64,000 nt of DNA, from assembly GCA_008632985.1 (NCBI GenBank), contig QPGO01000007.1, forward strand, positions 248,001 through 312,000, written 5' to 3'. The notes beneath the pieces were generated by a model. The model did no database searches and was not told the origin of the DNA. It was given only the letters and a program-made list of their open reading frames with translations. This stretch comes from Psammoneis japonica. Its lineage: Eukaryota. The position numbers and the translations under genes were made by a program. Positions 1-64,000 of the stretch are shown here, piece after piece (within the stretch, counting starts at the first letter, position 1; the number at the start of each line of letters is the position of its first letter).

Positions 1-35
1 CCCCGCATCTATTCGCCGCTTTTGCCGCTTCCACG

Positions 36-992
36 ATGGAGTGTTCTGACGCTGAACACAGTAGTCCGGAGGTACACGTGATGACTTTAGATCGCGAGGA
101 CGAGTCTGGTCGATTCAAACAGTTCAAGGAGCGCAATCCCCATATTCTTCCCTATCTTCATCAGTGGGACGCAATCGACGGAACTCGGATCAACTACACG
201 GACGCAGTAAACGCAGGACTCATTACTCAAGAAGCAGCGGACGTTAGCATAATGCCTGGTTCCATTGGTTGCGCACTATCACATGCACGAGTGTGGCATC
301 ACGTGGCCCGTGCATACAAGGATGACGACGACCCAGCCATACTTGTTCTGGAGGACGACGCAATTACGCATCCAAACATTCTCGAGTACTCTGAAAGACA
401 TGCGGACGAGCTTTCAAAGGCTGACATTACCTTGTGTGGTCACAATCACGATGCCATCACCCTGACAACTGACAGGCGAAATGTGAAGAAGCTACTGATG
501 AAGAGCCCATTCTTTCCAGACGAAACCTTTATCGATCATGCACTGGCCAACACGGACATTGCCGATGTGGACGTTGAACAGCTCTCGATCGCCTTCGGCA
601 ATCCTTGCTACTGGATAAGTCCAAAAGGAGCTCGGAAGCTAGTGGACGACGTGTCCATATTTCCTCTTCGTACAGATAAGTTGTTTGGTCCTAATCCACA
701 CAATCCAAGAGGGTGGCCACCAGCCGAGGAACCAATTTTACAGCTTTATCCATACCTACAACACACAAAACAACTCTCCAAGGATGTTCGTCTTGTCAAG
801 ATGTACCGCACTTCTCTCGAAGCATATCTGACGTCTCCAAGCTTGGCATATGCCCCCAATGACAAGGAAAAATCCACTACTCGAAATATCATAAAGTCCA
901 AAATCAAGTCCAATAATTATACCTACGGGGAACTGAAAGACTTGATATCAGGTGGCGGTGCAAAGCCTGCATCTCTTGTTTCGAACGAGTAG
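36..992 (+). CDS. Glycosyltransferase family 25 protein
   Basis: GT25 motifs: AIDG, GSIGCALSHARVW, ILVLEDDA, YWISPKGARKL. Confidence 0.75.
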   Translation: MECSDAEHSSPEVHVMTLDREDESGRFKQFKERNPHILPYLHQWDAIDGTRINYTDAVNAGLITQEAADVSIMPGSIGCALSHARVWHHVARAYKDDDDPAILVLEDDAITHPNILEYSERHADELSKADITLCGHNHDAITLTTDRRNVKKLLMKSPFFPDETFIDHALANTDIADVDVEQLSIAFGNPCYWISPKGARKLVDDVSIFPLRTDKLFGPNPHNPRGWPPAEEPILQLYPYLQHTKQLSKDVRLVKMYRTSLEAYLTSPSLAYAPNDKEKSTTRNIIKSKIKSNNYTYGELKDLISGGGAKPASLVSNE

Positions 993-1597
993 ATTGCTCG
1001 TCAAGTTTCTTTTTGTTTGCAACCAAGAAAGGAATTCATTTTATAATAATTAGCAGTACTTGCCAATAGGGCTCTAGAGATTTTACTTCTAGTAGTTAGA
1101 AACTTGTAGCCTTACTATAATAGAAATAGCAAACAAGGCGAGATTCCACAGAGGTTCTACCGTAGAACTAGGGAAGAATGTCTAACAATCGCTGGAATGG
1201 AATGATAACTGTCCTATAGTAGCTAAGCTCTAGTCTGCGGTTGCGAGTAAAGTAGTTATGTAGAAAGTATGAGCTACGAGTATCTAGACTAGCAATCCAA
1301 AGAGAGCCCAAGAGAAAGTCTTGAGTCATCAAGTAGATCTCAGTCCCATGTATGAGATCAGACTCCCTCGTGATGAAAGAACGAAGGATTCATTTAAAAA
1401 TGTACTATGTAGATGTTGCCCACGCGCAATGGGAATCTTTGTCTGAACTGCGGTCGTGTCGATGGTTCGTGGTGCGTGGCGCCAATCTTATTTCACAGGT
1501 TAGTTGCATCACTCGTCCATGCATCGCGCCTTTCTGATGATGTGACAAACAATTAAAAATATGAAATCAAAGTGACGCTATTAGTTTACCTCGGCTT

Positions 1598-2728
1598 TCA
1601 CGTCTGTTCTTGCACTTTGTCACTTTTGGGAATCTTGATTACCTTTGCGGGATACGAATTGCACATTGCAATACCGCACATGTTGACTCCTCGGTGGATC
1701 TTGAAAAATCCCTCGTCACCCCACTTTGTGCCCCAGGAATTCTTTACAATCCAGTATGGAAGGTTTGTTTCCTCGTCAGTGCCATAACCAACCGCAAGAA
1801 CGGCGTGGTTTACGTCTTTGGTTGAATTCTTGCACGTGTCAGAAGTGTACACTCCGCTCTTGTAGTCCCCAAAGCCATCCACCACTTGAAACGCGACAGA
1901 GACGGGTCCGTGTTGAAAGATTGCCAATTTTAATTCCTCTTCATCTCCCTTGGTGATATTGACAGAGCCGCCCGCAACCGTCAAGTCAAAGGTACTCGAC
2001 TTGACCGAACAATTGTGATCCGTGGCAAAGTACGGGTACGCCGTTTCCGTACTGATGCCTCCTGCCGATTCAATGTACTCAAACGCGTGCGAGGGTAAGC
2101 CACCATTACACCCATTGTTATCAAAGGCCTGAGCACAATCGACTAGTTGCTGCTCCGAATAATTCCAGTCACACCATACTTGATGAGAGAATGGCTTTCC
2201 AAGCAGCCCACGGTTGAAAACGTCCAGCAACTGCCACAGCTCGCTTGTGATTTGACGGGCGATACACCTCCGTAATCTCTCCAATCCCAAGAGGGTGGTA
2301 CTTGAATTGATTTGTCACTGCAGCCTTTCCGCGGATTCCACCACCACTATTGGTTGCAGAACAACGCTGCTCATCCGCAACGTACGCGTCCATGTGAAAG
2401 TATTCGCGAAGCTGTTCATGCGTCATGTCGGAATACTGATTGATACCCTGTTGGTATGTGGATTCAGAGTGACGATTGTGGGCTACAATGGCATGGAGTT
2501 TGTTTTCAAAGTTTTGGAATCGTTCCTGTGCTCAAAAAGCTCGGCGGCTGGCGAGGAGAAATCTTGTTGGAATTTGCTCCACATTTCCAACACCACGTCC
2601 TTGTCGAGCGCATCTTTTCCAAGCAAATAATTGGAAAAATCATCATTAAGACTTCCGTGAGTCAAAGCAACAGAAGTCAAAAGGCTTGTAACGACAAGCA
2701 GAGCTTTCGGCAGCGCTTTCATCGTCAT
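1598..2728 (-). CDS. Cathepsin H-like papain-family (C1A) cysteine protease with signal peptide and I29 propeptide; several frameshifts
   Basis: Signal peptide [13 protein letters not shown]; propeptide NQYSDMT; mini-chain-like EQRCSAT; catalytic CGSCWTFS in a shifted frame near 2215-2240; [40 protein letters not shown]. Confidence 0.9.
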
Positions 2729-2995
2729 GGTGCATTGGAAATGGAAAGCAAAAAAATCAATCCGTACCGTCCGTCGTCCGTCATACGAATACCGTCCGTC
2801 TGTCAATCCGTCAAAAGTTCATGAGGAGGTCTGTCAATCACGTCGTCTGGCTAATGCTTCACGCGAAAGCGCGAAAGTCAAACGCAACACGCAAACACCG
2901 GCAACACAGCGAAATCAGTAGTAGGAGTAGTAAACAAGGCAGAAGTTGTTGCGGAACAGTGACACGAAGAAGAAATAGAACAACAACAACATGCA

Positions 2996-4458
2996 ATGGA
3001 CGGCGATTACATAGAGGATCCCCCTCCTAACATCTGGGATAGTGCGAAGGACTTGTACGTGCACCCTATTTTGTTTGCAGCGGTAGAGACAGTCAAGGGA
3101 AAGATTGAGAGGACTGGCCTCTCTAGTTCGTACAACATCTGCGATGACCCCACAAGAACAGACCACGCCCGTGTGCTCCTCCACGAACTGCACGGCTATA
3201 TGGAGGTACGCCATCTTCCCCGCGGTGTTACCTGTCGATACGAACATGGAAACATCTATTTCAACTCCATCATTGTGAACGCCAGTACAAGATATTCGAA
3301 CGGGAGAGAACAAGACGAGCTCATTTTGGAATCGTATCAAGCCGTCTTGGAAGAGGGCTTGGAACATGAGCTGGCTCACATGAAAATGCATCAGGATCGA
3401 TTTAAAGGTGACGAGGACAGCCCCCCAACGTATGGGGAAAGTGGATATGCTGTGCAGCAGCAGATCCGGACTACATCTGAGACTCGCAATCGTGCAGTGC
3501 TCGAAGTCCCTCGGGAGACCTGGGAGCGTCATTATCTACCTCCACTGAATGTCTATATACACCCTTTTGGAGAGGGAAGTTTACAGACACTGCCTACAGT
3601 TGCACCGCTCCCCGTGACGCTGGAACAACTCCGAGCCCACATGGTGTATCCTTGGCAACGACGGCACCAAAGAGGAATTCTCAGGCTTGTTCGCAGCCGA
3701 CAAATTCACCTGGCTCGACGCGGGAAAGGAAGAAAGCCAAGACCACTGGCAACAACAACCACGATAGCGAGATTCTCGGTGCACGTGGGCAGGTGAATGA
3801 CCGCACTTCTCCTGATGGTTCACCCTCCCAATCATGCACAAATGAAGCTGGAGTGGATTATGCTGAACGGATATATTATCCTCCCGATGGCGTGGATCCC
3901 GTAAAATGGACCAAACTTTTGGAGGAATCGGCTACCTATTGCGAGGTGGAGAATATCGTGTTTTGCGATTCGCGACGCATGCCAAAACAATCGTTCCAAC
4001 CCTCTGAAGCCATATTTGTGATGGTCAAATTCAGGAATCCTACGAATGACGATGCTTTTATTTACTGCGGTGGCAATGGCACCTTTTTACGCTCAGGAAT
4101 CACTCTCGAAATCCAAGGAGAAAAGCGCTACCCTATTCCTACCAGCCCCAGTATCCAACCCCTGACACGCATCCGTCCAGGCGCATCCTACACATTCTTT
4201 CGGCAGTTATCCATTGGTGCTCCGACCACACCACTTCCAGCTCGTTCGCACAAGATTTACTATGAAACCCCCCAAAAGACTGGAACCTATACTGTCATTG
4301 TCAAACATCGGTATCCCTTCTTTACATTTTCGGGTTCCTTCAAACTGAACGTCAGCAGTGAGGGCAATATTTTTACTCACAACACGGGAGTTCTTGCGAC
4401 CAGAACCCAGATCGGGGATATGGGATCTGCTGGTACTCCGCCTCCAGCGGTTTGCTAG
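2996..4458 (+). CDS. Hypothetical protein with HExxH motifs (possible zinc metallopeptidase) and a beta-rich C-terminal part; two overlapping ORFs, probably one frameshifted gene
   Basis: ORF 2996-3796 contains LLHELHG, LEHELAH and GESG; ORF 3652-4458 overlaps it and has normal coding-like composition. Confidence 0.4.
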
Positions 4459-4869
4459 GTTTCCCTGCTATAGTCCCGATGAAACAGGGCTACAAAAACA
4501 CTATGGCGCTCTATAGACATTTGAAATGATTCTCTACCCCGTCCTTTCGTGTCTTGGTTTGCATGTCAAATTGCTCCACATTTCCACAGCGTTCCCTCCT
4601 CTGCCATTTCCTCCAAATTCACCAGCAGCGTTCATCATTTGTTTGCAAGTTGCCGAAGCGAAGATTCCACCAGAGCGAACAGCGCCCAGCCCTTCGGCTT
4701 CCCCTTCCAGAGTTCAGGATGAGGTCCGTCAGTGATGGCACCTCTGCTCTAGCCAGGCCCTCTCCAGCTAGAGAGGCAGCTGCAGCGCGTGCACGAACGA
4801 CAAAACGATGAGGTGGATCACACCGGTGCTTCGGGCGTGACGACGTGCCGCACCTGAGAGAATTTTTAT

Positions 4870-7800
4870 GGGGCGAGAAGCGGTCAATCGCTGCATTTTT
4901 CAGATCACTTGTCCGTTGATTTTCACAGTTGGGGGACCTCTCTGAAAAATTGAAATGTTTCAATCCGATCCACCACGTGAGATTCACACGGCAGAACACA
5001 CCATGACCAACCACCATCAGCCATCAGATGGAGCAAAGCAACCCGTTGAGTGTTGGTGCCGCGTGGCACAGTGGCACACAAGATGACACACAATGCTGCT
5101 GCAAGGAATGGTGAATGGAAAAATGCAGACAAATGCAAAAACACACACCCTTCAAAGACCCCGCACACCAACGTGGGACAATTTTGTGAGAAGCAGAGAG
5201 GGCTCCCTGCTTGAGAAACTTGAGAATGATTTGGTTGCAACATTGTCTTGCTGGAAATGAAGATTGTTTGGCAAGAGAACAGCACAGGCTGAAACTGTGT
5301 CCAGTCGAGCAAACGCTCAATTGATGTGGAGGAACCGCGCGCGGAATCCAAAATGGTTGTTGTGAGTGTTGGCACACCATGGCATCAAAAGAGCCCATCA
5401 TTGCAAGGACAGGAGATTGTCCTGTTGGCTCTTCACGCAGATTCTGTGGAGTGTCATTCATGAGCTGCGGGTGTTTTTCAGCCTTGGCTTTGTGGTTTTG
5501 CATGACCAACAGATCATCTTGATTTGTTTGGAAATGTGCTGCAGTTTCTGCTGGGACATTTGGTCAATGGAAGTTGCCATTCATCTCTGGTGCTTTTTGG
5601 TCTCCTGCAACATCCTCTTTTCTGCTGTGAGCTGGCCCATCCAGCCATCTGCAGTAGGGTTCCTGGTCTTTTTGAATGATTCAAGATGTTTGGAAAGGAC
5701 TCTTTGCTCAGACTTGCAACCAATCCCTTCAGCCAGCCGCAATTCCATTTGGACATCAATGGCCGGCATCTTCCTTGCTTTGTGTGGGCCATCCAGCGGG
5801 GCAGCAACAGCTGTTTGATGCTCACATTCAGAGAGAGGAGGTGGCCCATCTGGATCAAATGAAGCGGCAACAGCTGTGGCAATGTCTTTGGGCACGATGT
5901 CATCAGCTGGCCCATCTGTGGCCAAAACAGCAAAGATGTGAACATCATCTACCACCAGATTGTTGTCTGGGGTCTCTTTGGCTGCACACAATTCCACAGC
6001 AACCTCGCTCAGGTCACTCACCACAATGCAAGAATGAAGACTGCCAGAGTGGACAATTCTCCTGCTGCCATTTCCAGGATCATGTCAAGAACATCTGCCA
6101 CAGGACAAGGAATGACACCAAACTTGCCAACCTCCCAGTCACCAAAACTCTGACTCACCGCCAATCCATTTGTTTCACCCATCACCAGATCTAAGTGCAA
6201 AACACGCATCATGCTGCTGCCACAAGGAATGTGGACGTTGCACTCAGCATGATGGCTGCCACATCCATGCCCACTCATCTGGAGGGTGCGGCTTGTCCTC
6301 TTGACTTTGTTGCACAATGATGGTCTTGCCTGTTTTTTGTGTCAAGCAACAATGAACAACATGCTGTCTCTGGAATTGGCGACATTGTTGTCTTGCTGCC
6401 ATTTTGTAGGATGACCGAAGCAGCAAAGCCAACCGCCTCATCTGCTGGCACTCAATTGATTGTTTGGCCAGTTTTTCAAGTTTGGAAGAGTGCAACTTTG
6501 GAAGATTCACAACAGTGTGCTCTGAAACATGTTTGCTGAGAGTGGCATGTCTGACAAAGCAGGTGATTCATTCTCAAGTGCGTCGCCAACCACCGCCTCC
6601 GAAGCAGGGTCGTCATCAGCTTTTGGGCATTCACGAATGCAAAAGGGTGATGCAACGAAAGCTTGACATCCTGATTGTAATGTCCTTCCACCATTTTGCG
6701 CCCAATCACTGATTTTTTCTTTGAGTCCTGGGCTCTGCCTGCTGGGCCCCACACTTGGGCAAAGGACACGCTGACACGTTGTGCAGTTGTTGCTCCCAAT
6801 GTGAACAAAATCTGCTTTAGATGGCACATGCAATGCGGCCAACAAATCAAGACATTCGCTCAAACAACCACAAATGACCACCAGGTCTTTTCTTGAGCAT
6901 GGCAAAAGTTGTCAGTGATGGACATCAGCCAACCCTGGGGCAACCTGAGTGCAGCAAACACAAGTTGCCGCAAGCTTGATGCAACGCGGTGGTTGAGAAT
7001 GTTTTCTTTTTTTGGTGTCGTAAAAAATCCTTTTTGACTTCTTGAAGCTCGCCAACACCCTTGTTGTCATGGCCATGGTGTTTTTTGCCTGTGGCGCTCC
7101 ACAGCCCACTCGCTAAATTTGTGGCTTGGTGTGGATTGAAACACTTCAATTTTTCAGAGAGGTCCCCCAATTAAAAAAATGATGGACAAGTGATCTGAAA
7201 AATGCAGCACCAAAATCTCACACAACAACATGATGCATCATCAACACATCACACAGCTCTCTTTTGAAAGCAGAGCTGTGCACTTTAACTTGCTGCTTCC
7301 TTCTCCCATCTGTGACATCTGCTTCATTTGTGATGGCAAGCAAAGTGCAGCAGACTGTGGGTTGTGGAGAAAATGCACAATTTAGACTTAACGACCTGAG
7401 TGTTCTTTTCTTTGTTGTTGCTGTCAGGTGTTTCATCATTGGCTTCTCTCAGGATGAATTTTGCCCGGCAATTGTGCATTCCCGGCATCAAACATCTCCT
7501 GGAGTTACAACATGTCAAAGGGATCCAGCAGTGTCACAACTGCAGGTTGATTGAATCTGAGTGGGTTTGGTTGCATGTCTTGTTTGGGTGACACAAAACG
7601 GCTTGCAGTTCTCACAAGCTCGTGTTTCCTGTTGTTGCAGTTTGTGGTTTGGGCAAATCAAAGCAACGCTCTCATGGACTCCATTTTTCATTCATTGCAC
7701 CATTGCCACAGGAAGCATCTTTCAGCCAATGGGTCTGAATTGGGTTGGTTTCAATTGTTGTTTGGGCAAAGCAAAAAGGGGCTCCGCGCTCAGCTCTCAT

Positions 7801-8260
7801 GCGCTTGCACTCTCTGCTTTTTGCGGTTCATGGCTTGGATGGCTGCACATCAAAGAATTGTTGCACTCTCATGGGCTCTGTCATCTGTTTGTTGTGCCAT
7901 TGCCACAGGAAGCATCTGTTGGTTCATTCAACCCAAGTTGCTTGGGTTGCATTGGCTGCAGACAATGGCGTTGTTGCGACAGCCCCCATCCGGACAGCGC
8001 AGGTGTCCCGCACTTTCAAGATTCGTCAACGTGCCATGATGGGAAAAGAGGGAGCCACCAATCGCTGGCATGTGCGCATGCTTTGTGCACTGTCACCCAT
8101 CCATTGTGAACCAGGGACAGTCACACTCACACACAATTGAAGTGGTGAAGAACATCATCTTTTTCACCACAAGCGCAGCTGCAAATTGCAGCAGTCAGGA
8201 ATGTCATCATCTTGTTTCACAACAGGGGTGTCACTCGTTTTGATGCTTCATCAAAGAGAC
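4870..8260. mobile_element. TpA-depleted degenerate repeat domain 1 (probable transposon relics)
   Basis: Only about 13 TA dinucleotides counted in about 3.3 kb; many overlapping Cys/His-rich, Tyr-poor ORFs; internal inverted and direct repeats. Confidence 0.65.
4890..7208. repeat. Imperfect inverted repeat pair of about 77 bp (4890-4966 and 7133-7208) enclosing about 2.2 kb; possible TIRs of a DNA transposon relic
   Basis: gctgcatttttcagatcacttgtcc...ttgggggacctctctgaaaaattgaa.tgtttcaatcc matches the reverse complement of 7133-7208. Confidence 0.75.
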
Positions 8261-8784
8261 GATGTATCCTTTCACGTAAAACTCGGCACGAATTCTGACT
8301 CTAGCCCTAGCAGCTAGAGCAGAGCGTCGTTCGTGCCCCTGTGGGCACGAACTCATTCGGCGTTCGTTCGTGCTCACACGCGCACGACTTATCACGCGGG
8401 CTAATCCCGATGCAGCAACAGATGGACGGTACGATATGGTTCAAAAGACCATCTCTTTGATTGTCGCATTTCTTTTTGGCTTTTTGGGGGTTTTGGTAGA
8501 GGATGATTCAGTTGGCAACTTTGCCGTGTTGTTGGTTTGAAAAAGTGGCATGGTAATGACGTCGTCTGGCCAATGCCTGAACGCCAAACTCGCGAGCCGA
8601 GTCGTGATTGACTTTGACAGCCAACAGCCAACAATAATTGTTGGAAAAAGCCGAAACAAGACAAAAACGAGAACAATAACTCTTCTTCTGTGACTTATTG
8701 TGCTGACACGACGTCAGGGCATCGGCGGAGACGATGAGAAGTCCATAAAACAGAATCACGATTGCACAAACATGAATCCGTCAT

Positions 8785-9736
8785 GCATGTCAAAAGCTTT
8801 TTCATTGCACAGCTGGAAAAGGCAAAAGTCGCACAGTACGCCGTGGCTTATTGCATTGCAGTGTCGTCGCCCGTAGCTGCAATCGCATCGACTATCGGTG
8901 CAGATTATTATTTGTTTTCCACTCGTCATTGGTTGTGCCGACCCATCATCTGGGGTTTAGCTCTACTGAGTATTGCTACATTGCTTTTCTTCCACGCACA
9001 TGAAACCTTCTACGAAAGTGTCAACAGAGAAGAGGAGCTTTCACCAGTGAAAAAATGGTGGAGCAATGGGTACAATGTTCACACTGTGAATCTCTTACTC
9101 AATATCACACTCTTCTTCCATCTTTTTCTTCTTGACGATGGTTCAATTCAATCTCTCTGTAAGGTGTCTCTCTTTGTCAATTATGCCGGTCAACTTGTGG
9201 ACAATGCAGTCAAGGCCGCAGGGGGGACTGTGGGCGAGGGCGTTACGCTTCGTCGCCTCAACAAGCTTTGTTTAATATTTCACGGTACTGCAATGCCATT
9301 GGTTACGTTACCGATTACAGAAATTGCCGGAAACCATGGTGTGCTTGATGCTACGACCAAGACTTTGATGCAGACTTTTTGGCTCGCGCTTTCTTTTGTG
9401 GAGTGTATTCGATGGACCTTGTTTGATTCTTCCGACCTAAAGGTTATCGACAACCGATTGACGAAACTTCACAATGGACCTTTTCTTGCCGGAACACTCG
9501 CTTATACTTCCGGAAAGGTCTTGCAATGCCTGCTTCCTGTTTTTGCTGTTCTTTTATACCAAATAGGGATTGGGTGCATGCTACTCAGGAACCAAACCGG
9601 CAACCTCCCTGGGGCACTCCTTCTCTTCTCGGCGGTTGTTTCAATTCTTACCAGCTCTTTCAATCGTCCAGACATGCAATTCTTGGGTGAAACGTTTCAT
9701 ACTGGTACGATATTTTCAGTCCTAATAGTTCTCTGA
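8785..9736 (+). CDS. Hypothetical multi-pass membrane protein
   Basis: Uninterrupted ORF of about 317 aa with 7-9 hydrophobic segments. Confidence 0.6.
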
Positions 9737-10197
9737 CAAGAAGAAAGCGCGACCGATGGACAGCAACTTGTCGTGGTCAAAAGGTAAGGACCAACGTCGG
9801 AAGGAAAGTAGTGTGTGTACCCTACAATAGACCGACATCAACAACAGTCGTAAGTCTTACTACCAGCAAGGGACCCTAAGGGTTCGTATAGTACTAAACT
9901 ATCGTTTGACTTGTTTTTGAGTGTGTATCGAGTCTCTCTACTTAGGCACTAGTAGCTAGTCTCTAGCTAGTCTACTGTAGAGTCGTCGGCTGATGGAAGT
10001 CGGTTCCCGTCAGTTTCTGTTTCTGCGTGCTTGCTGCGTGAATTTTGAAATTTGTCGCGCGGTTCGCGATGACGTGGCTTCTCCGTGCTCATTTTTTGGC
10101 GCTTCTTTATTTCTGGCGTTTCTTGCAATTTCTTGCCAATGTTCCCTTGACCCTTTTACTCTACCTATGCTGCTGTTACATTGTCGATTTAGAGGGA

Positions 10198-12083
10198 TGA
10201 AACGGCTTTGTTTTGTTCAGTGTGTGCTGCTGATTTCAGCCAGTTCATTTGTTGCACCACAAGCGGTGGCGTTTTCAGCAAAGCCTTATTCTTGTGCTAC
10301 TGGAATTTGGAACGGTGGGAATGCACGGCGTGTATTGAGAAGGGATGCAAAAACAAGTATCCCTTTTCGACAAGAGCACTCCAAGTTACGGGTGTCCTCC
10401 TCCAGTATTGACGCCCCGGAGAATCTTGCAATGGGTCAAGGCGAAAAGGAAAAAAATGCACGGACAGTGTCCGAGAAACGAATGTAACTGTCGCCTTTCC
10501 GCCTTTTCAGAATTGGAGCTGTTGGGGCGCGGTGATTTTGTATCGTCAGAGACCTTTACGATTGAATCACCCAATGGAGAGTCTCATGATTTCTGTGTGC
10601 TCTTGTACCCTCGTGGGGGCGGCCACTCTACTTCATCTCCTCCCGTCGGCACCAAAAACAAACTCCTGGGAAAGAAAGCAGGGGAAGAGGAGGGAGGATT
10701 CGGTATGAGTTACAAGGTTGTTCCCATGTTTTCGAATGCCGCCAATGACAAGGTTGGTGTTTATTTGCAGTTTCTGCCAAAAGATGAACAAGACAGTGTA
10801 GACGTAAGCTTTCGTCTTCGTCTCAAAGGCAAGCAAAGCTCCGGACCGCGGTTTGACGTTGAATGGAGTGCAGGCATGCGGTTTGTGTCCAAAGACAAGA
10901 GCAATTTGAACCAAGGACTCGCAAACGATTTTGGTGCACACGTGATGCAATCAGACTTGTTGCCGGTATTCCTTGGAGTCCATGATCAAGAAAGAAAAGA
11001 AAATGAGCAAGACGGGATTCTTGAGATGCAGGTACAGACAACGGTTCATGCTGCTGTGGAACCGGAGACAGCAAGGTTACCTTCCTCTGGCGACGGTGGT
11101 GGACTAGGCTTGTTGCCACAACTAAAGGATATCCGTTTAAAGGATAACAAAAGCAGCTCAAGGAGGTTCATAACGGAGAGAACGTTCGCGTGGGCAAGAT
11201 TGTAGTTCCCGTGCTCAATCGATTGTCCCAGCGCCCTCGCATGTTTGAATTGGGTGCCTATCCTGGAGTCGAATACCGTATCATGAACATTTTTGATTCG
11301 AACGGAAACAATCTATTTGCTTCAGAGCCTGGTGCAACCTATGAAATGAGACCCATCTATCCCTTGGTGGCTCAACTGGAACGAGAGTGGCCTATTCGAA
11401 TCAAGGAGTCGGAATACCAAAACTCTTCACTTCCAACATGTACAATATCATTTCGGCGTTGGGCTCCGTCTTTACAGCAGCCGTGGGGTGACCACGGCCT
11501 TTGTTGTTTCTCAGATTGTATCACTCTTTTTCATTCCCTCGAAATCTATGGATCCAACCTGCAAGTGGGCGACGTTTTGCTGGTGGACAAGTTGACACCT
11601 CGCGTCATGACGGCAACCGGCGGTGGCAATCAGGTTGGTGACATGGTTTTGTTTTCACCACCCAAACTTTTGCAAGATATCGTCAAGGCCAGTGGTGGAA
11701 AACAGATTTCCAGCCGGGACTTGTTTGTCAAGCGCATTGCAGCAACATCCGGGGACATTGTCTCGGTAGACCGACGAGGATCCGTCTTGGTGAACGATAA
11801 GGAACCAATTGGCAATCGTGAATTGTGCGATGCTGAACCACTGCGGCTGATTGAAAAGTACATTCAACCCATGGACAATGTCGAAATACCAAAGGACGAT
11901 GTGTTTGTCATGGGAGACTGCAGCTCCGTATCGGTTGATTCCAGAGTGTGGGGACCACTGCCAAAGGCCGACGTTGTCGGACGTCCTCTCCTACGAATAT
12001 GGCCATTGGAACGGTTTGGAACCATTCCACCAATTGCTCCTAAAGAAGCAGTAGCAGAAGAAACGACAATGACGACAGAATAG
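10198..12083 (+). CDS. Probably plastid-targeted MATH-like domain plus signal peptidase I (S26) protein; frameshifts split it into three ORFs
   Basis: Signal peptide ending AVA-FS; MATH-like SETF...FCVLLYPRG...VGVYLQF; S26 motifs FIPSKSM (shifted frame near 11530-11550), LQVGDVLLVDK, FVKRIAA, FVMGD...SVDSRVWGPLP. Confidence 0.7.
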
Positions 12084-12216
12084 AAAGAATGAGTCTAGTA
12101 GAATGCTATATTAGTGCCATGAAAGTAGTAAAGGCTTTATATACGATTCCTCCTGCTATGTATCTCTTGCTTGCGGGGCCAAATCACGTACTGAGAAGTT
12201 GCTCTCCCCGGTCCAT

Positions 12217-13643
12217 CTATTTCTTAGTAGGCCCAATCATATTTTCGGGAACAATCCACTTGTCAAACTCGTCTGCCGTCAAGTATCCACTCGCCACGGC
12301 CGCCTCTTTGAGCGTCGTGTTGTTTTTGTGTGCCGACTTGGCAATTTCACTCGCCTTGTCGTACCCAATGTGCGGATTGAGTGCCGTAACCAGCATGAGA
12401 CTGCCGTGCAACAGACTGTGAATCTTGTCGTGATTGGGTACAATACCCTCGACGCACCGCGTCGCAAAGGACGCGGATGCGTCCCCGACGAGTCGGGCGG
12501 ATTGAAGCAAATTGGCAATCATGACGGGTTTAAACACATTCAATTCAAAGTGTCCCTGACAACCGGCAATGGAAATGGTGGTGTGGTTGCCCATGACTTG
12601 AGCACAAACCATGGTGAGTGCTTCGCACTGCGTCGGATTGACCTTGCCCGGCATGATGCTGCTGCCGGGTTCATTGGCGGGGAGCGATATTTCACCCAAA
12701 CCACAACGTGGCCCACTGCCCAAGAGACGAATGTCATTGGCAATCTTGTTGAGCGACGCTGCGACCGTATTGAGTGCGCCCGATACTTCGACAAGCGAAT
12801 CGTGAGCAGCGAGTGCTTCAAATTTGGACGGAGCGCTTACAAAGGGTAGATTGGTTTCCTTGGCAATGGCTTGTGCAATGGCAACATCGTATCCTTCTGT
12901 GGAATTCAAACCCGTGCCCACGGCGGTCCCGCCCAAGGCGAGTCTGTACAGAGACGGCATGGTGGCTTCGATGCGTGCGATACCATACTCGACCTGTTGG
13001 ACGTAGGCACTAAACTCTTGTCCCAAAGTGAGTGGCGTTGCATCCTGACAATGCGTACGACCAATCTTGACAATATCTTTGAATTCTTCTTGCTTTTGCT
13101 TCAACGCTTTTACAAGTGTCTTGAGTCCAGGCAGTGTCACTTCTACCAAGACTTTGGCCGCGGCAATGTGCATGGCGGTGGGAAACGAATCGTTGGATGA
13201 CTGTCCCTTGTTGACGTGATCATTAGGATGAACCGGATCCTTACTACCCACGGTACCACCCAACAACATAATGGCACGATTGGCCAAAACCTCATTGACA
13301 TTCATGTTGGTTTGCGTCCCGGACCCCGTTTGAAACGTCACGAGCGGAAAGTGCCGGTCCAGTGATCCGGCCGTGACTTCATGAGACGCGGCGGCAATGG
13401 CGTTTGCCACTTTGTCGTCCATGAGTCCAATTCTCGCATGATACAAGGCACAACACTTTTTAATCAAACACATGGCGTAAACCACTTGAAGTGGCATGCG
13501 AGATTCAATCCACCAATGGGAAAATTGCCAAGCGATCGTTGTGTCTGTGCACCCCACAAACAGCCCTTGGCAATCTCCAACGATCCCATCGAGTCACTCT
13601 CGGAACGAGGAGGAAGCTCTGTAATGTCATTCAGAGACGTCAT
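12217..13643 (-). CDS. fumC: Fumarate hydratase class II; frameshift near 13490; a presequence may extend upstream
   Basis: [39 protein letters not shown] and signature [16 protein letters not shown]. Confidence 0.96.
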
Positions 13644-14019
13644 GGTTCGAATGATACGACAAGCAGAGCGTTGTTGTTGTTGGAGCAAACGTCTTGAAAT
13701 AGTGGGGAGAAAACAATAACGTTGTGTCGAGGCCTGCGGATCGTTTTGAAATTTCAGGCAAATGCGTGGCGCAGAAAGATACCACCAACAACTACCAGAC
13801 ACGCACGTTGAATTCTACATACGGTAAGTACAAAGACAATCAGTAATGCGTCTGCCTGTTGACCGTTTTCCCGCCAAAAAAAATCCAGGGGGTGCGGAAG
13901 ACAGACCGAGAAGCGGGAAAGAATTGACCTGATGGTTGACCATGACGATTTATTGCGCCGCTACTGTCAATTCTCTCAACAAAATACCCTCCAGACAGAA
14001 CAAACCGTACCAGTCTATA

Positions 14020-16170
14020 ATGGAAGAAGGATCGTTAGTTCAAGAAGCCTTGCGTCATATGCAGGAGTATCGAGATGGATCCTTGCAACAAAACAATAAT
14101 ACGCTCGTGATGGACGCTTTTTTGCTCAAACAGCAGAGTGGCATTTCCATTCTAGAATTGTTTCAACAATTGGCACAATTGGCCAATTCATGGAACGCGT
14201 GGATTCAATCATTGTCATGGCCATGGCACATAGGTGGTGATGGATTGGTGTTTGGAGTACACGTTTCTTCGAATGCAAAAATATTAATACCGCACTTGAG
14301 AGCCACGTGTCGCTATGGTGAAAATGTAGCGGATGAGTGGTTTGCCATTTCCATTGCAATCGTCTTGACAGAACAACATTCCGATATTGTGCTAAAGTGT
14401 TGGGACGTAAATGATGGACAAGTTTTGTTGATTGAAAGTGCACTCGTGTTACCATCGTGGGTAGATGGTGACAATAATACAAGAATGCACGAGAATGTAT
14501 GCTGGATCAAACGAGGAAAAGTGACGCTACTCAGGAATAATAGCAAACGCCACGAACCAATACAACTCCATGATGCCTTGAAAATGCTGGATGGTTCAGG
14601 GCAAGAAACAAAAAATGTAGAAACCCCACCCGCCGTTCAAGAAGCCATACTCAATCGCATAAAGGACTTTGTTTCGTTTCTGAAACAACGAGACTCGCCT
14701 CCAAAGCACCTCTTGAAGGACTATCTGCATTGTTCAGCCTTTGCTGTACCACGCCGTGTTGCTCTTCTCATGAAGAAACGCCCAGACCTAGTCTCTTGTG
14801 CCGTCATGGCGTGGTTTCAAAAACAAGACAATGAAAACAACGACAAGATGCTCGGTACATTGATTGAGTTTGAAGATTTGGTTTGGACGACTCACACCTT
14901 GGGAAGAACGGCATTTTCCATGATGCAAAGCACCGCCACATGTACAATTCCAAGAGCGTACAAGTCGATGGAAGCCAATCGAATGAAGCGAACCTGTCAA
15001 ACGGAATCGACACCGCATTTGCGTCATGCGTTAGACCACGGAATGTACATTACAGCAGGATTGGAATGCCTCTTGTCGCATGACAAACAAGAAACGCCTT
15101 CTCGTAACACACAAGGACAAAGAATACTAGAGCACTGGGTACAAATCGATATTGCTTGTGGTGGGAATGGAGAATGGTTACGACAAGCGTGGGTTGCCGG
15201 ACCTAATCATGCCGTGTACGACCTGAAGGACTTGATGCAATGTCCTGTACACGAAACCGAGATTCGTCATGTTGCCAATCCATGTCCACTGACACATCCG
15301 GATGCATCGCTTCACGAACAAATCAAATCACAACTCAACAGCAAGGCCAATATAAAGACGGATAGTAGTTTTGATGTACCGCCAAAGCCTGCAGAGGTAG
15401 ACGACGATTCGTGGTTGCGGTTTGATAGTGTACAAGCCATGGATGAAGCAATGAAGGAGCAGACGAAACCCATCTCGCCTATAACACCGCCACATTACGA
15501 CGCGAAAACTGTGTCTCTTAACACCGAGCCGTCCCACCCTTCTGATAGTTCTGAAACACCAAATAATAATGTGGACCGCCTGACCAACATGCTTGGTAGC
15601 TTTCAAACCTTTGTTGACGAGAAGAGCGACGTCGAAGGTATATCGCACAGTAATGACAAGACCAAGACAGAAAGATTACGAGGGATCGACATTGATCAAT
15701 TGGAAGATGTACAGATAAATCCAAGAGTCTTTCTGAATCTGTTACATGCTGTATTGAAATCAAAAGACGGCTCCATGGTTTTTGAAAATGTTGCGCAACA
15801 ACCAAATGACCCTTATTTTAGCAAGGAGGACTACAATCTCTTCAACGAAGATGATGATGACTCATCAAACGACAGCGAGGAGGAAGTTGGGAAAGAGGAT
15901 CAAAATGGTGAATCTATGGAAGCAATCATGCAAGCAATGGATGACGAGTTGCGAGGGACGCAGGCATCCATGGTGATTGACAATTTGGACGACGACGAGA
16001 TTGGTGCAAATGACGGTGCCAATGACGAGGTTGCAATGGACACCCATATCTTGTCCAACCTTCTAGAGTCTTTGGATGCCAGTGGAGGGGGTCCAGGTCC
16101 TGTTCAAAACATCCTTACAGAAATGGGCGTTGATCCACCAAAGCCACCACCGGATGAAGCGCTAGACTAG
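14020..16170 (+). CDS. ECD: Ecdysoneless/SGT1 family protein
   Basis: YGENVADEWF, DGQVLLIESALVLPSW, DDDSWL, acidic C-terminus with NLLESLDASGGGPGPVQNIL. Confidence 0.85.
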   Translation: MEEGSLVQEALRHMQEYRDGSLQQNNNTLVMDAFLLKQQSGISILELFQQLAQLANSWNAWIQSLSWPWHIGGDGLVFGVHVSSNAKILIPHLRATCRYGENVADEWFAISIAIVLTEQHSDIVLKCWDVNDGQVLLIESALVLPSWVDGDNNTRMHENVCWIKRGKVTLLRNNSKRHEPIQLHDALKMLDGSGQETKNVETPPAVQEAILNRIKDFVSFLKQRDSPPKHLLKDYLHCSAFAVPRRVALLMKKRPDLVSCAVMAWFQKQDNENNDKMLGTLIEFEDLVWTTHTLGRTAFSMMQSTATCTIPRAYKSMEANRMKRTCQTESTPHLRHALDHGMYITAGLECLLSHDKQETPSRNTQGQRILEHWVQIDIACGGNGEWLRQAWVAGPNHAVYDLKDLMQCPVHETEIRHVANPCPLTHPDASLHEQIKSQLNSKANIKTDSSFDVPPKPAEVDDDSWLRFDSVQAMDEAMKEQTKPISPITPPHYDAKTVSLNTEPSHPSDSSETPNNNVDRLTNMLGSFQTFVDEKSDVEGISHSNDKTKTERLRGIDIDQLEDVQINPRVFLNLLHAVLKSKDGSMVFENVAQQPNDPYFSKEDYNLFNEDDDDSSNDSEEEVGKEDQNGESMEAIMQAMDDELRGTQASMVIDNLDDDEIGANDGANDEVAMDTHILSNLLESLDASGGGPGPVQNILTEMGVDPPKPPPDEALD

Positions 16171-16226
16171 ATATTCTAAAGCCAGTACTTTATAGCTTTA
16201 CCGAATGACGTACTTAATTACCTTCA

Positions 16227-18871
16227 CTACGACTCTGAGACTCCTTCGATAGCTTTGGCAATGACATCCACTTCGTCTTGTGACATGTCATCCTGTGGGT
16301 TTTGGGCTTTCGGCTTTCTTTTGTTTGGCTTGCCCCTACCCATTTTCTCTTCCAGTACTTCCTTTCGGCTCAATCTCAACTGTCCTTTATCATTGCGACC
16401 CAGATACTTAACTTCCAGCTCGTCCGTTTTCAAACTCGCAACAAATCCCTCGCAATTCCTCACCCTTTCGATGTGCAGCTCTGACACATGGCACAACCCT
16501 TCAAGGCCGGGTGTAGAGCCGTCTTCAGCACCGGGTAAAATCTCCAAAAACACGCCAAACGGATGAATGCCCGTAATCTTTCCCTTGTAAACTGAACCCA
16601 CCTCAGCATCCGGACCTTCATATTTCGCACGTGGAGGCCGGCCCCCTTTGCCACCCGGACCTCCCTTTCCACCGCCCCCCTCTACGAGATTCTTGCAAAA
16701 CTCTTCCGCCATTTTCAACATGGTCGTATTCATCGCCGTTATTTGTACAGCTCCATCCTCAGAAACGTCCATGTTGTTTAGGTCAAAGTCTTCAATGACT
16801 GCGCGAATTTGCTTACCACCGGGACCAATAATCTTGCCAATCGATTCCTCGGGAATAATGAATTGAGCCATTCTTGGAACAGTCGGAGGCAGCTCTTCGC
16901 GTGGTTTGTCGAGAACCTTGTCCATTTCGTCTAGGATGTGAAGCCGTCCTTGCCTCGCTTGTTCGAGCGCCTTTCCATCGTCTCTACAGTGAGTCCTTCA
17001 CATTTGATATCCAGCTGAAAAGTCGTAATACCCTCTCTGTTACCAGCCACTTTAAAATCCATCGTTCCAAGCGCATCTTCCACACCAAGAAGATCTGAAA
17101 TAATGACCGCGTTCTCGTCGGAAACTCCACCCTTATCTCCCAAGAGCATACCCATTGCAATTCCTGCTACTGGCGACTTGATTGGAACACCTGCATCCAT
17201 AAGAGCAAGAGCACCACCACAAACTGACGCCATGGAAGACGATCCGTGCGATTCGGTAATCAACGACTCTACGCGAATTGTGTAAGGGAACTCCTCTTCC
17301 GACGGCAGAGTAGGAATCAAAGCGCTGTACCGTAAAGAGTGAATGTCAAGTGAAACAAGCCAAATAAAGTGAGCATTGCATGTCGGCGACTAAGTTTCAG
17401 TAACATCGGCAGCAAGGACATCATCTTACCGTTCGGCCAAGTTTCCGTGTCCAACTTCACGACGACCGGGCATACCAACACGTCCAGTTTCTCCGACACA
17501 ACTTGGAGGGAAATTGTACTGGAGATAGAATCGCTTCTTGTCCATGCCATCCAGCGTTTCAACTTTTTGCTTCATACCGGAGTCTCCCAATGTGGCTGTG
17601 GCAATTGCTTGTGTTTCACCACGAGTAAAGAGAGCCGAGCCGTGAACACGGGGAAGAAAAGCCGTTTCCATGTCCAACCGTCTCACTTGGTCAAGCTTTC
17701 GTCCATCGCAACGCAATCCCGTATTCTTGGCTTGAAGGAACATGCGGCGGCACAATAAGTCCTTAAATGCTTTCTTAATGGCAATTTCTTCCTCAGGAAA
17801 CTCTTCTTCGAGCTCCTCCACGACGGCTTTTGATATGCTCGACATTAGTTCACTCTGTTCTGCCTTTTCGGCCTTCATGTTGTACATTTCATCCACGCGG
17901 TCCGTAAAAAGCTCATCGACGCGCTCCTGAAGTCCTTCAATTGGATCTGGGAGCGTAGAAAAGTTCTTTGTGACTCCTATGGCTTCTCCAAGCGCTTCGA
18001 TCCCCTCACAAAGTGTCTTTATCGCTTCGTGGCCGAATTTGATTGCTTCAATCATTGTTTTCTCTGGCAAAAAGTCAGCAGCACCCTCTATCATGAGAAC
18101 TGCATCCTTAGTGCCTGCAACAGTCAGCTGCAATTTACTTTGCTCCATGTCTTCGTTTGTTGGATTCAGAATCATCTTGCCGTCAACCATACCCACAGAA
18201 ATGGCAGCTACAGGTTTGGTCAGAGGCACATCAGAGATGTATAGCGCCGTTGCGCTGGCGGTAATTGCCAACGGATCACAAGAGCGAATTCCATCATAGG
18301 ATAGTACCCAGTTCAACAGCTGTGTTTCATGACGCCATCCGTCGGCAATGAGGGGGCGCAAAGGGCGGTCAATGAGGCGGCAGGTTAGAATTTCGTGCTC
18401 GGCTGGCCGTCCATCCCGTTTGTTAAAGGAGCCAGAGGTTGATCCTACACTACTGAACCTCTCTTGATGTTCCACAGACAAGGGCAAAAAATCAATTTGT
18501 TCCTTTGGTTTTTCATCTCTCGATGCGGTCGAGTATAAAAAGGTGTCACCACTTTCTAAAGTAATGGCACCTGCCGCTTGTCGGCCCACTTTTCCAGTTT
18601 CAAAGACGAGCGGCGGATGATCACCTGCACCTTCACCCAGCTCAACTGTTAATTGATAAACCTTTCCATCAGACGGACCGGTATTTGAAGTTTCAATAGA
18701 AAAAGAAGCACCTCCGCTGGAACCGTTCACCTCGGCATTGACAAAAGTTGGTGTTCGACGATCACCCCATGTTCTTTTCTGCGTTAACCGGTGTGTTTGG
18801 TGCGAAGTAAATGCTTCAGCGCAGCAACTCAAGACGAACAAAGTAATTGCTACAGATTCATCAAATCTCAT
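16227..18871 (-). CDS. pnp: Polyribonucleotide nucleotidyltransferase (PNPase), probably plastid-targeted; intron about 17326-17428; frameshift near 16950
   Basis: Signal peptide plus [69 protein letters not shown] (IGKIIGPGG) and S1 (EGLCHVSEL) domains. Confidence 0.95.
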
Positions 18872-19271
18872 CGTCAAATACCAAAAACAACACTACCACG
18901 TTGTAGTCCAAAAGACAACAATGAGGCCAACGTCAACAACAAACTGGTGCTCTCTCCAACTCACATCAACAACACGCACTGCGTTTGTTCCCACCACGCA
19001 CGCGTTCGAGCGGGCGATGGACAGACAAGAGTAAGCTCAGAACCTGACTGTTACCGCGCGCATTCGGGCGAGATTATCGCGCGCCTCGCAGCGGGTAGCG
19101 CGTTGGCGCAAGGCGCAATAACACGCAACACGCAGTCATCACGAGACAGGAAGACAGCAACAATAAATACCGACCACGGACTCTGTGTTGCGAACATTGT
19201 CAACCACTGTTTGTTCATCCGTTATTACTACTGAAGCATAAGCGGCACCGATAAGGGGAAGTTAGACTAAA

Positions 19272-19928
19272 ATGACGAATTCAAAAATGTGAGTAGTCGA
19301 ACGTGGAGTGCGTGTGTTTTGCACAGATCGCGATTTTTCTGAAGATTTCTACTGAATCTCATTTCTTCTCTGTTGATGCTTCTTTATCCATAAATTTGCT
19401 AGATCATTTTCCGTTGACTTATCATTGAAGGAGGGAAATGAGGGGTATGGTACGGTGCTCAAGTGCGAAGCACCCGTCGGTATGAAAGCTGTGCAGACTC
19501 TGGAACGACAGGGTGGCAGCGGAAGCTCAACGACTCTTTCGCAGCAACAACAGGAAGCTTTAGCAAACAGGAAACGCAACAAAGCCATGTCTATCGCCAC
19601 CAGTCCCGGAAAACAAATTCTAATGAACTCGTTCATGATGTGGATGTCGGGCAAGAGCCTCAATATCTTTAGCATTTCCATCACGAGCATGGCCATGATG
19701 AATCCAATCAAGTCGCTCCTCACCATGAATCAACAATTTGCGGCTCTGGAAGGAGTCGATTTGCAAATGCCAAAGCTTGTGTTTGTCGTACTCAATTTGG
19801 TTTGGTTTGGTGTTGGATTGTACAAGATGAGCTCCATGAGACTTTTGCCCACCACGAGCGCCGACTGGACGGGATCTGTAGTATGGAAGGAAATGATGGA
19901 GAGTAGCAGTATTCCGCCAATCTGGTAA
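19272..19928 (+). CDS. EMC4: ER membrane protein complex subunit 4; intron about 19289-19402
   Basis: [46 protein letters not shown]. Confidence 0.85.
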
Positions 19929-21038
19929 CAAGAAAAGACAACAATTGATACCTATAAAATAACTCCATACTGATCGATCTGCGTTGCTTTTATTCTGCTC
20001 GGAGAGCAACACTACACAGGAAGCTGGACGCTCGTGGCCAAAGCCTGTTACGAGGAGTCATGGTCGAAGTCTTGCGGATCTGAATTCATCTATCTGTTGG
20101 CCGCTTTCCATGATTCTTCTCTGCTTATTATCGTGCTTACTACTGCCATAGCTAGGAAGACAAGAAGCGGGATGTAGGTGATCCTCATCGTGGTCTTCAT
20201 GTCTTTGTTTCCGAGCTTCTTCTCCATACTTTTTAATTAGACTAAGGATCCGAATAAATTTATTTCCATGATGTCGCAGACAAGAGAACCCAATAAATAA
20301 ATGGTGGTGACGTGGCTCGAAGAAACTCCTAAATAGGGCAGTATGGTAATCCTTTTGTTTGTAGAATATCATAGAATGTCGTACCTTACAATTCTGTAGA
20401 GCCTTCGTACGTAAAAGCCAACGTTGAATTCCATACGAAAGTCGGCCAGGGCACACCGCGAATTTGTACGCACGCGCACTCGAAAAGGCCAAAAAGAGCT
20501 CCAACCAAGAGGCACTTTCACTCCTTCAGCAGAAAGCTCTCAGCGCGTTGACAGCATCATTGAAAGGCAAGGTGCGTTATTTCAGCACGGAACATGCTTC
20601 ATCGTGCTCTCGATGTATAATCAGTGCAAAACGAATGGCGCAACCGGAAATGCACAGCTTGTCGAATTGGTGATACCGCACTGGCACTTTGCCTCCGGCA
20701 TTGGATTTTCTTCATTTTTGTCTGAAATTTCGTAAAAAGGTCCCATTTCTGACGTTTTGGATTTCTTCTGTTTGTGTTTTTTTTTGTCAATGACGTTGTT
20801 GGCTCGGCAGCAGCGGTGATTTGCGTCTGCGTTTCAAGTTGATTGCGTTGCAGAGACTATCTCGAGAGGTTCCTCCGTGGTTACTGCAAAGGGGAGCTGG
20901 GGCTTTTGGAATAGGGTCAGGGATTGCTTTGGCGAAACCACAGTAGGCAACATACCCGGTAAACGGTACACGCGTTTCTCGCCACAGTGGCGTAGTGCGA
21001 AGGCTGAAATTGCTCGCCGACGAACGCACAGAAAAATC

Positions 21039-22255
21039 ATGGCTTATAATGATGATTCGTCTGCCTCGGGGCACGATGAACCGTGGATTCAGTGGTACGT
21101 TAGGCGTTCATATTATTTGTTTTGCGATGAATTTTTCGCGCTGATCTCACATTTTTCCTCCGCGAATCGAATCGACTTTCCGGAAAGGTTCTGCGGGCTA
21201 AAGGGACACGAGATGTTTTGTGAGGTGGAGCGGTCTTACATTGAAGATGGTTTCAACTTATACGGCCTTCGAGCCTGCGTTCAGAATTTTTCAGACTGTC
21301 TAGACCTTATTCTAGATCGTATCGGACCGGATGATTCCGACGATTCACATTTGACACAAAGTGCTTGTACCCTGTACGGACTGATACACGCAAGATATAT
21401 AATCACAGCTCACGGCTTGGATGCAATGTACAACAAGGTATGTTAAGCTTATGGACGTGTTAAGGCCGTTCTGCGACAATACGAGACCTTAAGTCAACTC
21501 AAACTTCTTCCGTCTCTCTCGCCCGATGTTTCCAGTATGCAGCAAAAGAATTTGGGACTTGTCCTCTTGTGCAATGCGCTGGTCAGCCGGTGTTACCGCT
21601 TGGTCTTAGAGATGAGATGGGCCAAGATACCGTAAAAATTTTCTGTCCAAAATGTCAATGTGTTTATCATCCACCGGCAATTCGGTCTCGTGGAGGCCAT
21701 CATGCTTCAATAGGGTCCGGAGGGAGTGGTGGCGTCGACGGTGCATCGTTTGGAACAACCTTTCCACATTTGTTTCTCATGACATTTAGCAATCTCGTGC
21801 CAGATCCGCTACCAGCTGGTTCAGCTTATGTTCCGCGAGTGTTTGGGTTTCGCGTACACCACAGCGCAAGACAACGACCAAATCCATCTTCTGCTGCACA
21901 GGCACAGCAAGCGTCAGCTAACACTTCGAGACGAGCAGTGGGTAGCTCATCAAGGAATAGGACTTCTTTAGCAGCAGCAGCAGCAGCCTCACCAGCAGCT
22001 CCTCCACAGGATGACTCAAAGGGAACCGAAAACGCAACAAAAGCAAACCTGAAAAGGGAAAGTGCTGCACCGGGGACACAGCAGGGGAGTGCTCATGAAA
22101 ACAATGTTGCAGCGGCAGATGAACGAAAGCCAAACGCAAAAAGAACAAGGCCTGATGGGGAGAGCAGCAACAAGAGCGCCAGCGCACAAGAGAATAGTAA
22201 TGAAAATGGCCTCGAAAACCGATCAAGACGACGAAAGCGACAAAACACAGCATAG
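21039..22255 (+). CDS. CKB: Casein kinase II regulatory beta subunit; introns about 21095-21187 and 21438-21535
   Basis: WIQW/FCGLKGHEMFCEV..YIEDGFNLYGL, LYGLIHARYI, zinc ribbon CP..C and KIFCPKC, DGASFGTTFPHLF, YVPRVFGF. Confidence 0.95.
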
Positions 22256-22440
22256 CAACAACGCATTTCTGGTGGGCTCGCGACGACTACTGTAATTTTT
22301 TAATCCTTTCTGTTAAGTAGTCGCTATCTTTGCTTCTACTTTCCTTTACATAATATCTACCTCTCTATCAATGCTGTGTGCAACTCACCATCTCTAAAAA
22401 AGAGTGGCGAGTAATGCAACGAAACAACAACACCACAAAT

Positions 22441-23944
22441 TTAGCCAACCTCCCTGAGGCTGGTTTCAATGATTCCAAGGCATTCATCCATTTCTTGTTC
22501 CGTAATGGTGAGAGGAGGAGCAAAGCGAATAATGTTGCCGTGCGTAGGTTTGGCCAAGAGCCCGTGCTCTGCCATTTTGAGGCAAACCTCCCAAGCCTTG
22601 CCCGTATCGCCATAGCTACTCTTTGGCTGATTAATCACAATGGCATTCAATAGACCGCGTCCACGAACAGATTCAATTGATGTCTCACCAATGAGGCTCT
22701 GCAGACCGTCCCGGAGTTGCTGTCCACGAACTTTGGAGTTCTCGGCGAGTCCCTCTTCACGGAGCACCTCCAAGGCTGCGGTTGCAACCTTGCAGGCAAG
22801 TGGGTTACCACCATAGGTAGAGCCGTGCTCACCGGGTTTGAGTGTTAGCATCACTTCATCCGATGCCAACACTGCAGACACTGGGAGAACTCCGCCAGAA
22901 AGAGCCTAAAAAAGTAGGTAAGCGTGTTCGATGAGAAAAGTGAAAACACACAGTCAAAGAAACAATACACAGTACGCCGCCTTTACTCTCACCTTTCCAA
23001 GAACCACGATATCTGGTTTGCATTCATCATGATCCACGGCCAACTCGTACCCCGTACGGCATAGACCAGTCTGAACCTCATCGGCAATAAGGAGCACATT
23101 GTGCTTGGTACAGAGCTCCTTAGCCTCGGCCATGTACCCGTCATCTGGAACCACCACACCAGCCTCACCCTGAATGGGTTCCACCATGAAGGCGGCAATG
23201 TTTTCTGCATCTTTCGATAGTTCGGATTCGAGTGATCCCAAATCATTAAAGGGCACATGAGAAAAGCCAGGCATGTAAGGTCCAAAGTCCCGAAAGGCGG
23301 TTGGATCGTTGGACGATGACACGGCGGCCAGCGTGCGTCCCCAAAAGTTTTGATTGGCAAACAAGACGCGGGCCTTGTTGCTGGGAATTCCCTTGACCTG
23401 ATAACCCCAGCGACGAGCCAACTTGACCGCCGTCTCGCCGCCCTCGACACCCGTGTTCATGGGCAAGACACGATCGTATCCAAAGTAATTGGTAATGAAT
23501 TCCGTGTAAGGACCGAGGCTGTCGTTGAAAAAGGCACGAGAAGTCAAGGTCAACTTGGGCGCTTGTGTTGTTAACGCTTCGATGATTTTAGGGTGGCAGT
23601 GTCCCTGATTAACAGCGGAATACGCCGACAAGAAATCGTAGTAGCAACGGCCATCGACGTCAAAGACCCGAGTGCCTGTTGAAAAAGCAAGCGAATTAGG
23701 TAGCATCATCTGAGACGAATCAGCTCTGCATTTTTCGATAGGAAATTCACATAATACAATACTTACCCTCTCCTCGGGCAAGAACAACAGGAAGCGGGTG
23801 ATAATTGTGTGCTCCGTACTTATCCTCTAGATTCATGCATTTTGCGGCAGCCTCTGAGGGAACAGGCTCGGATACGGCTGCGGTCGAGAGCCATCGAGCG
23901 GAAACCGCACGACGCCCCAGAAAATGGCGTGTAGCAGTCAACAT
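22441..23944 (-). CDS. OAT: Ornithine aminotransferase (mitochondrial presequence); introns about 22906-22992 and 23676-23766
   Basis: [72 protein letters not shown]. Confidence 0.96.
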
Positions 23945-26204
23945 GTCGTCGATTTAGAGCGAAACTAACAAGTTATCTCAACTTGATGCCAGCCAGACAA
24001 GAACGTTGATATGGGAAAGGATCGTGAAAATGCGATGCGAAGCAAGAAGCAAGCAAAAGAAAAATGTGAGGAGAGATGATGACACGCGTGCGGTCGCGGA
24101 TGACCGGATCTTAGCGGATAACTTACAGACGCACAATTGCCTGATTTTTCATAGAATCCATGAAAAAGTAAAATTCCGAGAAAACGTAATTTTCGGGTGG
24201 ACTGCCATGGCTTTGTTTTCACTGCATCATTTGCCATGGTGGATTTCCATTTTTTTGGCCCCATCTCTTCTGATGAGAGTTTTGGCGACAGCACGACTTG
24301 CCAGAATGTTGCTTTGCTGTCGATCACTTGTGGATTGATGAAGTTGTTCTTTGGCGCAGTGCAACTCAGTCATTTGTTCAGAAGCTTTGTTGGGGAACTG
24401 CCTTTGATGTTTTTTGTCACAAAGACTGATGTGTTGGCCAAGGCTGTGGGCTGGTTGGACACTCTGCTTCATTCCAGACATGGTTGTTGCTTGGTGGGAT
24501 GTCACAGTTGATTTTGTTGTCATGTTTGCAAACTGCAAACCAAGTCTTGGCCATTTCTTCAGTCCTTCTCTTTGTTCTGCTGTTCTGGTCGCCTTTTCTC
24601 TCAGCTGCTCTTTTTTTTTCTTGACAACCATTGCACTGGTCATCAGGAGGGGAGGGTGACACACATCTGAGATGGGGAGCACACTCCCTTGTGTTGGACA
24701 GACTGGCATGGACAGCATGGAGAGATCCGAGACGATCCTCTCTCCCTTTGCTCACTTTCTTTCTTATCCAGTGCGCTCATTGTCGCACCCATCCTGGACA
24801 CCGCCCCAGCGACGAGCCAACTTGACCGCCGTCTCGCCGCCCTCGACACCCGTGTTCATGGGCAAGACACGATCGCATCCAAAGCAATTGGAAATGAATT
24901 CCGTGCAAGGACCGAGGCTGTCGTTGAAAAAGGCACGAGAAGTCAAGGTCAACTTGGGCGCTTGTGTTGTTGACGCTTCGATGATTTTAGGGTGGCAGTG
25001 TCCCTGATTAACAGCGGAGTGCGCCGACAAGAAATCGCAGCAGCAATGGCCATCGACGTCAAAGACCCGAGTGCCTGTTGAAAAAGCAAGCGAATTGGGT
25101 GGCATCATCTGAGACGAATCAGCTCTGCATTTTTCGATCGGAAATTCACACAACGCAACACTCACCCTCTCCTCGGGCAAGAACAACAGGAAGCGGGTGA
25201 CAATTGTGTGCTCCGTACTTGTCCTCTAGATTCATGCATTTTGCGGCAGCCTCTGAGGGAACAGGCTCGGATGCGGCTGCGGTCGAGAGCCATCGAGCGG
25301 AAACCGCACGATGCCCCAGAAAATGGCATGTGGCAGTCAACATGTCGTCGATTTAGAGCGAAACTAACAAGTTGTCTCAACTTGATGCCTGCCAAACAAG
25401 AACGTTGACATGGGAAAGGATCGTGAAAATGCGATGCGAAGCAAGAAGCAAGCAAAAGAAAAATGTGAGGAGAGATGATGACACGCGTGCGGTCGCGGAT
25501 GACCGGATCTCAGCGGATGACTTACAGACGCACAATTGCCTGATTTTTCATAGAATCCATGAAAAAGTAAAATTCCAAGAAAACGTAATTTTCGGGTGGA
25601 CTGCCATGGCTTTGTTTTCACTGCATCATTTGCCATGGTGGATTTCCATTTTTTTGGCCCCATCTCTTCTGATGAGAGTTTTGGTGACAGCACAACTTGC
25701 CAGAATGTTGCTTTGCTGTCGATCACTTGTGGATTGATGAAGTTGTTCTTTGGCGCAGTGCAACTCAGTCATTTGTTCAGAAGCTTTGTTGGGGAACTGC
25801 CTTTGATGTTTTTTGTCACAAAGACTGATGTGTTGGCCAAGGCTGTGGGCTGGTTGGACACTCTGCTTCATTCCAGACATGTGGTTGTTGCTTGGTGGGA
25901 TGTCACAGTTGATTTTGTTGTCATGTTTGCAAACTGCAAACCAAGTCTTGGCCATTTCTTCAGTCCTTCTCTTTGTTCTGCTGTTCTGGTCGCCTTTTCT
26001 CTCAGCTGTTCTTTTTTTTTCTTGACAACCATTGCACTGGTCATCAGGAGGGGAGGGTGACACACATCTGAGATGGGGAGCACACTCCCTTGTGTTGGAC
26101 AGACTGGCATGGACAGCATGGAGAGATCCGAGACGATCCTCTCTCCCTTTGCTCACTTTCTTTCTCATCCAGTGCGCTCATTGTCGCACCCATCCTGGAC
26201 ACCG
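23405..26204. repeat. Head-to-tail tandem duplication: unit 1 23405-24803, unit 2 24804-26204
   Basis: Direct alignment with offset 1399-1401; about 35 substitutions and one 2 bp indel. Confidence 0.97.
24804..25343 (-). pseudogene. OAT: Truncated duplicate of the OAT 5' half, hypermutated at TpA (Tyr to Cys/His)
   Basis: [11 protein letters not shown] becomes HCCCDFLSAHS; NYH becomes [16 protein letters not shown] becomes PCTEFISNCFGCD; homology ends at 24804. Confidence 0.95.
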
Positions 26205-26905
26205 TTGGATCATCCCGATGTCACCAGCCCACAATGATTGAATGTGCTCATTCTTCCCTTTGACCCATCTCATGAGCAGAGCACAGTGTGTCATTTTTTC
26301 CCTTCTTGTTGTGTCCTCGTGTGGCCACAAATGCAAACCACAAGAGCTCCAGAGCAGAGACGCATCCAGGTCCAGGTGGGGGACCTCGCACTGCTGAACT
26401 GTGACATCAACAGTTTTTTGAATTGTGTTGCATGTTGCACACGCACATTTCTGCATGATTTTGGCAACATTTTGTGTCATCTTGCAGTGCAGTTGTTGGG
26501 CGACACATTCAACAACTTTTGACATTTTTTCTTCCACGCCATTCTCAAATGTCTCAATGATGGTGTGTTGGGCAGTCGGACCATCCAAAACTTTGAGCAG
26601 GCACAGAGGCACATGTGCCACAAACTTGGTTGTTTGTTTCATGTCAAAGATGAATGTGTCCATTGAGCAGAGTGCGAACTGCAGAGCTTGCGCGTGGAAT
26701 TCTGCGGGGCAAATGTCACAAAAAGTCCCACCCAGAGGGCTGGAGCACGTCAGCAAAGGCCAAGACAAAAATGGAGCCCCATGTGAGCAACATGAACATG
26801 TGTGGTTTGATGGTGAAGTTCATTTTTCCCTTGCTCCACCACAAGGGGGCGCTTTGTGTTGATGTGTGGATGCATCCATGGCGGTTGTGTCCCCCGGCAG
26901 TGGCG

Positions 26906-26958
26906 TGGCTGGCTGGCTCGCTGGCTGGCTGGCTCGCTGGCTGGCTGGCTTGCTGGCT
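26906..26958 (+). repeat. Imperfect (GGCT)n tetranucleotide microsatellite
   Basis: ggctggctggctcgctggctggctggctcgctggctggctggcttgctggct. Confidence 0.9.
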
Positions 26959-28290
26959 AGATGATGATGGGATGAAAAGCACACCCACCTGAACCAAGTC
27001 AAAGGGGAACAACAGGAATCATTCAAAAATGTCACGTGGGTCACAGTTGATGTTTCACATGTGGAAAAACACAAAATCGTGCAGAAATGCACACAATGTC
27101 ATGTGAGAGAATGATCAGAGCTAACGACTTTTCGGGAACTGAATTGAAATGCCATCTGTTCAATGGTGTTGGCCTTCACCATGTGAATCAACAAAACACC
27201 GTCGATCAGATGGCATTTCAATTGATTTCCCGAGAAGTTGACATTTGCACACGGACAGATGGACAGACTGACAATGATTGTTCTTAGTGCTCTCCTGCAC
27301 AATTTCTACGTGATGACTCTCAGGACCCGAGTGATTCCTGTTGTTGCCACAATCACTTGTTTTTTGTTCCCCTCCATCCCCTGAGACCTTTCAGACGTTC
27401 GTTCCCGCCAAATTGCCCTCATTTCCCGGGTGTTCCCCAAAAGGGCAAGGCAATTTCCCCTTGCCCTGGCCATTTCCTTGGGGAACCCCCAATCCGGCAA
27501 AACCAAACCAAGGTGCTGTGCATGGCAGTGCAACAAACAATTCACCCCTTGGTTTCAGGCACGTGTCTTTGTGACAGCCAAAATGTGAAACTTCCATGCT
27601 TGACGTTCGTTTGGGGCTAAATGTTTTTTGTTCTTGTTGCGGGAATGGGGGGTGGGGACACATGCTGTGTTGGCAACCTGCGGCGTGTCTTCACAACATG
27701 ATCACCTGATGGTTTGACACTTGGCGGATGTGATGCATTGAGCAAATCAAGGAATTGGTGTCAGGCTGTGCATTGGAATCCATGGACACAAAGGGGGTGA
27801 CAAAATGGAGCATTTCCTGCATGTTCTTATTTTCAACACACATGGACAGTCCAGCGGCAACATGCTGCTCACATCAATGAAGTCCGCATGGATTGCACAG
27901 GTTACACAAAGATGTGAACAAATGAGAGTGACACCAGAACATGCGGGAAAACTTTCATGAAGAGATCGAAGGTTTACGGCAACTCGCGGAGGAGCATCTG
28001 ATTTTCTACTGTGCATGTGATGCTGCACTCACGCTGATGGCTTGCAGTGGGGCAAGTGCCAAAGTCATTATTCGTAGATTGTCTTTGTCCATATAACATG
28101 TAGATGTTAGTCTTCGTGCCAGCTTGGGACTTGCGCCTCAGATCATCTATTCCCGGTCCGTTGGAGAGCTTGTATCCGTGCATGGAAAACAAATCCGAAT
28201 CGAAGTGCGCGTTAAAAAAACAATAGGTTACCTATTACGAGATGTCTGAAACTTGACAATGAAGACTGATTCTTGGTCGCACAGATCGGC

Positions 28291-30625
28291 TCAACCACGT
28301 TTTGAGGGCGAACGTGTCGCCAAGGCCATGTCTGTTAAATCCAGTTCGCTTTTGTGAAGGATTTGAAAGTTCTCCTTGGTCAGGAATGCTTTCAGTCCTT
28401 CGGCTAGCACAATGATCACTTCCAAGTTTCTGGGGATTGAGACGTCCGCAAAATTCGTCCCTTCTCCGAAACGCCGCGCAATTACTTTGTCGGCGTCATC
28501 AAAGACTTGATCGCCGGCCGGTAACTCTTCCTCGGACACGGTCAGCGCAATCATCACAAATACAACCCGAGTATCTCTGCAGCATGAAAAGCATGATTTT
28601 TGCAGCGCTTTCGCCATCATGGCCGAAGTGACCCTTTGCTTACCGTTCTTGAACTGCATTTCAACAACGACCTGTTTGTCAGTTTTCAAAATTAGGTCTG
28701 CTGAAGATGACATAGACCGAGGCACGTAGAACACCCCTGTCTCCAGCGCCTTGATGACCGTGGGAAGATCCAGCGGATGGACGTCTGCGAAACCAGCAGA
28801 AGCTGGGTTGTCAAAAAATCTGCCCAATGCATCAATGGATTTACCCGGTGTGGGAGAGCGTGTTATCTTGGGAAAACTCTTGAAGGCTTTGAACACGAAA
28901 TTTTCTTCCTCAATAGTAGATCCTTTCAAGAAAGGTAGCCGCTCCCCAAGAGATGGCGGGCCACAGTGGAGCTCTTCGCTCACACGCAAACGTAGAATGT
29001 GCTGCACCATCACTTCCAGGACATCGCCGGAGTTCTGCGCTTGTGCCTGCACGGGGCACGCGGTTTGAAGCGAGCCCCAAAAAGGAAGACGGGGCTCGGG
29101 AACGTGTTTTGCAATCTCGCCCAAGACAACTGGAGGGACTACCAGAACATATCTATCCGCGCCGCATCGTTGCACGTAAAGCGGAAAGGTGCTGCAGATT
29201 TCCAATGTCATGACTGAACCTTCAAACCCCCAGAATGTTCCATCGATCTCTTGTGCCAGGGAAATCGGAAGTCGGAGAGCAGCAATTCGAATCAACTCAA
29301 GAAAGAACTTCCGCATGCTGTGCTGGACCCTAAGGTGTGGCTTCATCTCATGCTCTGCCTCTTGAAGAAGGTGTTGGGTAAAAGGGGCTGAATCACGCAG
29401 GAAAGTCGCCCTTCTCGACTCGAAGTCGACCCCATCCAGTGACATCCGATCTGTAAAAAAGTTTACGCCGTGATCAACAAATCGTGGCACTCCGCTGGTG
29501 ATTGCATGAAAGTGATCAATAAAATCATCTTCGACATGATCCACGAATTCCTCGAGAATTTCCCTCACGTTTTCCTTTTTCAAGGGGTCTAGTAGAATAC
29601 ATTCCGCATTCTCGGGAGAAAGCAAATCTCGGTGCTGCGAAAGACATCCTTTGCCGAGAAGGAAAAGGGTTGGAGATGGACCTGTGCAAAACACTTAAGA
29701 ATCCGTCTTGTTGTGGATTCCACTTATCTCTGTCCACATGCGATAGAGGAGAGTGATTCGGTCACCCTCTGAACGAAAAGGCCCCAACGCACTAACTTCA
29801 TCAAGATGAATGAAGAAATGCTTCCCAGTTTGATTCTCAAAATGCCGGACAATTTTCCAACTTGGTAGCATATGTATGTTTCCAGGTAGCTTGACTTGCG
29901 AGGAATCTGAATTTCTGGATAGGGATGACATTTTTGTGGCCAATGCAATGCGTATGGACTCGACCAACGGGAAGGAAATATTGAGATCAAAACGAAAGTC
30001 AACGAACAAACGCTCAAGCCCGAGGAGCCACTGCACAGGTGCAACGCGATATTTTCTTTCCAGTATTTCTCTCAGTTGATCCAAAGATCTTAACCGAGTC
30101 AAAAAATTGAGGGCAAACGTCGACTTTCCAGAGCCAAACATCTGCGCAGATGTGGCTAGAGTAAGACGGTGTTGCGACTCTACGCCCGCCGTTCGCGATC
30201 TTCCTTTGCGTTTAATGTGATTTGAGAGTAGGATATGAGCAAGTTGCTCGCACTCTCCTTTCGCGGTTGACAAATGGAAGAGGCGAAGCCGACTCTTCTG
30301 AAACAGTTGCCCGCAAAGACAGCCCCTTTTCGAATTCGGGCAGAAGAAATTCCATCCCATCGGATGGCACCTTCGTCTGTGATGGAGGCGGCTTTCCAAC
30401 AACATCAACAGAGTAAATGATTCCTTTGTATCCAATTGAAAAATCTGGAAAAATGCTAGCGAACAGATTCGTTGAGAAAGGATCACCGTCGTCGTCGAAT
30501 ACAAATAAAGAATCAGGAATGAGATCGGCATTATACGTCTCGTTGAGAACAACTTCTTCGTTCCCTTTCTTTAGTTTGACCTGTACACGACTTGGATCTC
30601 TCCAAATCAATTTTGCAGTTGCCAT
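28291..30625 (-). pseudogene. Crinkler/CR-like protein: short header, P-loop NTPase and restriction-endonuclease-like domain; frameshift near 30265 and in-frame TAA at 29695-29697
   Basis: Walker A variant SAQMFGSGKST, Walker B FFIHLDEV, TSGVPRF, C-terminal SSSADLILK...VEMQFKNG (PD-(D/E)xK-like). Confidence 0.65.
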
Positions 30626-30914
30626 GATACAAAGACGATACGAGTCGAAAGGATCTGAACCACGATGATCAGAGCAATCCGGCACATACAAGTGGCGGCG
30701 AAGAGCTGCTTGTTGCGGCGCCGTTGTTTTGAACGTGAGCGTCCCATTAGTATTTTCGGTTTTTGGTGAAATATTTATTTGAAAATGACGTTTTATTCGA
30801 TATATATTGAAAATAATGCTCATTTTGCTATTTCTAGAGTGATTATCTGTACGGTGGGTAGGTACTGTACTGCATGCGGCCTGGACTGCTGGACGCCCGC
30901 AATCACGCAGCACC

Positions 30915-31445
30915 ATGGCGAGCAAGCATTCTAGTACCAAAGAGAAACCAATGAAGGAGGACGCTGATGGACCCTCCTCTACTATGAAGGCACAAAGAGA
31001 AAAGGACGATGAAAAAGACGGCAAAAAGCCGTCACGTGGCGAGCATGAAAAGCGCAGAAAACGGAGCTCGTCGTCCGAGAGAGGCCGTTCGGAACGACGT
31101 CGCAAAAAATCCTCCAAGCGAAGAAAACGATCAAGATCCTACTCGTCCAGCAGTAGTAGTAGTAGAAGTAGTAGCGAGGAAGAAGACCGAAAAAAGTCGT
31201 CAAGAAAGAAAAAGAGCCGCAAAAAGGAACGAAAGCACAAGAAAAAGAAACGCAGCAAAGATCGAAAGAAACGGAGATCCAGCAGAGAGGATGATGATTC
31301 GTCTGACGAGAGCGATACAAACGTGAGACGCAGTGTCATTACCGGTAAAAAGATTAAAATGCATATTGAAAAGTCAACAGAGGACGTGAAGGAAGAGCAG
31401 GCGAGGAAGAATTTGTTGCGATTTATGAATTCTGGTGGCTTTTGA
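30915..31445 (+). CDS. Lys/Arg/Ser-rich low-complexity protein, probably nuclear
   Basis: RS and KK tracts with an ordered C-terminal motif RRSVITGKKIKM...ARKNLLRFMN. Confidence 0.7.
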   Translation: MASKHSSTKEKPMKEDADGPSSTMKAQREKDDEKDGKKPSRGEHEKRRKRSSSSERGRSERRRKKSSKRRKRSRSYSSSSSSSRSSSEEEDRKKSSRKKKSRKKERKHKKKKRSKDRKKRRSSREDDDSSDESDTNVRRSVITGKKIKMHIEKSTEDVKEEQARKNLLRFMNSGGF

Positions 31446-31570
31446 GCGAGCGGGCAGACTGAGGACTCTTTTCACAGCTTTTGCCGTGCTTTTGCAGCGT
31501 TAGGAAAGCCATCAAAGGTGAAAGGAGCGAGAGGTGATGGACAGCAAACAAACGTCGGTGCAGAAAAATG

Positions 31571-32597
31571 CTATACGCTACTATCATTTAGAGCCACGCA
31601 CGTAACGGCTGACTGGTGGCCATTGTATTGCCGTACAACCTCCCCTGTTCTCAAGTTCCAGAGTTTGGCAGTGTGATCACTGCTTGACGTGACAAGATAG
31701 CTCGAGTCGGCGCAAAAAGCTGCATCCCAAACCCACTTTGTGTGCTGATGTAGTACTTGCGAAATCTGCCACGTGGACGTGTCCCACAGTTTGGCTGTCC
31801 CGTCACTGCTTGTTGTGACCAAGTGTCTTGAGTCGGGCGCTATAATGGCATGTAAACAGTATGTCCCTGGCGCATGCGCACGAAACTTTGTAATGGGAAC
31901 CAAGTCATCGGAGCGGGTAGGATCCCACACAAAGACAGTCGCGTGATTGCTCACAGCAACAAGTGTTTGGCAGTCGTCACTAAAGTCTACAGCCTGAATA
32001 GCTACCGCCTTGCCCGGACCAGATCGATCGGGAATTACCTCATTGATACACCGTGATGAACCCAAGTCCCAAATCTTAACGGAGCCATTTTGGTCTCCAG
32101 ACACAATCTCATCCCGATTGCTACGCAGTGACGTTGATGTGACGGGTCCCCGGCTGTCGAATGAACGAGAAAAAGAGGGACTTCGAAGGTCCCACAGCTT
32201 AATAGTTCCTGTGTTTCCCATGTAGAGACAAGTGTTAGAGAAGGAGTCCTTGGCATTTTATGGCGCTCGCTGCAAAAGAGAGCACCACTAAGCACAAATC
32301 ATTACCATCTTCAGAACCACTGTAGAGATACCGCCCATCTCTTTGAAATCCTAACGATGTGACGGATGAAGTATGTCCCTCTAGCGTCAACACAGGGTTC
32401 TCCATAGCTGGGTTATTTATATCAAAGAGCCGAATGTAAGGATTGCCACCTGCTGCTAGAAATTGTTTGTCGGGTGTGATTTTTAAGCAATTCACCTGGC
32501 TGTCTGGATATCGCAACATGCGCGAGCAAATACCAGACGGAGCTTCCCAAAAACGAATCTTGTGATCGTAACCCGCTGTGGCAAGAATGACACTCAT
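31571..32597 (-). CDS. LST8: TOR complex subunit LST8 (WD40); intron about 32212-32303
   Basis: [69 protein letters not shown]. Confidence 0.95.
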
Positions 32598-32924
32598 GAT
32601 TCTTGAACAATTCAGGGATACTAGTAGAGAGTTTTCCGTCGTTCCGATAAACGAAACTCTGACAACAACACTTCCTTACTGCTCTCGTCTGAAAAAGATC
32701 GCTTTCAGCTTTCAACTATCTTTGACACCTGTAGCTAATGCCTGGAACAAAGCCGGAAATCTACCTCTACATTCGTCTCGACTCAATCCCTGGTGGACTT
32801 TCGGTATCTAAAACATACAAAGCAATACACGACCACATACGGCCCTACAAACAACGAAATCGGACGACAGCACCGTCAACAAACAACAAAGCAAGAATGT
32901 GTGTGCGTGTGATCATCTGGCGGG

Positions 32925-33250
32925 TGTGACGTCCCCACGAATTCAGAATGCGAAGCCATGATGCATGTTCAATGCCTCTTGTATGACGTAAGTTTCTTGA
33001 ACTTCAAGTTGAACAAGCTGGACAACCAGCTCAGCACGTAACGAAGTTACGTGAGCAGATGTTGCGACTCTGTCATACGTGTCAATCGTGAAATTTGACG
33101 TCAAAGAATCTTACGTTACTTAGTGATAAAGACGACCTGTTTTTGATCATTTAACAATCGAAGTTTTGAAGTAATTGCGTGGTCTACTTGAATTTTGAAC
33201 TTGGTTGAAGTTCAATGAATTCGCACGTGGGTTCTACGTGAAACGTATGA
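32925..33250. promoter_or_regulatory. Cluster of ACGT-core elements plus nGAAn-like repeats in the divergent LST8/HSF intergenic region
   Basis: About 10 ACGT cores, including TGACGTC, TGACGTA, TGACGTCA and CACGTG; palindrome cacgtaac-gaa-gttacgtg; ttcttgaacttc near 32995. Confidence 0.45.
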
Positions 33251-33453
33251 CAAGAAGAATCAGCTGACACCGAAAGAAATGAGAAGGAAAAACGAGACAC
33301 AACATCAACGTTGTCACTTACCGTTCTCTTGTCACAAGAACAAGAGAAGTAGAACACATTCAGAAGGCTCAGTTGCTGTTACAAGTACGTTCAGAAGCTC
33401 GAGCAGCAGCCAAGGATCCATATTGTGATTGATCTACTCAAGCACGATTCACT

Positions 33454-34611
33454 ATGGCTCCAAACACCGAACACGCGCATCGTGAAGCGCTAAAAGAGAA
33501 CTGGCATCGAGCATATCAACGACCTTCGGTTCCAGCTGTGACGGGTGATACAAATGCGTCAAACAACGCGGTAGCATCTTCTGATGGTGGTGTTGTAATG
33601 CCTTCAGGCCTTACCAACATTCTACCCCAAGGCTCGTCCAATAGTGCTTTGCTTCAGACTCAACTGCTCCAGCAACAGCTCCAAGGCATTATCGCCGCTG
33701 CATCAAACGTCGTTTATCCACCACCACCATCAGTGTCACCGATAACGACAGAGTTACTTTTAGTCGCTGCGTTGCTCCCGTTGATTACATCTCAGCAGGT
33801 CGCTGCTCAGCAGGTCGCTGCCCAGCAGCAGCAACTCGATCTATCCCTTCCTCAAGGTGTCGGGCTACAGCACCCGTCTGCTGTTGCCCCGTTGCTCGCA
33901 GCCTCCAGTGCGCCTCTACTGACACAACAAGCTGCAGTGCCTTCATTACCGAACCAGCAAGGACAAGTTCCACTTCGAAGTGTGAGTCCAACATCCGAAG
34001 CTTCAAGCAAAAGCACCGAGAACAAAGAGGAAACGGACAGCCGCGAGTATATTCCAAGGAAAACAACTTCGGGAGAAGTGTTTGAGCCCTTTCCACAAAA
34101 GCTTTACAGGATGATTCAAGAAGCGAAAGAGAACAACCAAGAAGATGTTATTGCTTTCTTTCCCCATGGGCGCGCTTTTGTGATTCACAAGCCGAGAGTC
34201 TTTGTGAGCGAAATCATGCCAAGGTATCTTACGACGAAGCAATTCTCTTCTTTTCAGAGACAGCTCAACCTTTACAAATTCAAGCGAATCCATGACGGCC
34301 CTGACACAGGTGGTTACTATCATGAACACTTTATCAATGGCCAACCCGAGTTACTGAGAAGAATCAGGAGAAAGCCAGCGGGGAGCACCAAGAACGCTCA
34401 TTCGGCATCGTCTGTCGCGCCCGTAGCCGCTCCATCGGCGGGTATGGACCTACTCACAGCCGTATCAGCAATTCTAGGCCAAAGTGTCCCCCAACATGCG
34501 GCTCAACAAGATGCAACGGCGGTTCTAGAGAGGCAAGATCAGGTCTTACAGCAAGACAAAGAAAATGTCTTGAAGAATTTGTTGCGGTTGGATTCCTCTC
34601 CCTCTACATAA
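33454..34611 (+). CDS. Heat shock transcription factor (HSF DNA-binding domain) with Gln/Ala-rich N-terminus
   Basis: FPQKLYRMI, FFPHGRAFVIHKP, FSSFQRQLNLYKFKRI, GPDTGGYYHEHF. Confidence 0.92.
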   Translation: MAPNTEHAHREALKENWHRAYQRPSVPAVTGDTNASNNAVASSDGGVVMPSGLTNILPQGSSNSALLQTQLLQQQLQGIIAAASNVVYPPPPSVSPITTELLLVAALLPLITSQQVAAQQVAAQQQQLDLSLPQGVGLQHPSAVAPLLAASSAPLLTQQAAVPSLPNQQGQVPLRSVSPTSEASSKSTENKEETDSREYIPRKTTSGEVFEPFPQKLYRMIQEAKENNQEDVIAFFPHGRAFVIHKPRVFVSEIMPRYLTTKQFSSFQRQLNLYKFKRIHDGPDTGGYYHEHFINGQPELLRRIRRKPAGSTKNAHSASSVAPVAAPSAGMDLLTAVSAILGQSVPQHAAQQDATAVLERQDQVLQQDKENVLKNLLRLDSSPST

Positions 34612-34655
34612 AGACGTTGTTGCAAACGAAAATGTACGAAGTCAAGCCCGATGGA

Positions 34656-34657
<2 letters not shown>

Positions 34658-34693
<36 letters not shown>
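34658..34693 (+). repeat. (CT)n microsatellite
   Basis: About 17 perfect CT units. Confidence 0.95.
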
Positions 34694-34696
<3 letters not shown>

Positions 34697-35366
34697 GGGT
34701 CTAGAGAGTAGAGACGGTCGGATTTTAAAGGATATGCAGCTAAGGTTATGAGCTGAAAATATTACGCATAAAATAAATGTTAAAGTTATGCCCTCTAGAG
34801 AGAGAGGACCCTGGGAACTACGGTACCTTCTTTGGTCCACTACTGTAGCATCACGAGGTAGAGCCCCTCTAGAGTAGAGTAGGGCTACTGTACAGTGTTT
34901 TTATTTTAGGACTATTTGAGGACTGTCTAGCTACCGGTACAAGTAGAGAGTAGATGCCGGGTAACTTGACATTGGCTGGGATAAACTGGGTACACTACCG
35001 ATGTATTCTGACTCGATAAAGTAAAGACTAGAAACTATCCTACGCATTGTTTCCAAGTGACCTGGTCTTTTTTTTATAGACATAGTCTAAGCAAGGGGAG
35101 AGAGCATATCTACCAGGAAGAGGATAATGCAGTAGGGCCCTAGAGTGCCTTAACATTTGTCTGTCTGACCCTGGGTTTCCCTGATTGTTCAATCCCATCG
35201 GCCCTTCGCTCCCGCTTTGACCGTATTCGCGCGTTCGCGATTCCGCGTTGTGCGCGTTGTCGAAGCTCATTCATGTTCATTGGATGGACCCATCATCACT
35301 CATCACTCATCATACTGATTGCACATCACTGCATGCGGTATTGCTACCGGCATTGAAAAAGAAAAG

Positions 35367-36485
35367 ATGGCGGAGAAGGCTTCTGTTTATTTCTCCAAGT
35401 TTAAGGAAGATCTTCCCATTGTGGAAGGCAAAGTCTTCGTGATCACTGGTGAGTCACAAAGTCACAACACGCTTTATAACGCGTTGTTGATTGTTGCGTC
35501 AAGGTCTACATTCCATGGAGTATTATTCGCCTGCTAACCCGCTATTACTTTTACTTCTCGATTGCTAGGCACAACTTCTGGCACCGGATTTGTTGCTGCT
35601 CAGACCGTAGCCGAAAAAGGTGGAGAGGTCGTTTGCCTCAACCGAAAATCGCAGAGAGTGACGGACGCCACAGCCAAACTCCACGAAGCCGTCCCTTCTG
35701 CCAAAATTGTCAACATTGAGTGTGATTTGCAAGATTTTGCATCCGTCAAGAAAGCGTCCGAGGAAGTGAGATCCAAATACAAACAAATCTATTGTTTGTC
35801 GTGTAATGCAGGGATTTCCCATACGGCAGACAAGGCGACCAAAGATGGATGCTGCAATCAGATGCAAACCAATCACTTGTCTCATTTCATTCTCGCCGCC
35901 GAATTGTATCCTCTTTTGGAAGCGGAGGCAACCTCTGGAGGAGACGCCCGAGTAGTGTTTCACTCGAGTGAAGCGCGTGGAATGACACAACACAAGAGAC
36001 TGGAACAAAAATATCTCGAAAAGAATGGAGGCAACTTAGGTGACGATAGCAAATCCATGTTCTTTGGAGGAGGACGCAGCTACCGATATTCCCAATCCAA
36101 GCTGGCCAATAGCGTCATGATGTATGCCATGCAGGAAAAGTTACTTGCAAAAGGATCCCAAGTCAAAGTGTTTGCCGCCCATCCTGGGTTCGCCTCAACC
36201 AATCTAGGAGATTCCATCGACCTACCTTGGTTCGAAACTATGCTTTTCAAATATGCGTTAATGCCCTTCATGATGCAGTCTGGTGAAGATGGTACCATGG
36301 GACTCTTGACGGGTATGATGGCTGGAGACGCCATATCAGGCACCTTGTATGGGCCTGTTGGCAAGGGTGGGATGGCAGGACCAGCCGTTGCCATCCCGCC
36401 AAAGCCATGGGAGAACGATCCTGAAGCCATAAAAATGCTGTGGAAAACTAGCGAGGAGACAACAGGTGTGACGTTTACAATTTGA
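35367..36485 (+). CDS. Short-chain dehydrogenase/reductase (retinol dehydrogenase/WWOX-like); intron about 35449-35568
   Basis: VFVITG/TTSGTG, CDLQDF, CNAGI, QTNHLSHF, catalytic YSQSK, AAHPG. Confidence 0.9.
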
Positions 36486-37344
36486 TTCCTTTTCGAGGTT
36501 TTTATTTAATGTTTTTGCAGCAAGAATCTAGTCCTCCAGAAAATCGCGACCTTGCGGGGAGCCAAACTTTTTGCTGCTATGGAAGTGAATTGGTGCAATA
36601 ACACATTATTCGAACTCTAGAGAGAATACCAGTAGCAAGAGTAATCTTCATTAAACGTCCGAAAGCATGGAAGATCGAAGGCAGGACGAGACACCACAAA
36701 CGACCACATAGACACCTAGACCCGCCAAGCAAAGAAACAGGGGAGCAACTGCTGAGCTGTATGTAAGTATCAAAGAGGGGTTTATAGGTCTGTCGCCGAT
36801 GCATTGAATTTTGAAAGAAGCTGCTTTTTGAACGCTCTCGCCAGAATAAGCTACCAACACTCTGGATGAAGCAGCATTTGTTGCTCGAGTCTACGAACAG
36901 ACTGCTTAATCAAGCCAACGAGTACTACCTACAAGCGGCTTTGTATCGCTGAGTCCATTCGACGGAACACCTGCACCACCATCGGGAGCATTCGCCATCG
37001 TTACTGTCATTCATCTACCTACGAGATACGAGTAGATCAAGATGTGGGAGGCAAGATATATCTTGATGAACAACGAGAAAGGGATCGCGTTTTGGTGTTT
37101 CGTTGCGAGCTTGTCAGTCGTACTTGTAGCCGCGACCCTCAATCAGCACGACTAAAAATCGCAAAAATGAGAAACTTGAAACCCAAATGAAACGGCACAC
37201 AAATTAACGGACATAACCAATCCCAAACGACTACACCGTGATCGCAACAACATCTTACGTCTTTTGCTACAAGAAAGGACGGCTCAAAGAAGAAGCACAA
37301 CACAAAAATAAGAGGCATATCGAAGGAAGCATCGAATTGCGTCA

Positions 37345-38532
37345 ATGACATCGCAACTTTTTCAACTCCTCACGTCCCGACAGTGGGACAAAGCTCTTGA
37401 CTTGATACGGTCAAGGCCGGAAGAAGCTCAAACACTTCTTACAACAGGAAAACGTGGAGCGGCACCGATATCGGCCTTGCACGTAGTCCTTGCTCATTCA
37501 AAATGTAGAGGAGATGTTCCGCTACCCGTTGTTCAAGAACTGTTGAAGGTAGCCCCAGAAATGGTAAAAACGAAACATTTGTATACGGGGAACCTTCCTC
37601 TGCACGCCGTATTTTACAATGCTTTCTTTTCCGCTGCAAAGAGAAAAGCACTAGCGGAAATGATTCTGGAGGCGCATCCTGAATCCCTAACGGCTCGGAA
37701 CAACGATGGTAGGACTCCACTGCACACGAACTGCTCTCAACATTGCAATCACGAACCTATTATAATGCTGCTAGAAAAGGCCCCGGAAACTGCAAGGTGG
37801 GCAGATAGGAACGGTGATTATCCTATTCATTTGGCTTGCAGATCTCAGAAGTCCCCAAACAAGTCAATAGAAACATTATTTAATGCATATCCCGAGGGCA
37901 TTTTGAAGAAAAACAAGGACGGATGCACTCCCTTGGAGGTAACAATTCAAGGAGCATTCCTCGGACAGAAGAGACGATCAAGGATTTCATTACTACTAAA
38001 GTTTCAGCGACAAGTGTTAAACACAGACGTTTCGATCGACGAAACGTCGTTTGAGATGACGGAACAATCAAAGTCGCTTTTGGAGAAGCGAAAGCGCAAG
38101 AAGGCAGAGGTCTTTGTTTCTATGCGCCGGTCTCCGGTGAAGCGTTGGTACTCAAACATTCAGGACGTGGAATCAGACCTTGAAGAAGAATCGACATCGT
38201 CTGAAGCTGAATATACGGATCCACCTAAGAAACGTTGTCGTTCAAATACTATGGAGTTTATCCCTGTTGTTTCGTTCGAATCCGCCGAAACTGAATCCCG
38301 TCAAGAAGATACCGATCAGGTTGTGCTAAGCGAAGAGGTGCGAACGGACGTGGAATCGACAAACACGACAGAGATTGACGAACATTTCAAGAACTTGAAT
38401 TTCATGCCTTCTTTGTCGGTCGACAAGAGCGAAGTCGTGGAAGCATGGAGTAGCTCCGCCATTCTCGTTGCAATGAAGAAAGGACGACTAGCTAACGAGG
38501 GAGAGCTTACACCTACGGCTGTGAACGCGTGA
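37345..38532 (+). CDS. Ankyrin-repeat protein
   Basis: SALH, GNLPLH, GRTPLH, GDYPIH and GCTPL repeats followed by a low-complexity tail. Confidence 0.85.
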   Translation: MTSQLFQLLTSRQWDKALDLIRSRPEEAQTLLTTGKRGAAPISALHVVLAHSKCRGDVPLPVVQELLKVAPEMVKTKHLYTGNLPLHAVFYNAFFSAAKRKALAEMILEAHPESLTARNNDGRTPLHTNCSQHCNHEPIIMLLEKAPETARWADRNGDYPIHLACRSQKSPNKSIETLFNAYPEGILKKNKDGCTPLEVTIQGAFLGQKRRSRISLLLKFQRQVLNTDVSIDETSFEMTEQSKSLLEKRKRKKAEVFVSMRRSPVKRWYSNIQDVESDLEEESTSSEAEYTDPPKKRCRSNTMEFIPVVSFESAETESRQEDTDQVVLSEEVRTDVESTNTTEIDEHFKNLNFMPSLSVDKSEVVEAWSSSAILVAMKKGRLANEGELTPTAVNA

Positions 38533-38562
38533 AACCTGTGAAGATTGCTAATTCTTAACTCA

Positions 38563-40487
38563 TTAGATCACTTTTTCCGGTTTTTCGGAATCAACGTCAC
38601 TCTCGGTATCTTCAACTTCGTATTCCATAGACACGTCCCATCGTGAACTTGGCGCACCACTTCCAACGTATTTGACGAAACGCATTGTACCCGGGTCTCG
38701 GTACACCAGCGAGAGCGTGTTGTTGCTCGCCGACACGCTCAGCAGCTCTGTATCGTCTTCGTCGTCATATTCGGCTGCAGCGGCATTGTCCTTGGAGTCG
38801 TTGCCGTCGCCGTCCTCTTCATCGTCCGCTGCAATGTAGCACTCAAAGCCACCGTAATCTCCCAATTCCCACATTGCATCCGCATCGTTGCCAATCAAAT
38901 CTCCGGTTTCTTCGTCGCGGAGACATTGCTTGCCATTTCCTGCAGCGAAGCACAGCGTTGCATCCAAGACGGACTTGGTTGTTAATATGCCATAATGGGC
39001 GACCGTGTAGTCCATTCCTGGACGAAATCGACGCACTCTACCGCGATATCCCAAGGGAGTACCAAGGCTTGTCAGTAGACCAAGATACCGACCAAAGGCT
39101 GCCGATTCAAAGACGGATGCTTTCAAAGAACCGAGCAATGATCCTGCGGACTCTTCTCCCTCGTCGGATTGCTCCCCAACATACTCCAAAAAGCGCTGCT
39201 TGTGTGCCGGTCCGACTGCCTTCCAGTTGGTTTCGTCCATTCCCGTTTGATAATCCAACACGGGAGGGTTGCCCCGTTTGTCGAGTCCACACGCCTCATC
39301 GGCCTTGGTCGTGGCGTTTTGAATCTTGCTCATGGCGGATGGTTTGAGAAAATCTCGCAATTGTACACTGGAATCCTCCTCGAATCGTTGTCGTATTTCG
39401 TCCATGGACTTTCCGTGAGGTAGGTGCCATTGATGAATTGTGCAAGATGGGCGCGGTCCGACTCGGACAGCGTGTCGGCTGCTGTTTCTGACGTTTTCTC
39501 TGCCGGCGTAAAGGATCCCTCGGTATCTTCGCCTTTTGCGGTTGACTTTAATCGGCTCAACGTGGCATCTTGTATCTTTTCTGGAGCGTCCTTTGCATGA
39601 TACCAACCTGCGGTAATAAAGAGGAGAGGGTAAGTCAAGACGTTGTCAAGCTTCATAACGAGAATCCACAAATATTTCTCCACAAGTAGCCTCACCTTGA
39701 ATGGACAATCGCGGACGATCGCCAAGAACTTCTTGTACAGCATGAAAGGAAACACCCGGTTTGACTTCAAAATACGCCATGGTGTTGAACGTTGGAGGAA
39801 TGGATTTGCTAGGAAACACATTTGGCGTCCCATGTTCATGGTCGTACAGTTCCAAACACCCTCCTTCCGAAACATCCCATTCGGGACTTGGATCCGTGAG
39901 ATAGATAATGTACGACACTTTGCGCGTTCCAATGACGTCGTCGTGACAAAGCAAATGACAACCCGGTGCATGACAATTGGCGGCACAATCCACCTCATCC
40001 GTGAGTGTGTTGGGTTCCAAATTGTTGATTTGCTCGACAAGAGCACGAAACTCGGACGAATACAGAGCACCCTTGAGCTCGAGGAGGCGTGGCATGATTT
40101 GTTGCGAGTTTTCCTTTGATAGGTTACCCAAATCGATGCTTTGATAAACACGAAACAAGTCGCTTTCTTTGAATTTCACCTTGGAGTGATTTTTGATTTC
40201 ATCCAAGACTTGTTCTGTGGGAAAGATGTGGATTTGAGTCACATGTTTTAAAAGATAAACAGAGCAGTACACGAGATCGCCATTGCCTCACCTAAAAATC
40301 CATCCACAAAGAGACCTTCAATTCGACCGTGAGGATACGGTTTCGCCGTCAGATATGCATTTCGCAATTCTTGTCGCGATTTTGCCACACGTGGATCAAT
40401 GACGTTCATCATCCCGCTGTTAGAATCCGTATCTGATTCATGGTTTGTTTTTAGCTTTTTTGCTTCTGGTGAATTATGGCCATCCAT
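38563..40487 (-). CDS. OGFOD1/Tpa1/Ofd1-like prolyl hydroxylase (2OG-Fe(II) oxygenase); two introns; frameshift near 39420
   Basis: AKPYPHG, KESDLF, LLCHDDVIGTRKVSYIIYLTD, SFHAVQEV, RLSIQ/GWYH; C-terminal domain with GPAHKQRF, RRFRPGMDYT, LSLVYRD..MRFVKYV. Confidence 0.88.
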
Positions 40488-41043
40488 CGTTTCAAATCAA
40501 AAACACACAGTTTCGTCGTCGTCGTTGCCAATAAGAACAACAATCGTTGTATGAAATCTGTTGTGATTGAAATCTTTGTTGTGTTCGTGTTCGTGTTGAC
40601 TCTTTTTTTTGTTGTTGGAGCTGTGATCTTTCGTCTGTCCGTCGAAGAAAGATCTTTTTGGATTTTCTCCAAAATTTTTCGAAAGTTTGACCTTTGACTT
40701 TCGATCTTTTCTTTCTTGTCATCATTGCTCGCAACACCACAAAACAGCAAAACAACACGGAAAAATAAAATAGTCTCTAGTCTAAAAAGTGATACATCAA
40801 GTAGAAAGGCGATCCAGAGCCGCGAGATACCGGTAGCGAGAAACAGTCAGTCATCAAGGACGAAAGTGGCAAGGGGACAGTTCCACGATGTCATCCCAAG
40901 GTAGAACCACAATCTTGTCGCAAACTCGCAGAGAGAGAGAGTAGAACTCGCATTCATGGAGTGTACATGGATGCAGACATAATGAAGGAAGATGTCGAGG
41001 ATTAGCGGTTGTGAATCATGAACATGAACAAGCCGCAAAGTCA

Positions 41044-41806
41044 TTACAAGCCCGCTTCTTCAATCCATTTCAAGTAATGCGCACGGAACACTTCGAGACT
41101 TGCTTCGGTTTCCTTGGTCAAAGTCTTGAGTATCGAAGTGCTTCCTTGTTTTTCTACCCTTTCTTTAGATGTTGGTAGCAATCGAAGCAAGAGAGATGGA
41201 AAACTCATGCTAATCTCAAGATTCGCCGCGATGGAAAACTCTAGATTGTCGCCGATTTGCACAATGGTCATCCTCGAAAGAGAATGAACCGAACTGCTAC
41301 TACTAGAAGCATCACCTTTTTTCTTGCCGGATCCTGTAAGCTGGTTGTAAATCCAAACCATTGGAGGTGCCCCTTTGACTTGCCGTTGGTCTGATATTAG
41401 AGTAAACTGGTATTCGGGTAGCTGGATGAAGAGGTTTTGAGCAGCTTGCTCCCTACCAGAATAATCGAAGTCACCTTGATTCCCGGAAATTTCATCCCAC
41501 CGGTGACAACTGTAGAATACGTCCTGTTTGCTTGGTTTCTTTGCGCCCATTCGAAGGCTTCTTGTTCCATCGCTCGAGCAACTCGGGCGTTGTTTTACGT
41601 GTTCCACTTTATGTTTGCCACCCCCTGAAACCAAAAAGTTGCGGTGCTCGTCCATTGAAAGAAGTCGTACATATTTGTGGGAGACACTTGCGTACTGGCT
41701 CGGTCGTAAATAAAGTCTCTCCCGAGAAAATCAAAGTAGTAGCGCTTGTCGTGTCCATGACAAGGACTGCTGAACAAATGGCGAAAAGTAGATTCCTACG
41801 CGACAT
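41044..41806 (-). CDS. Signal-peptide protein, possibly DUF1997-like; frameshift near 41660
   Basis: MSRRNLLFAICSAVLV signal peptide; C-terminal LEISMSFPSLLLRLLP..KERVEKQGS. Confidence 0.5.
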
Positions 41807-42689
41807 GGTGCTCTTACGGAAACTACAGCACTTCTAATCAGTGAAACACCGCACTGATTGTGGATCTGATCTCTGACGCCTGTGGCTTTTTCTCGGCAGA
41901 TATAATAATTGGGTTGCGTTATCGTCCCGCTCTATAGCACCAATACGATGTTGAACTTGAAGCAGAACGACGAAGTGATGTTGTGATGAGCTATTGCGAT
42001 GCGTTGTTGCCACGATTGAAACCTTGCGCCAAAGCGCGCGAACAGTGGCGGGCGTGTCGAAAGCATGTATGAGGCTACGACTAGCATAAACGTACCTGTT
42101 ATACCGGTCAGACATTTTGTATTGGATTTTATGTACCCCTTTATTTAACGATAACGGTTATTGCCAAAACAAATAGCAGGTTTTACATGTGTATCATATA
42201 CAAATGTCTCACAAAAGTCCATACCTTTCAACTATTTAAATGTTTTTGTAGATGTTACACATTCAACCGTCGATACTCCGTTTGTCAACTCCGTCTTTGA
42301 ATAATACTTCATATATGCTCGTATGTTTGATTAAATTGCGTGGCGGGCGTGGGCATGACCTTCATTTGAATTCGTACTTAGAAAGAGTCATTCTATGTAT
42401 TGCCTCAGCATTTTCTTCGTTAAGTGCGTAGAACAGTACAAATCTTACGCAAAAAGTCATATGCAGTCATTCAACATTCTTGTATATTCGTCATTAATAA
42501 ATCATATCAATGTTTTTTATATGTCAATGATTATATCATATTGCATTTTATGCTAGTCGAAGCCCCATACCGGTATGCGCATGCACGCCATGCAATGCAC
42601 GCAGGAAGAGCGCAACGCATGCACGTCTTCGGCCTGCCCTCAGCCCGATCGTCAATCGTCACGAGTGTGCTGGACTTTGCGTTCGTTAC

Positions 42690-44700
42690 GAACGTGAAAT
42701 CCAAGACTCTGCTTGCATCCATCAAGCAGGGCAAGGCAGCACATGTGCAGCATGGGTTCAAGGTCACAGAGACACATGTGGGCAGGCAGTTTGAGCCTCT
42801 TTCTTGGGTGGGGTGCCAGCCATCGGAAGCACGCACTCTTGACCTGGGTGCTGCCTCACACCTGAAAGGGGCAATTTGGGCCTGGCCAAATCGAACAATG
42901 CAGGTCCATCAATGCAACCATTTTTTCATTCTTCCTGAACATCCTTTCCCATCCATGGTTGAATCTGTTGGGTGGTGTCAATTTGCAACTTGTTGCTGAG
43001 TGCGAAGCTCAACATCACGCCCGGGAGCCACAGTCCGAGGTTTTTGATGTTGCCATCATCTTTGTCCATCTGCAGCTGATTGCAGTTGTCTTCTGGTGTT
43101 CCTTCTTTGCTGCGCATGCCCTCCCAGAGTGTCTTTTGACCAAACTTCATCACACTTGTCTGCACACCCTTGCTCTCAATCTCTGCTCATGACTGCACTT
43201 TCCCAACTCTTGGAGCCTCTCCAGCCCTTGCTTGTTCCAACTGTGATTGCTTTTTGCTTGCTTTCCTTTCCCCATGCTGTGCTTTGCATTGAGAGCAAGC
43301 CCTTTCAATCTGTTCTCCTTCAGCTCTTCCATTGTTTTGCCACACATGTGGGCCCACTTGCTCCCGTTGTTCTCCAACACAGGCAGACACAATGCCTTGT
43401 TGCCCGCAGATGCCAACTTGTTCAAGCAATGTCTCAATTTGAGCCAATGATTCCATGTTGTTTTCCCAACCACAGTTGGCAGGAAGTGGCACAGGTGAAA
43501 TGGCTTTGGGCCTTTGTGTTGCTCTCCTCCTCTCCAGCATTTCCTCCAGAGATGGTGTCTTGTTGTTTTGTCGAAATGGCAGCCAGTCCATCCAAAGGAT
43601 TGTCAACATCAACATTGGAAACATGCAGCAAAGAAAAAACAACAGCCAGGAGAGACTTTGCTTTTTTTCTTTGTGTTTGTGTTGTCTGGGTTGTTGTTGT
43701 CAAACAAAAGTTTTCTGGGAGAAAACCAAGGAGCATCTTTGACTTGCTTGACACAGTCAGTCAGAAAGTCTGACAAATGCAGAAAGCACAATGGGATTGT
43801 CCGCTGGGTGCACATGACTGATGAGCACACCTGTGAAAGTGCAGCTGCAGTTCTTGCACATGCCCAGTGACTGATGATTGGTGCCAGTGGAGGAAGAAGA
43901 AGTGGTGGTGGTGGCTGCAACAGACGAGTCTTTGTCGTGTGTGCTCAAAACATGCAACAACAAATCAGCAGGCATTTTGCCTGCTTTCTTTGACAGCACC
44001 TAAAAATCCAATCAATCAATGACAGGGTGGATGTTGTTTGCAATGCAAAGGCTGTCATTGTGATTGTTTTGCTTGGGAGCAACTTGTGGGCTGCCCCTCT
44101 CACCTTGAGAGTGCTGATGAGCCAGACGTGAACGAACGGCGCTGCACACACAAGGAAACAAGAGGCCACGCTGGTGCAATGTTGAGCCTTGGCATCAGCG
44201 CTTGGACCAGTGGCTTGTCCAAACAGCAAAAGCTCAGTGCAAGGAGCTCCACAAAGAGTTGGAGCTGGTGACAGCCACAAGTGCGCACACAATGCCGACA
44301 CACAGATGTTGTGGACAGGAAGGTTCATGGAGAGCCAGGGGCACAAGAAAGCAAAGAACAACATTTTGTTTCAGGGCAAGAAGCTCAATGTGAGGAGATC
44401 CACAGAGTTGGAGCTGGTGTTGGTCATGTGCATCACCGGCTGCGCTGCAGCACACACAGCTCTGTTGTGGATGCAGGAAGGCTCGCGGAGAGTCGCCAGG
44501 GGCACAAGAAAGCAAAGAAATGGAGAAGAATGGTTGGCAGATAATTTCAAGCTCCAAGTGCTGGCAGACCACTCTGCCAAGGTGCTTCAAGGCCTGCTGT
44601 TCAGCCACATGGTTTGGGCCTCTAGAGAGAGAGTAGAAACCAGATCATGGGCAGGTGTGGCTCTGTGGAAAATGCACGAGGGATCTTTTTCGCCATTGCA
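42690..44700. mobile_element. TpA-depleted degenerate repeat domain 3
   Basis: TA nearly absent over about 2 kb; minus-strand relic ORF with LPVLENN...W...SWNKQGLERLQEL; diverged internal tandem duplication. Confidence 0.55.
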
Positions 44701-45258
44701 AGATTCCACATTCCCTTTGTTCGCAAAGATTTTCGGTCACATTATCGCACACTTATTCACACCAACACGGAATCGTAGATTCCCTGCCACCGCCTCGGCT
44801 TGGCTACAACCCCGATGACATGGCACAGTGCAAGCTACCGAATGGACGCAACAATCAATACACGAATATAACTAATGTATAACACATATACGAGCACATA
44901 TATTCGTGTGATGCTGCTGAGATAGTAGCTAGAAAATGGGGGAACAAATCTACGGATCTAAATCCGTCCATTTTGTTCCCCAGCACTGTGTGAACAGAGG
45001 GCGGTGTGGGTGGGAATTTTCAGCGTTGTTGGCCCATATCGGGACATCGCAACTGATCCCATTGCTACCGATCGTCTGCCAAGAACAATGAGGGGAACAT
45101 GGGAGGCCTCTCGTCGTTCGTCGTCGTCCGTCGTCTGTCCATCCACCTTCGACTGCGCGCTACTATCGCGCGGTGACTCCTCCAAGAGCGCGACCGCCCA
45201 CAAGGTATCCTCTCCTTGTGCTTGGCCTACCGTCTTGGCCTCGAAACAAAAAACAACA

Positions 45259-45897
45259 ATGACAACGGAGAAGCGCCCAGCTTTACCGGTAGAGCAGAAC
45301 GCTCGGGAAAAGCGACCCAAGATCGAAACAGCTGCTGCTGAAGAAGAGGAGCTTGGTGTGAACGAGCTGGTTGCGGATGTTGGCGCGGATGGTTCCAACG
45401 TCGGTGTAGCAGATTCCAACTCCAAGGAAAATGACGGTGACACGGATGATTCGAACGACGACTCCTGCACTGACATTGAAAGCTTCGTCCAAGCCAGAGA
45501 TCATCTGAAAGATCTGTTGCAGTGCACCAACACTCAAGACGTTGACGACTTTTACTCGTCGGATGGCTCGGATGGACTGTTTGTAGCTCGAGTGCAAATC
45601 ATCAACCACGCATCCGGTAAAAATTTCTCGGCAAAACAAGTGAAAGGAAACCATCGCAGTGGCTGTGGCGCTTGTGGAGAGGTGCCTCGTTACGGATACT
45701 ATGCCGTTGATGAAACAAATGGCTTTTACTACATGCCTAAATTATGCGAACAGTGCGTCGAGCATCGATCTAACCTGCTGCTCGCTCTTGACAATCGCAG
45801 CTTCTTGAAACTTCACAGGATGCGCCGAGACTTGGAAGAAGCAAGAGTCATTTTCTTTGACCCCTTTTGTGCTGGTGGACTCTTTGAATGTGGCTAG
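45259..45897 (+). CDS. Hypothetical protein with acidic N-terminus and CxxC...CxxC putative zinc site
   Basis: ATG after an acaaca context; CGAC and CEQC pairs. Confidence 0.55.
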   Translation: MTTEKRPALPVEQNAREKRPKIETAAAEEEELGVNELVADVGADGSNVGVADSNSKENDGDTDDSNDDSCTDIESFVQARDHLKDLLQCTNTQDVDDFYSSDGSDGLFVARVQIINHASGKNFSAKQVKGNHRSGCGACGEVPRYGYYAVDETNGFYYMPKLCEQCVEHRSNLLLALDNRSFLKLHRMRRDLEEARVIFFDPFCAGGLFECG

Positions 45898-47070
45898 ACG
45901 GACCTTTTCGTCACACGAGCTTTGGCGGGGAGCCGAGGACCTTGCAGGAGCATTTGGCGAAAGCTCAAGGGAATAAGAAAGATCAAGAAAGTAGTTGAGC
46001 ACTTGCATCGAATCGTGAGCTTTGAAATCCACTCAGAGAGTGCGAAACAGTAACTGGAGCGGTGCCGTTTGGTCGACTCTGCCTCCGGACGATTTGCCCG
46101 TAGATATTGTACTATTTTGTATCCTACTGTAAGTATCTTCAGATGGTAGAGCTGACCGGCTAGAAAAAACGAATGGGACGAGCAATAGAAAAGGAAAAGG
46201 AAGAACTATATCTTCAGAGGCTATTCCCCTTGCACTCTAGATAGAGATAGCATTTCATTCACTTTTCACTCGGTACTTTTCTCCGCTTCGTTCAAAGTGG
46301 TAAAACTGAAATTCTCATAGATCGTTGGCGTCTTCCGCGACGCAGTATTGGCAGACAAATAGATCTGTCTTGCTTGCGTGAGCAAGACAGGAACACCCCA
46401 ACAACACGAGTGTGATTCTTTATACTGTTTGGTCTACAGCAGTCGTCGTGGAGTCTACCAAATCATGCCAACCCTCTTTGTAATCGAGCAAAACAACACG
46501 GGAAATCTGATAGTCTCTAGTCTTTTAAAGAGTGATACAGCAAGTAGGAAGGTGATCCAGCCTCGAGGTAGGGAGAAACAGCTGATGCACAGCAAGAACG
46601 AAAGCACAAGAGAGGACAGTTCCAACACGTTACCCCAAAGAAGAGCCACAATCTTGTCGCAAACTCGCAACACTTCACTGTGTGTGGATCTGATCTCTGG
46701 CGCGTTTTTGCTTTTCTCTGCAGATTCAATAATCGGGTTGTTTTGTCGTCCCGCTCTCTAGCTAGAGAGCACCGATGCGAATGTTGAAAGACGATGTGAT
46801 TTGATGATTTGCGGATGCCACGATCAAAATGAGGTGCGAAAACCGCAGAGCGAGGGAACTGCACCAAAAGCGTGCGAAAAAGTGGCGCATAAGGAAGCCA
46901 AAAAAACCAAAAAAAAGGCGCGAAACGTCTGTCTGCGTGCCCGATGGATATGATACGATACGCAATGTTGGATGGAGTTGGACGTTTGGATACGATGATG
47001 ATGTGTTGATGCTATTGTTGCCGCTCCGTTTGTTCAACACTCGAGTGCCAACGCCTTGGTATTAATTAGA

Positions 47071-49062
47071 ATGTGCATCCGTAGACGATACTGCCGGAGA
47101 ACGGTGCTATCTGTCGTTGTTCTTTGGCTTGGAGGCAGTCGGCGCGTTGCTGATGCTTTTGCTACACAATCCACGCGCTTTTTGCAAAGTCAACATTTCA
47201 ATTTTGCTCCATCACCCTTTGTTCGACTTGAAGAAAAATCTTGGTCACCAACGTCAAGAGTTGAGTACGATTTGAATAATGCTCCAACAATACCATGCAG
47301 ACTTCTTACAGTAAAAGTCTCACAACAAAAGAAAACAATCACGACGAACAGCCAAAAACAAAAAGAAACCCGTTTCGACACGCGGTAGACAAGTTTCGTG
47401 CTAGGCCTGGACCTATCTGATTATACCCCTAGTTGCTGCTCTTGTCGGTTGGATTACCAATTGGATGGCGGTGCAAATGATTTTTTATCCATTCAATTCA
47501 AAGGAATTCCGCTCTACATCAAAGAGGAAGTTCCTCTCGGCTTTTTGGGTTGGCAGGGTATAGTTCCCTGCAAAACACGTAAAATGAGTGAGGCCATGGT
47601 AGACATGGTCACGTCTCAGTTATTATCCTTAGAAGAAGCGTTTGGGCGTCTCATCCAAAGCGAATTGCCAAGTTGTTGGCACCAGAGGTACCAAAGTTGG
47701 GGGAAGAAGTTGCCAGCAGTCTCTTGCCAAAGTGGGTGGCGGGTGTCCCAAGAGCGTCGTTCTGGGACTAGACCAGTCGAGCAAGGAAGTTTTATCGCAT
47801 TGGAACTTTCGCTTTTGAAAGATTTTGCGGTACGTATCTGTGGAATATTCCTAACTTCGCTAGGTGACAGCAGTCAGTCTCACGTTTTCTGATCAAAACA
47901 GGTTGCAATGCAAAACAACATTGGATCGCTCTTTAACATTCGAACTGCGTCATTTCTCAAATGCTGGAGGATCGAACACTCTTGGGACAATTGTTTAAAA
48001 AGTGCGGACAAAAGAGCTTGACTTTCTAACGAACAGCGGCTATGGTTTGGCTTTCTACTTGGCTTGATTCAAATGGTTGTCGCATTGTTTTGGGACAACC
48101 CCTGGTCTCTCAGCTTGGGCGGCCTCATTGTTGGATACGCGACAAACTGGCTTGCTCTCAAGTGGATTTTTGAACCCGTCAATCCCACAAAGATTGGTCC
48201 TTGGATCTTGCAAGGGCAATTTTTACGGCGACAAAAAGAGGTTTCCGCGGAATTCTCCAAGTTCTTTGCCTCCCGAGTCTTGACGAGCGAAAAGGTGTGG
48301 CATTCCATCTTGACGGATCCTGAAACCACACCGGCCTTTCATGGTCTCTTTGAAGAGCACTTTACAAAGTTTGTCAACAAGGTGACAGATGCGTTGCGAA
48401 TCAATCCTGGACCAGAAGTAATCGCCGTTGCGGCAGCCGAAGCATTTACCAAACTCCCCAACCACGTGGGTGTGTTGCATGACTACGTGGACAAGACGCT
48501 TGGCCTCCAGGAAACGTTGCGGGTAAGAATGGAGCACATGACTAGCTCCCAATTCGAACGAGTTTTGCATCCAATATTTGAAGAAGACGAACTTACGTTG
48601 ATTCTCGCTGGTGCAGCCCTGGGGTTTGCGGCGGGGCTGATACAGCAGGGACTTGCCACGGGGCAGATTCAACTGCCCAATTTCAAAGAGCTAGTCAACC
48701 AAGTTAAATGTTTTGCCAGTCATCCCCTTCAAAGTACCAGAACAGCGATCGACGCGACAAGGACGAAAATAGCAAAAGTGAGCAAGCGGTGGCGAGATCG
48801 CATTTGCAACCCACGGCAAACAACCGTGGATGCAGTAAACGCGACACGAAGACGAGTTTCAACTTTTGTCAACAAGATACCCCGAATACGGATAGAACGA
48901 AGAGATCCCAAGCCGGTCACTACAAATACGGCAAATGGAGCTTTGATTGTAGAATCAATAGAGGAAGAACAACATAATATTGATCTCAAGCCGAATGGTG
49001 AAGACGCCTCAATTGAAAACAAAGGCTTCGACGTGGATGAAGCGACGGACGAATACTCATAG
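47071..49062 (+). CDS. DUF445/YheB-like membrane protein with signal peptide; frameshifts and an intron near 47832-47902
   Basis: Two repeats of the motif: VGWITNWMAVQMIFYP (shifted frame) ... GWQGIVP, and VGYATNWLALKWIFEP ... QGQFLRRQ. Confidence 0.7.
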
Positions 49063-49141
49063 AGATAAGACATTGCAATGAAGGCTTTGTCGAGTAAGAG
49101 TGCTAAATTACAGTTTCATTTCACATATGGAAATTAAACGT

Positions 49142-50248
49142 TTATTCACTCTTGCGGTAAAGCGACTTCACCACCTCGGCCCAAACACCCTCCATGCCCT
49201 GGTTAGCATTCACGGATCGGACGATACCCTTTGGTTCGTAATGTTTCAGAATGGGCACGGTTTCATTGTGATATCCCTTTAATCGTCTTTCCAATGCTGT
49301 AGCGGTGTCGTCCGGACGTTGCATAAGTTCTTCACCCGTCACGTCGTCCTTCATTGTCGATGGATCAGGCTTGCCATCTGCGCCAAGCTTCATGGACTTT
49401 GGTGGAGCGTATTTGACATGGTACGACCGTCCGGATTTTTTGTGAATCCAACGACCCGTGATACGCTCCTCCAAGACCGCATCTGGCACATCAAGCTCCA
49501 CCACCTTGGTGACGCAAGCTCCCTCTTTAGCCAACATGGCATCCAGAGCCTTTGCTTGCGCAAGGGTACGAGGGAATCCATCTAGAATGAATCCAAAACG
49601 ACAATCCTCTTCTTGGATACGATCACGAATGATACCCACCACAATGTCATCCGACACGAGGCCACCAGCCTTCATGACGGCCTGTGCCTTTTTTCCAACC
49701 TCCGTCTGGGCCGCCACGGCAGCACGCAACATGTCACCCGTCGACAGCTGCGGCATGTTTAGCATTTCCTCAATCTTGGGTCCATGGGTTCCCTTTCCGG
49801 AACCGGGAGGTCCAAACAAAATGAGAATGTTTCGAGGCCAGTACGTGCCAAACTTGTCTTCGACGGCCTTGACTTGGCTCTTGGAAGACCTGAACCAAGC
49901 CGCAGAAGTTTTTTCCTAAGAAAACAAGACAGTAGTGCGATAGAAAATTGAGATCATGATGTAATTTTGAATTTGAGATTCCGGCAGGACTCCTATTTTT
50001 CCTTTTCTTGAAAATGTGAGCAAGTTCAGCTCACTATTTGTCAGTCATTATGCGTGGTCCCAGTACCCGATACATACCTCGCGCGATCCAACAAGGGTCG
50101 AAGCTCCCACCGCCAAACCAGCAGCCGCCAACAACGGAGCAACACGACGAGCTGCCGATTCTTGATTGGCAGAAGCAGTAGATGTAAAGGCTCTGGAGGC
50201 AGAAAAGCCACGACGGGCAGTGATACGAACGGCGTTGGACAACAACAT
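49142..50248 (-). CDS. adk: Adenylate kinase with mitochondrial-type presequence; intron(s) between about 49920 and 50075
   Basis: GPPGSGKGT, LSTGDMLR, GGLVSD, FILDGFPRT, ERITGR, QRPDD. Confidence 0.93.
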
Positions 50249-50502
50249 GGTCAGTAGGCAGGGGCCACGCGAGTTTTTTGTGTTCGCGGAAAGATCTCGT
50301 GCAAAAAAGAGCCTTCTCCTGACACGTCACTCTCTGTCAAGTTGCTGCCTGGCACTGAAAACCTGGTATGAAATCTACGTGGATCTTTTCGTAGAATATT
50401 TAACGTCTTAAACTGCCAATTAACGGCCAAAGTTGGCGCAAAAATTCCAAAAAATGCAATGCGCAGATGCCAGCGAATTGATCGATCATTTCATCTCTGA
50501 CA

Positions 50503-51443
50503 ATGGCGGCAGGTAAACGGATGATTGAAAAGATCACCGCCAGGGTATTTGCATGTCCCGGAGTATCGGGTGGAGGAAACCCAGTCACAATCTTTGTGAA
50601 TCGTCAAGAAAAAGGTTTGCTTCCCGACACGTTGGTGGGACTTGCCAAGAGTTGCAAGTGGGAGAGTGTAGTGGCGCACCTTTCTCCTTTGTCCAATCAA
50701 CCGATACTGTCCTTTTTCATGCCTTCGGGTGAACAAGTTAGCTTTGTGCACATGCTGCCATGGGTGCAGTGTGGGCAGTATACGCTTCGTCCTCTCAAAG
50801 CGTGTCGTCGCGTGAATACCAAACAGCCATGAATGCGGGTGTTGTTGAATCAGCCATGATTAATCACGACAAAAATGAAGTAGGATTACATATGGACACA
50901 GAATGGATAGAAGAAGCAGTAAATGATATGGAAACTTTGAATGAAATGCTTCAGAATCAACTTTGTTGGGATGCAAAACAAGAAAACTCGACGAGTCGCC
51001 CGACCAAGGTGAATTCGTCCGTTGCACGACCAAAGACACTGATCCATGTAAATTCGGTGCAGGAGCTTCACAGCATTGCACCGCCAAGCAATCCTACAAC
51101 ATTTCGAGATTCATGTGACGCGATTGAATCCACCGGTTTGTATCTCTATGCGAATCGAAACAAGAATGATTGGGAATGCCGACAATTCCCTCGAGCATCT
51201 GGCTATCCCGAAGACCCGGCCACGGGAATTGCAGCAGCTGCACTGGCGGTAAGCTTACACAAACGATCTACGAATATTGAGCAACAAATGAGAACGCACA
51301 ATATGTATCAAGGAACCGCCATGAAACGGCCCTCGTTGATACGAATCACAAATATTCAACTAAGTGCTGACAACAGAGTACAACTCGACTGTTTTGGACG
51401 AATTGAAGTGGATGATAGAGAGGAAATACAAGTCGACACATGA
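50503..51443 (+). CDS. PhzF/PhzC-like (diaminopimelate epimerase fold) protein; frameshift near 50746
   Basis: RVFA...GGNP, FFMPSGEQVSF then HAAMGA in the next frame, EDPATGIAAAAL, QGTAMKRPS. Confidence 0.85.
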
Positions 51444-51712
51444 CCTACCAGTAAATGCCAACCCTCCCTCCCTAAAGAGGGAATAGCTCGTTTCTTATGA
51501 GAGAAAGACTCTATGGTACGTTAGAGACTACAACTCATTGCATCATACAAGGTTCTAGAAACCAGCTGGATAGAGGATCGTAGTGGCTGAACCGCTCAAC
51601 TAGCATACCGGGCATCCAGAGGCAGGCATTGTTGTCTCTGGCAATAGATTTGTATTTCGAAGATTTTTTGTGTTTTCGTGGCATCGATTCAATCGATCAC
51701 CATTAATTATCG

Positions 51713-52309
51713 TCACATTAAGTTTTCAACCATGGGACCCACACCTGCAAATAGTTGTTCCTTAACTGGGACTACAGATTCTAACATTGACTCTGCCACA
51801 TGATCCATATATGTGTTTGGATTCTCTCCAGCACAACCAGCCAATCCACTTCCTTTTTGACCTAGCATGATCCCTTCCCACGGTGGCTTGGACAACACTT
51901 GTACAATATCATTATCTGCTGATGCTTCTGGCAATGATGGCGTATACTCTGTATTGTTTGCGGTTTGTTCCAGATGCTTGGCCAGCGCTGCACCAAAGCC
52001 CTGATCAAAGTAATTGGTATTGCCTCGCATGGACCGTACTGCCACCATGTCATGACCGGCTGTCGATACAATCAGTTCCAATCGAGCCTGTTCTTGTCTC
52101 AGCGCTTTTAGACGTTCCGCTTGATCATCCATTTGTTCATGTTGTTGCTGTTGGTTTCCTCCTTCCTCTGTTGCAGGTTCGTGCAAGGATGCTACCGTTA
52201 TTTGTTCGGGAGACGAGCGGTCCAGCAGTAGGTCGCTCGCGTCCTGAATAGCAGAAGCCTTGTCCTCTTCGCCTTTGGAATCCATACATGATGAACATAT
52301 TTGACCCAT
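51713..52309 (-). CDS. Putative lipid-anchored LAMTOR1/Ego1-like protein
   Basis: MGQICSSC myristoylation/palmitoylation-type N-terminus; DLLLD motif; EQARLELIVSTAGHDMVAV resembles the LAMTOR1 core helix. Confidence 0.5.
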   Translation of the reverse strand: MGQICSSCMDSKGEEDKASAIQDASDLLLDRSSPEQITVASLHEPATEEGGNQQQQHEQMDDQAERLKALRQEQARLELIVSTAGHDMVAVRSMRGNTNYFDQGFGAALAKHLEQTANNTEYTPSLPEASADNDIVQVLSKPPWEGIMLGQKGSGLAGCAGENPNTYMDHVAESMLESVVPVKEQLFAGVGPMVENLM

Positions 52310-52746
52310 AGTTTGTTGCTAAGCTGTTATAAGAGTGAGTTGAGTCGGTGAAGGAACGTGTGCTTTGCCTAGACTGTTGTTGTAAGGCTTGTGTAAATGA
52401 ATACCAGTAGCATCTGTTAGTTGTGGCAACAACAACAACGAAGCAACTACAGTAGTAACAGCGCCACAACCACGCTGAACGCACGAGCGAGATGGCAATC
52501 CCTGTAGAACACAGTACATTTTCTACTCGCGCATTGCTTGTCGAGCGCCGCGCGCATGCAAGCAAAAATCAAAATAGAGCACACCAGCTTGTATCAAATC
52601 GGCTTACGAGAACAGCCGTGCGAAAACTTGCGTACCGGTACCGTACATAGGGCCCTCTCTAGAGGTAGTAGGTATGTAGAATCCTCGTAGCCCGTTCATA
52701 CAATCTCAATTTTTCAGTCATTTTTCGCCACAGCGAGACAACCACC

Positions 52747-53531
52747 ATGGCCGACGAACACCACGGCGGCACCGCCGCTCAATGCGGCTGGAACTTTATC
52801 GTTCTCATGTCTCGACAGGGCAAGATTCGTCTTTCCGAGTTCTTCTCCTCGTATACGGAAAGTGAAAAGCGCCGTATCCTACGAGACATTGCGTCCGACG
52901 TGTTGCCCCGACAGCACAAAATGTGCAACATTATTGAAAAAGGCGCCTACAAGTTTGTCTATCGGCGGTATGCGTCTCTTTATTTCGTTGCGGGAATTCC
53001 GCCTGATATGAATGAACTTATAGTGTTGGAACAGATACATTTGTTCGTCGAGGCGTTGGACGGATACTTCAATTCAGGTGAGATCATCACGCGTTGGTCT
53101 CGCAGTCCGTGTAGGCTGTGTATTTGAATTGTAGGAGGATGAAAGGATGAAATTGCTAAGAACCGATAAAGGGTTAAGAGTCTCGTGTATTCAAGTGAGC
53201 AGGCATTTTTCTTTTTACTGTGCAACTCACAATTTTACACTTTTCTCCTCTTGTTCTAGTTTGCGAGTTGGACTTGGTCTTTTCCCTTCACAAGTCTCTC
53301 TTGATTCTCTTTGAAATGTTTATTGGCGGAATGCTTTGTGAGTCCAACAAGCGAGAGGTTTTGAAAGCGATCAATGAAGCGGAAGAGTTGGTGGAGGAAA
53401 TGACAAAGCCCGGTGAAGACACGGCGAGTCAATTGGACGATGGTTTGTCCTTTCAAGAACAGTTCCAATTGGGACGCAAGCCCGGACGGCGAGGAGGTTC
53501 TGGCGGGCAGTCTGGACATCATGGGCGGTAA
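52747..53531 (+). CDS. Adaptor protein complex sigma (small) subunit, AP-1-like; intron about 53078-53259
   Basis: LMSRQGKIRL, KFVYRRYASLYF, NELIVLEQIHLFVEALDGYF, VCELDLVF. Confidence 0.92.
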
Positions 53532-54383
53532 AATGCAGTCATTAGGATTACTCAGTAAAATCTTATTATTAATCTAGCTGAAGCATTACTGTACTGTAGC
53601 ACTCACAATCTCAGTAAGAACTTGTATACAGTACGAAGACAACTACCTCAAAAAGAATTTATCTTCTAGTTTCGCTCGGTGCAGCGCTTCGTTATATCTT
53701 AGACCTAGAAACAGGCTGACGAAACAGTTGAAATTAAATTGCGATGGGTGACGGATAGAGCGACAGAGAGAGGGAGGAAGGCGGCGATTTCTTGAGTTGG
53801 ACATGCACAAATACGACGCCAGAAAACTGTAGAATAGAACTAGATCGAGAGTTCTAACTGCCAATAAATGCCACGCTTCGCCCTGATGCCCTCTACTGTA
53901 TGCTCTCTCTAGAGAGAGTAGCTAGCTCGCATCGAGAATGACCTTGGAAGAAGTGGTAAGTGGTGTACAGCAGAATGACAATAGTGAGTAGTTTTGTGTG
54001 CTTCAAAGACGCACGAAAAAAAGTAAGCAAGTAAGTTCAGCGTAAAGGAACCGATAAAAGGACATGTGAATAGAAGTAAGAGAATGCACAGTGCCCTCAC
54101 ATCAAACATACATAGCATCCGTGAACAGATCAGACAACGCACTAGTACAGTACCGACAACACTGCTGTACACTGTAAGGATTCCAATGATTGATTTTATA
54201 AAGACTTTGTGAAGTGGCCCAGAGCTGCATGATCCACTGTTCAAAGGTCTCGTCCATCATTTCTGTGCCACCTCTTTCTCTTCAACAGCTGCATTTCTCC
54301 CATCCATGACATTGCCAGTGAACTTCTGTCTCTTGATCTGTTTGTCTCTGTTGGGGCAAACAAAGACCGCCTTGTGAGGTCTC

Positions 54384-54834
54384 TCACATGTTGTGATGTC
54401 GTCGGGGTCCTTCTTGGTTGGAACTAAAGGATCTTGATGCGCAAATGTGTTCTTCTTCCGGAAAAAGGCTTGACACAGCTGTTGCGGTCACGTTTCTTAT
54501 GTCTTCTAACCACTGTAATCCCTTTGCTGCTGTTCCACTGTTCAAGGGCAGCCGCTTTCCCCCAATCATGCCATGTCGCTGCCAATGCGAAGAGTGCTTT
54601 GCCCAAGATGTCTTTTGCTCCTTGCCTTCTTCAAGCTCCAAAGACATGAAAAAATCACAAACCGCAACTCCCATCTTCGATTTGTCAACAAAAAGCAAGT
54701 CACCCGAATCTTTGCGAAACATGCACTGTGTGCACTCGTCTTGAAACGTCTCAGGGCTCTCCCCATCGAGTTCAACCTCATGCGGATTGTGCACCAACTT
54801 CCCAATGACTGGTTGAAGATCCTTGTTCTCACCC
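54384..54834 (-). pseudogene. 3' part of the DUF3990-like gene split by the Copia element
   Basis: GENKDLQPVIGKLVHN continues in frame from NREDRIYKG on the far side of the element. Confidence 0.7.
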
Positions 54835-55298
54835 AGTCGTGGTTCGTCTGTCCACCAACCCAGATTCTCTGTTGTGTCTGTACTTCCGTCAGTCGGAATT
54901 CTCATTGAAATTCTTTTCGCGCCACGTCAATCAAGCCGAATGCTTTGGGGATCACAGGCGGTGCTTTGGAGATCACAGGCTTCGCACAGATGTTGGACCA
55001 ACCACAGATTGGTTCAGCAGCACTTGGATGATTGTTGTGAATGTGGTTGAACCTGAAGTTTGCACTGGTCTCTAGCACAAACCTGCGGATCAACCTCTGT
55101 TTGGGTGCATTCAGCAGATTCAGTCTAGGTGGCTCACAATTTGGTCACTGGCACTTTTGTGAAAGACCAAATGCTCGTCACCACTTGTTGGTGGATTCCA
55201 TCTGCTTGTGTTCTGTCTGAGGCATCGATCTGGAGTGGACATCCAGTTGACACGTTGGGAAGGCACTCGGAGCTTGCGCGGACACGCGAGCTTCGACT
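54835..55298 (+). repeat. 5' LTR (464 bp), termini AGTCG...CGACT
   Basis: Direct repeat of 62128-62599. Confidence 0.93.
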
Positions 55299-55634
55299 GG
55301 TCAGTTCGCCCAATTGGGGCAACTTAACACGTTCTACGCTTCTGGTTGGGGACGCCCAAACCAGGGCAACCCTGTCAACAGCTCTGATGCCGTCAGTGCT
55401 CCTCATCAACTGTGCTCCACGCTCTTGATGTCAAGTGCTGCGACTGACTCCGTCAGCTGAGTGGCTGGTTCTGCCAGAAGGTTTGTTGTTGATTTTGCAC
55501 GTGCACCATCTCAGGTCCTGCTCCACCCCGTGGCCCTCCTGAGACCCAAGAGAGTTCTCCGAGCTTGCACTCTTTGATTGAGAACGTCCCAGACGATTGG
55601 TCCGACTCGACAGCTTCAAGCGCGCTGTCGGACA

Positions 55635-58600
55635 TGGCTGACGACCCCGAAGTGTTCGAGGATCAGCCTCCTGAGGATCAACCTCCACCGGGGGATGATC
55701 CACCACCTCAGGACCCTGACGACCCAGACGACGAGCCTGTTCCGCCCTTGGAACATCGCCCGGACGATTCGGATGACAACTCGGATGATGATGATGACAA
55801 GCCCACTGCAGGCTCTGGCATGTCGGAAGACGAGCGTCGCACTGTTCAGGCCATGGCTGCCATGGCAGCCATGGCGATGCCGAAGACGAAAGTCCACAAA
55901 CCCAAGGCTCCTAAGATGGGGGGGTTGTCTCCATTGGTTCTGCTGAGAAAGTTGCTTAGACCGGTGGGAAACCCAAGGCTGACTGGCCCAGATTGGAAAC
56001 TCCCAACTCCAGTCCAACGTCACCAAACCAGCGTCACTCCCACCACGTTTCTTCCACCCAGAAGAGCAAGGCCCACCGCGTTGCCAGACTTTCAACCAAG
56101 TTTGACAAGAAGGGAGATCTTGCAACCTTTGAGAAGAACGTGATGAAGCATCTCAAGGACTGCGGTTTGGATGCGGCAACTTACCCACAGGACCCCGAGG
56201 ACTCAACTTCTGTGACGTCTTGTGTTGAAGGACATCCTCGGTGTTCCAAATCGAGTGTCACCCGTCTTGTCGCACCTCAACTCGCCAAGTGTGACTCCTG
56301 CGATTCATCCAATGACAGGGATGCTGCTGAGTTTCTCAAGAACTCCTTGGAGGCTGGCCCAGTCGCACAGCTGGATCTGGAGACGGAAGAGTCGGATTGC
56401 TTTCCGAAAGTCTGGATGGCTCTCGTCGTGATCCTCCAGAGCACGTCCATCGAACGCTTCAAGCAGCTCGAAAAGCAGCTGGAGGAACTCAAGCCCTCCC
56501 ATTTCGCCGGTCAGGATCTCTCCCAGCTCCTGTCCAAGTTCAAGACTGCGGCCCAAGAGTTAGATGTTGCGGGTCAGCACGACCACAAGCTGACGCTCAC
56601 CTTGGTCAACGCTTGCCTGGAAGCTGGCGGGGATGGCGAAAATGGTCAGCAGTTCAAGCACGCCCTTCGCACTGTGAAAGAGAATTTGAGCGAAGCACTT
56701 GTTGAGATAGCGTGCAAGTCTAAGACGGACGCGAAACGATGCCTTGCGTCCAAGAACCTCACCTGCTCTCAAGTCATTGGGAAGATCCTGGACCGCTGCC
56801 GCTTGTTCAAGAACAACACGCAGTGGGATCCCATCAAGCACGCGACAGACTCCAAAGCCGCTCCTGGAGCCTTTGGAAACCCAGTGCTTGATCCCTCAGC
56901 CACTTGTCAAACGGTTGGAGTTCCACTCACTCAGGCCCAGTTCAATGCTCTCTTCCAGCAGACGGCTGCTCCCCGCAAGAAGACTCCGGAAAACTCTCCA
57001 TGCAACAACTGCGGGAAGCTCGGACACTGGGCACGTGACTGTCCCAACAAGTCTGGTGAGGGTGCTGGCAACAACCAAGGCGCTCAAACCCTGGGCACAA
57101 CGGTGGAGGACAAGGAGGAAGGGGCAGGAACCGCTCCGGTGGCAACGGGAGTCAAGGTGGCAATGGAGGCAACGGCAATGGTGGCGTCGCGCGCAACTGG
57201 AAGAAGGTCGTGCCTCGTCCCGGACAACCTGAGTCCAAGGTTGCTCAGGGCAAGACTTGGCACTGGTGTGCCAAGTGCCGTCGTTGGTCGACCACTCACG
57301 GTGCTGCCAAGCATGGGCAGAAGGATGAGTCACCTCCTGCACCAACTCAGCAGGCCAACACCCTCTTCCTGGATCCTGGAGCGTGGCACGCGGAATTCTA
57401 CTTTGAGTTGGGATTCAAGGACATGCTGCTTGGACTGTTTCAGGTTGTGCTCACCTTGATCCACCCTTTTGCATCTCCGCTGCTCTATGCCACCTTGGGA
57501 TGTTGGCATTCTCAGCTTCTGGCCAACTGGCAGATTGCTGGAGTCAACGCCATGATCTGGTTCATGACGGTTGTTGCGTCGCACGTCTCGTCACATTGGC
57601 ATCTCTATCCTTTGCCCGCCATCTGGTTCCTTCTGCTTCTAGCGGCTGTCTTCTTGCCGTCTAAGTTTGAGCGTGATGCTCGTGCCAAAGCCCTGCATGC
57701 TCCTCCTCCACCCCCTCCTCCCCGCTGGGCCACACGCCAAGGAACCAAGTTCTCTGAGCGCCTCGAACGTTGGGGGCATCGTCGCCTGTGATGGGAGCTT
57801 CAGCCTCGCTGCGGACGCCACCGTGCTCCACCCAGGCATCCCTCTCTCGTCCAACGTGCCCGTGGGGCGCCCAACATCAAGCAGCGGCAGCGCAATCAGT
57901 TGTGTGACCTCAGTGAAGAGGTCAAGGCCTTCGAGCGGTCACTCACCTTCACGCGTGCACGTCCTCTCCTCTGTCGAGAGGGAGAAGCCGGTCGTCCCAA
58001 GGGCACCAGACATCACAAGAGCACCACTCTAAAAAAGGGGTCCCGACGTTCATCATCGAGGTTGTCGGACGCATTGCCCTGTTGGTTCAAATGCTGTGCA
58101 CGGTTTGACGCGCTCCCAGCTTGACGCCATCTGCTCCCCAGCAGCCAAGGCTTGTCTTGCCAATGCTGACGTCCCGTCACCTCTACTTTCTGTTGCCAGT
58201 GCTCTCAAAGCGGCGTTCACGAGTCCCAAGGAGACAAAGGAAGTGGTCAAAGAGCACACCTTCCCGGTCATTTGGGACTCAGGAGCAAGCGCATCGGTCT
58301 CACCTTGCAAGGACGACTTCGTCGGGCCTCTCGAGAAACCACCTGTCGCCACCCGGCTCCAAGGTGTCGCAAAGGGCCTCCATGTGGCAGGCATTGGACA
58401 CGTTGCTTGGTCTTTTGTTGATGTTGCTGGGGTGCTTCGGACCCTGAAGGTTCCGGCCTGCTGTGTTCCCAAGTCCAAGGCTCATCTCTTGAGCACGACC
58501 AGTCTCTTGCAGACGCACTCGGATGAGTCCATCGAACTGCCATCGGACCACACCATCCTCAGTGGATCCCAGAATTACAAACAAGGACACAGGCAAGGTG

Positions 58601-61600
58601 TTGAAGTGTTGATTGAACCTTCAACTAACCCACCGGTTGGGTGGGCCTGCGCGAATCAAGCAAGTCAACAAATTTGTGAGGAGTTTCATTTGACGTTGTC
58701 GACGATTGTGGAACACAGTCACAACATCTCACCTGCTGAAAAGGAGCTGCTACATTGGCACTTTCGTCTCAGGCATCTGAGCTTTCAAAAGGTGCAATTT
58801 TTGATGCATGCAGGAGTTCCACCCCACTCCGAGGGCACCTGTCCTTTGCATGAACACGCTTGTCGTATCGATCGTCTGCCCCTTTGTGCCGCATGCCAAC
58901 ATGGAAAACAAAAACGCCGTCCTGGCCCCAGAAAGACTTCTCGTGTCGTCAAAGATCAAGCTGGTGCCTTGAAGAAGGACCAACCATTCCCCGGTCAACG
59001 AGTTTCGGTTGATCATTTTGTTTGCTCCACTCGTGGTCGTCTGAAACATGCTTTTGGAAAGGAGAGCATGTGACATCAGTGTTCGGGCAGAGCAATCTTT
59101 GTGGATCATGCATCCGGTCACATCAACGTTCAACATCGAACTCACCTTAACACCAATGAAACTTTGACGGCCAAGAACGCGTTTGAGGCCCATTGTCGCG
59201 ATTGTGGCATTGTTCCCCAAGAACATCTGAGCGACAATGGAAAGGCGTTCACGTCGGCCAATTTCAGGGTTCACTTGGAATCTTTTGCTCAAGTTTCAAA
59301 GCATGCCGGTGTGGGAGCTCACCATCACAATGGGGTTTGTGAACAAGCAATGCACACTGCGATGTCGATTGCGAGAAGTGTGATGTTGCACGCGGCGATC
59401 CATTGGCCTGATGTTGCGGACGCTGCTCTTTGGCCTTTGGCTGTGGACCACGCTGTTGTGCTTTGCAACGCGATGCCAGACCCATCTGCGGGTCTAAGTC
59501 CACAGGATGTGTTCACCCAGACGCGCAATCCTCACTCTCGGTTCCAGGATTGTCATGTTTGGGGGTGCCCTGTTTACGTTCTTGACAAAGCCCTCGCCGA
59601 TGGAAAGAAACTGCCAAAGTGGAAACCCCGCGCGAGTCGGCATGTCCATGTGGGACTCAGCCCCGAGCATGCCTCGTCAGTCCCGCCAGTCTTGAGTCTT
59701 GAAACGGGAGCCATCACTCCACAATTCCATGTCGTTTTTGATGATTGGTTTGCGACGGTTCCTGCTGATGCTAGCTTGTCACCTGCCATGGGGTCTCCGG
59801 AATGGACGTCTCTTTTCAGAGACAGTGTGTGTCAACACACCATGGATGATGAAGAGCAGGCTGATGTCGACATCCGTCAAGAACACCCAGAATGTGAGCG
59901 CCGATCCGAGGAAATCCGCGAAACCGTCACCCGCCGGTCGCCTCCCAAACCCTTGCAGGTCCCTCCTCCAGCTGCTCAGGCACCAGTGTCTTCTCCCGAG
60001 GCCCCCTCGAGTCCCATTGTGGAACCCCCGGTCCCTGAGGTGGAGTCTGTGCCTCCATTAGAGTCTCCTGCTGAACCCGTGGCTTCAGACTCGCCTCAGA
60101 GGGAGAGAGCACCCGCTGCCAACTCAAATGCCCCACCAAGTCCTCAGAGGGAGCCTCCTGCCCCTCGAAGTCTTTCTTTGGATCTCGGTCAAGAGAGGGA
60201 GTCACCACCTGTGGCTCCACCCAGCGCACAACGCCCCTCTCCAACCCCAGTTCATCGCTCAACCCGGACTCGCGCTGCGCCCCAGCGGTTTGGACATGAT
60301 GGATCTCAGGGACACGGACACTTGTCTCACTTCGTTGATTTCCATTGTGCACACAAGTTTGACCGCAGTTGCAACACATCCATGACTGCTCCTGCCGCAC
60401 ACAAGGCGTTGGCACGCAAAGTCAAGGATCCAGGTGCGCCATCCTGGGACGAGGCCATGCGCTCTTCCGATCGCAACAAGTGGTTAAAAGTGGCTGAGAT
60501 CGAGGAACGTGGGTCAAGGTGCCTGCATCCGATGCTCAAACCAAGATCCTTCCCGGCACTTGGGTGTTTCATCGCAAGCAATCACCTTCAGGCGAGATCA
60601 AGAAATGCAAGGCTCGCTGCTGTTGTCGCGGCAAATCTGCAGGAAGGAAGTCTGTTTGACACTCATGCACCGGTTGTAGCCTGGAGTGCGGTTCAAGCAT
60701 TTTTGGCATTGAGTCTCATTCTTGGATGGCATGCGGCATCCGCCGATTTCCAGTCCGCATTCGTTCAAGCAGTGCTTCCTGCGGAAGAACCAGTTTGGGC
60801 TCATCTTCCACGAGGTTTCAGCTCGATGAAAGGACCCAAGACTTGTCTTGAGCTCGTCAAGAGTCTCTGTGGACTCTCTTCGGCTCCAAAGTTGTGGCAC
60901 GAACATTGTCTGCAAGCCTTCTTGGACTTGGGTTTCATCCAAAGCGAGTGCGACCAATGTCTCCTGCTTTGCCATGATTGCACGGTCTGCCTGCATGCCA
61001 ACGATTGCGGGATCAGTGCAGCGCAGGAGTCCACCATTGATCAGTTGACATTTCAGCTGCGCGAGAAAGGATTTGAATTGACAAAGGAGGGCAGTTTTGC
61101 CGAGTTCTTGGGTGTCAAGTTCGAAAGGAGAGACGACGGCACTGTCAAGTTGACGCAGAAAGGGTTGATTGACAAGATCCTGTCAGCTGCCGGCTTGGTT
61201 GACAGCAAACCAAACTTGCTCCCTGCGGCGTCCCAAGCCCTTGGCACTGATGCGGACGGAGATCCCATGCAGGAGGACTGGAGCTGTCCCTCCGTCATTG
61301 GAATGCTCCTGTGCTTGTCCACCAATGCCCGTCCTGACATTTCCCTCGCCGTCAGTCAGGTTGCATGCTTCAATTCCAACCCGAACAGTCGCGCGCCACT
61401 GCCGTCAAGACTCTGGTCTGCTGCCTGAAAAGGACGCGTGATCAGGGGATGCTGCTGTCTCCAACCAGTCGTTTGGATCTTGATTTATGGGTTGATGCCG
61501 ATTTTGCTGGTCTCTGTTGCTGCAAAGTGGACTCTGATCCGAATTCTGTGAGGTCATGCACCGGATGCATCACAACTCTCAGTGGATGTCCTTTGGTGTG

Positions 61601-61980
61601 GAAATCGCAGCTCCAGTCGGCTGTTTCCTGCTCCACCCTTGAAGCCGAGTGTCAAGCCGCCTCCTGTGCTCTTTGGACTCTCCCACCTTGAAGAACCTGC
61701 TTCTTGAGATCGTCTTCACCTCAGACATCTCCCAAGATCTCAGGACTTCGGTTCGTGCGCGCATGTTCGAAGACAATCAAGGCGCTCACTGCCTGGCTGC
61801 CAACCACCGCATCACCAATCGCACCAAGCATTTTCTCGTCAAGTGGCATTGGTTCTGGTTGCATTGTGATGAGTTTAATGCGATTAAGGTGGAATCGGCG
61901 GAGCAACTCGCCGATCATCTTACCAAGCCTTTGACTCGAGAGCTCTTCCAGAACAACTGGTTGAAGGTCCAAGGGTGGTG
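55635..61980 (+). pseudogene. Degenerate gag-pol polyprotein with frameshifts and Tyr-to-Cys/His substitutions
   Basis: CNNCGKLGHWARDC; protease IWDSGAS; WHFRLRH...CAAC; integrase VSVDH, SDNG, NGVCE; VWGCPVYVLD; RT KSLCGL and CLHAND; RNase H VDADFAG, FEDNQGA, QLADHLTK. Confidence 0.93.
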
Positions 61981-62118
61981 GCACTTTGGAAGCATCGCTT
62001 CCTTTGTTTGTTGCATGTTGTGGCTCGGTCAAGATGCAGGAGCTTTGCTCTGAACTTGCACCAATTGTGTGAGCTTTCTCGTTTGCGATTTTCTTGTTGG
62101 TTGCTGGAATCTGTGAAT

Positions 62119-62127
62119 GAGAGGGAG
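62119..62127 (+). other. Polypurine tract
   Basis: gagagggag immediately 5' of the 3' LTR. Confidence 0.8.
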
Positions 62128-62599
62128 AGTCGTGGTTCATCTGTCCACCGACCCAGATTCTCTGTTGTGTCTGTGCTTCCGTCAGTCGGAATTCTTGTTG
62201 AAATTCTTTTTGCGCCACGTCGACTTGATTCTCAAGCCGAATGCTTTGGGGATCACAGGTGGTGCTTTGGAGATCACAGGCTTTGCACAGATGTTGGACC
62301 AACCATAGATTGGTTCAGCAGCATTTGGATGATTGTTGTGAATGTGGTTGACCCTGAAGTTTGTGCCAGTCTCCAGTGCAAACCTGCGGATCAACCTCTG
62401 TTTGGGTGCATTCAGCAGATTCAGTCTAAACAGCTTGCAATTTGGTCATTGGCACTTTTGTGAAAGACCAAATGCTCGTTGCTGCTCGTCAGTAGATTCC
62501 ATCTGCTTGTGTTCTGTCTGAGGTGTCGATCTGGAGTGGACATCCAGTCGACACGTTAGGAAGGCACTCGGAGCTTGCGCGGACACGCGAGCTTCGACT
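62128..62599 (+). repeat. 3' LTR (472 bp), termini AGTCG...CGACT
   Basis: Direct repeat of 54835-55298 with an 8 bp indel and many transitions. Confidence 0.93.
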
Positions 62600-63758
62600 C
62601 ACCTTTGTAAATGCGATCTTCTCGATTGTTCAGACAAGCAGTCATCCATTCCTCCCATTGGTCCCCCTTAACATGAAGCTTCGACAGACTTTCGAAATCC
62701 TCTTCCTGTGCATCGAAGTGCATGAGAGAAGCAGATTGTCGTCCAACGCCATTTTCAAGGGCGCTCAAATTAGCGAAGCGGATGCATGTCCTTGTCGTGT
62801 CGGAACAATGGAGTCCACCCCCAAAGTCGCCAATGGGTTGGAATCGATTCGCAATGATCCCGAACTCGATGAGATTCTTCATCGATGCAGTGTCTGCCCC
62901 ATGAAACAAGCGTCGGTGGCCTGGGGGGACAGGTCGTGTGGCGAGCCATCGTTCAACATGCGTGAGAAGCTCTTGGACGTAGTTTGGTTCATTGTGAGTG
63001 AATTCTTTTTGGGCATCCTCAAAGGATGTGGCGATGCATTGAAGCGAGACGTCATGAAAGTTGCTCATGGGCTTCTCATTGCTTGCTTCATCGTCGTCTT
63101 CTGCTGCTGCAACACAAGCACGGCGGCGTCCTGCATTGATCACAATCCATTTCTTCGCAACATTGGCAATGACAATGCAACCATCAAAGCACTCCTTGTG
63201 ATCATCTGCCAGCCAAAAGAGATCAAGAGTTGCCCAGTTTCTCCTGAAGCCCCATGCAAGAAGACACTCAGATGGCATCAGTTCAGGTTTCAAGCTTGAC
63301 AACGAAATCCGTTTCAATGCCAACTTCGACAAGGCAATTTGGGAAAACATTTTGCTGCCACGACACAGAATCTTGCATCCGCCAAATGCTGTTTCCAATT
63401 TTCCTGGTCCATTGACAACAAAATTTGATGTGCCAGATGAAAAGGAGTTGCTGAGAGGGGAAAGGACGGGACGCGAAGGGGAAGGGACTGAAGGGACTGA
63501 TGCAACAGTCATGTTGTTCGGGGTTGAGACCATGGTGCAGACGCACACGCACGTGTGGCGGCCACTCTCCATCGTGAGTCCATGCGTCGACCGCACACTC
63601 TCGGAGATGTCAGGCGGACGATGCACCAGGGTCGTATGCAGAAGATTTGTCACGCTGCTCTTGCGGATTTGGCTCAACGCTCTACAGAGCTTTCTACACA
63701 ACACATGCCTGAAAATGTGCCGATCTGACGATGATCGATTTTGCCGTCCCATCAACAC
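62600..63758 (-). pseudogene. 5' part of a DUF3990-like (ADP-ribosyltransferase fold) gene, TpA-depleted and split by the Copia element; true start uncertain
   Basis: RLFHGAD...GI...DFGGGLHCS, resembling the LYHG(T/S)...DFGxGFYxT pattern. Confidence 0.6.
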
Positions 63759-64000
63759 CCAATGTCATGCACGGTCCAGTGCTCATTCGGATGCACCCTG
63801 TTGAGCGGAGAAAATTCGCAAATGTTTGATTGATTTGTGTCCCCGAGACTGAACGAGTGCAAAATCTTCACTTTCTCTCTCAGTGCTGACATGCATCGTT
63901 GATCATTGTCATGTGTTCAGCTCCGTTGCACCTTGCAAGTGCACATGTTTCTTTTCAATGTTTCTTTGCAATGGTGTTGTCTTTCTTGCAACTGAACTGT

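Follow-up and report, generated by a model that had tools for sequence, protein, structure and literature searches.

Four blocks in a 64,000-nucleotide stretch of the Psammoneis japonica genome (the window hereafter) are almost devoid of the dinucleotide TpA, and this is very probably the outcome of an in-place, block-restricted hypermutation that turns TpA into CpA or TpG in dead mobile or foreign DNA. In the blocks, D1 to D4 (Table 1), the TpA observed/expected ratio (o/e) is 0.03-0.09, against 0.57 in the remaining window, and with the TA level of the window itself as reference, their counts have Poisson P values of 1e-26 to 7e-74. CA and TG reach o/e values of 1.41-1.88 inside D1-D4, compared with 1.15 and 1.18 elsewhere in the window, while the TC step is not depleted (0.97-1.22). 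A sequence-only reading had described four TpA-depleted, CA/TG-rich domains, and its counts agree with ours down to the 13 TA of D1, for which it expected about 200; the expectation is about 228 from base composition and 130 from the TA level of the window as a whole. How sharp are the blocks? The nearest TA outside each one lies at 4867 and 8265 (D1), 24187 and 27975 (D2), 42687 and 44743 (D3) and 54199 (D4, which runs to the window end). The abrupt transitions claimed in that reading hold, but its width of 100-300 bp was too generous, as the edges can be located to about 25-60 bp. The longest TA-free run measures 1372 bp inside the blocks and 226 bp elsewhere in the window. Across 128 non-overlapping 500-bp windows covering the 64 kb, TA o/e is bimodal: 37 windows fall below 0.25, 3 lie at 0.25-0.30, and the main mode is at 0.4-0.7. 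A smooth unimodal distribution, named beforehand as a pattern that would speak against the idea, is not seen in this 64-kb window. Because the distribution is bimodal, TpA o/e would work as the proposed annotation-free detector for such blocks.

Table 1. Features of the window (positions are those of the whole 64,000-nucleotide stretch)
Feature	Position	Strand	Description
D1, TpA-free block	4868..8264	none	13 TA in 3391 bp; TA o/e 0.06, CpG o/e 0.37
Element with terminal inverted repeats, in D1	4890..7208	none	Arms 4890-4966 and 7133-7208, 77 bp, ~90% complementary
Copy A, unmutated control	23405..24189	-	Promoter and 5' half of working ornithine aminotransferase gene; 33 TA, an ordinary content; stops exactly at D2 edge
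D2, TpA-poor block	24188..27974	none	18 TA (10 within gene fragment); TA o/e 0.07, CpG o/e 0.54
TpA-free segment co-duplicated with gene fragment	24190..24803		Twin at 25589-26204; 4 differences in 614 bp
Copy B, duplicated 5' gene fragment embedded in D2	24804..25588	-	Aminotran_3 E 5e-24
D3, TpA-free block	42688..44742	none	4 TA; TA o/e 0.03, CpG o/e 0.24
D4, TpA-poor block	54200..64000, reaching window end	none	48 TA in 9801 bp; TA o/e 0.09, CpG o/e 0.71
Degenerate Ty1/copia LTR retrotransposon, in D4	54835..62599	+	gag-pol broken into four ORFs
copia LTRs	54835-55298 and 62128-62599		464 bp and 472 bp; 91.8% identity; flanking 5-bp repeats CACCC / CACCT
Open frame, 388 codons	62601..63764	-	Weak likeness to DUF3990 / ADP-ribosyltransferase-like; E 0.0025, under curated cut-off; score 0.92
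Rest of window, outside D1-D4			TA o/e 0.57, CpG o/e 0.99

The window comes from a diatom chromosome, as the relatives of its proteins indicate, and is densely packed with genes, one of which has left a record of the process. The proposal that low TpA is a mutational fossil is borne out, and the loss was produced in place, as seen in a duplicate pair, an LTR pair and the tyrosines that were lost. The duplicate pair is a tandem duplication (23405-24803 / 24804-26204; 97.5% identity, 35 differences over 1399 aligned bases) of which copy A encodes ornithine aminotransferase (OAT; E 4e-102 to human OAT). Copy B makes D2 heterogeneous, being a partly mutated gene fragment with normal CpG. In its 785-bp gene-derived part, 23 of 33 TA, 4 of 59 CG and 3 of 601 other bases are changed and no TA is gained, while copy A, 1.4 kb away, has lost 0 of 33 (Fisher P 5e-10); the 10 TA remaining in copy B are all present in copy A too. 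The altered sites became CA (11) or TG (9), a near-even split between the strands, and otherwise CG with both bases changed (1), AA (1) and TC (1), these last two being transversions. As a consequence, 8 of the 9 Tyr codons now read Cys or His, including all 6 of the main exon, 4 of which correspond to Tyr in human OAT. Per site, TA was lost ~17x faster than CpG decayed and ~240-480x faster than the background per base, ratios that carry a wide error, coming from a single duplicate pair with only 3 background differences, and that are indirect rather than a de novo rate. Selection on the working gene could have contributed in part to the intact TA of copy A; its non-coding part, 245 bp with only 10 TA, holds too few to decide. 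The adjoining segment at 24190..24803 was TpA-free already when it and the gene fragment were duplicated. Within copy B, the four TA closest to the junction with this segment all survive, which is not what simple spreading from it would predict.

What are the blocks made of? The core of D4 has all the class features of a copia element, with an LTR pair, a 5-bp target duplication and the order gag zinc knuckle, integrase, RVT_2. Domain matches are zf-CCHC (E 6e-08), gag_pre-integrs (E 2e-07) and RVT_2 (E 2e-20), with rve under its cut-off, and the related proteins are those of diatom copia elements. LTRs are identical when an element integrates. Here the pair has 38 differences over 464 aligned positions: CA faces TG at 9 dinucleotide sites, CG faces TG/CA at 8 and TA faces TG/CA at 5, a pattern which shows that the changes arose after integration. 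The polymerase has lost its tyrosines, which make up 0.1% of its residues, while 19 relatives aligned with it have 2.6%. Of 10 conserved Tyr columns, 9 are altered (4 His, 4 Cys, 1 Ala), and the reverse transcriptase motif YVDD reads HAND. Frame breaks and non-TA changes are also present. The open frame next to the element sits in older TpA-poor DNA that received the copia insertion. The expectation that every domain would carry repeat or TE evidence stands only in part: it is firm for D4 and moderate for D1, with its 77-bp terminal inverted repeats between which no recognisable transposase was found, while the search of D3 and the bulk of D2 found no TE or repeat evidence, and that of D3 no coding domain, terminal repeats or similarity to the other blocks. 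Judged from sequence, a foreign or mobile origin appears established for D4 and is likely for D1, the link between TpA loss and TEs being that of one 64-kb window. Related copia elements at 73 environmental loci contain no TpA-free stretch (whole-locus TA o/e 0.34-0.88, lowest 1-kb window 0.18, longest TA-free run 335 bp), in a search whose patterns could hold a Tyr, and one always did, so that its design kept most erased copies out.

Going beyond the sequence-only reading, these data show TpA to CpA/TpG transitions (A:T to G:C), accompanied by decay of CpG to TpG/CpA at a slower pace. TpA and CpG are both self-complementary pyrimidine-purine steps, and therefore both drain into CA/TG. The combined deficit of TA and CG compares with the excess of CA and TG as 237 to 257 in D1, 223 to 215 in D2, 162 to 148 in D3 and 447 to 313 in D4, and it is this mass balance that suggests the polarity of change in D1-D3 outside the gene fragment. 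The CpG component resembles methyl-CpG decay, with CpG o/e of 0.24-0.71, a matching gain of TpG/CpA, and CG to TG/CA differences in the LTR pair as well as in the duplicate pair. Diatom TEs are described as CpG-methylated (PMC9998398, as far as its text was available). Methyl-CpG decay covers about half of the CA/TG excess but none of the TA loss, and is the slower process per site in the duplicate.

How does such a process operate? An A:T to G:C transition at a T:A pair of 5'-TA-3', falling on either strand about equally, strikes resident DNA of these blocks alone, after insertion. Any sequence within a block is affected, a host-gene fragment included, and the process halts a few tens of bases from the block edge, with slower CpG decay going on in the same blocks as would be expected from cytosine methylation. 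The blocks may be chromatin domains, as the sequence-only reading proposed. We infer that targeting works through the silent state of the block, by chromatin or methylation, and not through sequence homology. Elements are inactivated irreversibly by this process, as Tyr codons cannot persist and the catalytic motif of the reverse transcriptase is destroyed.

The literature holds, as far as our search found, a single earlier report of the TpA-loss signature, for an unrelated alga; no report of it in diatoms or with transposons as the targeted blocks was returned. In mutation-accumulation lines of Bigelowiella natans, the available text of the preprint counts 231 mutations in two regions of integrated viral DNA, 230 of them A>G or T>C and all of these at TpA, at ~6e-7 versus 3.5e-10 for each site and generation, a de novo rate ~1000x baseline with only some lines active (Mettrop et al. 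2026, bioRxiv 10.64898/2026.01.13.699255). The targets there are integrated giant-virus and virophage DNA, the giant-virus target being single-copy, and the signature comes from Illumina reads (bioRxiv 10.64898/2026.01.13.699255). As described in that text, both systems have TpA as sole target with CpA and TpG products on either strand, restriction to particular silent or foreign regions, a rate orders of magnitude over background, and, over the long term, depletion of TpA and gain of CpA+TpG; a further likeness is that reverse transcriptase and DDE domains are over-represented among the low-TpA coding sequences of B. natans. In our one 64-kb window, targeting is likewise nearly exclusive to TpA, with TpG/CpA products and discrete regions. 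The hosts differ, a diatom (stramenopile) here and a chlorarachniophyte (rhizarian) there, as do the recognisable targets, which in the diatom are an LTR retrotransposon, an inverted-repeat element and a host-gene fragment rather than the viral inserts described for B. natans. Erasure is nearly complete in the diatom blocks, whereas Rho is given as 0.45 in the B. natans virus region; CpG decay accompanies TpA loss here, while the term 'CpG' is absent from the preprint text as available; and a flank preference (RTAY over YTAR) and sharp edges are described for the diatom blocks. The rate in B. natans, according to the same text, was measured directly, that of the diatom inferred from one duplicate.

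Could the blocks instead be recognised as duplicates by pairing, in a homology-triggered process like fungal RIP that mutates TpA instead of CpA? RIP is, to our knowledge, known solely from fungi. Both members of a linked pair of duplicates are mutated by it, and it spreads into the adjacent DNA. The likeness is real, as RIP too acts irreversibly, killing mobile DNA through transition hypermutation at a specific dinucleotide, and its compositional footprint can serve as a detector. Diverged copies of the copia family are numerous (1748 contigs from run X1 match at a likeness of at least 80%, with summed depth of 640-1844 over the copia versus ~60 over neighbouring genes, a depth that does not equal copy number), the gene fragment that was mutated also arose by duplication, and DNMT4 enzymes, relatives of fungal RID, occur in diatoms as a group, according to the accessible part of PMC9998398. 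RIP as found in fungi is rejected: it changes C:G to T:A at CpA and so creates TpA, while the diatom blocks undergo the opposite change, with no TA gained in copy B, and it requires duplication and strikes both copies, while copy A is untouched. Against a RIP-like variant stand the same direction of change, the affliction of one tandem copy alone despite 97.5% identity, the single-copy giant-virus target described in B. natans (bioRxiv 10.64898/2026.01.13.699255) and, as weak evidence, D3 and 54200-54834, where exact X1 contigs have a depth of 36-67 with no hint of many copies. Such a variant is unlikely.

A base-calling or assembly artefact, in which a long-read base-caller takes 5mC at CpG, and a T or A that is modified at TpA, wrongly for CA/TG, is very unlikely. 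Symmetric modification of a palindromic step would give the ~50:50 ratio of CA to TG and the CA-versus-TG LTR sites that are seen. However, X1 includes contigs, up to 5653 bp long, that differ from the window at just 0-3 letters, those of 894 bp and 1011 bp in D3 at none, and k-mer contigs of this sort need accurate reads. Exact matches reach TpA-free sequence at 42541-43435, 43607-44617 and 53985-54864, although run X1 may be the window's own source and these are then not independent support. The frame breaks and non-TA changes of copia, the 10 of 33 TA in copy B that read normally, and the Illumina origin of the B. natans signature (as given in bioRxiv 10.64898/2026.01.13.699255) also count against it.

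A genome-wide mutation bias destroying TA, visible only where selection is absent, would fit the o/e of 0.57 outside the blocks, a compact genome with little unconstrained DNA, and the TA-poor non-coding DNA outside the blocks: 3 of 8 sampled intergenic spacers have TA o/e of 0.46, 0.55 and 0.67, and the single confirmed intron 0.59. The other 5 spacers lie at 0.90-1.08, the distribution is bimodal with sharp edges, and copy B lost 70% of its TA against 0.5% divergence at other bases, too fast for selection to maintain TA elsewhere. Such a bias is highly improbable. It is scarcely credible that the RNA of an element was edited ahead of integration, by an ADAR-like A-to-I change on double-stranded RNA, or that the elements avoid TA intrinsically, for although copia replication passes through RNA and A>G with a 5' U preference resembles ADAR (bioRxiv 10.64898/2026.01.13.699255, in its available part), both are contradicted by the LTR pair, which differs mostly at TA or CG sites despite having started identical, and by the gene duplicate, a host fragment with its promoter being affected as well as an inverted-repeat element, while no TA-free reading frame can specify Tyr and the active site of the reverse transcriptase is destroyed.

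Which chemistry could underlie in-place TpA hypermutation? ADARs are animal enzymes. ADAR and APOBEC share with the diatom process the deaminase hypermutation of invaders, ADAR favouring a 5' U according to the available preprint text (bioRxiv 10.64898/2026.01.13.699255), but in editing the retroelements and viruses of animals they act on RNA or replication intermediates before integration, whereas the diatom blocks are resident chromosomal DNA in which either strand was altered once integration had taken place. Our leading guess is that an enzyme deaminates adenine to inosine at 5'-TA, by analogy with B. natans, for whose signature adenine deamination is proposed in that preprint. The main chemical alternative would be that a TET/JBP-type enzyme oxidises the thymine of TpA. 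In dinoflagellate repeats such enzymes make 5-hydroxymethyluracil (5hmU), enriched on TEs and silencing them, and older work quoted there places it preferentially at TA and TC (PMC11572971, in the part available). This is a thymine modification in another SAR alga, but that part reports no mutational outcome, and TC is undepleted in the diatom blocks; 5hmU serves here solely as candidate chemistry. The process has a preference for flanking bases: TA survival in the blocks relative to the rest is 0.142 for YTAR, 0.045 for YTAY, 0.033 for RTAR and 0.008 for RTAY (chi-square P 2e-16), and in the duplicate 3 of 8 YTAR sites were lost against 20 of 25 in all other contexts (P 0.036). The order of target preference is RTAY, then RTAR or YTAY, then YTAR.

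Four blocks of the window (D1 to D4) are nearly free of TA and rich in CA and TG, as the sequence-only reading had held; the TA counts, the observed/expected values (o/e) and Poisson tests against the window's own TA level (P from 1e-26 to 7e-74) all confirm it. TA o/e is 0.44 across the whole window and 0.57 in the remaining 45 kb, where CpG o/e is 0.99. CA and TG stand at an o/e of 1.41-1.88 in the blocks versus 1.15 and 1.18 in the rest, and the reverse step, AT, is unchanged (0.74-0.93 versus 0.91). The deficit of TA and CG is matched by the excess of CA and TG in D1 (237 versus 257), D2 (223 versus 215) and D3 (162 versus 148), and more loosely in D4 (447 versus 313). Each edge is placed where the TA steps of the flank give way to the first long TA-free run; such runs reach 1372 bp inside the blocks and at most 226 bp elsewhere in the window. 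Over 128 non-overlapping 500-bp windows of these 64 kb, the distribution of TA o/e is bimodal rather than smooth, with 37 windows below 0.25, three at 0.25-0.30 and the main mode at 0.4-0.7.

Coordinates of the blocks and of the features discussed (o/e, observed/expected; an empty cell means that nothing is recorded)
Feature	Position	Block or strand	Basis
TA-poor block D1	4868-8264		TA at 4867 and 8265; 13 TA; TA o/e 0.06; CpG o/e 0.37
TA-poor block D2	24188-27974		TA at 24187 and 27975; 18 TA; TA o/e 0.07; CpG o/e 0.54
TA-poor block D3	42688-44742		TA at 42687 and 44743; 4 TA; TA o/e 0.03; CpG o/e 0.24
TA-poor block D4	54200-64000		TA at 54199 and window end; 48 TA; TA o/e 0.09; CpG o/e 0.71
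Copy A	23405-24803		tandem repeat
Copy B	24804-26204	D2	tandem repeat
Gene-derived part of copy B	24804-25588	D2	alignment to copy A
Ty1/copia element	54835-62599	D4	LTRs, domains
LTRs of the copia element	54835-55298 and 62128-62599	D4	91.8% identical over 464 aligned bases
388-codon open frame	62601-63764	-	weak DUF3990 / PARP-type ADP-ribosyltransferase-like likeness
Inverted-repeat-bounded element, 77-bp arms	4890-4966 and 7133-7208	D1	repeat arms
(TGGC)n microsatellite, about 14 units	26901-26958	D2	
ORF with RNase PH and PNPase domains (polynucleotide phosphorylase type)	17426-18877	-	domain content

How are the TA steps lost, and what selects the DNA that loses them? A natural experiment on the choice of target is offered by the tandem pair at the start of D2. 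The left 785 bp of copy A belong to a working ornithine aminotransferase (OAT) gene on the minus strand, as its promoter and 5' half, and the right 614 bp are the start of the TA-free block; the whole is repeated as copy B with 97.5% identity (35 differences in 1399 aligned bases). Since copy A spans both gene and TA-free start, the gene fragment in copy B is flanked on both sides by TA-free DNA. In this fragment 23 of 33 TA are changed (11 to CA, 9 to TG, 1 to CG and 2 by transversion). Four of the 59 CG have become TG or CA, three of the remaining 601 bases differ, and no TA has been gained at a site without TA in copy A. Copy A has retained all 33 (P = 5e-10 versus copy B). The copies differ at only 4 of 614 positions in the previously TA-free part, which marks the duplication as young. 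In copy B the six Tyr codons of the main exon now all read Cys (five) or His (one), as do two of the three in the first exon (Cys or His); at four of the six in the main exon human OAT has Tyr, which makes copy A ancestral and copy B derived. No obvious repeat was found at the junction 24803/24804. Of note, the overall loss of 70% has spared all four TA of copy B that lie closest to the neighbouring TA-free segment (25523-25586), in a copy of the gene's former promoter region. This does not fit simple spreading; as a speculation, the former promoter may stay protected in copy B.

The pair also gives a rate. Copy B has received 1.19 hits per TA site (-ln(10/33)) and 0.07 per CG site, with a divergence of 0.005 per other base. 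In this one duplicate pair TA is lost about 17 times faster than CpG decays and about 240 times faster than the background per base (about 480 times with the background changes shared out between the copies), ratios that rest on three background changes and carry a several-fold uncertainty. The order of decay is TA first and CpG after: the gene fragment keeps 30% of its TA and 93% of its CG, the copia element of D4 has o/e values of 0.09 (TA) and 0.71 (CpG), and D3 has 0.03 and 0.24. Flanking bases matter as well. The TA steps surviving in the blocks are YTAR (42), YTAY (21), RTAR (16) and RTAY (4), versus 295, 463, 479 and 525 in the rest of the window, so that survival spans a 19-fold range (chi-square P = 2e-16), and in the duplicate 3 of 8 YTAR sites were lost versus 20 of 25 other sites (P = 0.036). 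The preferred half-site is R-T-A, which is T-A-Y on the opposite strand. Copy B has no strand bias (11 T>C versus 9 A>G), and T>C and A>G changes are not significantly clustered in it (10 runs versus 12.5 expected, by hand count). Between the copia LTRs the CA/TG asymmetry has P = 0.07. At one-sided sites the mutated base splits 8 versus 4 (P = 0.39). Within the TA-free blocks CA far exceeds TG (o/e 2.1-2.4 versus 1.4-1.6) at 7501-8250, 24251-24750 and 25751-26750, which could mean that the mutator favours one strand locally, or could simply go back to the original composition.

The LTRs of a retrotransposon are identical when it integrates, and the degenerate copia element thus carries its own record of later change. 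Its LTRs differ at 38 positions. At nine dinucleotide sites one LTR has CA where the other has TG, the product of separate hits on a single ancestral CG or TA; eight further sites read CG versus TG or CA and five read TA versus TG or CA. The protein has decayed as well. The copia polymerase contains 0.1% Tyr versus 2.6% in 19 aligned relatives, nine of its ten conserved Tyr columns are changed (four to His, four to Cys, one to Ala), and the motifs YVDD (catalytic), SLYGL and MLLYLS have become HAND, SLCGL and MLLCLS. Among the 120 matches listed no relative is free of Tyr, the minimum being 0.89%. Related copia elements were found at 73 environmental loci, none of them TpA-free, in a search whose two peptides could both hold Tyr, one always doing so, so that erased copies were largely excluded. 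These loci have a whole-locus TA o/e of 0.34-0.88, a lowest 1-kb window of 0.18 and a longest TA-free run of 335 bp; across them TA correlates with CA+TG at r = -0.45, which could be a compositional constraint.

That TpA is lost by mutation in place, confined to the blocks, had been suggested from the sequence and is borne out by the gene-fragment copies, the LTR pair and the sharp edges. The process acts on DNA, after insertion and within the blocks, as TpA-specific A:T>G:C transitions beside a slower CpG decay. Could known forms of mutation account for it? Targeted hypermutation of invading DNA is familiar from fungi (RIP) and from animal deaminases, and fungal RIP is alike as a mode of defence; RIP, however, creates TpA and mutates both copies of a duplicate, whereas the blocks lose TpA and copy A is spared, so it disagrees in direction and in choice of target. 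Misread modified bases would produce a CA/TG pattern like this one; such a base-calling artefact is unlikely, given the exact k-mer contigs found inside the blocks, although X1, the run with these contigs and one of three sequencing runs from a single sample and study, may be the window's own source. A genome-wide TA-destroying bias of such strength, with which three of eight sampled intergenic spacers (TA o/e 0.46-0.67) and one intron, verified through a spliced contig (0.59), might agree, could not have left the other five spacers at 0.90-1.08.

Targeting would follow the silent state of the block and not homology. Inside the block the gene fragment is mutated, and its twin at a distance of 1.4 kb has escaped; because only the embedded copy of the pair has changed, this argues for position or chromatin state and against homology. 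The same is suggested by the erasure of D3 and of 54200-54834, apparently low-copy by contig depth, a weak hint of copy number. As to the chemistry, adenine may be deaminated to inosine at 5'-TA, the option ranked first and quite possibly the right one, if short of probable. TadA-type enzymes act in a UAC context, which the TAY preference in the blocks resembles. Ranked second, and unlikely, is that thymine would be oxidised by a TET/JBP-type enzyme and then mispair. Dinoflagellates place 5hmU on transposable elements, and older work found a preference for TA and TC (PMC11572971), but TC is not depleted in the present blocks. The remainder would be something else, for instance a repair bias.

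The closest parallel is recent. TpA-directed A:T>G:C hypermutation was first reported in 2026, from viral inserts of one chlorarachniophyte, Bigelowiella natans, in a preprint by Mettrop et al. (bioRxiv 10.64898/2026.01.13.699255). Of 302 nuclear point mutations in its mutation-accumulation lines, 231 lay within two integrated viral regions; 230 of these 231 were A>G or T>C, all at TpA, at a rate of about 6e-7 versus 3.5e-10 per site per generation and in some lines only. The B. natans genome has clusters of windows poor in TpA and rich in CpA+TpG, and RT and DDE domains are over-represented among its coding sequences with low TpA; the authors propose deamination, with an ADAT2-like candidate. 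Their main text mentions no diatom or stramenopile, and neither CpG nor extended sequence context (bioRxiv 10.64898/2026.01.13.699255). The signature is the same in the present host, which belongs to a different major lineage, but here the identifiable targets are transposons and a fragment of a host gene lying inside a block, TA is erased almost completely up to edges sharp within tens of bases, and there are a flank preference and a parallel CpG decay. RID-related DNMT4 enzymes occur in many diatoms, in a source whose consulted part says nothing on TpA (PMC9998398). The freely accessible literature searched describes TpA hypermutation for B. natans only and none for diatoms; as far as that search reached, no earlier case is on record from a diatom or with transposons as the targets.

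A signature so much more complete, on diatom transposons, suggests that the process occurs widely among a major group of ocean algae, and it appears to police mobile elements besides viruses. TpA erasure might be the footprint of an ancient genome defence, common at least to SAR algae (diatoms and chlorarachniophytes), a tentative and somewhat doubtful reading. The agent would be a DNA-level adenine deaminase or other TpA-directed base modifier, aimed by silent-chromatin state and not by homology between sequences; whatever DNA lies in a silenced block would be edited, with the TAY/RTA flank preference, as an A:T-directed mirror image of fungal RIP. If this ancient-defence reading is true, TpA o/e would show from sequence alone where chromatin has long been silent in such genomes. 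No system would then suit the search for the enzyme and the targeting rule better than the diatom, where erasure is almost total and edges are sharp to the base pair. In practice, TpA o/e with CA+TG excess would serve to mark silenced foreign DNA cheaply and without any annotation. Annotators should be warned that TGA is almost the sole stop codon left, so that the blocks carry long spurious open frames.

What do the blocks contain? The expectation that each would hold repeat or transposon evidence is only partly borne out. It stands for D4 (the copia element) and probably for D1 (the inverted-repeat-bounded element, with a further 1 kb of TA-free DNA beyond it); in D3 neither Pfam domains nor terminal repeats nor likeness to other blocks were found, and the best Atlas score of its frame, 0.81, is uninformative. 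D2 also has a 112-bp palindrome. Self-BLAST found no similarity among the blocks, transition-tolerant alignment found no terminal repeats above shuffled controls in D2, D3 or 7209-8264, and among 83 open frames of at least 70 aa from D1-D3 and the D4 flanks the aminotransferase fragment alone passed the Pfam cut-off. The copia element is flanked by the pentamers CACCC and CACCT; its coding region, with zinc knuckle, gag-pre-integrase and RVT_2 domains, is broken into four ORFs, and the relatives of its polymerase that bear names are diatoms (Cylindrotheca, Fragilaria, Epithemia). The DNA hosting it (54200-54834 and 62600-64000) is older and TA-poor too. The 388-codon frame there has a Pfam E of 0.0025, below the cut-off, and an Atlas score of 0.92 to DUF3990-bearing clusters, mostly cnidarian, which serves as a lead only; it could be a decayed mobile-element gene, or a spurious frame since TGA is almost the only stop codon remaining.

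Outside the blocks, 10 of 14 long ORFs have ordinary eukaryotic domains, among them fumarase, PNPase-type RNase PH, HSF, SGT1/ecdysoneless, Ofd1 and signal peptidase; the window yielded no tRNA genes. The fumarase has at least 120 relatives at 71-82% identity, and among the matches listed all organism-named ones are diatoms (Nitzschia, Seminavis, Cylindrotheca, Leptocylindrus, Mayamaea, Grammatophora); no near-identical relative is among the listed matches of either the fumarase or the copia polymerase. The polynucleotide phosphorylase is probably for an organelle, and its ORF, being shorter than a full PNPase, is probably interrupted by introns. Contigs of X2, another matching sequencing run, skip 53076-53257 and 47817-47900, marking introns of flanking genes. 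The first skip (joint 53075-53258) has GT..AG ends, so X2 behaves as a transcriptome although listed as 'DNA?'; its contigs have zero cover over D3 and the copia interior, which says nothing on expression. To the left of D3, 40746-40930 and 41845-41938 match the continuous stretch 46487-46762 to its right at 77-80% identity, which suggests paralogous genes or an old segmental duplication around the block.

Follow-up and report, generated by a model that had tools for sequence, protein, structure and literature searches.

What kind of process removes TpA dinucleotides from one member of a tandem duplication and spares the other? The question is raised by a locus of the pennate diatom Psammoneis japonica, located in a 64,000-nucleotide stretch of genomic DNA (contig QPGO01000007.1, positions 248,001 to 312,000; hereafter, the window, from the first letter of which all coordinates are counted). 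Our answer is that silent repeat islands of this diatom probably undergo TpA to CpA/TpG hypermutation, in place and at the level of DNA.

Substitution spectrum of a tandem duplication

The duplication is a single direct tandem repeat of unit A (23405-24803) and unit B (24804-26204), 97.36% identical in BLASTN and MAFFT alignments and joined cleanly, with neither spacer nor microhomology at the junction. A preliminary description had taken it for a duplication of the ornithine aminotransferase (OAT) gene; the tandem copy is real, but the unit comprises only the 5′ 549 bp of the gene and ~850 bp of upstream DNA. A and B differ by 35 substitutions and one 2-nt insertion (TG at 25880-25881). Tabulation of the alignment by context matches the earlier tally in every class: TpA bases underwent 23 transitions (on the plus strand, T>C in 13 cases and A>G in 10, the double change TA>CG at 23755/23756 included) and two transversions (T>A at 23493 and A>C at 23740), six changes are CpG>TpG/CpA, and four are of other kinds (A>G at 23620, A>T at 23991, G>A at 23996 and C>T at 24608). 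A:T>G:C changes make up 24 of the 35 substitutions, or 24 of 29 when the six CpG changes are set aside, and all but one of these 24 fall on TpA. Unit A contains 34 TpA sites, of which 24 are gone from B, again as tallied previously, and none has been created there.

The excess at TpA is specific, as had been claimed: transitions affect 23 of 68 TpA bases versus 1 of 656 non-TpA A/T bases (Fisher odds ratio 335, p = 1.1e-24). At CpG, 6 of 140 bases changed, compared with 2 of 535 other G/C bases (odds ratio 12, p = 0.0014). Expressed as per-site loss in B, the values are 1.22 for TpA, 0.09 for CpG and 0.0034 for other sites, and B outside TpA has changed by ~0.3%. Both products, CpA and TpG, were made in B without strand bias (T>C 13 versus A>G 10). 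The comparison of the two units establishes both the spectrum of the changes and their context specificity.

Direction of change and the spared OAT gene

The intact OAT gene occupies 22313-24046 on the minus strand (Pfam Aminotran_3, E = 7e-71 and 3e-37), with coding exons at about 22441-22904, 22992-23674 and 23766-23944 and introns at 22905-22991 and 23675-23765; its product is 87-89% identical to diatom OATs. A spliced contig covers 22313-24046, skipping both introns (GT..AG, minus strand) with 0 differences from A; expression of A is read here from a single run, X2, judged RNA-like solely from its spliced contigs. The OAT part within unit A corresponds, on the minus strand, to exon 1, intron 1 and part of exon 2, and the same parts recur in B as a pseudogene fragment (24804-25343, minus strand; Aminotran_3 E = 5e-24). 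Seven Tyr codons are altered in this fragment, six to Cys and one to His, and the peptide change YYDFLSAYS to CCDFLSAHS, reported earlier, is present in the translations. Intron 1 is kept in B, with all seven of its TpA sites hit.

At the ten conserved columns that differ between A and B (seven Y, and one each of L, T and R/K), A carries the residue conserved in nine diatom OATs in 10/10 cases, an outgroup check that bears out the previously proposed direction, TA to CA/TG. Judged by this comparison of sequences, B is the derived copy and A the ancestral one; the outgroups polarise 10 of the 35 substitutions, and the remainder are polarised by analogy. At the 24 TA versus CA/TG differences, TA stands in A every time and never in B (0/24), and A is without detectable change, intronic and synonymous sites included. 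Since the intron was kept and the copies lie in tandem, the change occurred on DNA, in place; since A lacks any hit, the trigger was not a symmetric sensing of the duplicated pair and would seem instead to be location in a silent repeat island.

Read support and copy number

Contigs of the DNA run X1 match the flanks of the duplication with 0 differences over 21000-23434 and one over 27423-29000. In one 707-nt X1 contig, 10 of the variable sites are in the B state and the others in the A state, so that both states occur in the reads. Its word depth, 85.4 as opposed to ~60 for flanking DNA, is consistent with two copies, and depths of 85-102 over the duplicated unique part likewise fit two copies rather than two alleles. 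The concern of the preliminary description that reads might not support the duplicate is thus answered insofar as both states are found in X1 contigs; X1, however, is probably the assembled sample and hence not independent support.

Summed X1 depth climbs from ~60 to 369-51,911 exactly across 24204-27674, with the peak of 51,911 over 26340-26606, and is 58.8 again at 27675. TpA-free stretches are matched by X1 contigs with 0 differences, for example, at 24121-24262, 24240-24699, 26175-26408, 26435-26645 and 27312-27436. Among the genomic repeat copies represented in these contigs, 11 of 12 variants fall on YpR steps, two CA<->TG doublets among them.

TpA-poor repeat blocks of the window

The window contains four TpA-poor repeat blocks, all gene-free and with edges sharp to ~100 bp. 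Together they span 18,384 bp, with observed/expected (O/E) ratios of 0.07 for TpA, 0.58 for CpG, 1.62 for CA and 1.50 for TG; the respective values for the other 44,833 bp are 0.56, 0.99, 1.15 and 1.19. TpA is mildly under-represented everywhere, the DNA outside the blocks included. CpG O/E varies from 0.3 to 0.8 across the blocks, and CpG>TpG/CpA decay, presumably from 5-methylcytosine, also acts in them and in B.

The block at 4551-8301 is sharp-edged and poor in both TpA (O/E 0.07) and CpG (0.44); no Pfam family reached the cut-off there, a Nodulin-like row scoring only 16 bits against a cut-off of 24.7. The high-copy block at 25587-28001 (TpA O/E 0.07, CpG O/E 0.41) consists of the upstream part of B and the DNA beyond, and no Pfam family was found among its ORFs. 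The same search was negative for the sharp-edged block at 42601-44701 (TpA O/E 0.04, CpG O/E 0.31), where TpA occurs about once per 10 bp until 42574 and then next at 42687, 44001 and 44542. The fourth block (54451-63951, TpA O/E 0.08-0.11) harbours an LTR retrotransposon of the Ty1/copia type, flanked by repeat DNA. In unit A, the upstream part (24188-24803) is itself a high-copy repeat, with a summed X1 word depth of 369-1795 versus ~60 on the flanks and a single TpA in 616 bp. CA/TG doublets are absent between A and B over this segment, which indicates that its TpA depletion is older than the duplication.

Tyrosine loss in a Ty1/copia retrotransposon

The LTRs of the copia element (5′, 54835-55298; 3′, 62128-62599; both plus strand) are 90.5% identical and differ by 38 substitutions, 33 of them in YpR steps, including 10 CA<->TG doublets, 8 CG<->TG/CA and 5 TA<->TG/CA changes. 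The degenerate gag-pol region (55960-61428, plus strand) is split into three ORFs with the Pfam domains zf-CCHC, gag_pre-integrs, RVT_2 and a weak rve. Tyr codons always contain TA, so that each Tyr would turn into Cys or His; the Tyr content of these ORFs is 0.1-0.3%. At eight conserved-Tyr columns of pol, aligned with 12 homologues, the element has four Cys, three His and one Tyr, other residue classes being mostly kept, and the conserved-Tyr columns of copia alignment A3 hold four Cys, five His and one Tyr. A Tyr-free copia polyprotein of 2061 aa is encoded on a public metagenome contig; of its 21 residues in conserved-Tyr columns, 11 are Cys and 7 are His. TpA depletion was found in none of 80 related metagenome copia loci (lowest O/E 0.36), TpA levels are normal in those with strong CpG decay (O/E 0.17-0.4), and copia homologues of Cylindrotheca, Fragilaria and Epithemia have normal Tyr content. 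Thus, the process is not general in diatoms.

The outgroups, the four blocks, the LTR pair and the Tyr loss in copia all speak for the strand-symmetric, TpA-specific A:T>G:C mutator of silent or repeat DNA that the preliminary description had postulated.

Site preference and strand

RTAY is preferred over YTAR as a target. Among surviving TpA sites, YTAR accounts for 38 of 79 in the blocks versus 299 of 1770 outside (p = 5e-10) and RTAY for 4 of 79 versus 525 of 1770 (p = 1e-7); in B, 3 of 8 YTAR sites were hit, compared with 21 of the 26 remaining sites (p = 0.03). At mixed RTAR/YTAY sites, the strand hit fits a 3′-pyrimidine rule in eight cases and goes against it in five, as counted by eye. 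Strand coordination of the 23 hits, expected of a processive single-strand deaminase, was not significant (11 runs, P = 0.36). The four TpA sites of B closest to the right-hand repeat are still intact, which simple spreading from there does not predict.

Proposed mechanism and alternatives

We propose a process in which A:T>G:C change would strike both strands of the palindromic TpA step, with CpG>TpG/CpA decay (presumably of 5-methylcytosine) proceeding alongside at a rate lower by about one order of magnitude. B acts as a time-stamp of the process: the tandem duplication placed the promoter and the 5′ OAT fragment between two high-copy repeat stretches, where the fragment then lost 24 of its 34 TpA sites, while A, 1.4 kb away and represented in spliced RNA-like contigs, was spared. 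Targeting would rely on silent chromatin or repeat-derived guidance, not on pairing of duplicates, and its effect would be the irreversible inactivation of mobile DNA. By analogy with the proposal made for the chlorarachniophyte Bigelowiella natans (Mettrop et al., bioRxiv 10.64898/2026.01.13.699255, April 2026), our tentative candidate for the chemistry is deamination of adenine to hypoxanthine in a 5′-TA-3′ context by a TadA/ADAT2-type enzyme.

A>G on one strand being indistinguishable from T>C on the other, the modified base might instead be thymine: a TET/JBP-type oxygenase could make 5-hydroxymethyl- or 5-formyluracil at TpA, which would pair with G and yield T>C. In dinoflagellate DNA, 5-hydroxymethyluracil is indeed found preferentially at TpA and TpC, and 5-formyluracil causes A:T>G:C transitions. 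We nevertheless consider thymine chemistry unlikely, because there is no T>C change in TpC context and but one transition among all non-TpA A/T bases, and because the sole 2OG-Fe(II) oxygenase within the window is of the Ofd1 type, an ordinary family. Rather doubtful, too, is a RIP-like homology sensing, in which duplicated DNA would be detected as such and mutated with a chemistry opposite to that of fungal RIP. B is a duplicate and all other affected blocks are repeated DNA, and diatoms have DNMT4 enzymes related to fungal RID, with function unassigned in the available text of PMC9998398. Against this stand the 0/24 hits in A, whereas RIP mutates both partners, the upstream 600 bp of the unit, TpA-free before duplication, and the hypermutated viral region of B. 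natans, which is single-copy according to the available text of the preprint. The earlier characterisation of the phenomenon as repeat-associated and the reverse of RIP, given the unhit A, overstates the likeness to RIP.

Editing before integration, whereby the RNA or cDNA of a retroelement would be hyperedited in an ADAR-like manner (A>I, 5′ U preference) and copies would be born mutated, would explain why the TE blocks end so sharply; the only block with an annotation is a retrotransposon, and Mettrop et al. note that ADARs prefer a 5′ U. It is nonetheless very unlikely, as B is not a retrocopy (intron and promoter region are kept, and the position is tandem) and YpR changes arose independently in the two LTRs of a single insertion; to our knowledge, moreover, the ADAR family is metazoan. 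Systematic errors of base calling or polishing, caused by modified bases in heavily modified repeats, or a mis-assembled allele pair, could be suspected given that repeats are hard to assemble and that the sole DNA run found is probably from the source sample. Such artefacts are highly improbable in view of the exact word-based contigs (depth ~60), which match TpA-free stretches without differences and carry B-state variants, of the two-copy depth over the duplicated unique part, and of the Tyr-free polyprotein on another public metagenome contig. Least credible are untargeted processes, namely, Pol eta-type error-prone synthesis (WA>WG), a candidate of the preliminary description, or selection against TpA/UpA. 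The single AAT>AGT change fits WA, and TpA is depleted even outside the blocks; yet ApA/TpT is essentially unchanged, these bases being among the 656 with one transition, which disfavours Pol eta, and selection is no explanation for the loss of conserved Tyr or for the equal effect on intron, LTR and pseudogene. As for the decay of a modified adenine, also suggested earlier, that of methylated adenine is not indicated at the usual eukaryotic ApT motif, as the same 656 include ApT bases not overlapping TpA.

Comparison with known systems

Fungal RIP resembles the process described here: both are transition hypermutations tied to a dinucleotide context, both ruin repeats and mobile elements, and both produce a strong skew in dinucleotide composition. 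RIP, however, is premeiotic, depends on RID or DIM-2, converts C:G to T:A, mainly CpA to TpA, and so creates TpA, whereas here 24 sites were destroyed and none created; it also hits both members of a duplicate, whereas only B is hit here. Decay of 5-methylcytosine accords with the loss of 6 of 70 CpG sites in B, with CA/TG as products, but explains 6 of the 35 changes only; CpG decay cannot remove TpA, the loss of which is ~13 times faster per site than that of CpG. The A>G outcome and the 5′ U/T neighbour are shared with ADAR and the TadA-type ADAT2-ADAT3 enzymes: the A34 edited by ADAT2/3 is always preceded by U33, and the TadA site is UACG. In their known roles these are RNA enzymes, whereas an RNA intermediate is impossible for B; Mettrop et al. 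cite cases in which ADAT2, from Trypanosoma and from amphioxus, edits DNA.

The preliminary description knew of no account of such a phenomenon, and in the literature searched we found no report of TpA hypermutation in diatoms. The 2026 B. natans preprint, however, shows the same TpA>TpG/CpA hypermutation, and with it targeted A:T>G:C hypermutation of nuclear DNA first became known. It describes A>G/T>C mutations that arose de novo, only at TpA and at ~1000 times the background, in integrated viral DNA that is silent, and genomic TpA-poor, CpA- and TpG-rich clusters enriched in reverse-transcriptase and DDE domains. The two cases share near-exclusive A>G/T>C change at TpA, with TpG or CpA as the product depending on the strand; restriction to silent or foreign stretches (silence being presumed here), where the rate exceeds the background by orders of magnitude; a footprint of TpA-poor, CpA- and TpG-rich clusters with reverse-transcriptase domains; and independence of copy number as the trigger. 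They differ in host, a stramenopile diatom versus a rhizarian chlorarachniophyte, and in targets, LTR retrotransposon and repeat islands plus a host gene fragment here versus giant-virus and virophage inserts there. Depletion is near saturation here (TpA O/E 0.07), whereas the viral region of B. natans has a Rho of 0.45; our evidence is comparative, that for B. natans comes from de novo mutations in accumulation lines. CpG decay goes alongside here, whereas 'CpG' does not occur in the available text of the preprint, and the RTAY over YTAR preference is absent from its abstract, Results and Discussion.

We regard the diatom case as a second instance of the B. natans signature, with the mechanism unproven and DNA adenine deamination as the best guess. 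The process is accordingly not a one-species oddity: it occurs in a second major marine algal lineage, with ordinary retrotransposons as targets. The OAT duplicate offers a clean natural experiment, with a known ancestor, a change at the level of DNA and a neighbouring copy, seen in spliced RNA-like contigs, that was spared; it argues for silencing-based targeting and against pairing-based triggering. The patchy distribution, with other diatom copia elements and 80 metagenome loci unaffected, provides a comparative route to the enzyme, which, if it is a natural adenine deaminase of chromosomal DNA, would be of interest for base editing. Annotation is affected as well: long stop-poor ORFs (devoid of TAA/TAG) arise, protein databases become contaminated with Tyr-free 'proteins', and TpA loss weakens homology-based TE annotation. 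As a speculative possibility, diatoms and chlorarachniophytes might have in common a DNA adenine deaminase derived from ADAT2/TadA and guided by chromatin or small RNAs. RTAY-preferring and independent of copy number, it would work in place on silenced DNA and erase the TpA sites and Tyr codons of transposons, integrated viruses and stray gene fragments, thereby disabling them for good. Such an enzyme would be a natural A-to-G editor of double-stranded DNA and, widespread but patchy in SAR algae, a counterpart of RIP with opposite polarity.

A recent tandem duplicate has lost most of its TpA steps

The two units of the tandem duplication at the ornithine aminotransferase (OAT) gene, A (23405-24803) and B (24804-26204), form the sole direct tandem repeat recovered by BLASTN comparison of the region with itself; a repeat finder also detects both ends, and the junction is clean, with neither spacer nor microhomology. 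OAT (22313-24046), assigned to the minus strand by the Pfam family Aminotran_3, is 87-89% identical to other diatom OATs, which marks the host as a pennate diatom, with no named species coming closer than 87%. The preliminary description had spoken of a duplication of OAT, which holds for the duplication itself but not for the whole gene: the unit takes in 549 bp from the 5′ part of the gene (exon 1, intron 1 and the start of exon 2) together with ~850 bp of upstream DNA. OAT is adjoined by a casein kinase II beta gene (20820-22252, plus strand), whose two introns, 21094-21186 and 21436-21533, are borne out by splicing in a contig of the second read run, X2.

BLASTN aligns A and B at 97.36% identity, 35 mismatches and a single gap separating them; B carries an insertion of 2 nt. 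Base-by-base alignment with a census of sequence context reproduced the counts of the preliminary description. TpA bases account for 23 transitions, 13 of them T>C and 10 A>G as read on the plus strand, one TA>CG double hit included; the rest are two TpA transversions, six CpG>TpG/CpA changes and four other substitutions. Thus, 24 of the 34 TpA of A are gone from B and none has been newly made, while CA and TG have each increased by 14. Among 68 TpA bases 23 underwent a transition, as did a single one of the 656 A/T bases elsewhere (odds ratio 335, p = 1.1e-24); for CpG bases the figure is 6 of 140, and for the remaining G/C bases 2 of 535 (p = 0.0014). The per-site loss in B amounts to 1.22 for TpA, 0.09 for CpG and 0.0034 for all else, a pattern of hypermutation rather than mild bias.

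To set the direction of change, we aligned both units with nine diatom OATs. A has the conserved residue at every one of the 10 conserved columns at which the units differ, and B is therefore the derived copy, bearing out the earlier view that TA is ancestral and was lost in B. The replacements in B are Cys or His for seven Tyr, Ser for Leu, Ser for Thr and, by way of a CpG change, His at a conserved Arg/Lys column. The outgroups polarize 10 of the 35 substitutions, the remainder being polarized by analogy.

By part of B, the changed TpA fall in exon 2 (8/10), the intron (7/7), exon 1 (4/6), the leader (2/4) and unique upstream DNA (2/6). The 10 TpA that B retains are at 24988, 25009, 25216, 25227, 25354, 25365, 25523, 25551, 25568 and 25586. 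Because the intron is kept and all seven of its TpA are changed, B is no retrocopy and the mutations arose on DNA. The left half of B is more affected than the right (17/20 versus 6/13, p = 0.026), and all four TpA adjoining the right-hand repeat are unmutated; with these four set aside, 24 of 30 are changed. The same four sites (25523-25586 in B, 24124-24187 in A) are kept in both copies and lie in the promoter-proximal DNA of A. They may mark a protected patch retained by B, perhaps nucleosome-free or factor-bound.

Both versions of the unit are present among the reads

Exact word-based contigs from one DNA run, X1, which probably represents the assembled sample and hence is not independent, were compared with the window. 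They show no differences over 21000-23434 and a single one over 27423-29000. The first flank contig stops at 23434, 30 bases inside the repeat, as expected of a branch at the duplication boundary. Within the repeat, a 707-nt contig agrees with B at 10 variable sites and with A at the rest, the mosaic expected with both versions among the reads. Word depth is 85.4 for this contig and 85-102 in the bins there, compared to about 60 on the flanks, which fits two copies rather than two alleles. Both the duplicate and its variants are accordingly found in X1, and a gross assembly or base-calling artefact is ruled out by these contigs, though not independently, given the probable origin of X1. A contig from X2, a run that is RNA-like judging by its spliced contigs alone (no run is recorded as RNA), covers the OAT mRNA (22313-24046) with both introns removed and matches A exactly. 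No X2 contigs fall on B, an absence that we do not count as evidence for its silence.

The signature extends to the repeat blocks of the window

A 1-kb profile of the window revealed depleted stretches with observed/expected (O/E) ratios of 0.00-0.14 for TpA, 0.2-0.8 for CpG and 1.4-1.8 for CA+TG, and segmentation resolved them into four blocks (4551-8301, 24151-28001, 42601-44701 and 54451-63951). Pooled over the blocks (18,384 bp) versus the rest of the window (44,833 bp), O/E is 0.07 versus 0.56 for TpA, 0.58 versus 0.99 for CpG, 1.62 versus 1.15 for CA and 1.50 versus 1.19 for TG. Block edges are sharp: TpA steps lie approximately 10 bp apart as far as 42574, after which just those at 42687, 44001 and 44542 follow. 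The DNA outside the blocks carries ordinary housekeeping genes, and a Pfam search of 57 ORFs there found no deaminase, DNA methyltransferase or TET/JBP. These ORFs include an Ofd1/Tpa1-type 2OG-Fe(II) oxygenase gene (38566-40287, minus strand; Pfam Ofd1_CTDD and 2OG-FeII_Oxy_4), which belongs to an ordinary family rather than TET/JBP and is worth noting since an oxygenase is one candidate chemistry. A 190-bp direct repeat (40746-40930 and 46487-46669, 78% identity) is surrounded by ordinary TpA content.

The blocks contain numerous long overlapping ORFs of 100-780 aa in all six frames, because TAA and TAG need TpA; over-prediction by ORF-based gene callers is to be expected in such DNA. In the three blocks without copia, 38 long ORFs yielded no Pfam family at its cut-off, the sole match, Nodulin-like, scoring 16 bits where 24.7 is required; the ORFs of these blocks reflect missing TAA and TAG rather than genes. 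Summed X1 depth over 24204-27674 rises from about 60 to 369-51,911, identifying a high-copy repeat block. The highest value, 51,911, compared to about 60 on single-copy flanks, falls at 26340-26606, where the repeat family runs to roughly several hundred copies and matches no Pfam family. A (TGGC)n microsatellite of 14 copies (26901-26958) lies within the block, and reads appear cut there. The ~600-bp upstream part of the duplication unit belongs to the high-copy repeat, and given that A and B show no CA/TG doublets in this part, it was TpA-free before the duplication. Among genomic copies of the repeat in X1 contigs, 11 of 12 variants, including two CA<->TG doublets, fall in YpR steps.

The fourth block holds a Ty1/copia LTR retrotransposon (54835-62599, plus strand) with zf-CCHC, gag_pre-integrs, RVT_2 and a weak rve domain in Pfam. 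The two LTRs of such an element are identical at the time of insertion; here (54835-55298 and 62128-62599; 472 bp) they are 90.5% identical, and 33 of their 38 substitutions are in YpR steps. These comprise 10 CA<->TG doublets, each pointing to a single ancestral TA or CG with a different outcome in either LTR, as well as eight CG<->TG/CA and five TA<->TG/CA differences. The pol ORF contains 0.1% Tyr. In an alignment with 12 homologues of normal Tyr content, picked from the 150 best matches, its eight conserved-Tyr columns hold four Cys, three His and one Tyr, with other residue classes mostly kept; a second alignment gave four Cys, five His and one Tyr. The copia element is an independent second instance of the signature inside the window. 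The signature reaches past the duplicate and characterizes this genome's repeat islands.

TpA erasure is patchy among related elements

Among the 150 best library homologues of the copia pol, six have less than 1.2% Tyr. The extreme, at 0.05%, is P0135, a copia polyprotein of 2061 aa without internal stop, encoded on an 8.4 kb public metagenome contig. Its 21 conserved-Tyr columns hold 11 Cys, seven His, two Phe, one Trp and no Tyr, so the signature is present in at least one other public contig, and Tyr-free 'proteins' of this kind occur in public protein sets. In 112 further copia homologues the lowest Tyr content is 0.89%, those of Cylindrotheca, Fragilaria and Epithemia being normal. No TpA depletion was found among 80 related metagenome copia loci (TpA O/E 0.36-0.82, loci with strong CpG decay included), a set whose search patterns may favor intact copies. 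Nine of the 80 combine a CpG O/E of 0.17-0.37 with a normal TpA O/E of 0.41-0.59, showing that CpG decay and TpA erasure are separable. TpA erasure is thus not general, and its uneven occurrence across diatoms opens a way of finding the enzyme.

Targeting and chemistry of the changes

At all 24 TA/CA-TG differences between the units, TA is in A, which shows no loss, intronic and synonymous sites included, although its promoter lies within ~20 bp of the TpA-free repeat. A RIP-like (fungal repeat-induced point mutation) process sensing the duplicated pair would mutate both copies, and is improbable, since A, the copy seen in spliced contigs, is untouched. Two further readings were discarded. GC-biased gene conversion lacks TpA specificity, and TA is the state of A, the sole homologue of B. 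A third OAT paralogue, depleted of TpA and converting B, leaves no sign of an extra copy in read depth and would merely relocate the question. Owing to the duplication, B sits between two high-copy repeat stretches and lacks the 3′ part of the gene. We infer that TpA mutation is directed at a silent repeat island, perhaps by way of read-through transcripts and repeat-derived guides. The unmutated right edge of B is not predicted by simple spreading from both sides.

The spectrum is strand-symmetric (13:10), so that A>G and T>C are indistinguishable. Error-prone synthesis of the Pol eta type (WA>WG), one of the earlier candidates, is disfavored, as ApA/TpT contexts are essentially untouched. 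Flanking bases matter: among the 79 TpA surviving in the blocks, 38 are YTAR and 4 are RTAY, compared to 299 (p = 5e-10) and 525 (p = 1e-7), respectively, of the 1770 outside, and in B 3 of 8 YTAR sites changed versus 21 of the 26 other TpA (p = 0.03). This effect points to an enzyme with a sequence preference. The changes in B show no significant strand-coordinated clustering (P = 0.36, or 0.16 once the double hit is left out). ADAT2/3 edits A34, a base invariably preceded by U33, and the TadA site is UACG. Our best guess, a tentative one, is adenine deamination in 5′-TA-3′ by a TadA/ADAT2-type enzyme, as the authors of the Bigelowiella natans study propose. Its main chemical rival, oxidized thymine (5hmU/5fU) at TpA, seems improbable to us.

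Relation to known systems

Overall, the preliminary observation is confirmed and its main inference, a context-specific mutator acting on repeat DNA, is supported. No diatom description of a TpA-hypermutation signature was found in a full-text literature search that covered the main text of the B. natans preprint. The earlier statement that no description was known no longer stands, since the text of that preprint, the sole description found, reports the same signature (Mettrop et al., bioRxiv 10.64898/2026.01.13.699255, April 2026). According to this text, 231 of 302 new nuclear mutations in B. natans mutation-accumulation lines fell in two integrated viral regions, nearly all being A>G/T>C and every such one on TpA, at a rate ~1000 times background and in some lines only; the hypermutated giant-virus region is silent and single-copy, and the genome has clusters poor in TpA and rich in CpA+TpG, with an enrichment of reverse-transcriptase and DDE domains (10.64898/2026.01.13.699255). 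Diatoms, stramenopiles and CpG are unmentioned in the preprint text. As for diatoms, the relevant passages of a review of their DNA methyltransferases describe DNMT4 as related to fungal RID and so far without known function, and report no RIP-like mutation (PMC9998398); a Phaeodactylum tricornutum mutation-accumulation study gives an ordinary GC>AT bias in its passages on the spectrum, from which the term TpA is absent (PMC6604790).

The diatom case is hence not unprecedented: it adds a second lineage and a new target class to a process first reported in 2026 and barely explored, for which the OAT locus provides a clean polarized example. The label 'reverse of RIP' does not hold in the mechanistic sense, in that the pair-sensing process of RIP mutates both copies, whereas here B alone is mutated.

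Follow-up and report, generated by a model that had tools for sequence, protein, structure and literature searches.

When, and on which molecule, were the TpA dinucleotides of the retrotransposon at 54835–62599 lost? A preliminary description of the window (the whole 64,000-nucleotide stretch of DNA analyzed here) had held that the two LTRs of this element lost TpA separately, after integration and at the level of DNA. The evidence set out below indicates that a post-integration DNA mutator, converting TpA to CpA or TpG within a silenced, TpA-poor domain, very probably hit the two LTRs of this copia element independently.

A dead copia element in a TpA-poor setting

The element is a dead Ty1/copia LTR retrotransposon of the diatom copia-like lineage, residing in a diatom-like nuclear genome. 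Two direct LTRs are bordered by a short target-site duplication (Table 1), and the domain order is that of copia elements: gag carries a zinc knuckle, and the integrase precedes a reverse transcriptase of the RVT_2 type. In pol, Pfam PF13976, PF00665 (residues 9–80) and PF07727 (residues 513–718) fall in one frame, and among relatives with a name those from Cylindrotheca and Fragilaria are best, at 42–45% identity. As to taxonomy, a Protein Atlas query with the fumarase matched bacterial clusters only and was uninformative, and SGT1 brought up no relative with a name. Additional stops in the pol frame lie at 57457–58030, and HAND stands where the homologs have Y/F-V-D-D. At the left border, the last base of CACCC and the first LTR base form CpA today; the mismatch between CACCC and CACCT would be compatible with an insertion-made junction TpA that later turned into CpA.

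Table 1. Coordinates of the element, the tandem duplicate and the TpA-poor regions in the window
Feature	Position	Strand	Remarks
5' LTR, 464 nt	54835..55298	+	Termini AGTCG...CGACT; contigs of other family copies diverge at 54835 and 55297/55298
3' LTR, 472 nt	62128..62599	+	Has 8 bp absent from the 5' LTR; the extra bases are also present in family contigs
Left target-site duplication, CACCC	54830..54834	.	Matches the right CACCT at 4/5 bases
Right target-site duplication, CACCT	62600..62604	.	
gag-like open frame with CCHC zinc knuckle	55960..57459	+	Pfam PF00098, E 6.4e-08
pol frame (pre-integrase, integrase core, RVT_2 reverse transcriptase)	58033..61428	+	In-frame TGA at 59071
Purine run GAGAGGGAG in the polypurine-tract position	62119..62127	+	Abuts the 3' LTR; putative function
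Tandem copy 1	23405..24803	.	5' part of Aminotran_3 gene plus upstream region, 34 TpA kept; also an older TpA-poor segment
Tandem copy 2, pseudogene	24804..26204	.	24/34 TpA lost
TpA-poor, CpA/TpG-rich domain	54200..64000	.	Contains the element and extends past both its ends to the end of the window
TpA- and CpG-poor patch	4600..8200	.	TpA o/e 0.03-0.10, CpG o/e 0.30-0.39
TpA- and CpG-poor patch	42600..44600	.	0 TpA in 43001-44000

Differences between the two LTRs

The LTRs are 90.25% identical across 472 aligned columns. The 46 columns that differ comprise 37 transitions, a sole transversion, A against C, at 55051, and a single 8-bp indel that takes up the remaining 8 columns; they are scattered along the length of the LTR and form no tracts. 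With the 5' LTR taken as the starting state, 13 of the transitions are C>T, 10 are A>G, 8 are G>A and 6 are T>C.

Fifteen TpA-derived sites distinguish the two LTRs. All five sites where one LTR had been said to keep TA and the other to have lost it are present in the alignment, and they occur in both directions: TA is kept in the 5' LTR at 54882 (gtActt/gtGctt) and 55073 (tcTag/tcCag), and in the 3' LTR at 55005/62306 (ccaCag/ccaTag), 55193/62494 (gtGga/gtAga) and 55257/62558 (gttGgg/gttAgg). The four doublets quoted as reading CA in one LTR and TG in the other were likewise all found, and the LTRs hold 10 of them in total (54903–4, 55063–4, 55066–7, 55076–7, 55130–1, 55135–6, 55179–80, 55182–3, 55189–90 and 55223–4). 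When 38 transitions were placed at random on the LTR in 20,000 trials, doublets arose with a mean of 0.59 and a maximum of 6, against the 10 observed. The pair also displays 8 CG-versus-TG/CA sites, of the kind that ordinary CpG decay leaves, and a further 5 differences fall in no YpR (pyrimidine–purine) context.

Direction of the changes

Polarity was drawn from three sources: pol compared with 35 homologs, a tandem duplicate elsewhere in the window, and family contigs at two LTR sites. The pol frame contains 0.13% Tyr, against 2.58% in the 35 homologs. It retains 269 of the 364 conserved columns overall; among the eight conserved Tyr columns, one is kept and the others read His (3), Cys (3) or Ala (1), such that Tyr>His/Cys, of known A>G or T>C polarity, makes up 6/8. 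All seven first-position A>G replacements (Thr>Ala 5, Ile>Val 1, Met>Val 1) follow a T, while Leu has twice become Pro, read as CCA, and once Ser, read as TCA. Among 120 listed pol homologs, Tyr content has a median of 2.56% and a lowest value of 0.89%; none is depleted to the extent of the copy in the window, so that no hypermutated relative was identified among these 120. Selection for UpA avoidance as the cause of the TpA depletion was ruled out, because catalytic and conserved residues were destroyed (YVDD to HAND).

The second source is a fragment of a host aminotransferase gene present as two adjacent copies, of which copy 1 is an Aminotran_3 gene (Pfam E 6.7e-71). At the 34 TpA of copy 1, of which 21 lie upstream in non-coding DNA, copy 2 reads TA 10 times, CA 12 times, TG 9 times, and CG, AA and TC once each. 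No site has TA solely in copy 2: all TpA losses are in copy 2, and 22 of the 24 are transitions. Change is concentrated at TpA, with 24/34 lost against 4/1189 sites outside TpA and CpG; 64 of 70 CpG are kept and 6 lost. Within 141 aligned residues, all six Tyr are replaced in copy 2 (Cys 5, His 1). A>G changes at ApA beside a mutated TpA, at 55128–9 in the LTR and at 23620 in the duplicate, indicate that TpA specificity is not absolute. The duplicate is not a retro-copy, as it spans the upstream region of the gene and adjoining non-genic DNA; here the signature and its polarity are observed in DNA that never went through RNA.

The third source is a set of k-mer contigs (run X1) representing other copies of the family, from which 40 of 270 variable places were listed, with 0 of the 20 LTR-doublet positions among them. 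In these contigs, A has a share of 0.85 at 55193 and of 0.80 at 55257, and TA is therefore the older state at both, with loss in the 5' LTR. As these are both of the testable LTR sites, the family comparison goes against the possibility, raised in the preliminary description, that the TA-retaining states are derived. All three single-site rows opposing TA to CA or TG among the places listed favor TA. At 54983, the family majority is TG and the 5' LTR has CG. Among the five internal doublets at the places listed, two show the opposite resolution in nearly all other copies, which implies that some losses were inherited by sub-lineages and were not independent in each copy; one of the five, 57422/3, leaves a CG-bearing contig, pointing to a CG origin. 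Degenerate patterns for the 3' end of the LTR gave 0 matches to metagenome contigs.

The polarity in pol, the one-sided loss of 24/34 TpA in the duplicate, the family TA at 55193 and 55257 and the rate model described below together support the claim that TpA was lost after integration, at the DNA level and on both strands.

Delimited TpA-poor domains and the trigger of mutation

Delimited regions of the window are hit and the remainder is spared. Four patches have a TpA o/e of 0.00–0.14, against 0.33–0.82 elsewhere in the window, with sharp borders (within about 200 bp) and with 1-kb stretches that hold 0 to 2 TpA. The TpA-poor state includes the single-copy flank of the element (54500–54802). 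Within the element, TpA o/e is 0.09 and CpG o/e is 0.71, the latter falling to 0.19–0.39 in older patches; GC is 51–60% in the element against 42–52% in the remaining window. Pfam searches of 56 open frames from the TpA-poor patches found no transposon domain (three matches below the cut-off, plus the Aminotran_3 fragment of copy 2); for the 16 frames of 4600–8200 there was no significant family (one match below the cut-off, PF06813), and for the 12 frames of 42600–44600 no family. The repeat pairs 4890–4966/7133–7208 and 40746–40930 + 41845–41938/46487–46762 were set aside as too diverged or too short for polarity.

We infer that it is the domain's chromatin state, and not sequence homology, that directs the mutator. 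A DNA mutator triggered by sequence duplication, in a RIP-like manner, is unlikely, if not negligibly so: the clearest targets are indeed a multi-copy family (X1 depth about 2000–3200 in the LTR, against 66.5 in the flank) and a tandem duplicate. Yet only one of the tandem copies is mutated; copy 1 retains 34/34 TpA, including the 21 in non-coding upstream sequence, and the mutated copy 2 is the one that has older TpA-poor DNA on either side. The TpA-poor flank of the element is at single-copy depth, and in a preprint on TpA-specific hypermutation in Bigelowiella natans (Mettrop et al. 2026, bioRxiv 10.64898/2026.01.13.699255), the main target is likewise single-copy.

The same observations make it highly improbable that the changes were made in RNA before integration, by ADAR-like sense/antisense hyperediting or by RT error, and that the LTRs diverged later through gene conversion or recombination with edited copies. 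A multi-copy family would supply conversion donors, some doublet states are common to most other copies, and ADAR typically prefers a 5' U, according to the B. natans preprint (bioRxiv 10.64898/2026.01.13.699255). By contrast, the signature also marks the tandem duplicate, which is genomic and no retro-copy, and extends to its upstream and non-genic DNA, and the single-copy flank is TpA-poor as well; the target-site duplication has kept 4/5 bases, which argues against inter-element exchange, and the LTR differences are dispersed. Edits shared by the LTRs, skewed toward one strand and found in retro-copies alone are not the pattern seen, the duplicate having 12 CA against 9 TG. The earlier argument against ADAR-like RNA editing or RT error thus stands with respect to RNA, given the mutated duplicate, but does not extend to the enzyme class, as an ADAR/ADAT-like deaminase acting on DNA leads among the candidates.

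Relative rates of TpA and CpG loss

TpA loss that is independent in each LTR, with a loss probability of p = 0.86, fits the numbers of TpA sites in each class (TA/TA 1, TA single 5, doublet 10; chi2 0.77), and the model puts TpA loss at ~86% per LTR. The TpA origin of the 10 LTR doublets is assigned by this model, with equal rates within a site class and from the two LTRs themselves rather than from outgroup copies.

Methyl-CpG decay alone, with the doublets arising from ancestral CG and the TA states derived by a second transition, is very hard to reconcile with these numbers. CpG decay is clearly at work, as seen in the 8 CG-versus-TG/CA sites of the LTRs, in the CG-bearing contig at 57422/3, and in the CpG o/e of the element compared with that of the older patches. 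However, the CG classes (CG/CG 16, CG single 8, doublet 10) do not fit independent loss (chi2 16.6), and 0.5 doublets are expected from the CG single sites where 10 are seen (Poisson P 1.7e-10). CpG loss per site is about 9–14 times slower than TpA loss, roughly tenfold in the LTR pair and the duplicate alike. Moreover, TA is the family majority at 55193 and 55257, and both Tyr>His/Cys and the one-sided TpA loss in the duplicate show TA to be older. The ancestral dinucleotide had been given as TA, or alternatively CG, resolved on opposite strands: the rates support a shared TA for the doublets, with CpG decay as a parallel process that explains the 8 single-site differences.

An assembly artefact in which a long-read base-caller misread modified TpA and CpG in silenced DNA, giving apparent TA>TG/CA and CG>TG/CA, is barely credible: both change types are those to which modification of A and of C commonly leads, and opposite-strand reads might leave one copy with CA and another with TG, but X1 contigs at depth 66.5 match the window at 365/365 bases across the TpA-poor flank (X1 is possibly the window's own assembly data and so not independent), the 1-kb stretches with 0 to 2 TpA would demand near-complete misreading, the indels, stops and non-YpR differences are real decay, and the process in B. 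natans is documented by short reads in the preprint (bioRxiv 10.64898/2026.01.13.699255).

Proposed mechanism and relation to known systems

In the proposed course of events, the element would have integrated, and a mutator of genomic DNA would then have converted TpA to CpA or TpG (A:T>G:C transitions). Since TpA is identical on both strands, either strand can be hit, and loss of the same TpA on opposite strands in the two LTRs would leave one with CA and the other with TG; CpG>TpG/CpA decay would run alongside, more slowly. Enzymatic adenine deamination in 5'-TpA is a possible chemistry that we hold to be somewhat less likely than not, oxidized thymine mispairing with G being the alternative; strand symmetry fits both. 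An adenosine deaminase of the ADAR/ADAT type, acting on DNA, is the leading candidate for the enzyme. If the enzyme proved to be a natural TpA-specific DNA adenine deaminase, it would be of interest to base-editing work.

RIP, in ascomycete fungi, changes C>T at CpA, makes TpA and AT-rich DNA, and hits both copies of a duplication. Like RIP, the process seen here works on DNA by way of transitions, disables repeated or selfish sequences and exaggerates how far copies have diverged; by contrast, it destroys TpA and raises GC, and it hits a single tandem copy (element TpA o/e 0.09, direction TA>CA/TG, copy 1 untouched). The substrates of ADAR and APOBEC in animals are RNA or reverse-transcription intermediates, edited on a single strand and prior to integration. 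The likeness to them lies in deaminase-type transitions clustered in retroelements, and in a 5' U preference of ADAR that parallels TpA, whereas here mutation is post-integration, affects both strands and extends to DNA other than retro-copies. The methyl-CpG deamination of silenced transposons shares with TpA loss the same domains and the same TpG/CpA products in this window, but its slower rate per site cannot yield the excess of doublets.

The closest parallel is the chlorarachniophyte B. natans, in which integrated viral DNA undergoes TpA-specific T/A>C/G hypermutation that arose de novo in mutation-accumulation lines, as described in the preprint (Mettrop et al. 2026, bioRxiv 10.64898/2026.01.13.699255). 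The features in common are near-exclusive A>G and T>C change at TpA, producing TpG and CpA; restriction to delimited foreign or selfish DNA, where the rate exceeds background by orders of magnitude; and a long-term trace in which TpA is low and CpA+TpG high. Reverse transcriptase and DDE domains are over-represented among the TpA-poor coding sequences of B. natans (same preprint). The two cases differ in host (Rhizaria there, a diatom-like stramenopile here), in that the process was seen live in B. natans, on giant-virus and virophage inserts still rich in TpA sites (Rho 0.45), whereas here it is deduced from fossil copies near saturation (o/e 0.00–0.12), and in targets, here an LTR retrotransposon together with a duplicated fragment of a host gene, with coincident CpG decay. 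A full-text literature search found no report of a TpA-erasing signature in diatoms, and the B. natans preprint was the sole precedent found; within the literature searched, such a process has so far been reported in one unrelated alga only.

TpA erasure in a second, distant algal lineage would take the phenomenon beyond a quirk of one species and points to a widespread eukaryotic A:T>G:C defense against selfish DNA. A more specific version, which we offer as speculation and consider rather doubtful, is an old genome defense common to Rhizaria and stramenopiles, perhaps wider, in which a 5'-T-specific DNA adenine deaminase is recruited to silenced chromatin as a mirror image of fungal RIP and, together with cytosine methylation, drives both self-complementary YpR dinucleotides to CpA/TpG in selfish DNA.

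Consequences for dating and annotation

The expectation that LTR-divergence dating overestimates age holds for this element: divergence is 8.2% at all sites and 2.1% at non-YpR sites, an inflation of about fourfold. Consensus building is biased as well, because most copies have lost each TpA; a plain majority, such as the consensus check suggested in the preliminary description would give, is misleading where the derived state has become the majority at fast sites. Lastly, DNA free of TpA lacks TAA and TAG stops and hence holds long open frames in all six frames, which invite false gene calls and Tyr-free 'proteins'; 52 open frames of at least 80 aa were counted in 8.5 kb.

A dead Ty1/copia element with divergent LTRs

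The element at 54835–62599 has the Ty1/copia domain order, its integrase lying upstream of RVT_2 (table). Its LTRs have the termini AGTCG...CGACT, the 3′ LTR is directly preceded by a purine run, and the nearest pol relatives lie at 41–48% identity (BLASTP), the named ones belonging to the diatoms Cylindrotheca closterium and Fragilaria crotonensis. The element is dead: stops interrupt the gag–pol frame at 57457, 57553, 57565, 57640, 58030 and 59071, and the reverse-transcriptase motif reads HAND where homologs have Y/F-V-D-D. Its family is multi-copy, since summed contig depth in the sequencing run X1 reaches 1983–3177 over the LTR and 306–1588 over the internal part, versus 66.5 over the flank. 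The window is gene-dense, with long unbroken frames; the named matches to its fumarase gene are all diatoms (72–77% identity), with no Bigelowiella among the matches. The host is accordingly taken to be a diatom or something closely related.

Features of the window, with coordinates in window positions
Feature	Position	Basis or context
5′ LTR	54835–55298	
3′ LTR	62128–62599	
CCHC zinc knuckle frame	55960–57459	Within element, between LTRs
GAG-pre-integrase domain frame	58033–59073	Within element, between LTRs
784-aa frame with integrase core, SH3-like and RVT_2 domains	Past TGA, same frame as 58033–59073	Between LTRs
Tandem duplicate, copy 1	23405–24803	Outside element
Tandem duplicate, copy 2	24804–26204	Outside element
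TpA-poor patch	~4600–8200	Composition in 1-kb steps
TpA-poor patch	~24200–28000	Composition in 1-kb steps
TpA-poor patch	~42600–44600	Composition in 1-kb steps
TpA-poor patch, includes element	~54200–64000	Composition in 1-kb steps

The LTRs form a single direct repeat pair with 90.25% identity over 472 columns (repeat search and BLAST), and the 46 unlike columns of their pairwise alignment comprise 37 transitions, one transversion (at 55051) and one 8-bp indel. With the 5′ LTR as reference, 13 of the transitions are C>T, 10 A>G, 8 G>A and 6 T>C. TpA is retained in the 5′ LTR only at two sites (54882 and 55073) and in the 3′ LTR only at three (62306, 62494 and 62558), so that every TA site quoted in the preliminary description is present. 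Its four doublets, sites with CA in one copy and TG in the other, are likewise there, and the full count is 10; random placement of 38 transitions yielded a mean of 0.59 and a maximum of 6 (20,000 trials). Missing from that description were eight CG-versus-TG/CA sites and five differences without pyrimidine–purine (YpR) context.

The 8 bp of the indel are found in the 3′ LTR (62223–62231) and in family contigs and have been deleted from the 5′ LTR at 54929–54930; CTTG/CTCG variation occurs inside this segment among family contigs. In a four-base cluster (55128–55131/62429–62432) reading GGTG versus AACA, two ApA A/G differences adjoin a doublet, and a similar ApA A>G change stands beside a mutated TpA at 23620 in the tandem duplicate. 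The mutator may be locally processive, or ApA may be a second target that it prefers less strongly.

Ancestral state of the doublets

The doublets had been proposed to derive from a shared ancestral TA or CG resolved oppositely in the two LTRs. In a rate model with loss probability p per copy and random resolution to CA or TG, sites remain unchanged at (1-p)^2, become single differences at 2p(1-p) and doublets at p^2/2. The TpA classes of the LTR pair (1, 5 and 10) fit at p = 0.86 (chi2 0.77), and the CpG classes (16, 8 and 10) do not (chi2 16.6); CpG singles alone give p = 0.20 and 0.5 doublets expected (Poisson P 1.7e-10). If rates are equal within each site class, most LTR doublets would therefore be former TpA and at most about one former CpG. 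Two independent data sets, the LTRs (~9) and the tandem duplicate (~14), agree on the TpA:CpG hazard ratio.

Other family copies, represented by 584 X1 contigs at 80% likeness on 54500–57500, differ at 270 variable places, 237 of them transitions, and context classes were scored at the 40 best supported. The family majority is CG and the element TG or CA at 17 of these; it is TA, again against TG or CA in the element, at three (55193, 55257 and 55895), 10 make up five doublets and 10 are of other kinds. At 55193 and 55257, both among the TA sites of the preliminary description, the TA of the 3′ LTR is the older state. At 55186 and 55248 the family majority is CG, so the 5′ LTR lost CpG there; at 54983 it is TG and the 5′ LTR has CG. 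The five doublets are all internal, with one TA contig left at each of 56360/1 and 56598/9, one CG contig left at 57422/3 and only the opposite resolution at the other two; none of the LTR doublets is among the 40 best-supported places. Some doublet states are common to family copies, which shows that part of the TpA loss was inherited within sub-lineages. The depths of the X1 contigs on 54500–57500 fall into two groups, ~30 and ~65, which would be consistent with a diploid whose k-mers are partly heterozygous and partly homozygous.

Polarity from coding sequence

When the 784-aa pol frame was aligned with 35 homologs out of 120 listed, its Tyr content proved to be 0.13%, versus 2.58% in these homologs, with His, Cys and Ala raised. 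Among columns conserved at at least 70%, the element retains 269 of 364, and of the conserved Tyr columns one of eight, the others having become His (three, CAY), Cys (three, TGY) and Ala (one). All seven replacements requiring a first-position A>G change (Thr>Ala, five; Ile>Val, one; Met>Val, one) are preceded by T, each a codon-border TpA turned into TpG; Leu>Pro is CCA (two) and Leu>Ser TCA (one). CpG decay runs in parallel, with Arg>Gln, Arg>His and Arg>Cys (four cases) and Asp>Asn following C.

The Tyr>Ala column falls within pol residues ~481–521 (60514–60636), where conserved columns are nearly all changed, and non-conservatively, relative to the homologs; this segment probably lies in a locally shifted frame, owing to a local frameshift pair rather than point changes. 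One homolog, P0069, is itself low in Tyr (0.89%) with His and Cys raised, and may stem from another organism's copy that has undergone partial hypermutation.

A hypermutated tandem duplicate

A 1.4-kb tandem duplication with 97.4% identity lies outside the element. In copy 1, the first part of an Aminotran_3 gene (E 6.7e-71; ornithine-aminotransferase-like) and the DNA upstream of it are joined to an older TpA-poor segment; the distal copy 2 is a hypermutated, Tyr-free pseudogene fragment of the same gene. The 34 TpA of copy 1 appear in copy 2 as TA (10), CA (12), TG (9), CG (1), AA (1) and TC (1), and no site has TA exclusively in copy 2. CpG is retained at 64 of 70 sites (the rest being three TG and three CA), and four of 1189 other sites differ. 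The resulting losses, 71% per TpA, 8.6% per CpG and 0.34% per other site, place the TpA rate two orders of magnitude over background. None of the gene's six Tyr within the 141 aligned residues survives in copy 2, five having become Cys and one His. Only copy 2 is mutated, and TpA-poor DNA encloses it on both sides; the adjacent active gene is spared, including 21 TpA of its non-coding upstream region.

TpA loss follows domains

The element has a TpA observed/expected ratio of 0.09 (37 TpA in 7765 nt), versus 0.48 in the remaining window, with CpA and TpG at 1.4 and CpG at 0.71. Four patches have TpA ratios of 0.00–0.14 and CpA/TpG ratios of 1.25–1.81; genic stretches have TpA ratios of 0.33–0.82. 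Patch borders are sharp, within ~200 bp. The patch with the element starts 635 bp ahead of it and continues beyond its other end, and the left flank (54500–54802) has single-copy depth in X1; low TpA is therefore a property of a domain and not of the retroelement alone.

Four stretches (4600–8200, 26200–28000, 42600–44600 and 62600–64000) are almost TpA-free, with CpG ratios of 0.19–0.79, and their frames of at least 100 aa hold no recognizable transposon domains; most likely these stretches are selfish DNA of some age that has decayed completely. A pair of 77-nt inverted repeats (4890–4966/7133–7208; 89.6% identity, 2.2 kb apart) lies in one TpA-poor patch and may be what is left of a DNA transposon's terminal inverted repeats.

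Timing and mechanism

A single template gives rise to both LTRs of an insertion, as is established for the replication of LTR retroelements. The 5-bp flanks of the element, CACCC (left) and CACCT (right), agree at four of five bases, which argues for one insertion and no recombinant. The mismatch is suggestive: if the target was CACCT, its last T and the first A of the LTR formed an insertion-made TpA, now CpA, the alternative being C>T in the right copy.

The window records a TpA-directed A:T>G:C process at the DNA level, which acts within bounded domains where CpG decays as well. CA and TG outcomes are roughly equal (12:9 in the duplicate; 7:3 and 3:7 in the LTR doublets). The leading candidate for the chemistry is enzymatic adenine deamination at 5′-TpA, with inosine read as G; because the site is self-complementary, a mispair of oxidized thymine with G would have the same outcome. 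RNA editing or reverse-transcriptase error is an unlikely source, given 15 TpA-derived sites unlike between the LTRs, with losses in each copy, together with a mutated duplicate that is genomic DNA with promoter region and adjoining non-genic sequence rather than a retro-copy. The claim of post-integration mutation is supported. A base-calling artefact at modified bases, for which X1 would be a poor control if it is the assembly's own data, is very improbable in view of 365/365 bases agreeing with a depth-66.5 X1 contig across the TpA-poor flank and of TpA-free kilobase stretches. Because just one duplicate copy is mutated and a single-copy flank is affected, targeting probably follows the silenced state of the domain and not homology.

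A full-text literature search for the TpA-loss signature returned one close precedent and no diatom report. In Bigelowiella natans mutation-accumulation lines, the available part of the report states, two integrated viral regions gathered 231 mutations, of which 230 were A>G or T>C changes, every one of these at TpA and the rate being ~1000 times background; reverse-transcriptase and DDE domains were enriched in TpA-poor coding sequences, and adenine deamination at 5′-TpA was proposed (Mettrop et al., bioRxiv 10.64898/2026.01.13.699255). That signature matches the one here, although the host is a stramenopile rather than a rhizarian and, as compared with that part of the report, the targets are an LTR retrotransposon family, a duplicated host-gene fragment and unannotated old patches, loss is near saturation and CpG decay co-occurs. 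Fungal RIP works in the opposite direction, and the process here, unlike RIP, spared one copy of a duplicate; unlike ADAR or APOBEC editing, it is post-integration and on both strands. The window adds a second instance, phylogenetically distant from the first, to a kind of targeted mutator described very recently, and the preliminary description is confirmed in its observation and supported in its interpretation.

Consequences for annotation and dating

The practical consequences are clear for both transposon dating and annotation. Since the process removes TAA and TAG and cannot create them, 54500–63000 (8.5 kb) contains 52 frames, counted over both strands, that run for at least 80 aa without a stop; such TpA-poor DNA is prone to be annotated with false genes and to put Tyr-free 'proteins' into databases. 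LTR divergence is 14.6% in YpR contexts (33/226), 2.1% elsewhere (5/238) and 8.2% overall, so that raw LTR dating overestimates age, as had been anticipated, by about fourfold, and by more should the GG/AA pair at 55128–9, beside a mutated TpA, be a by-product of the same process.
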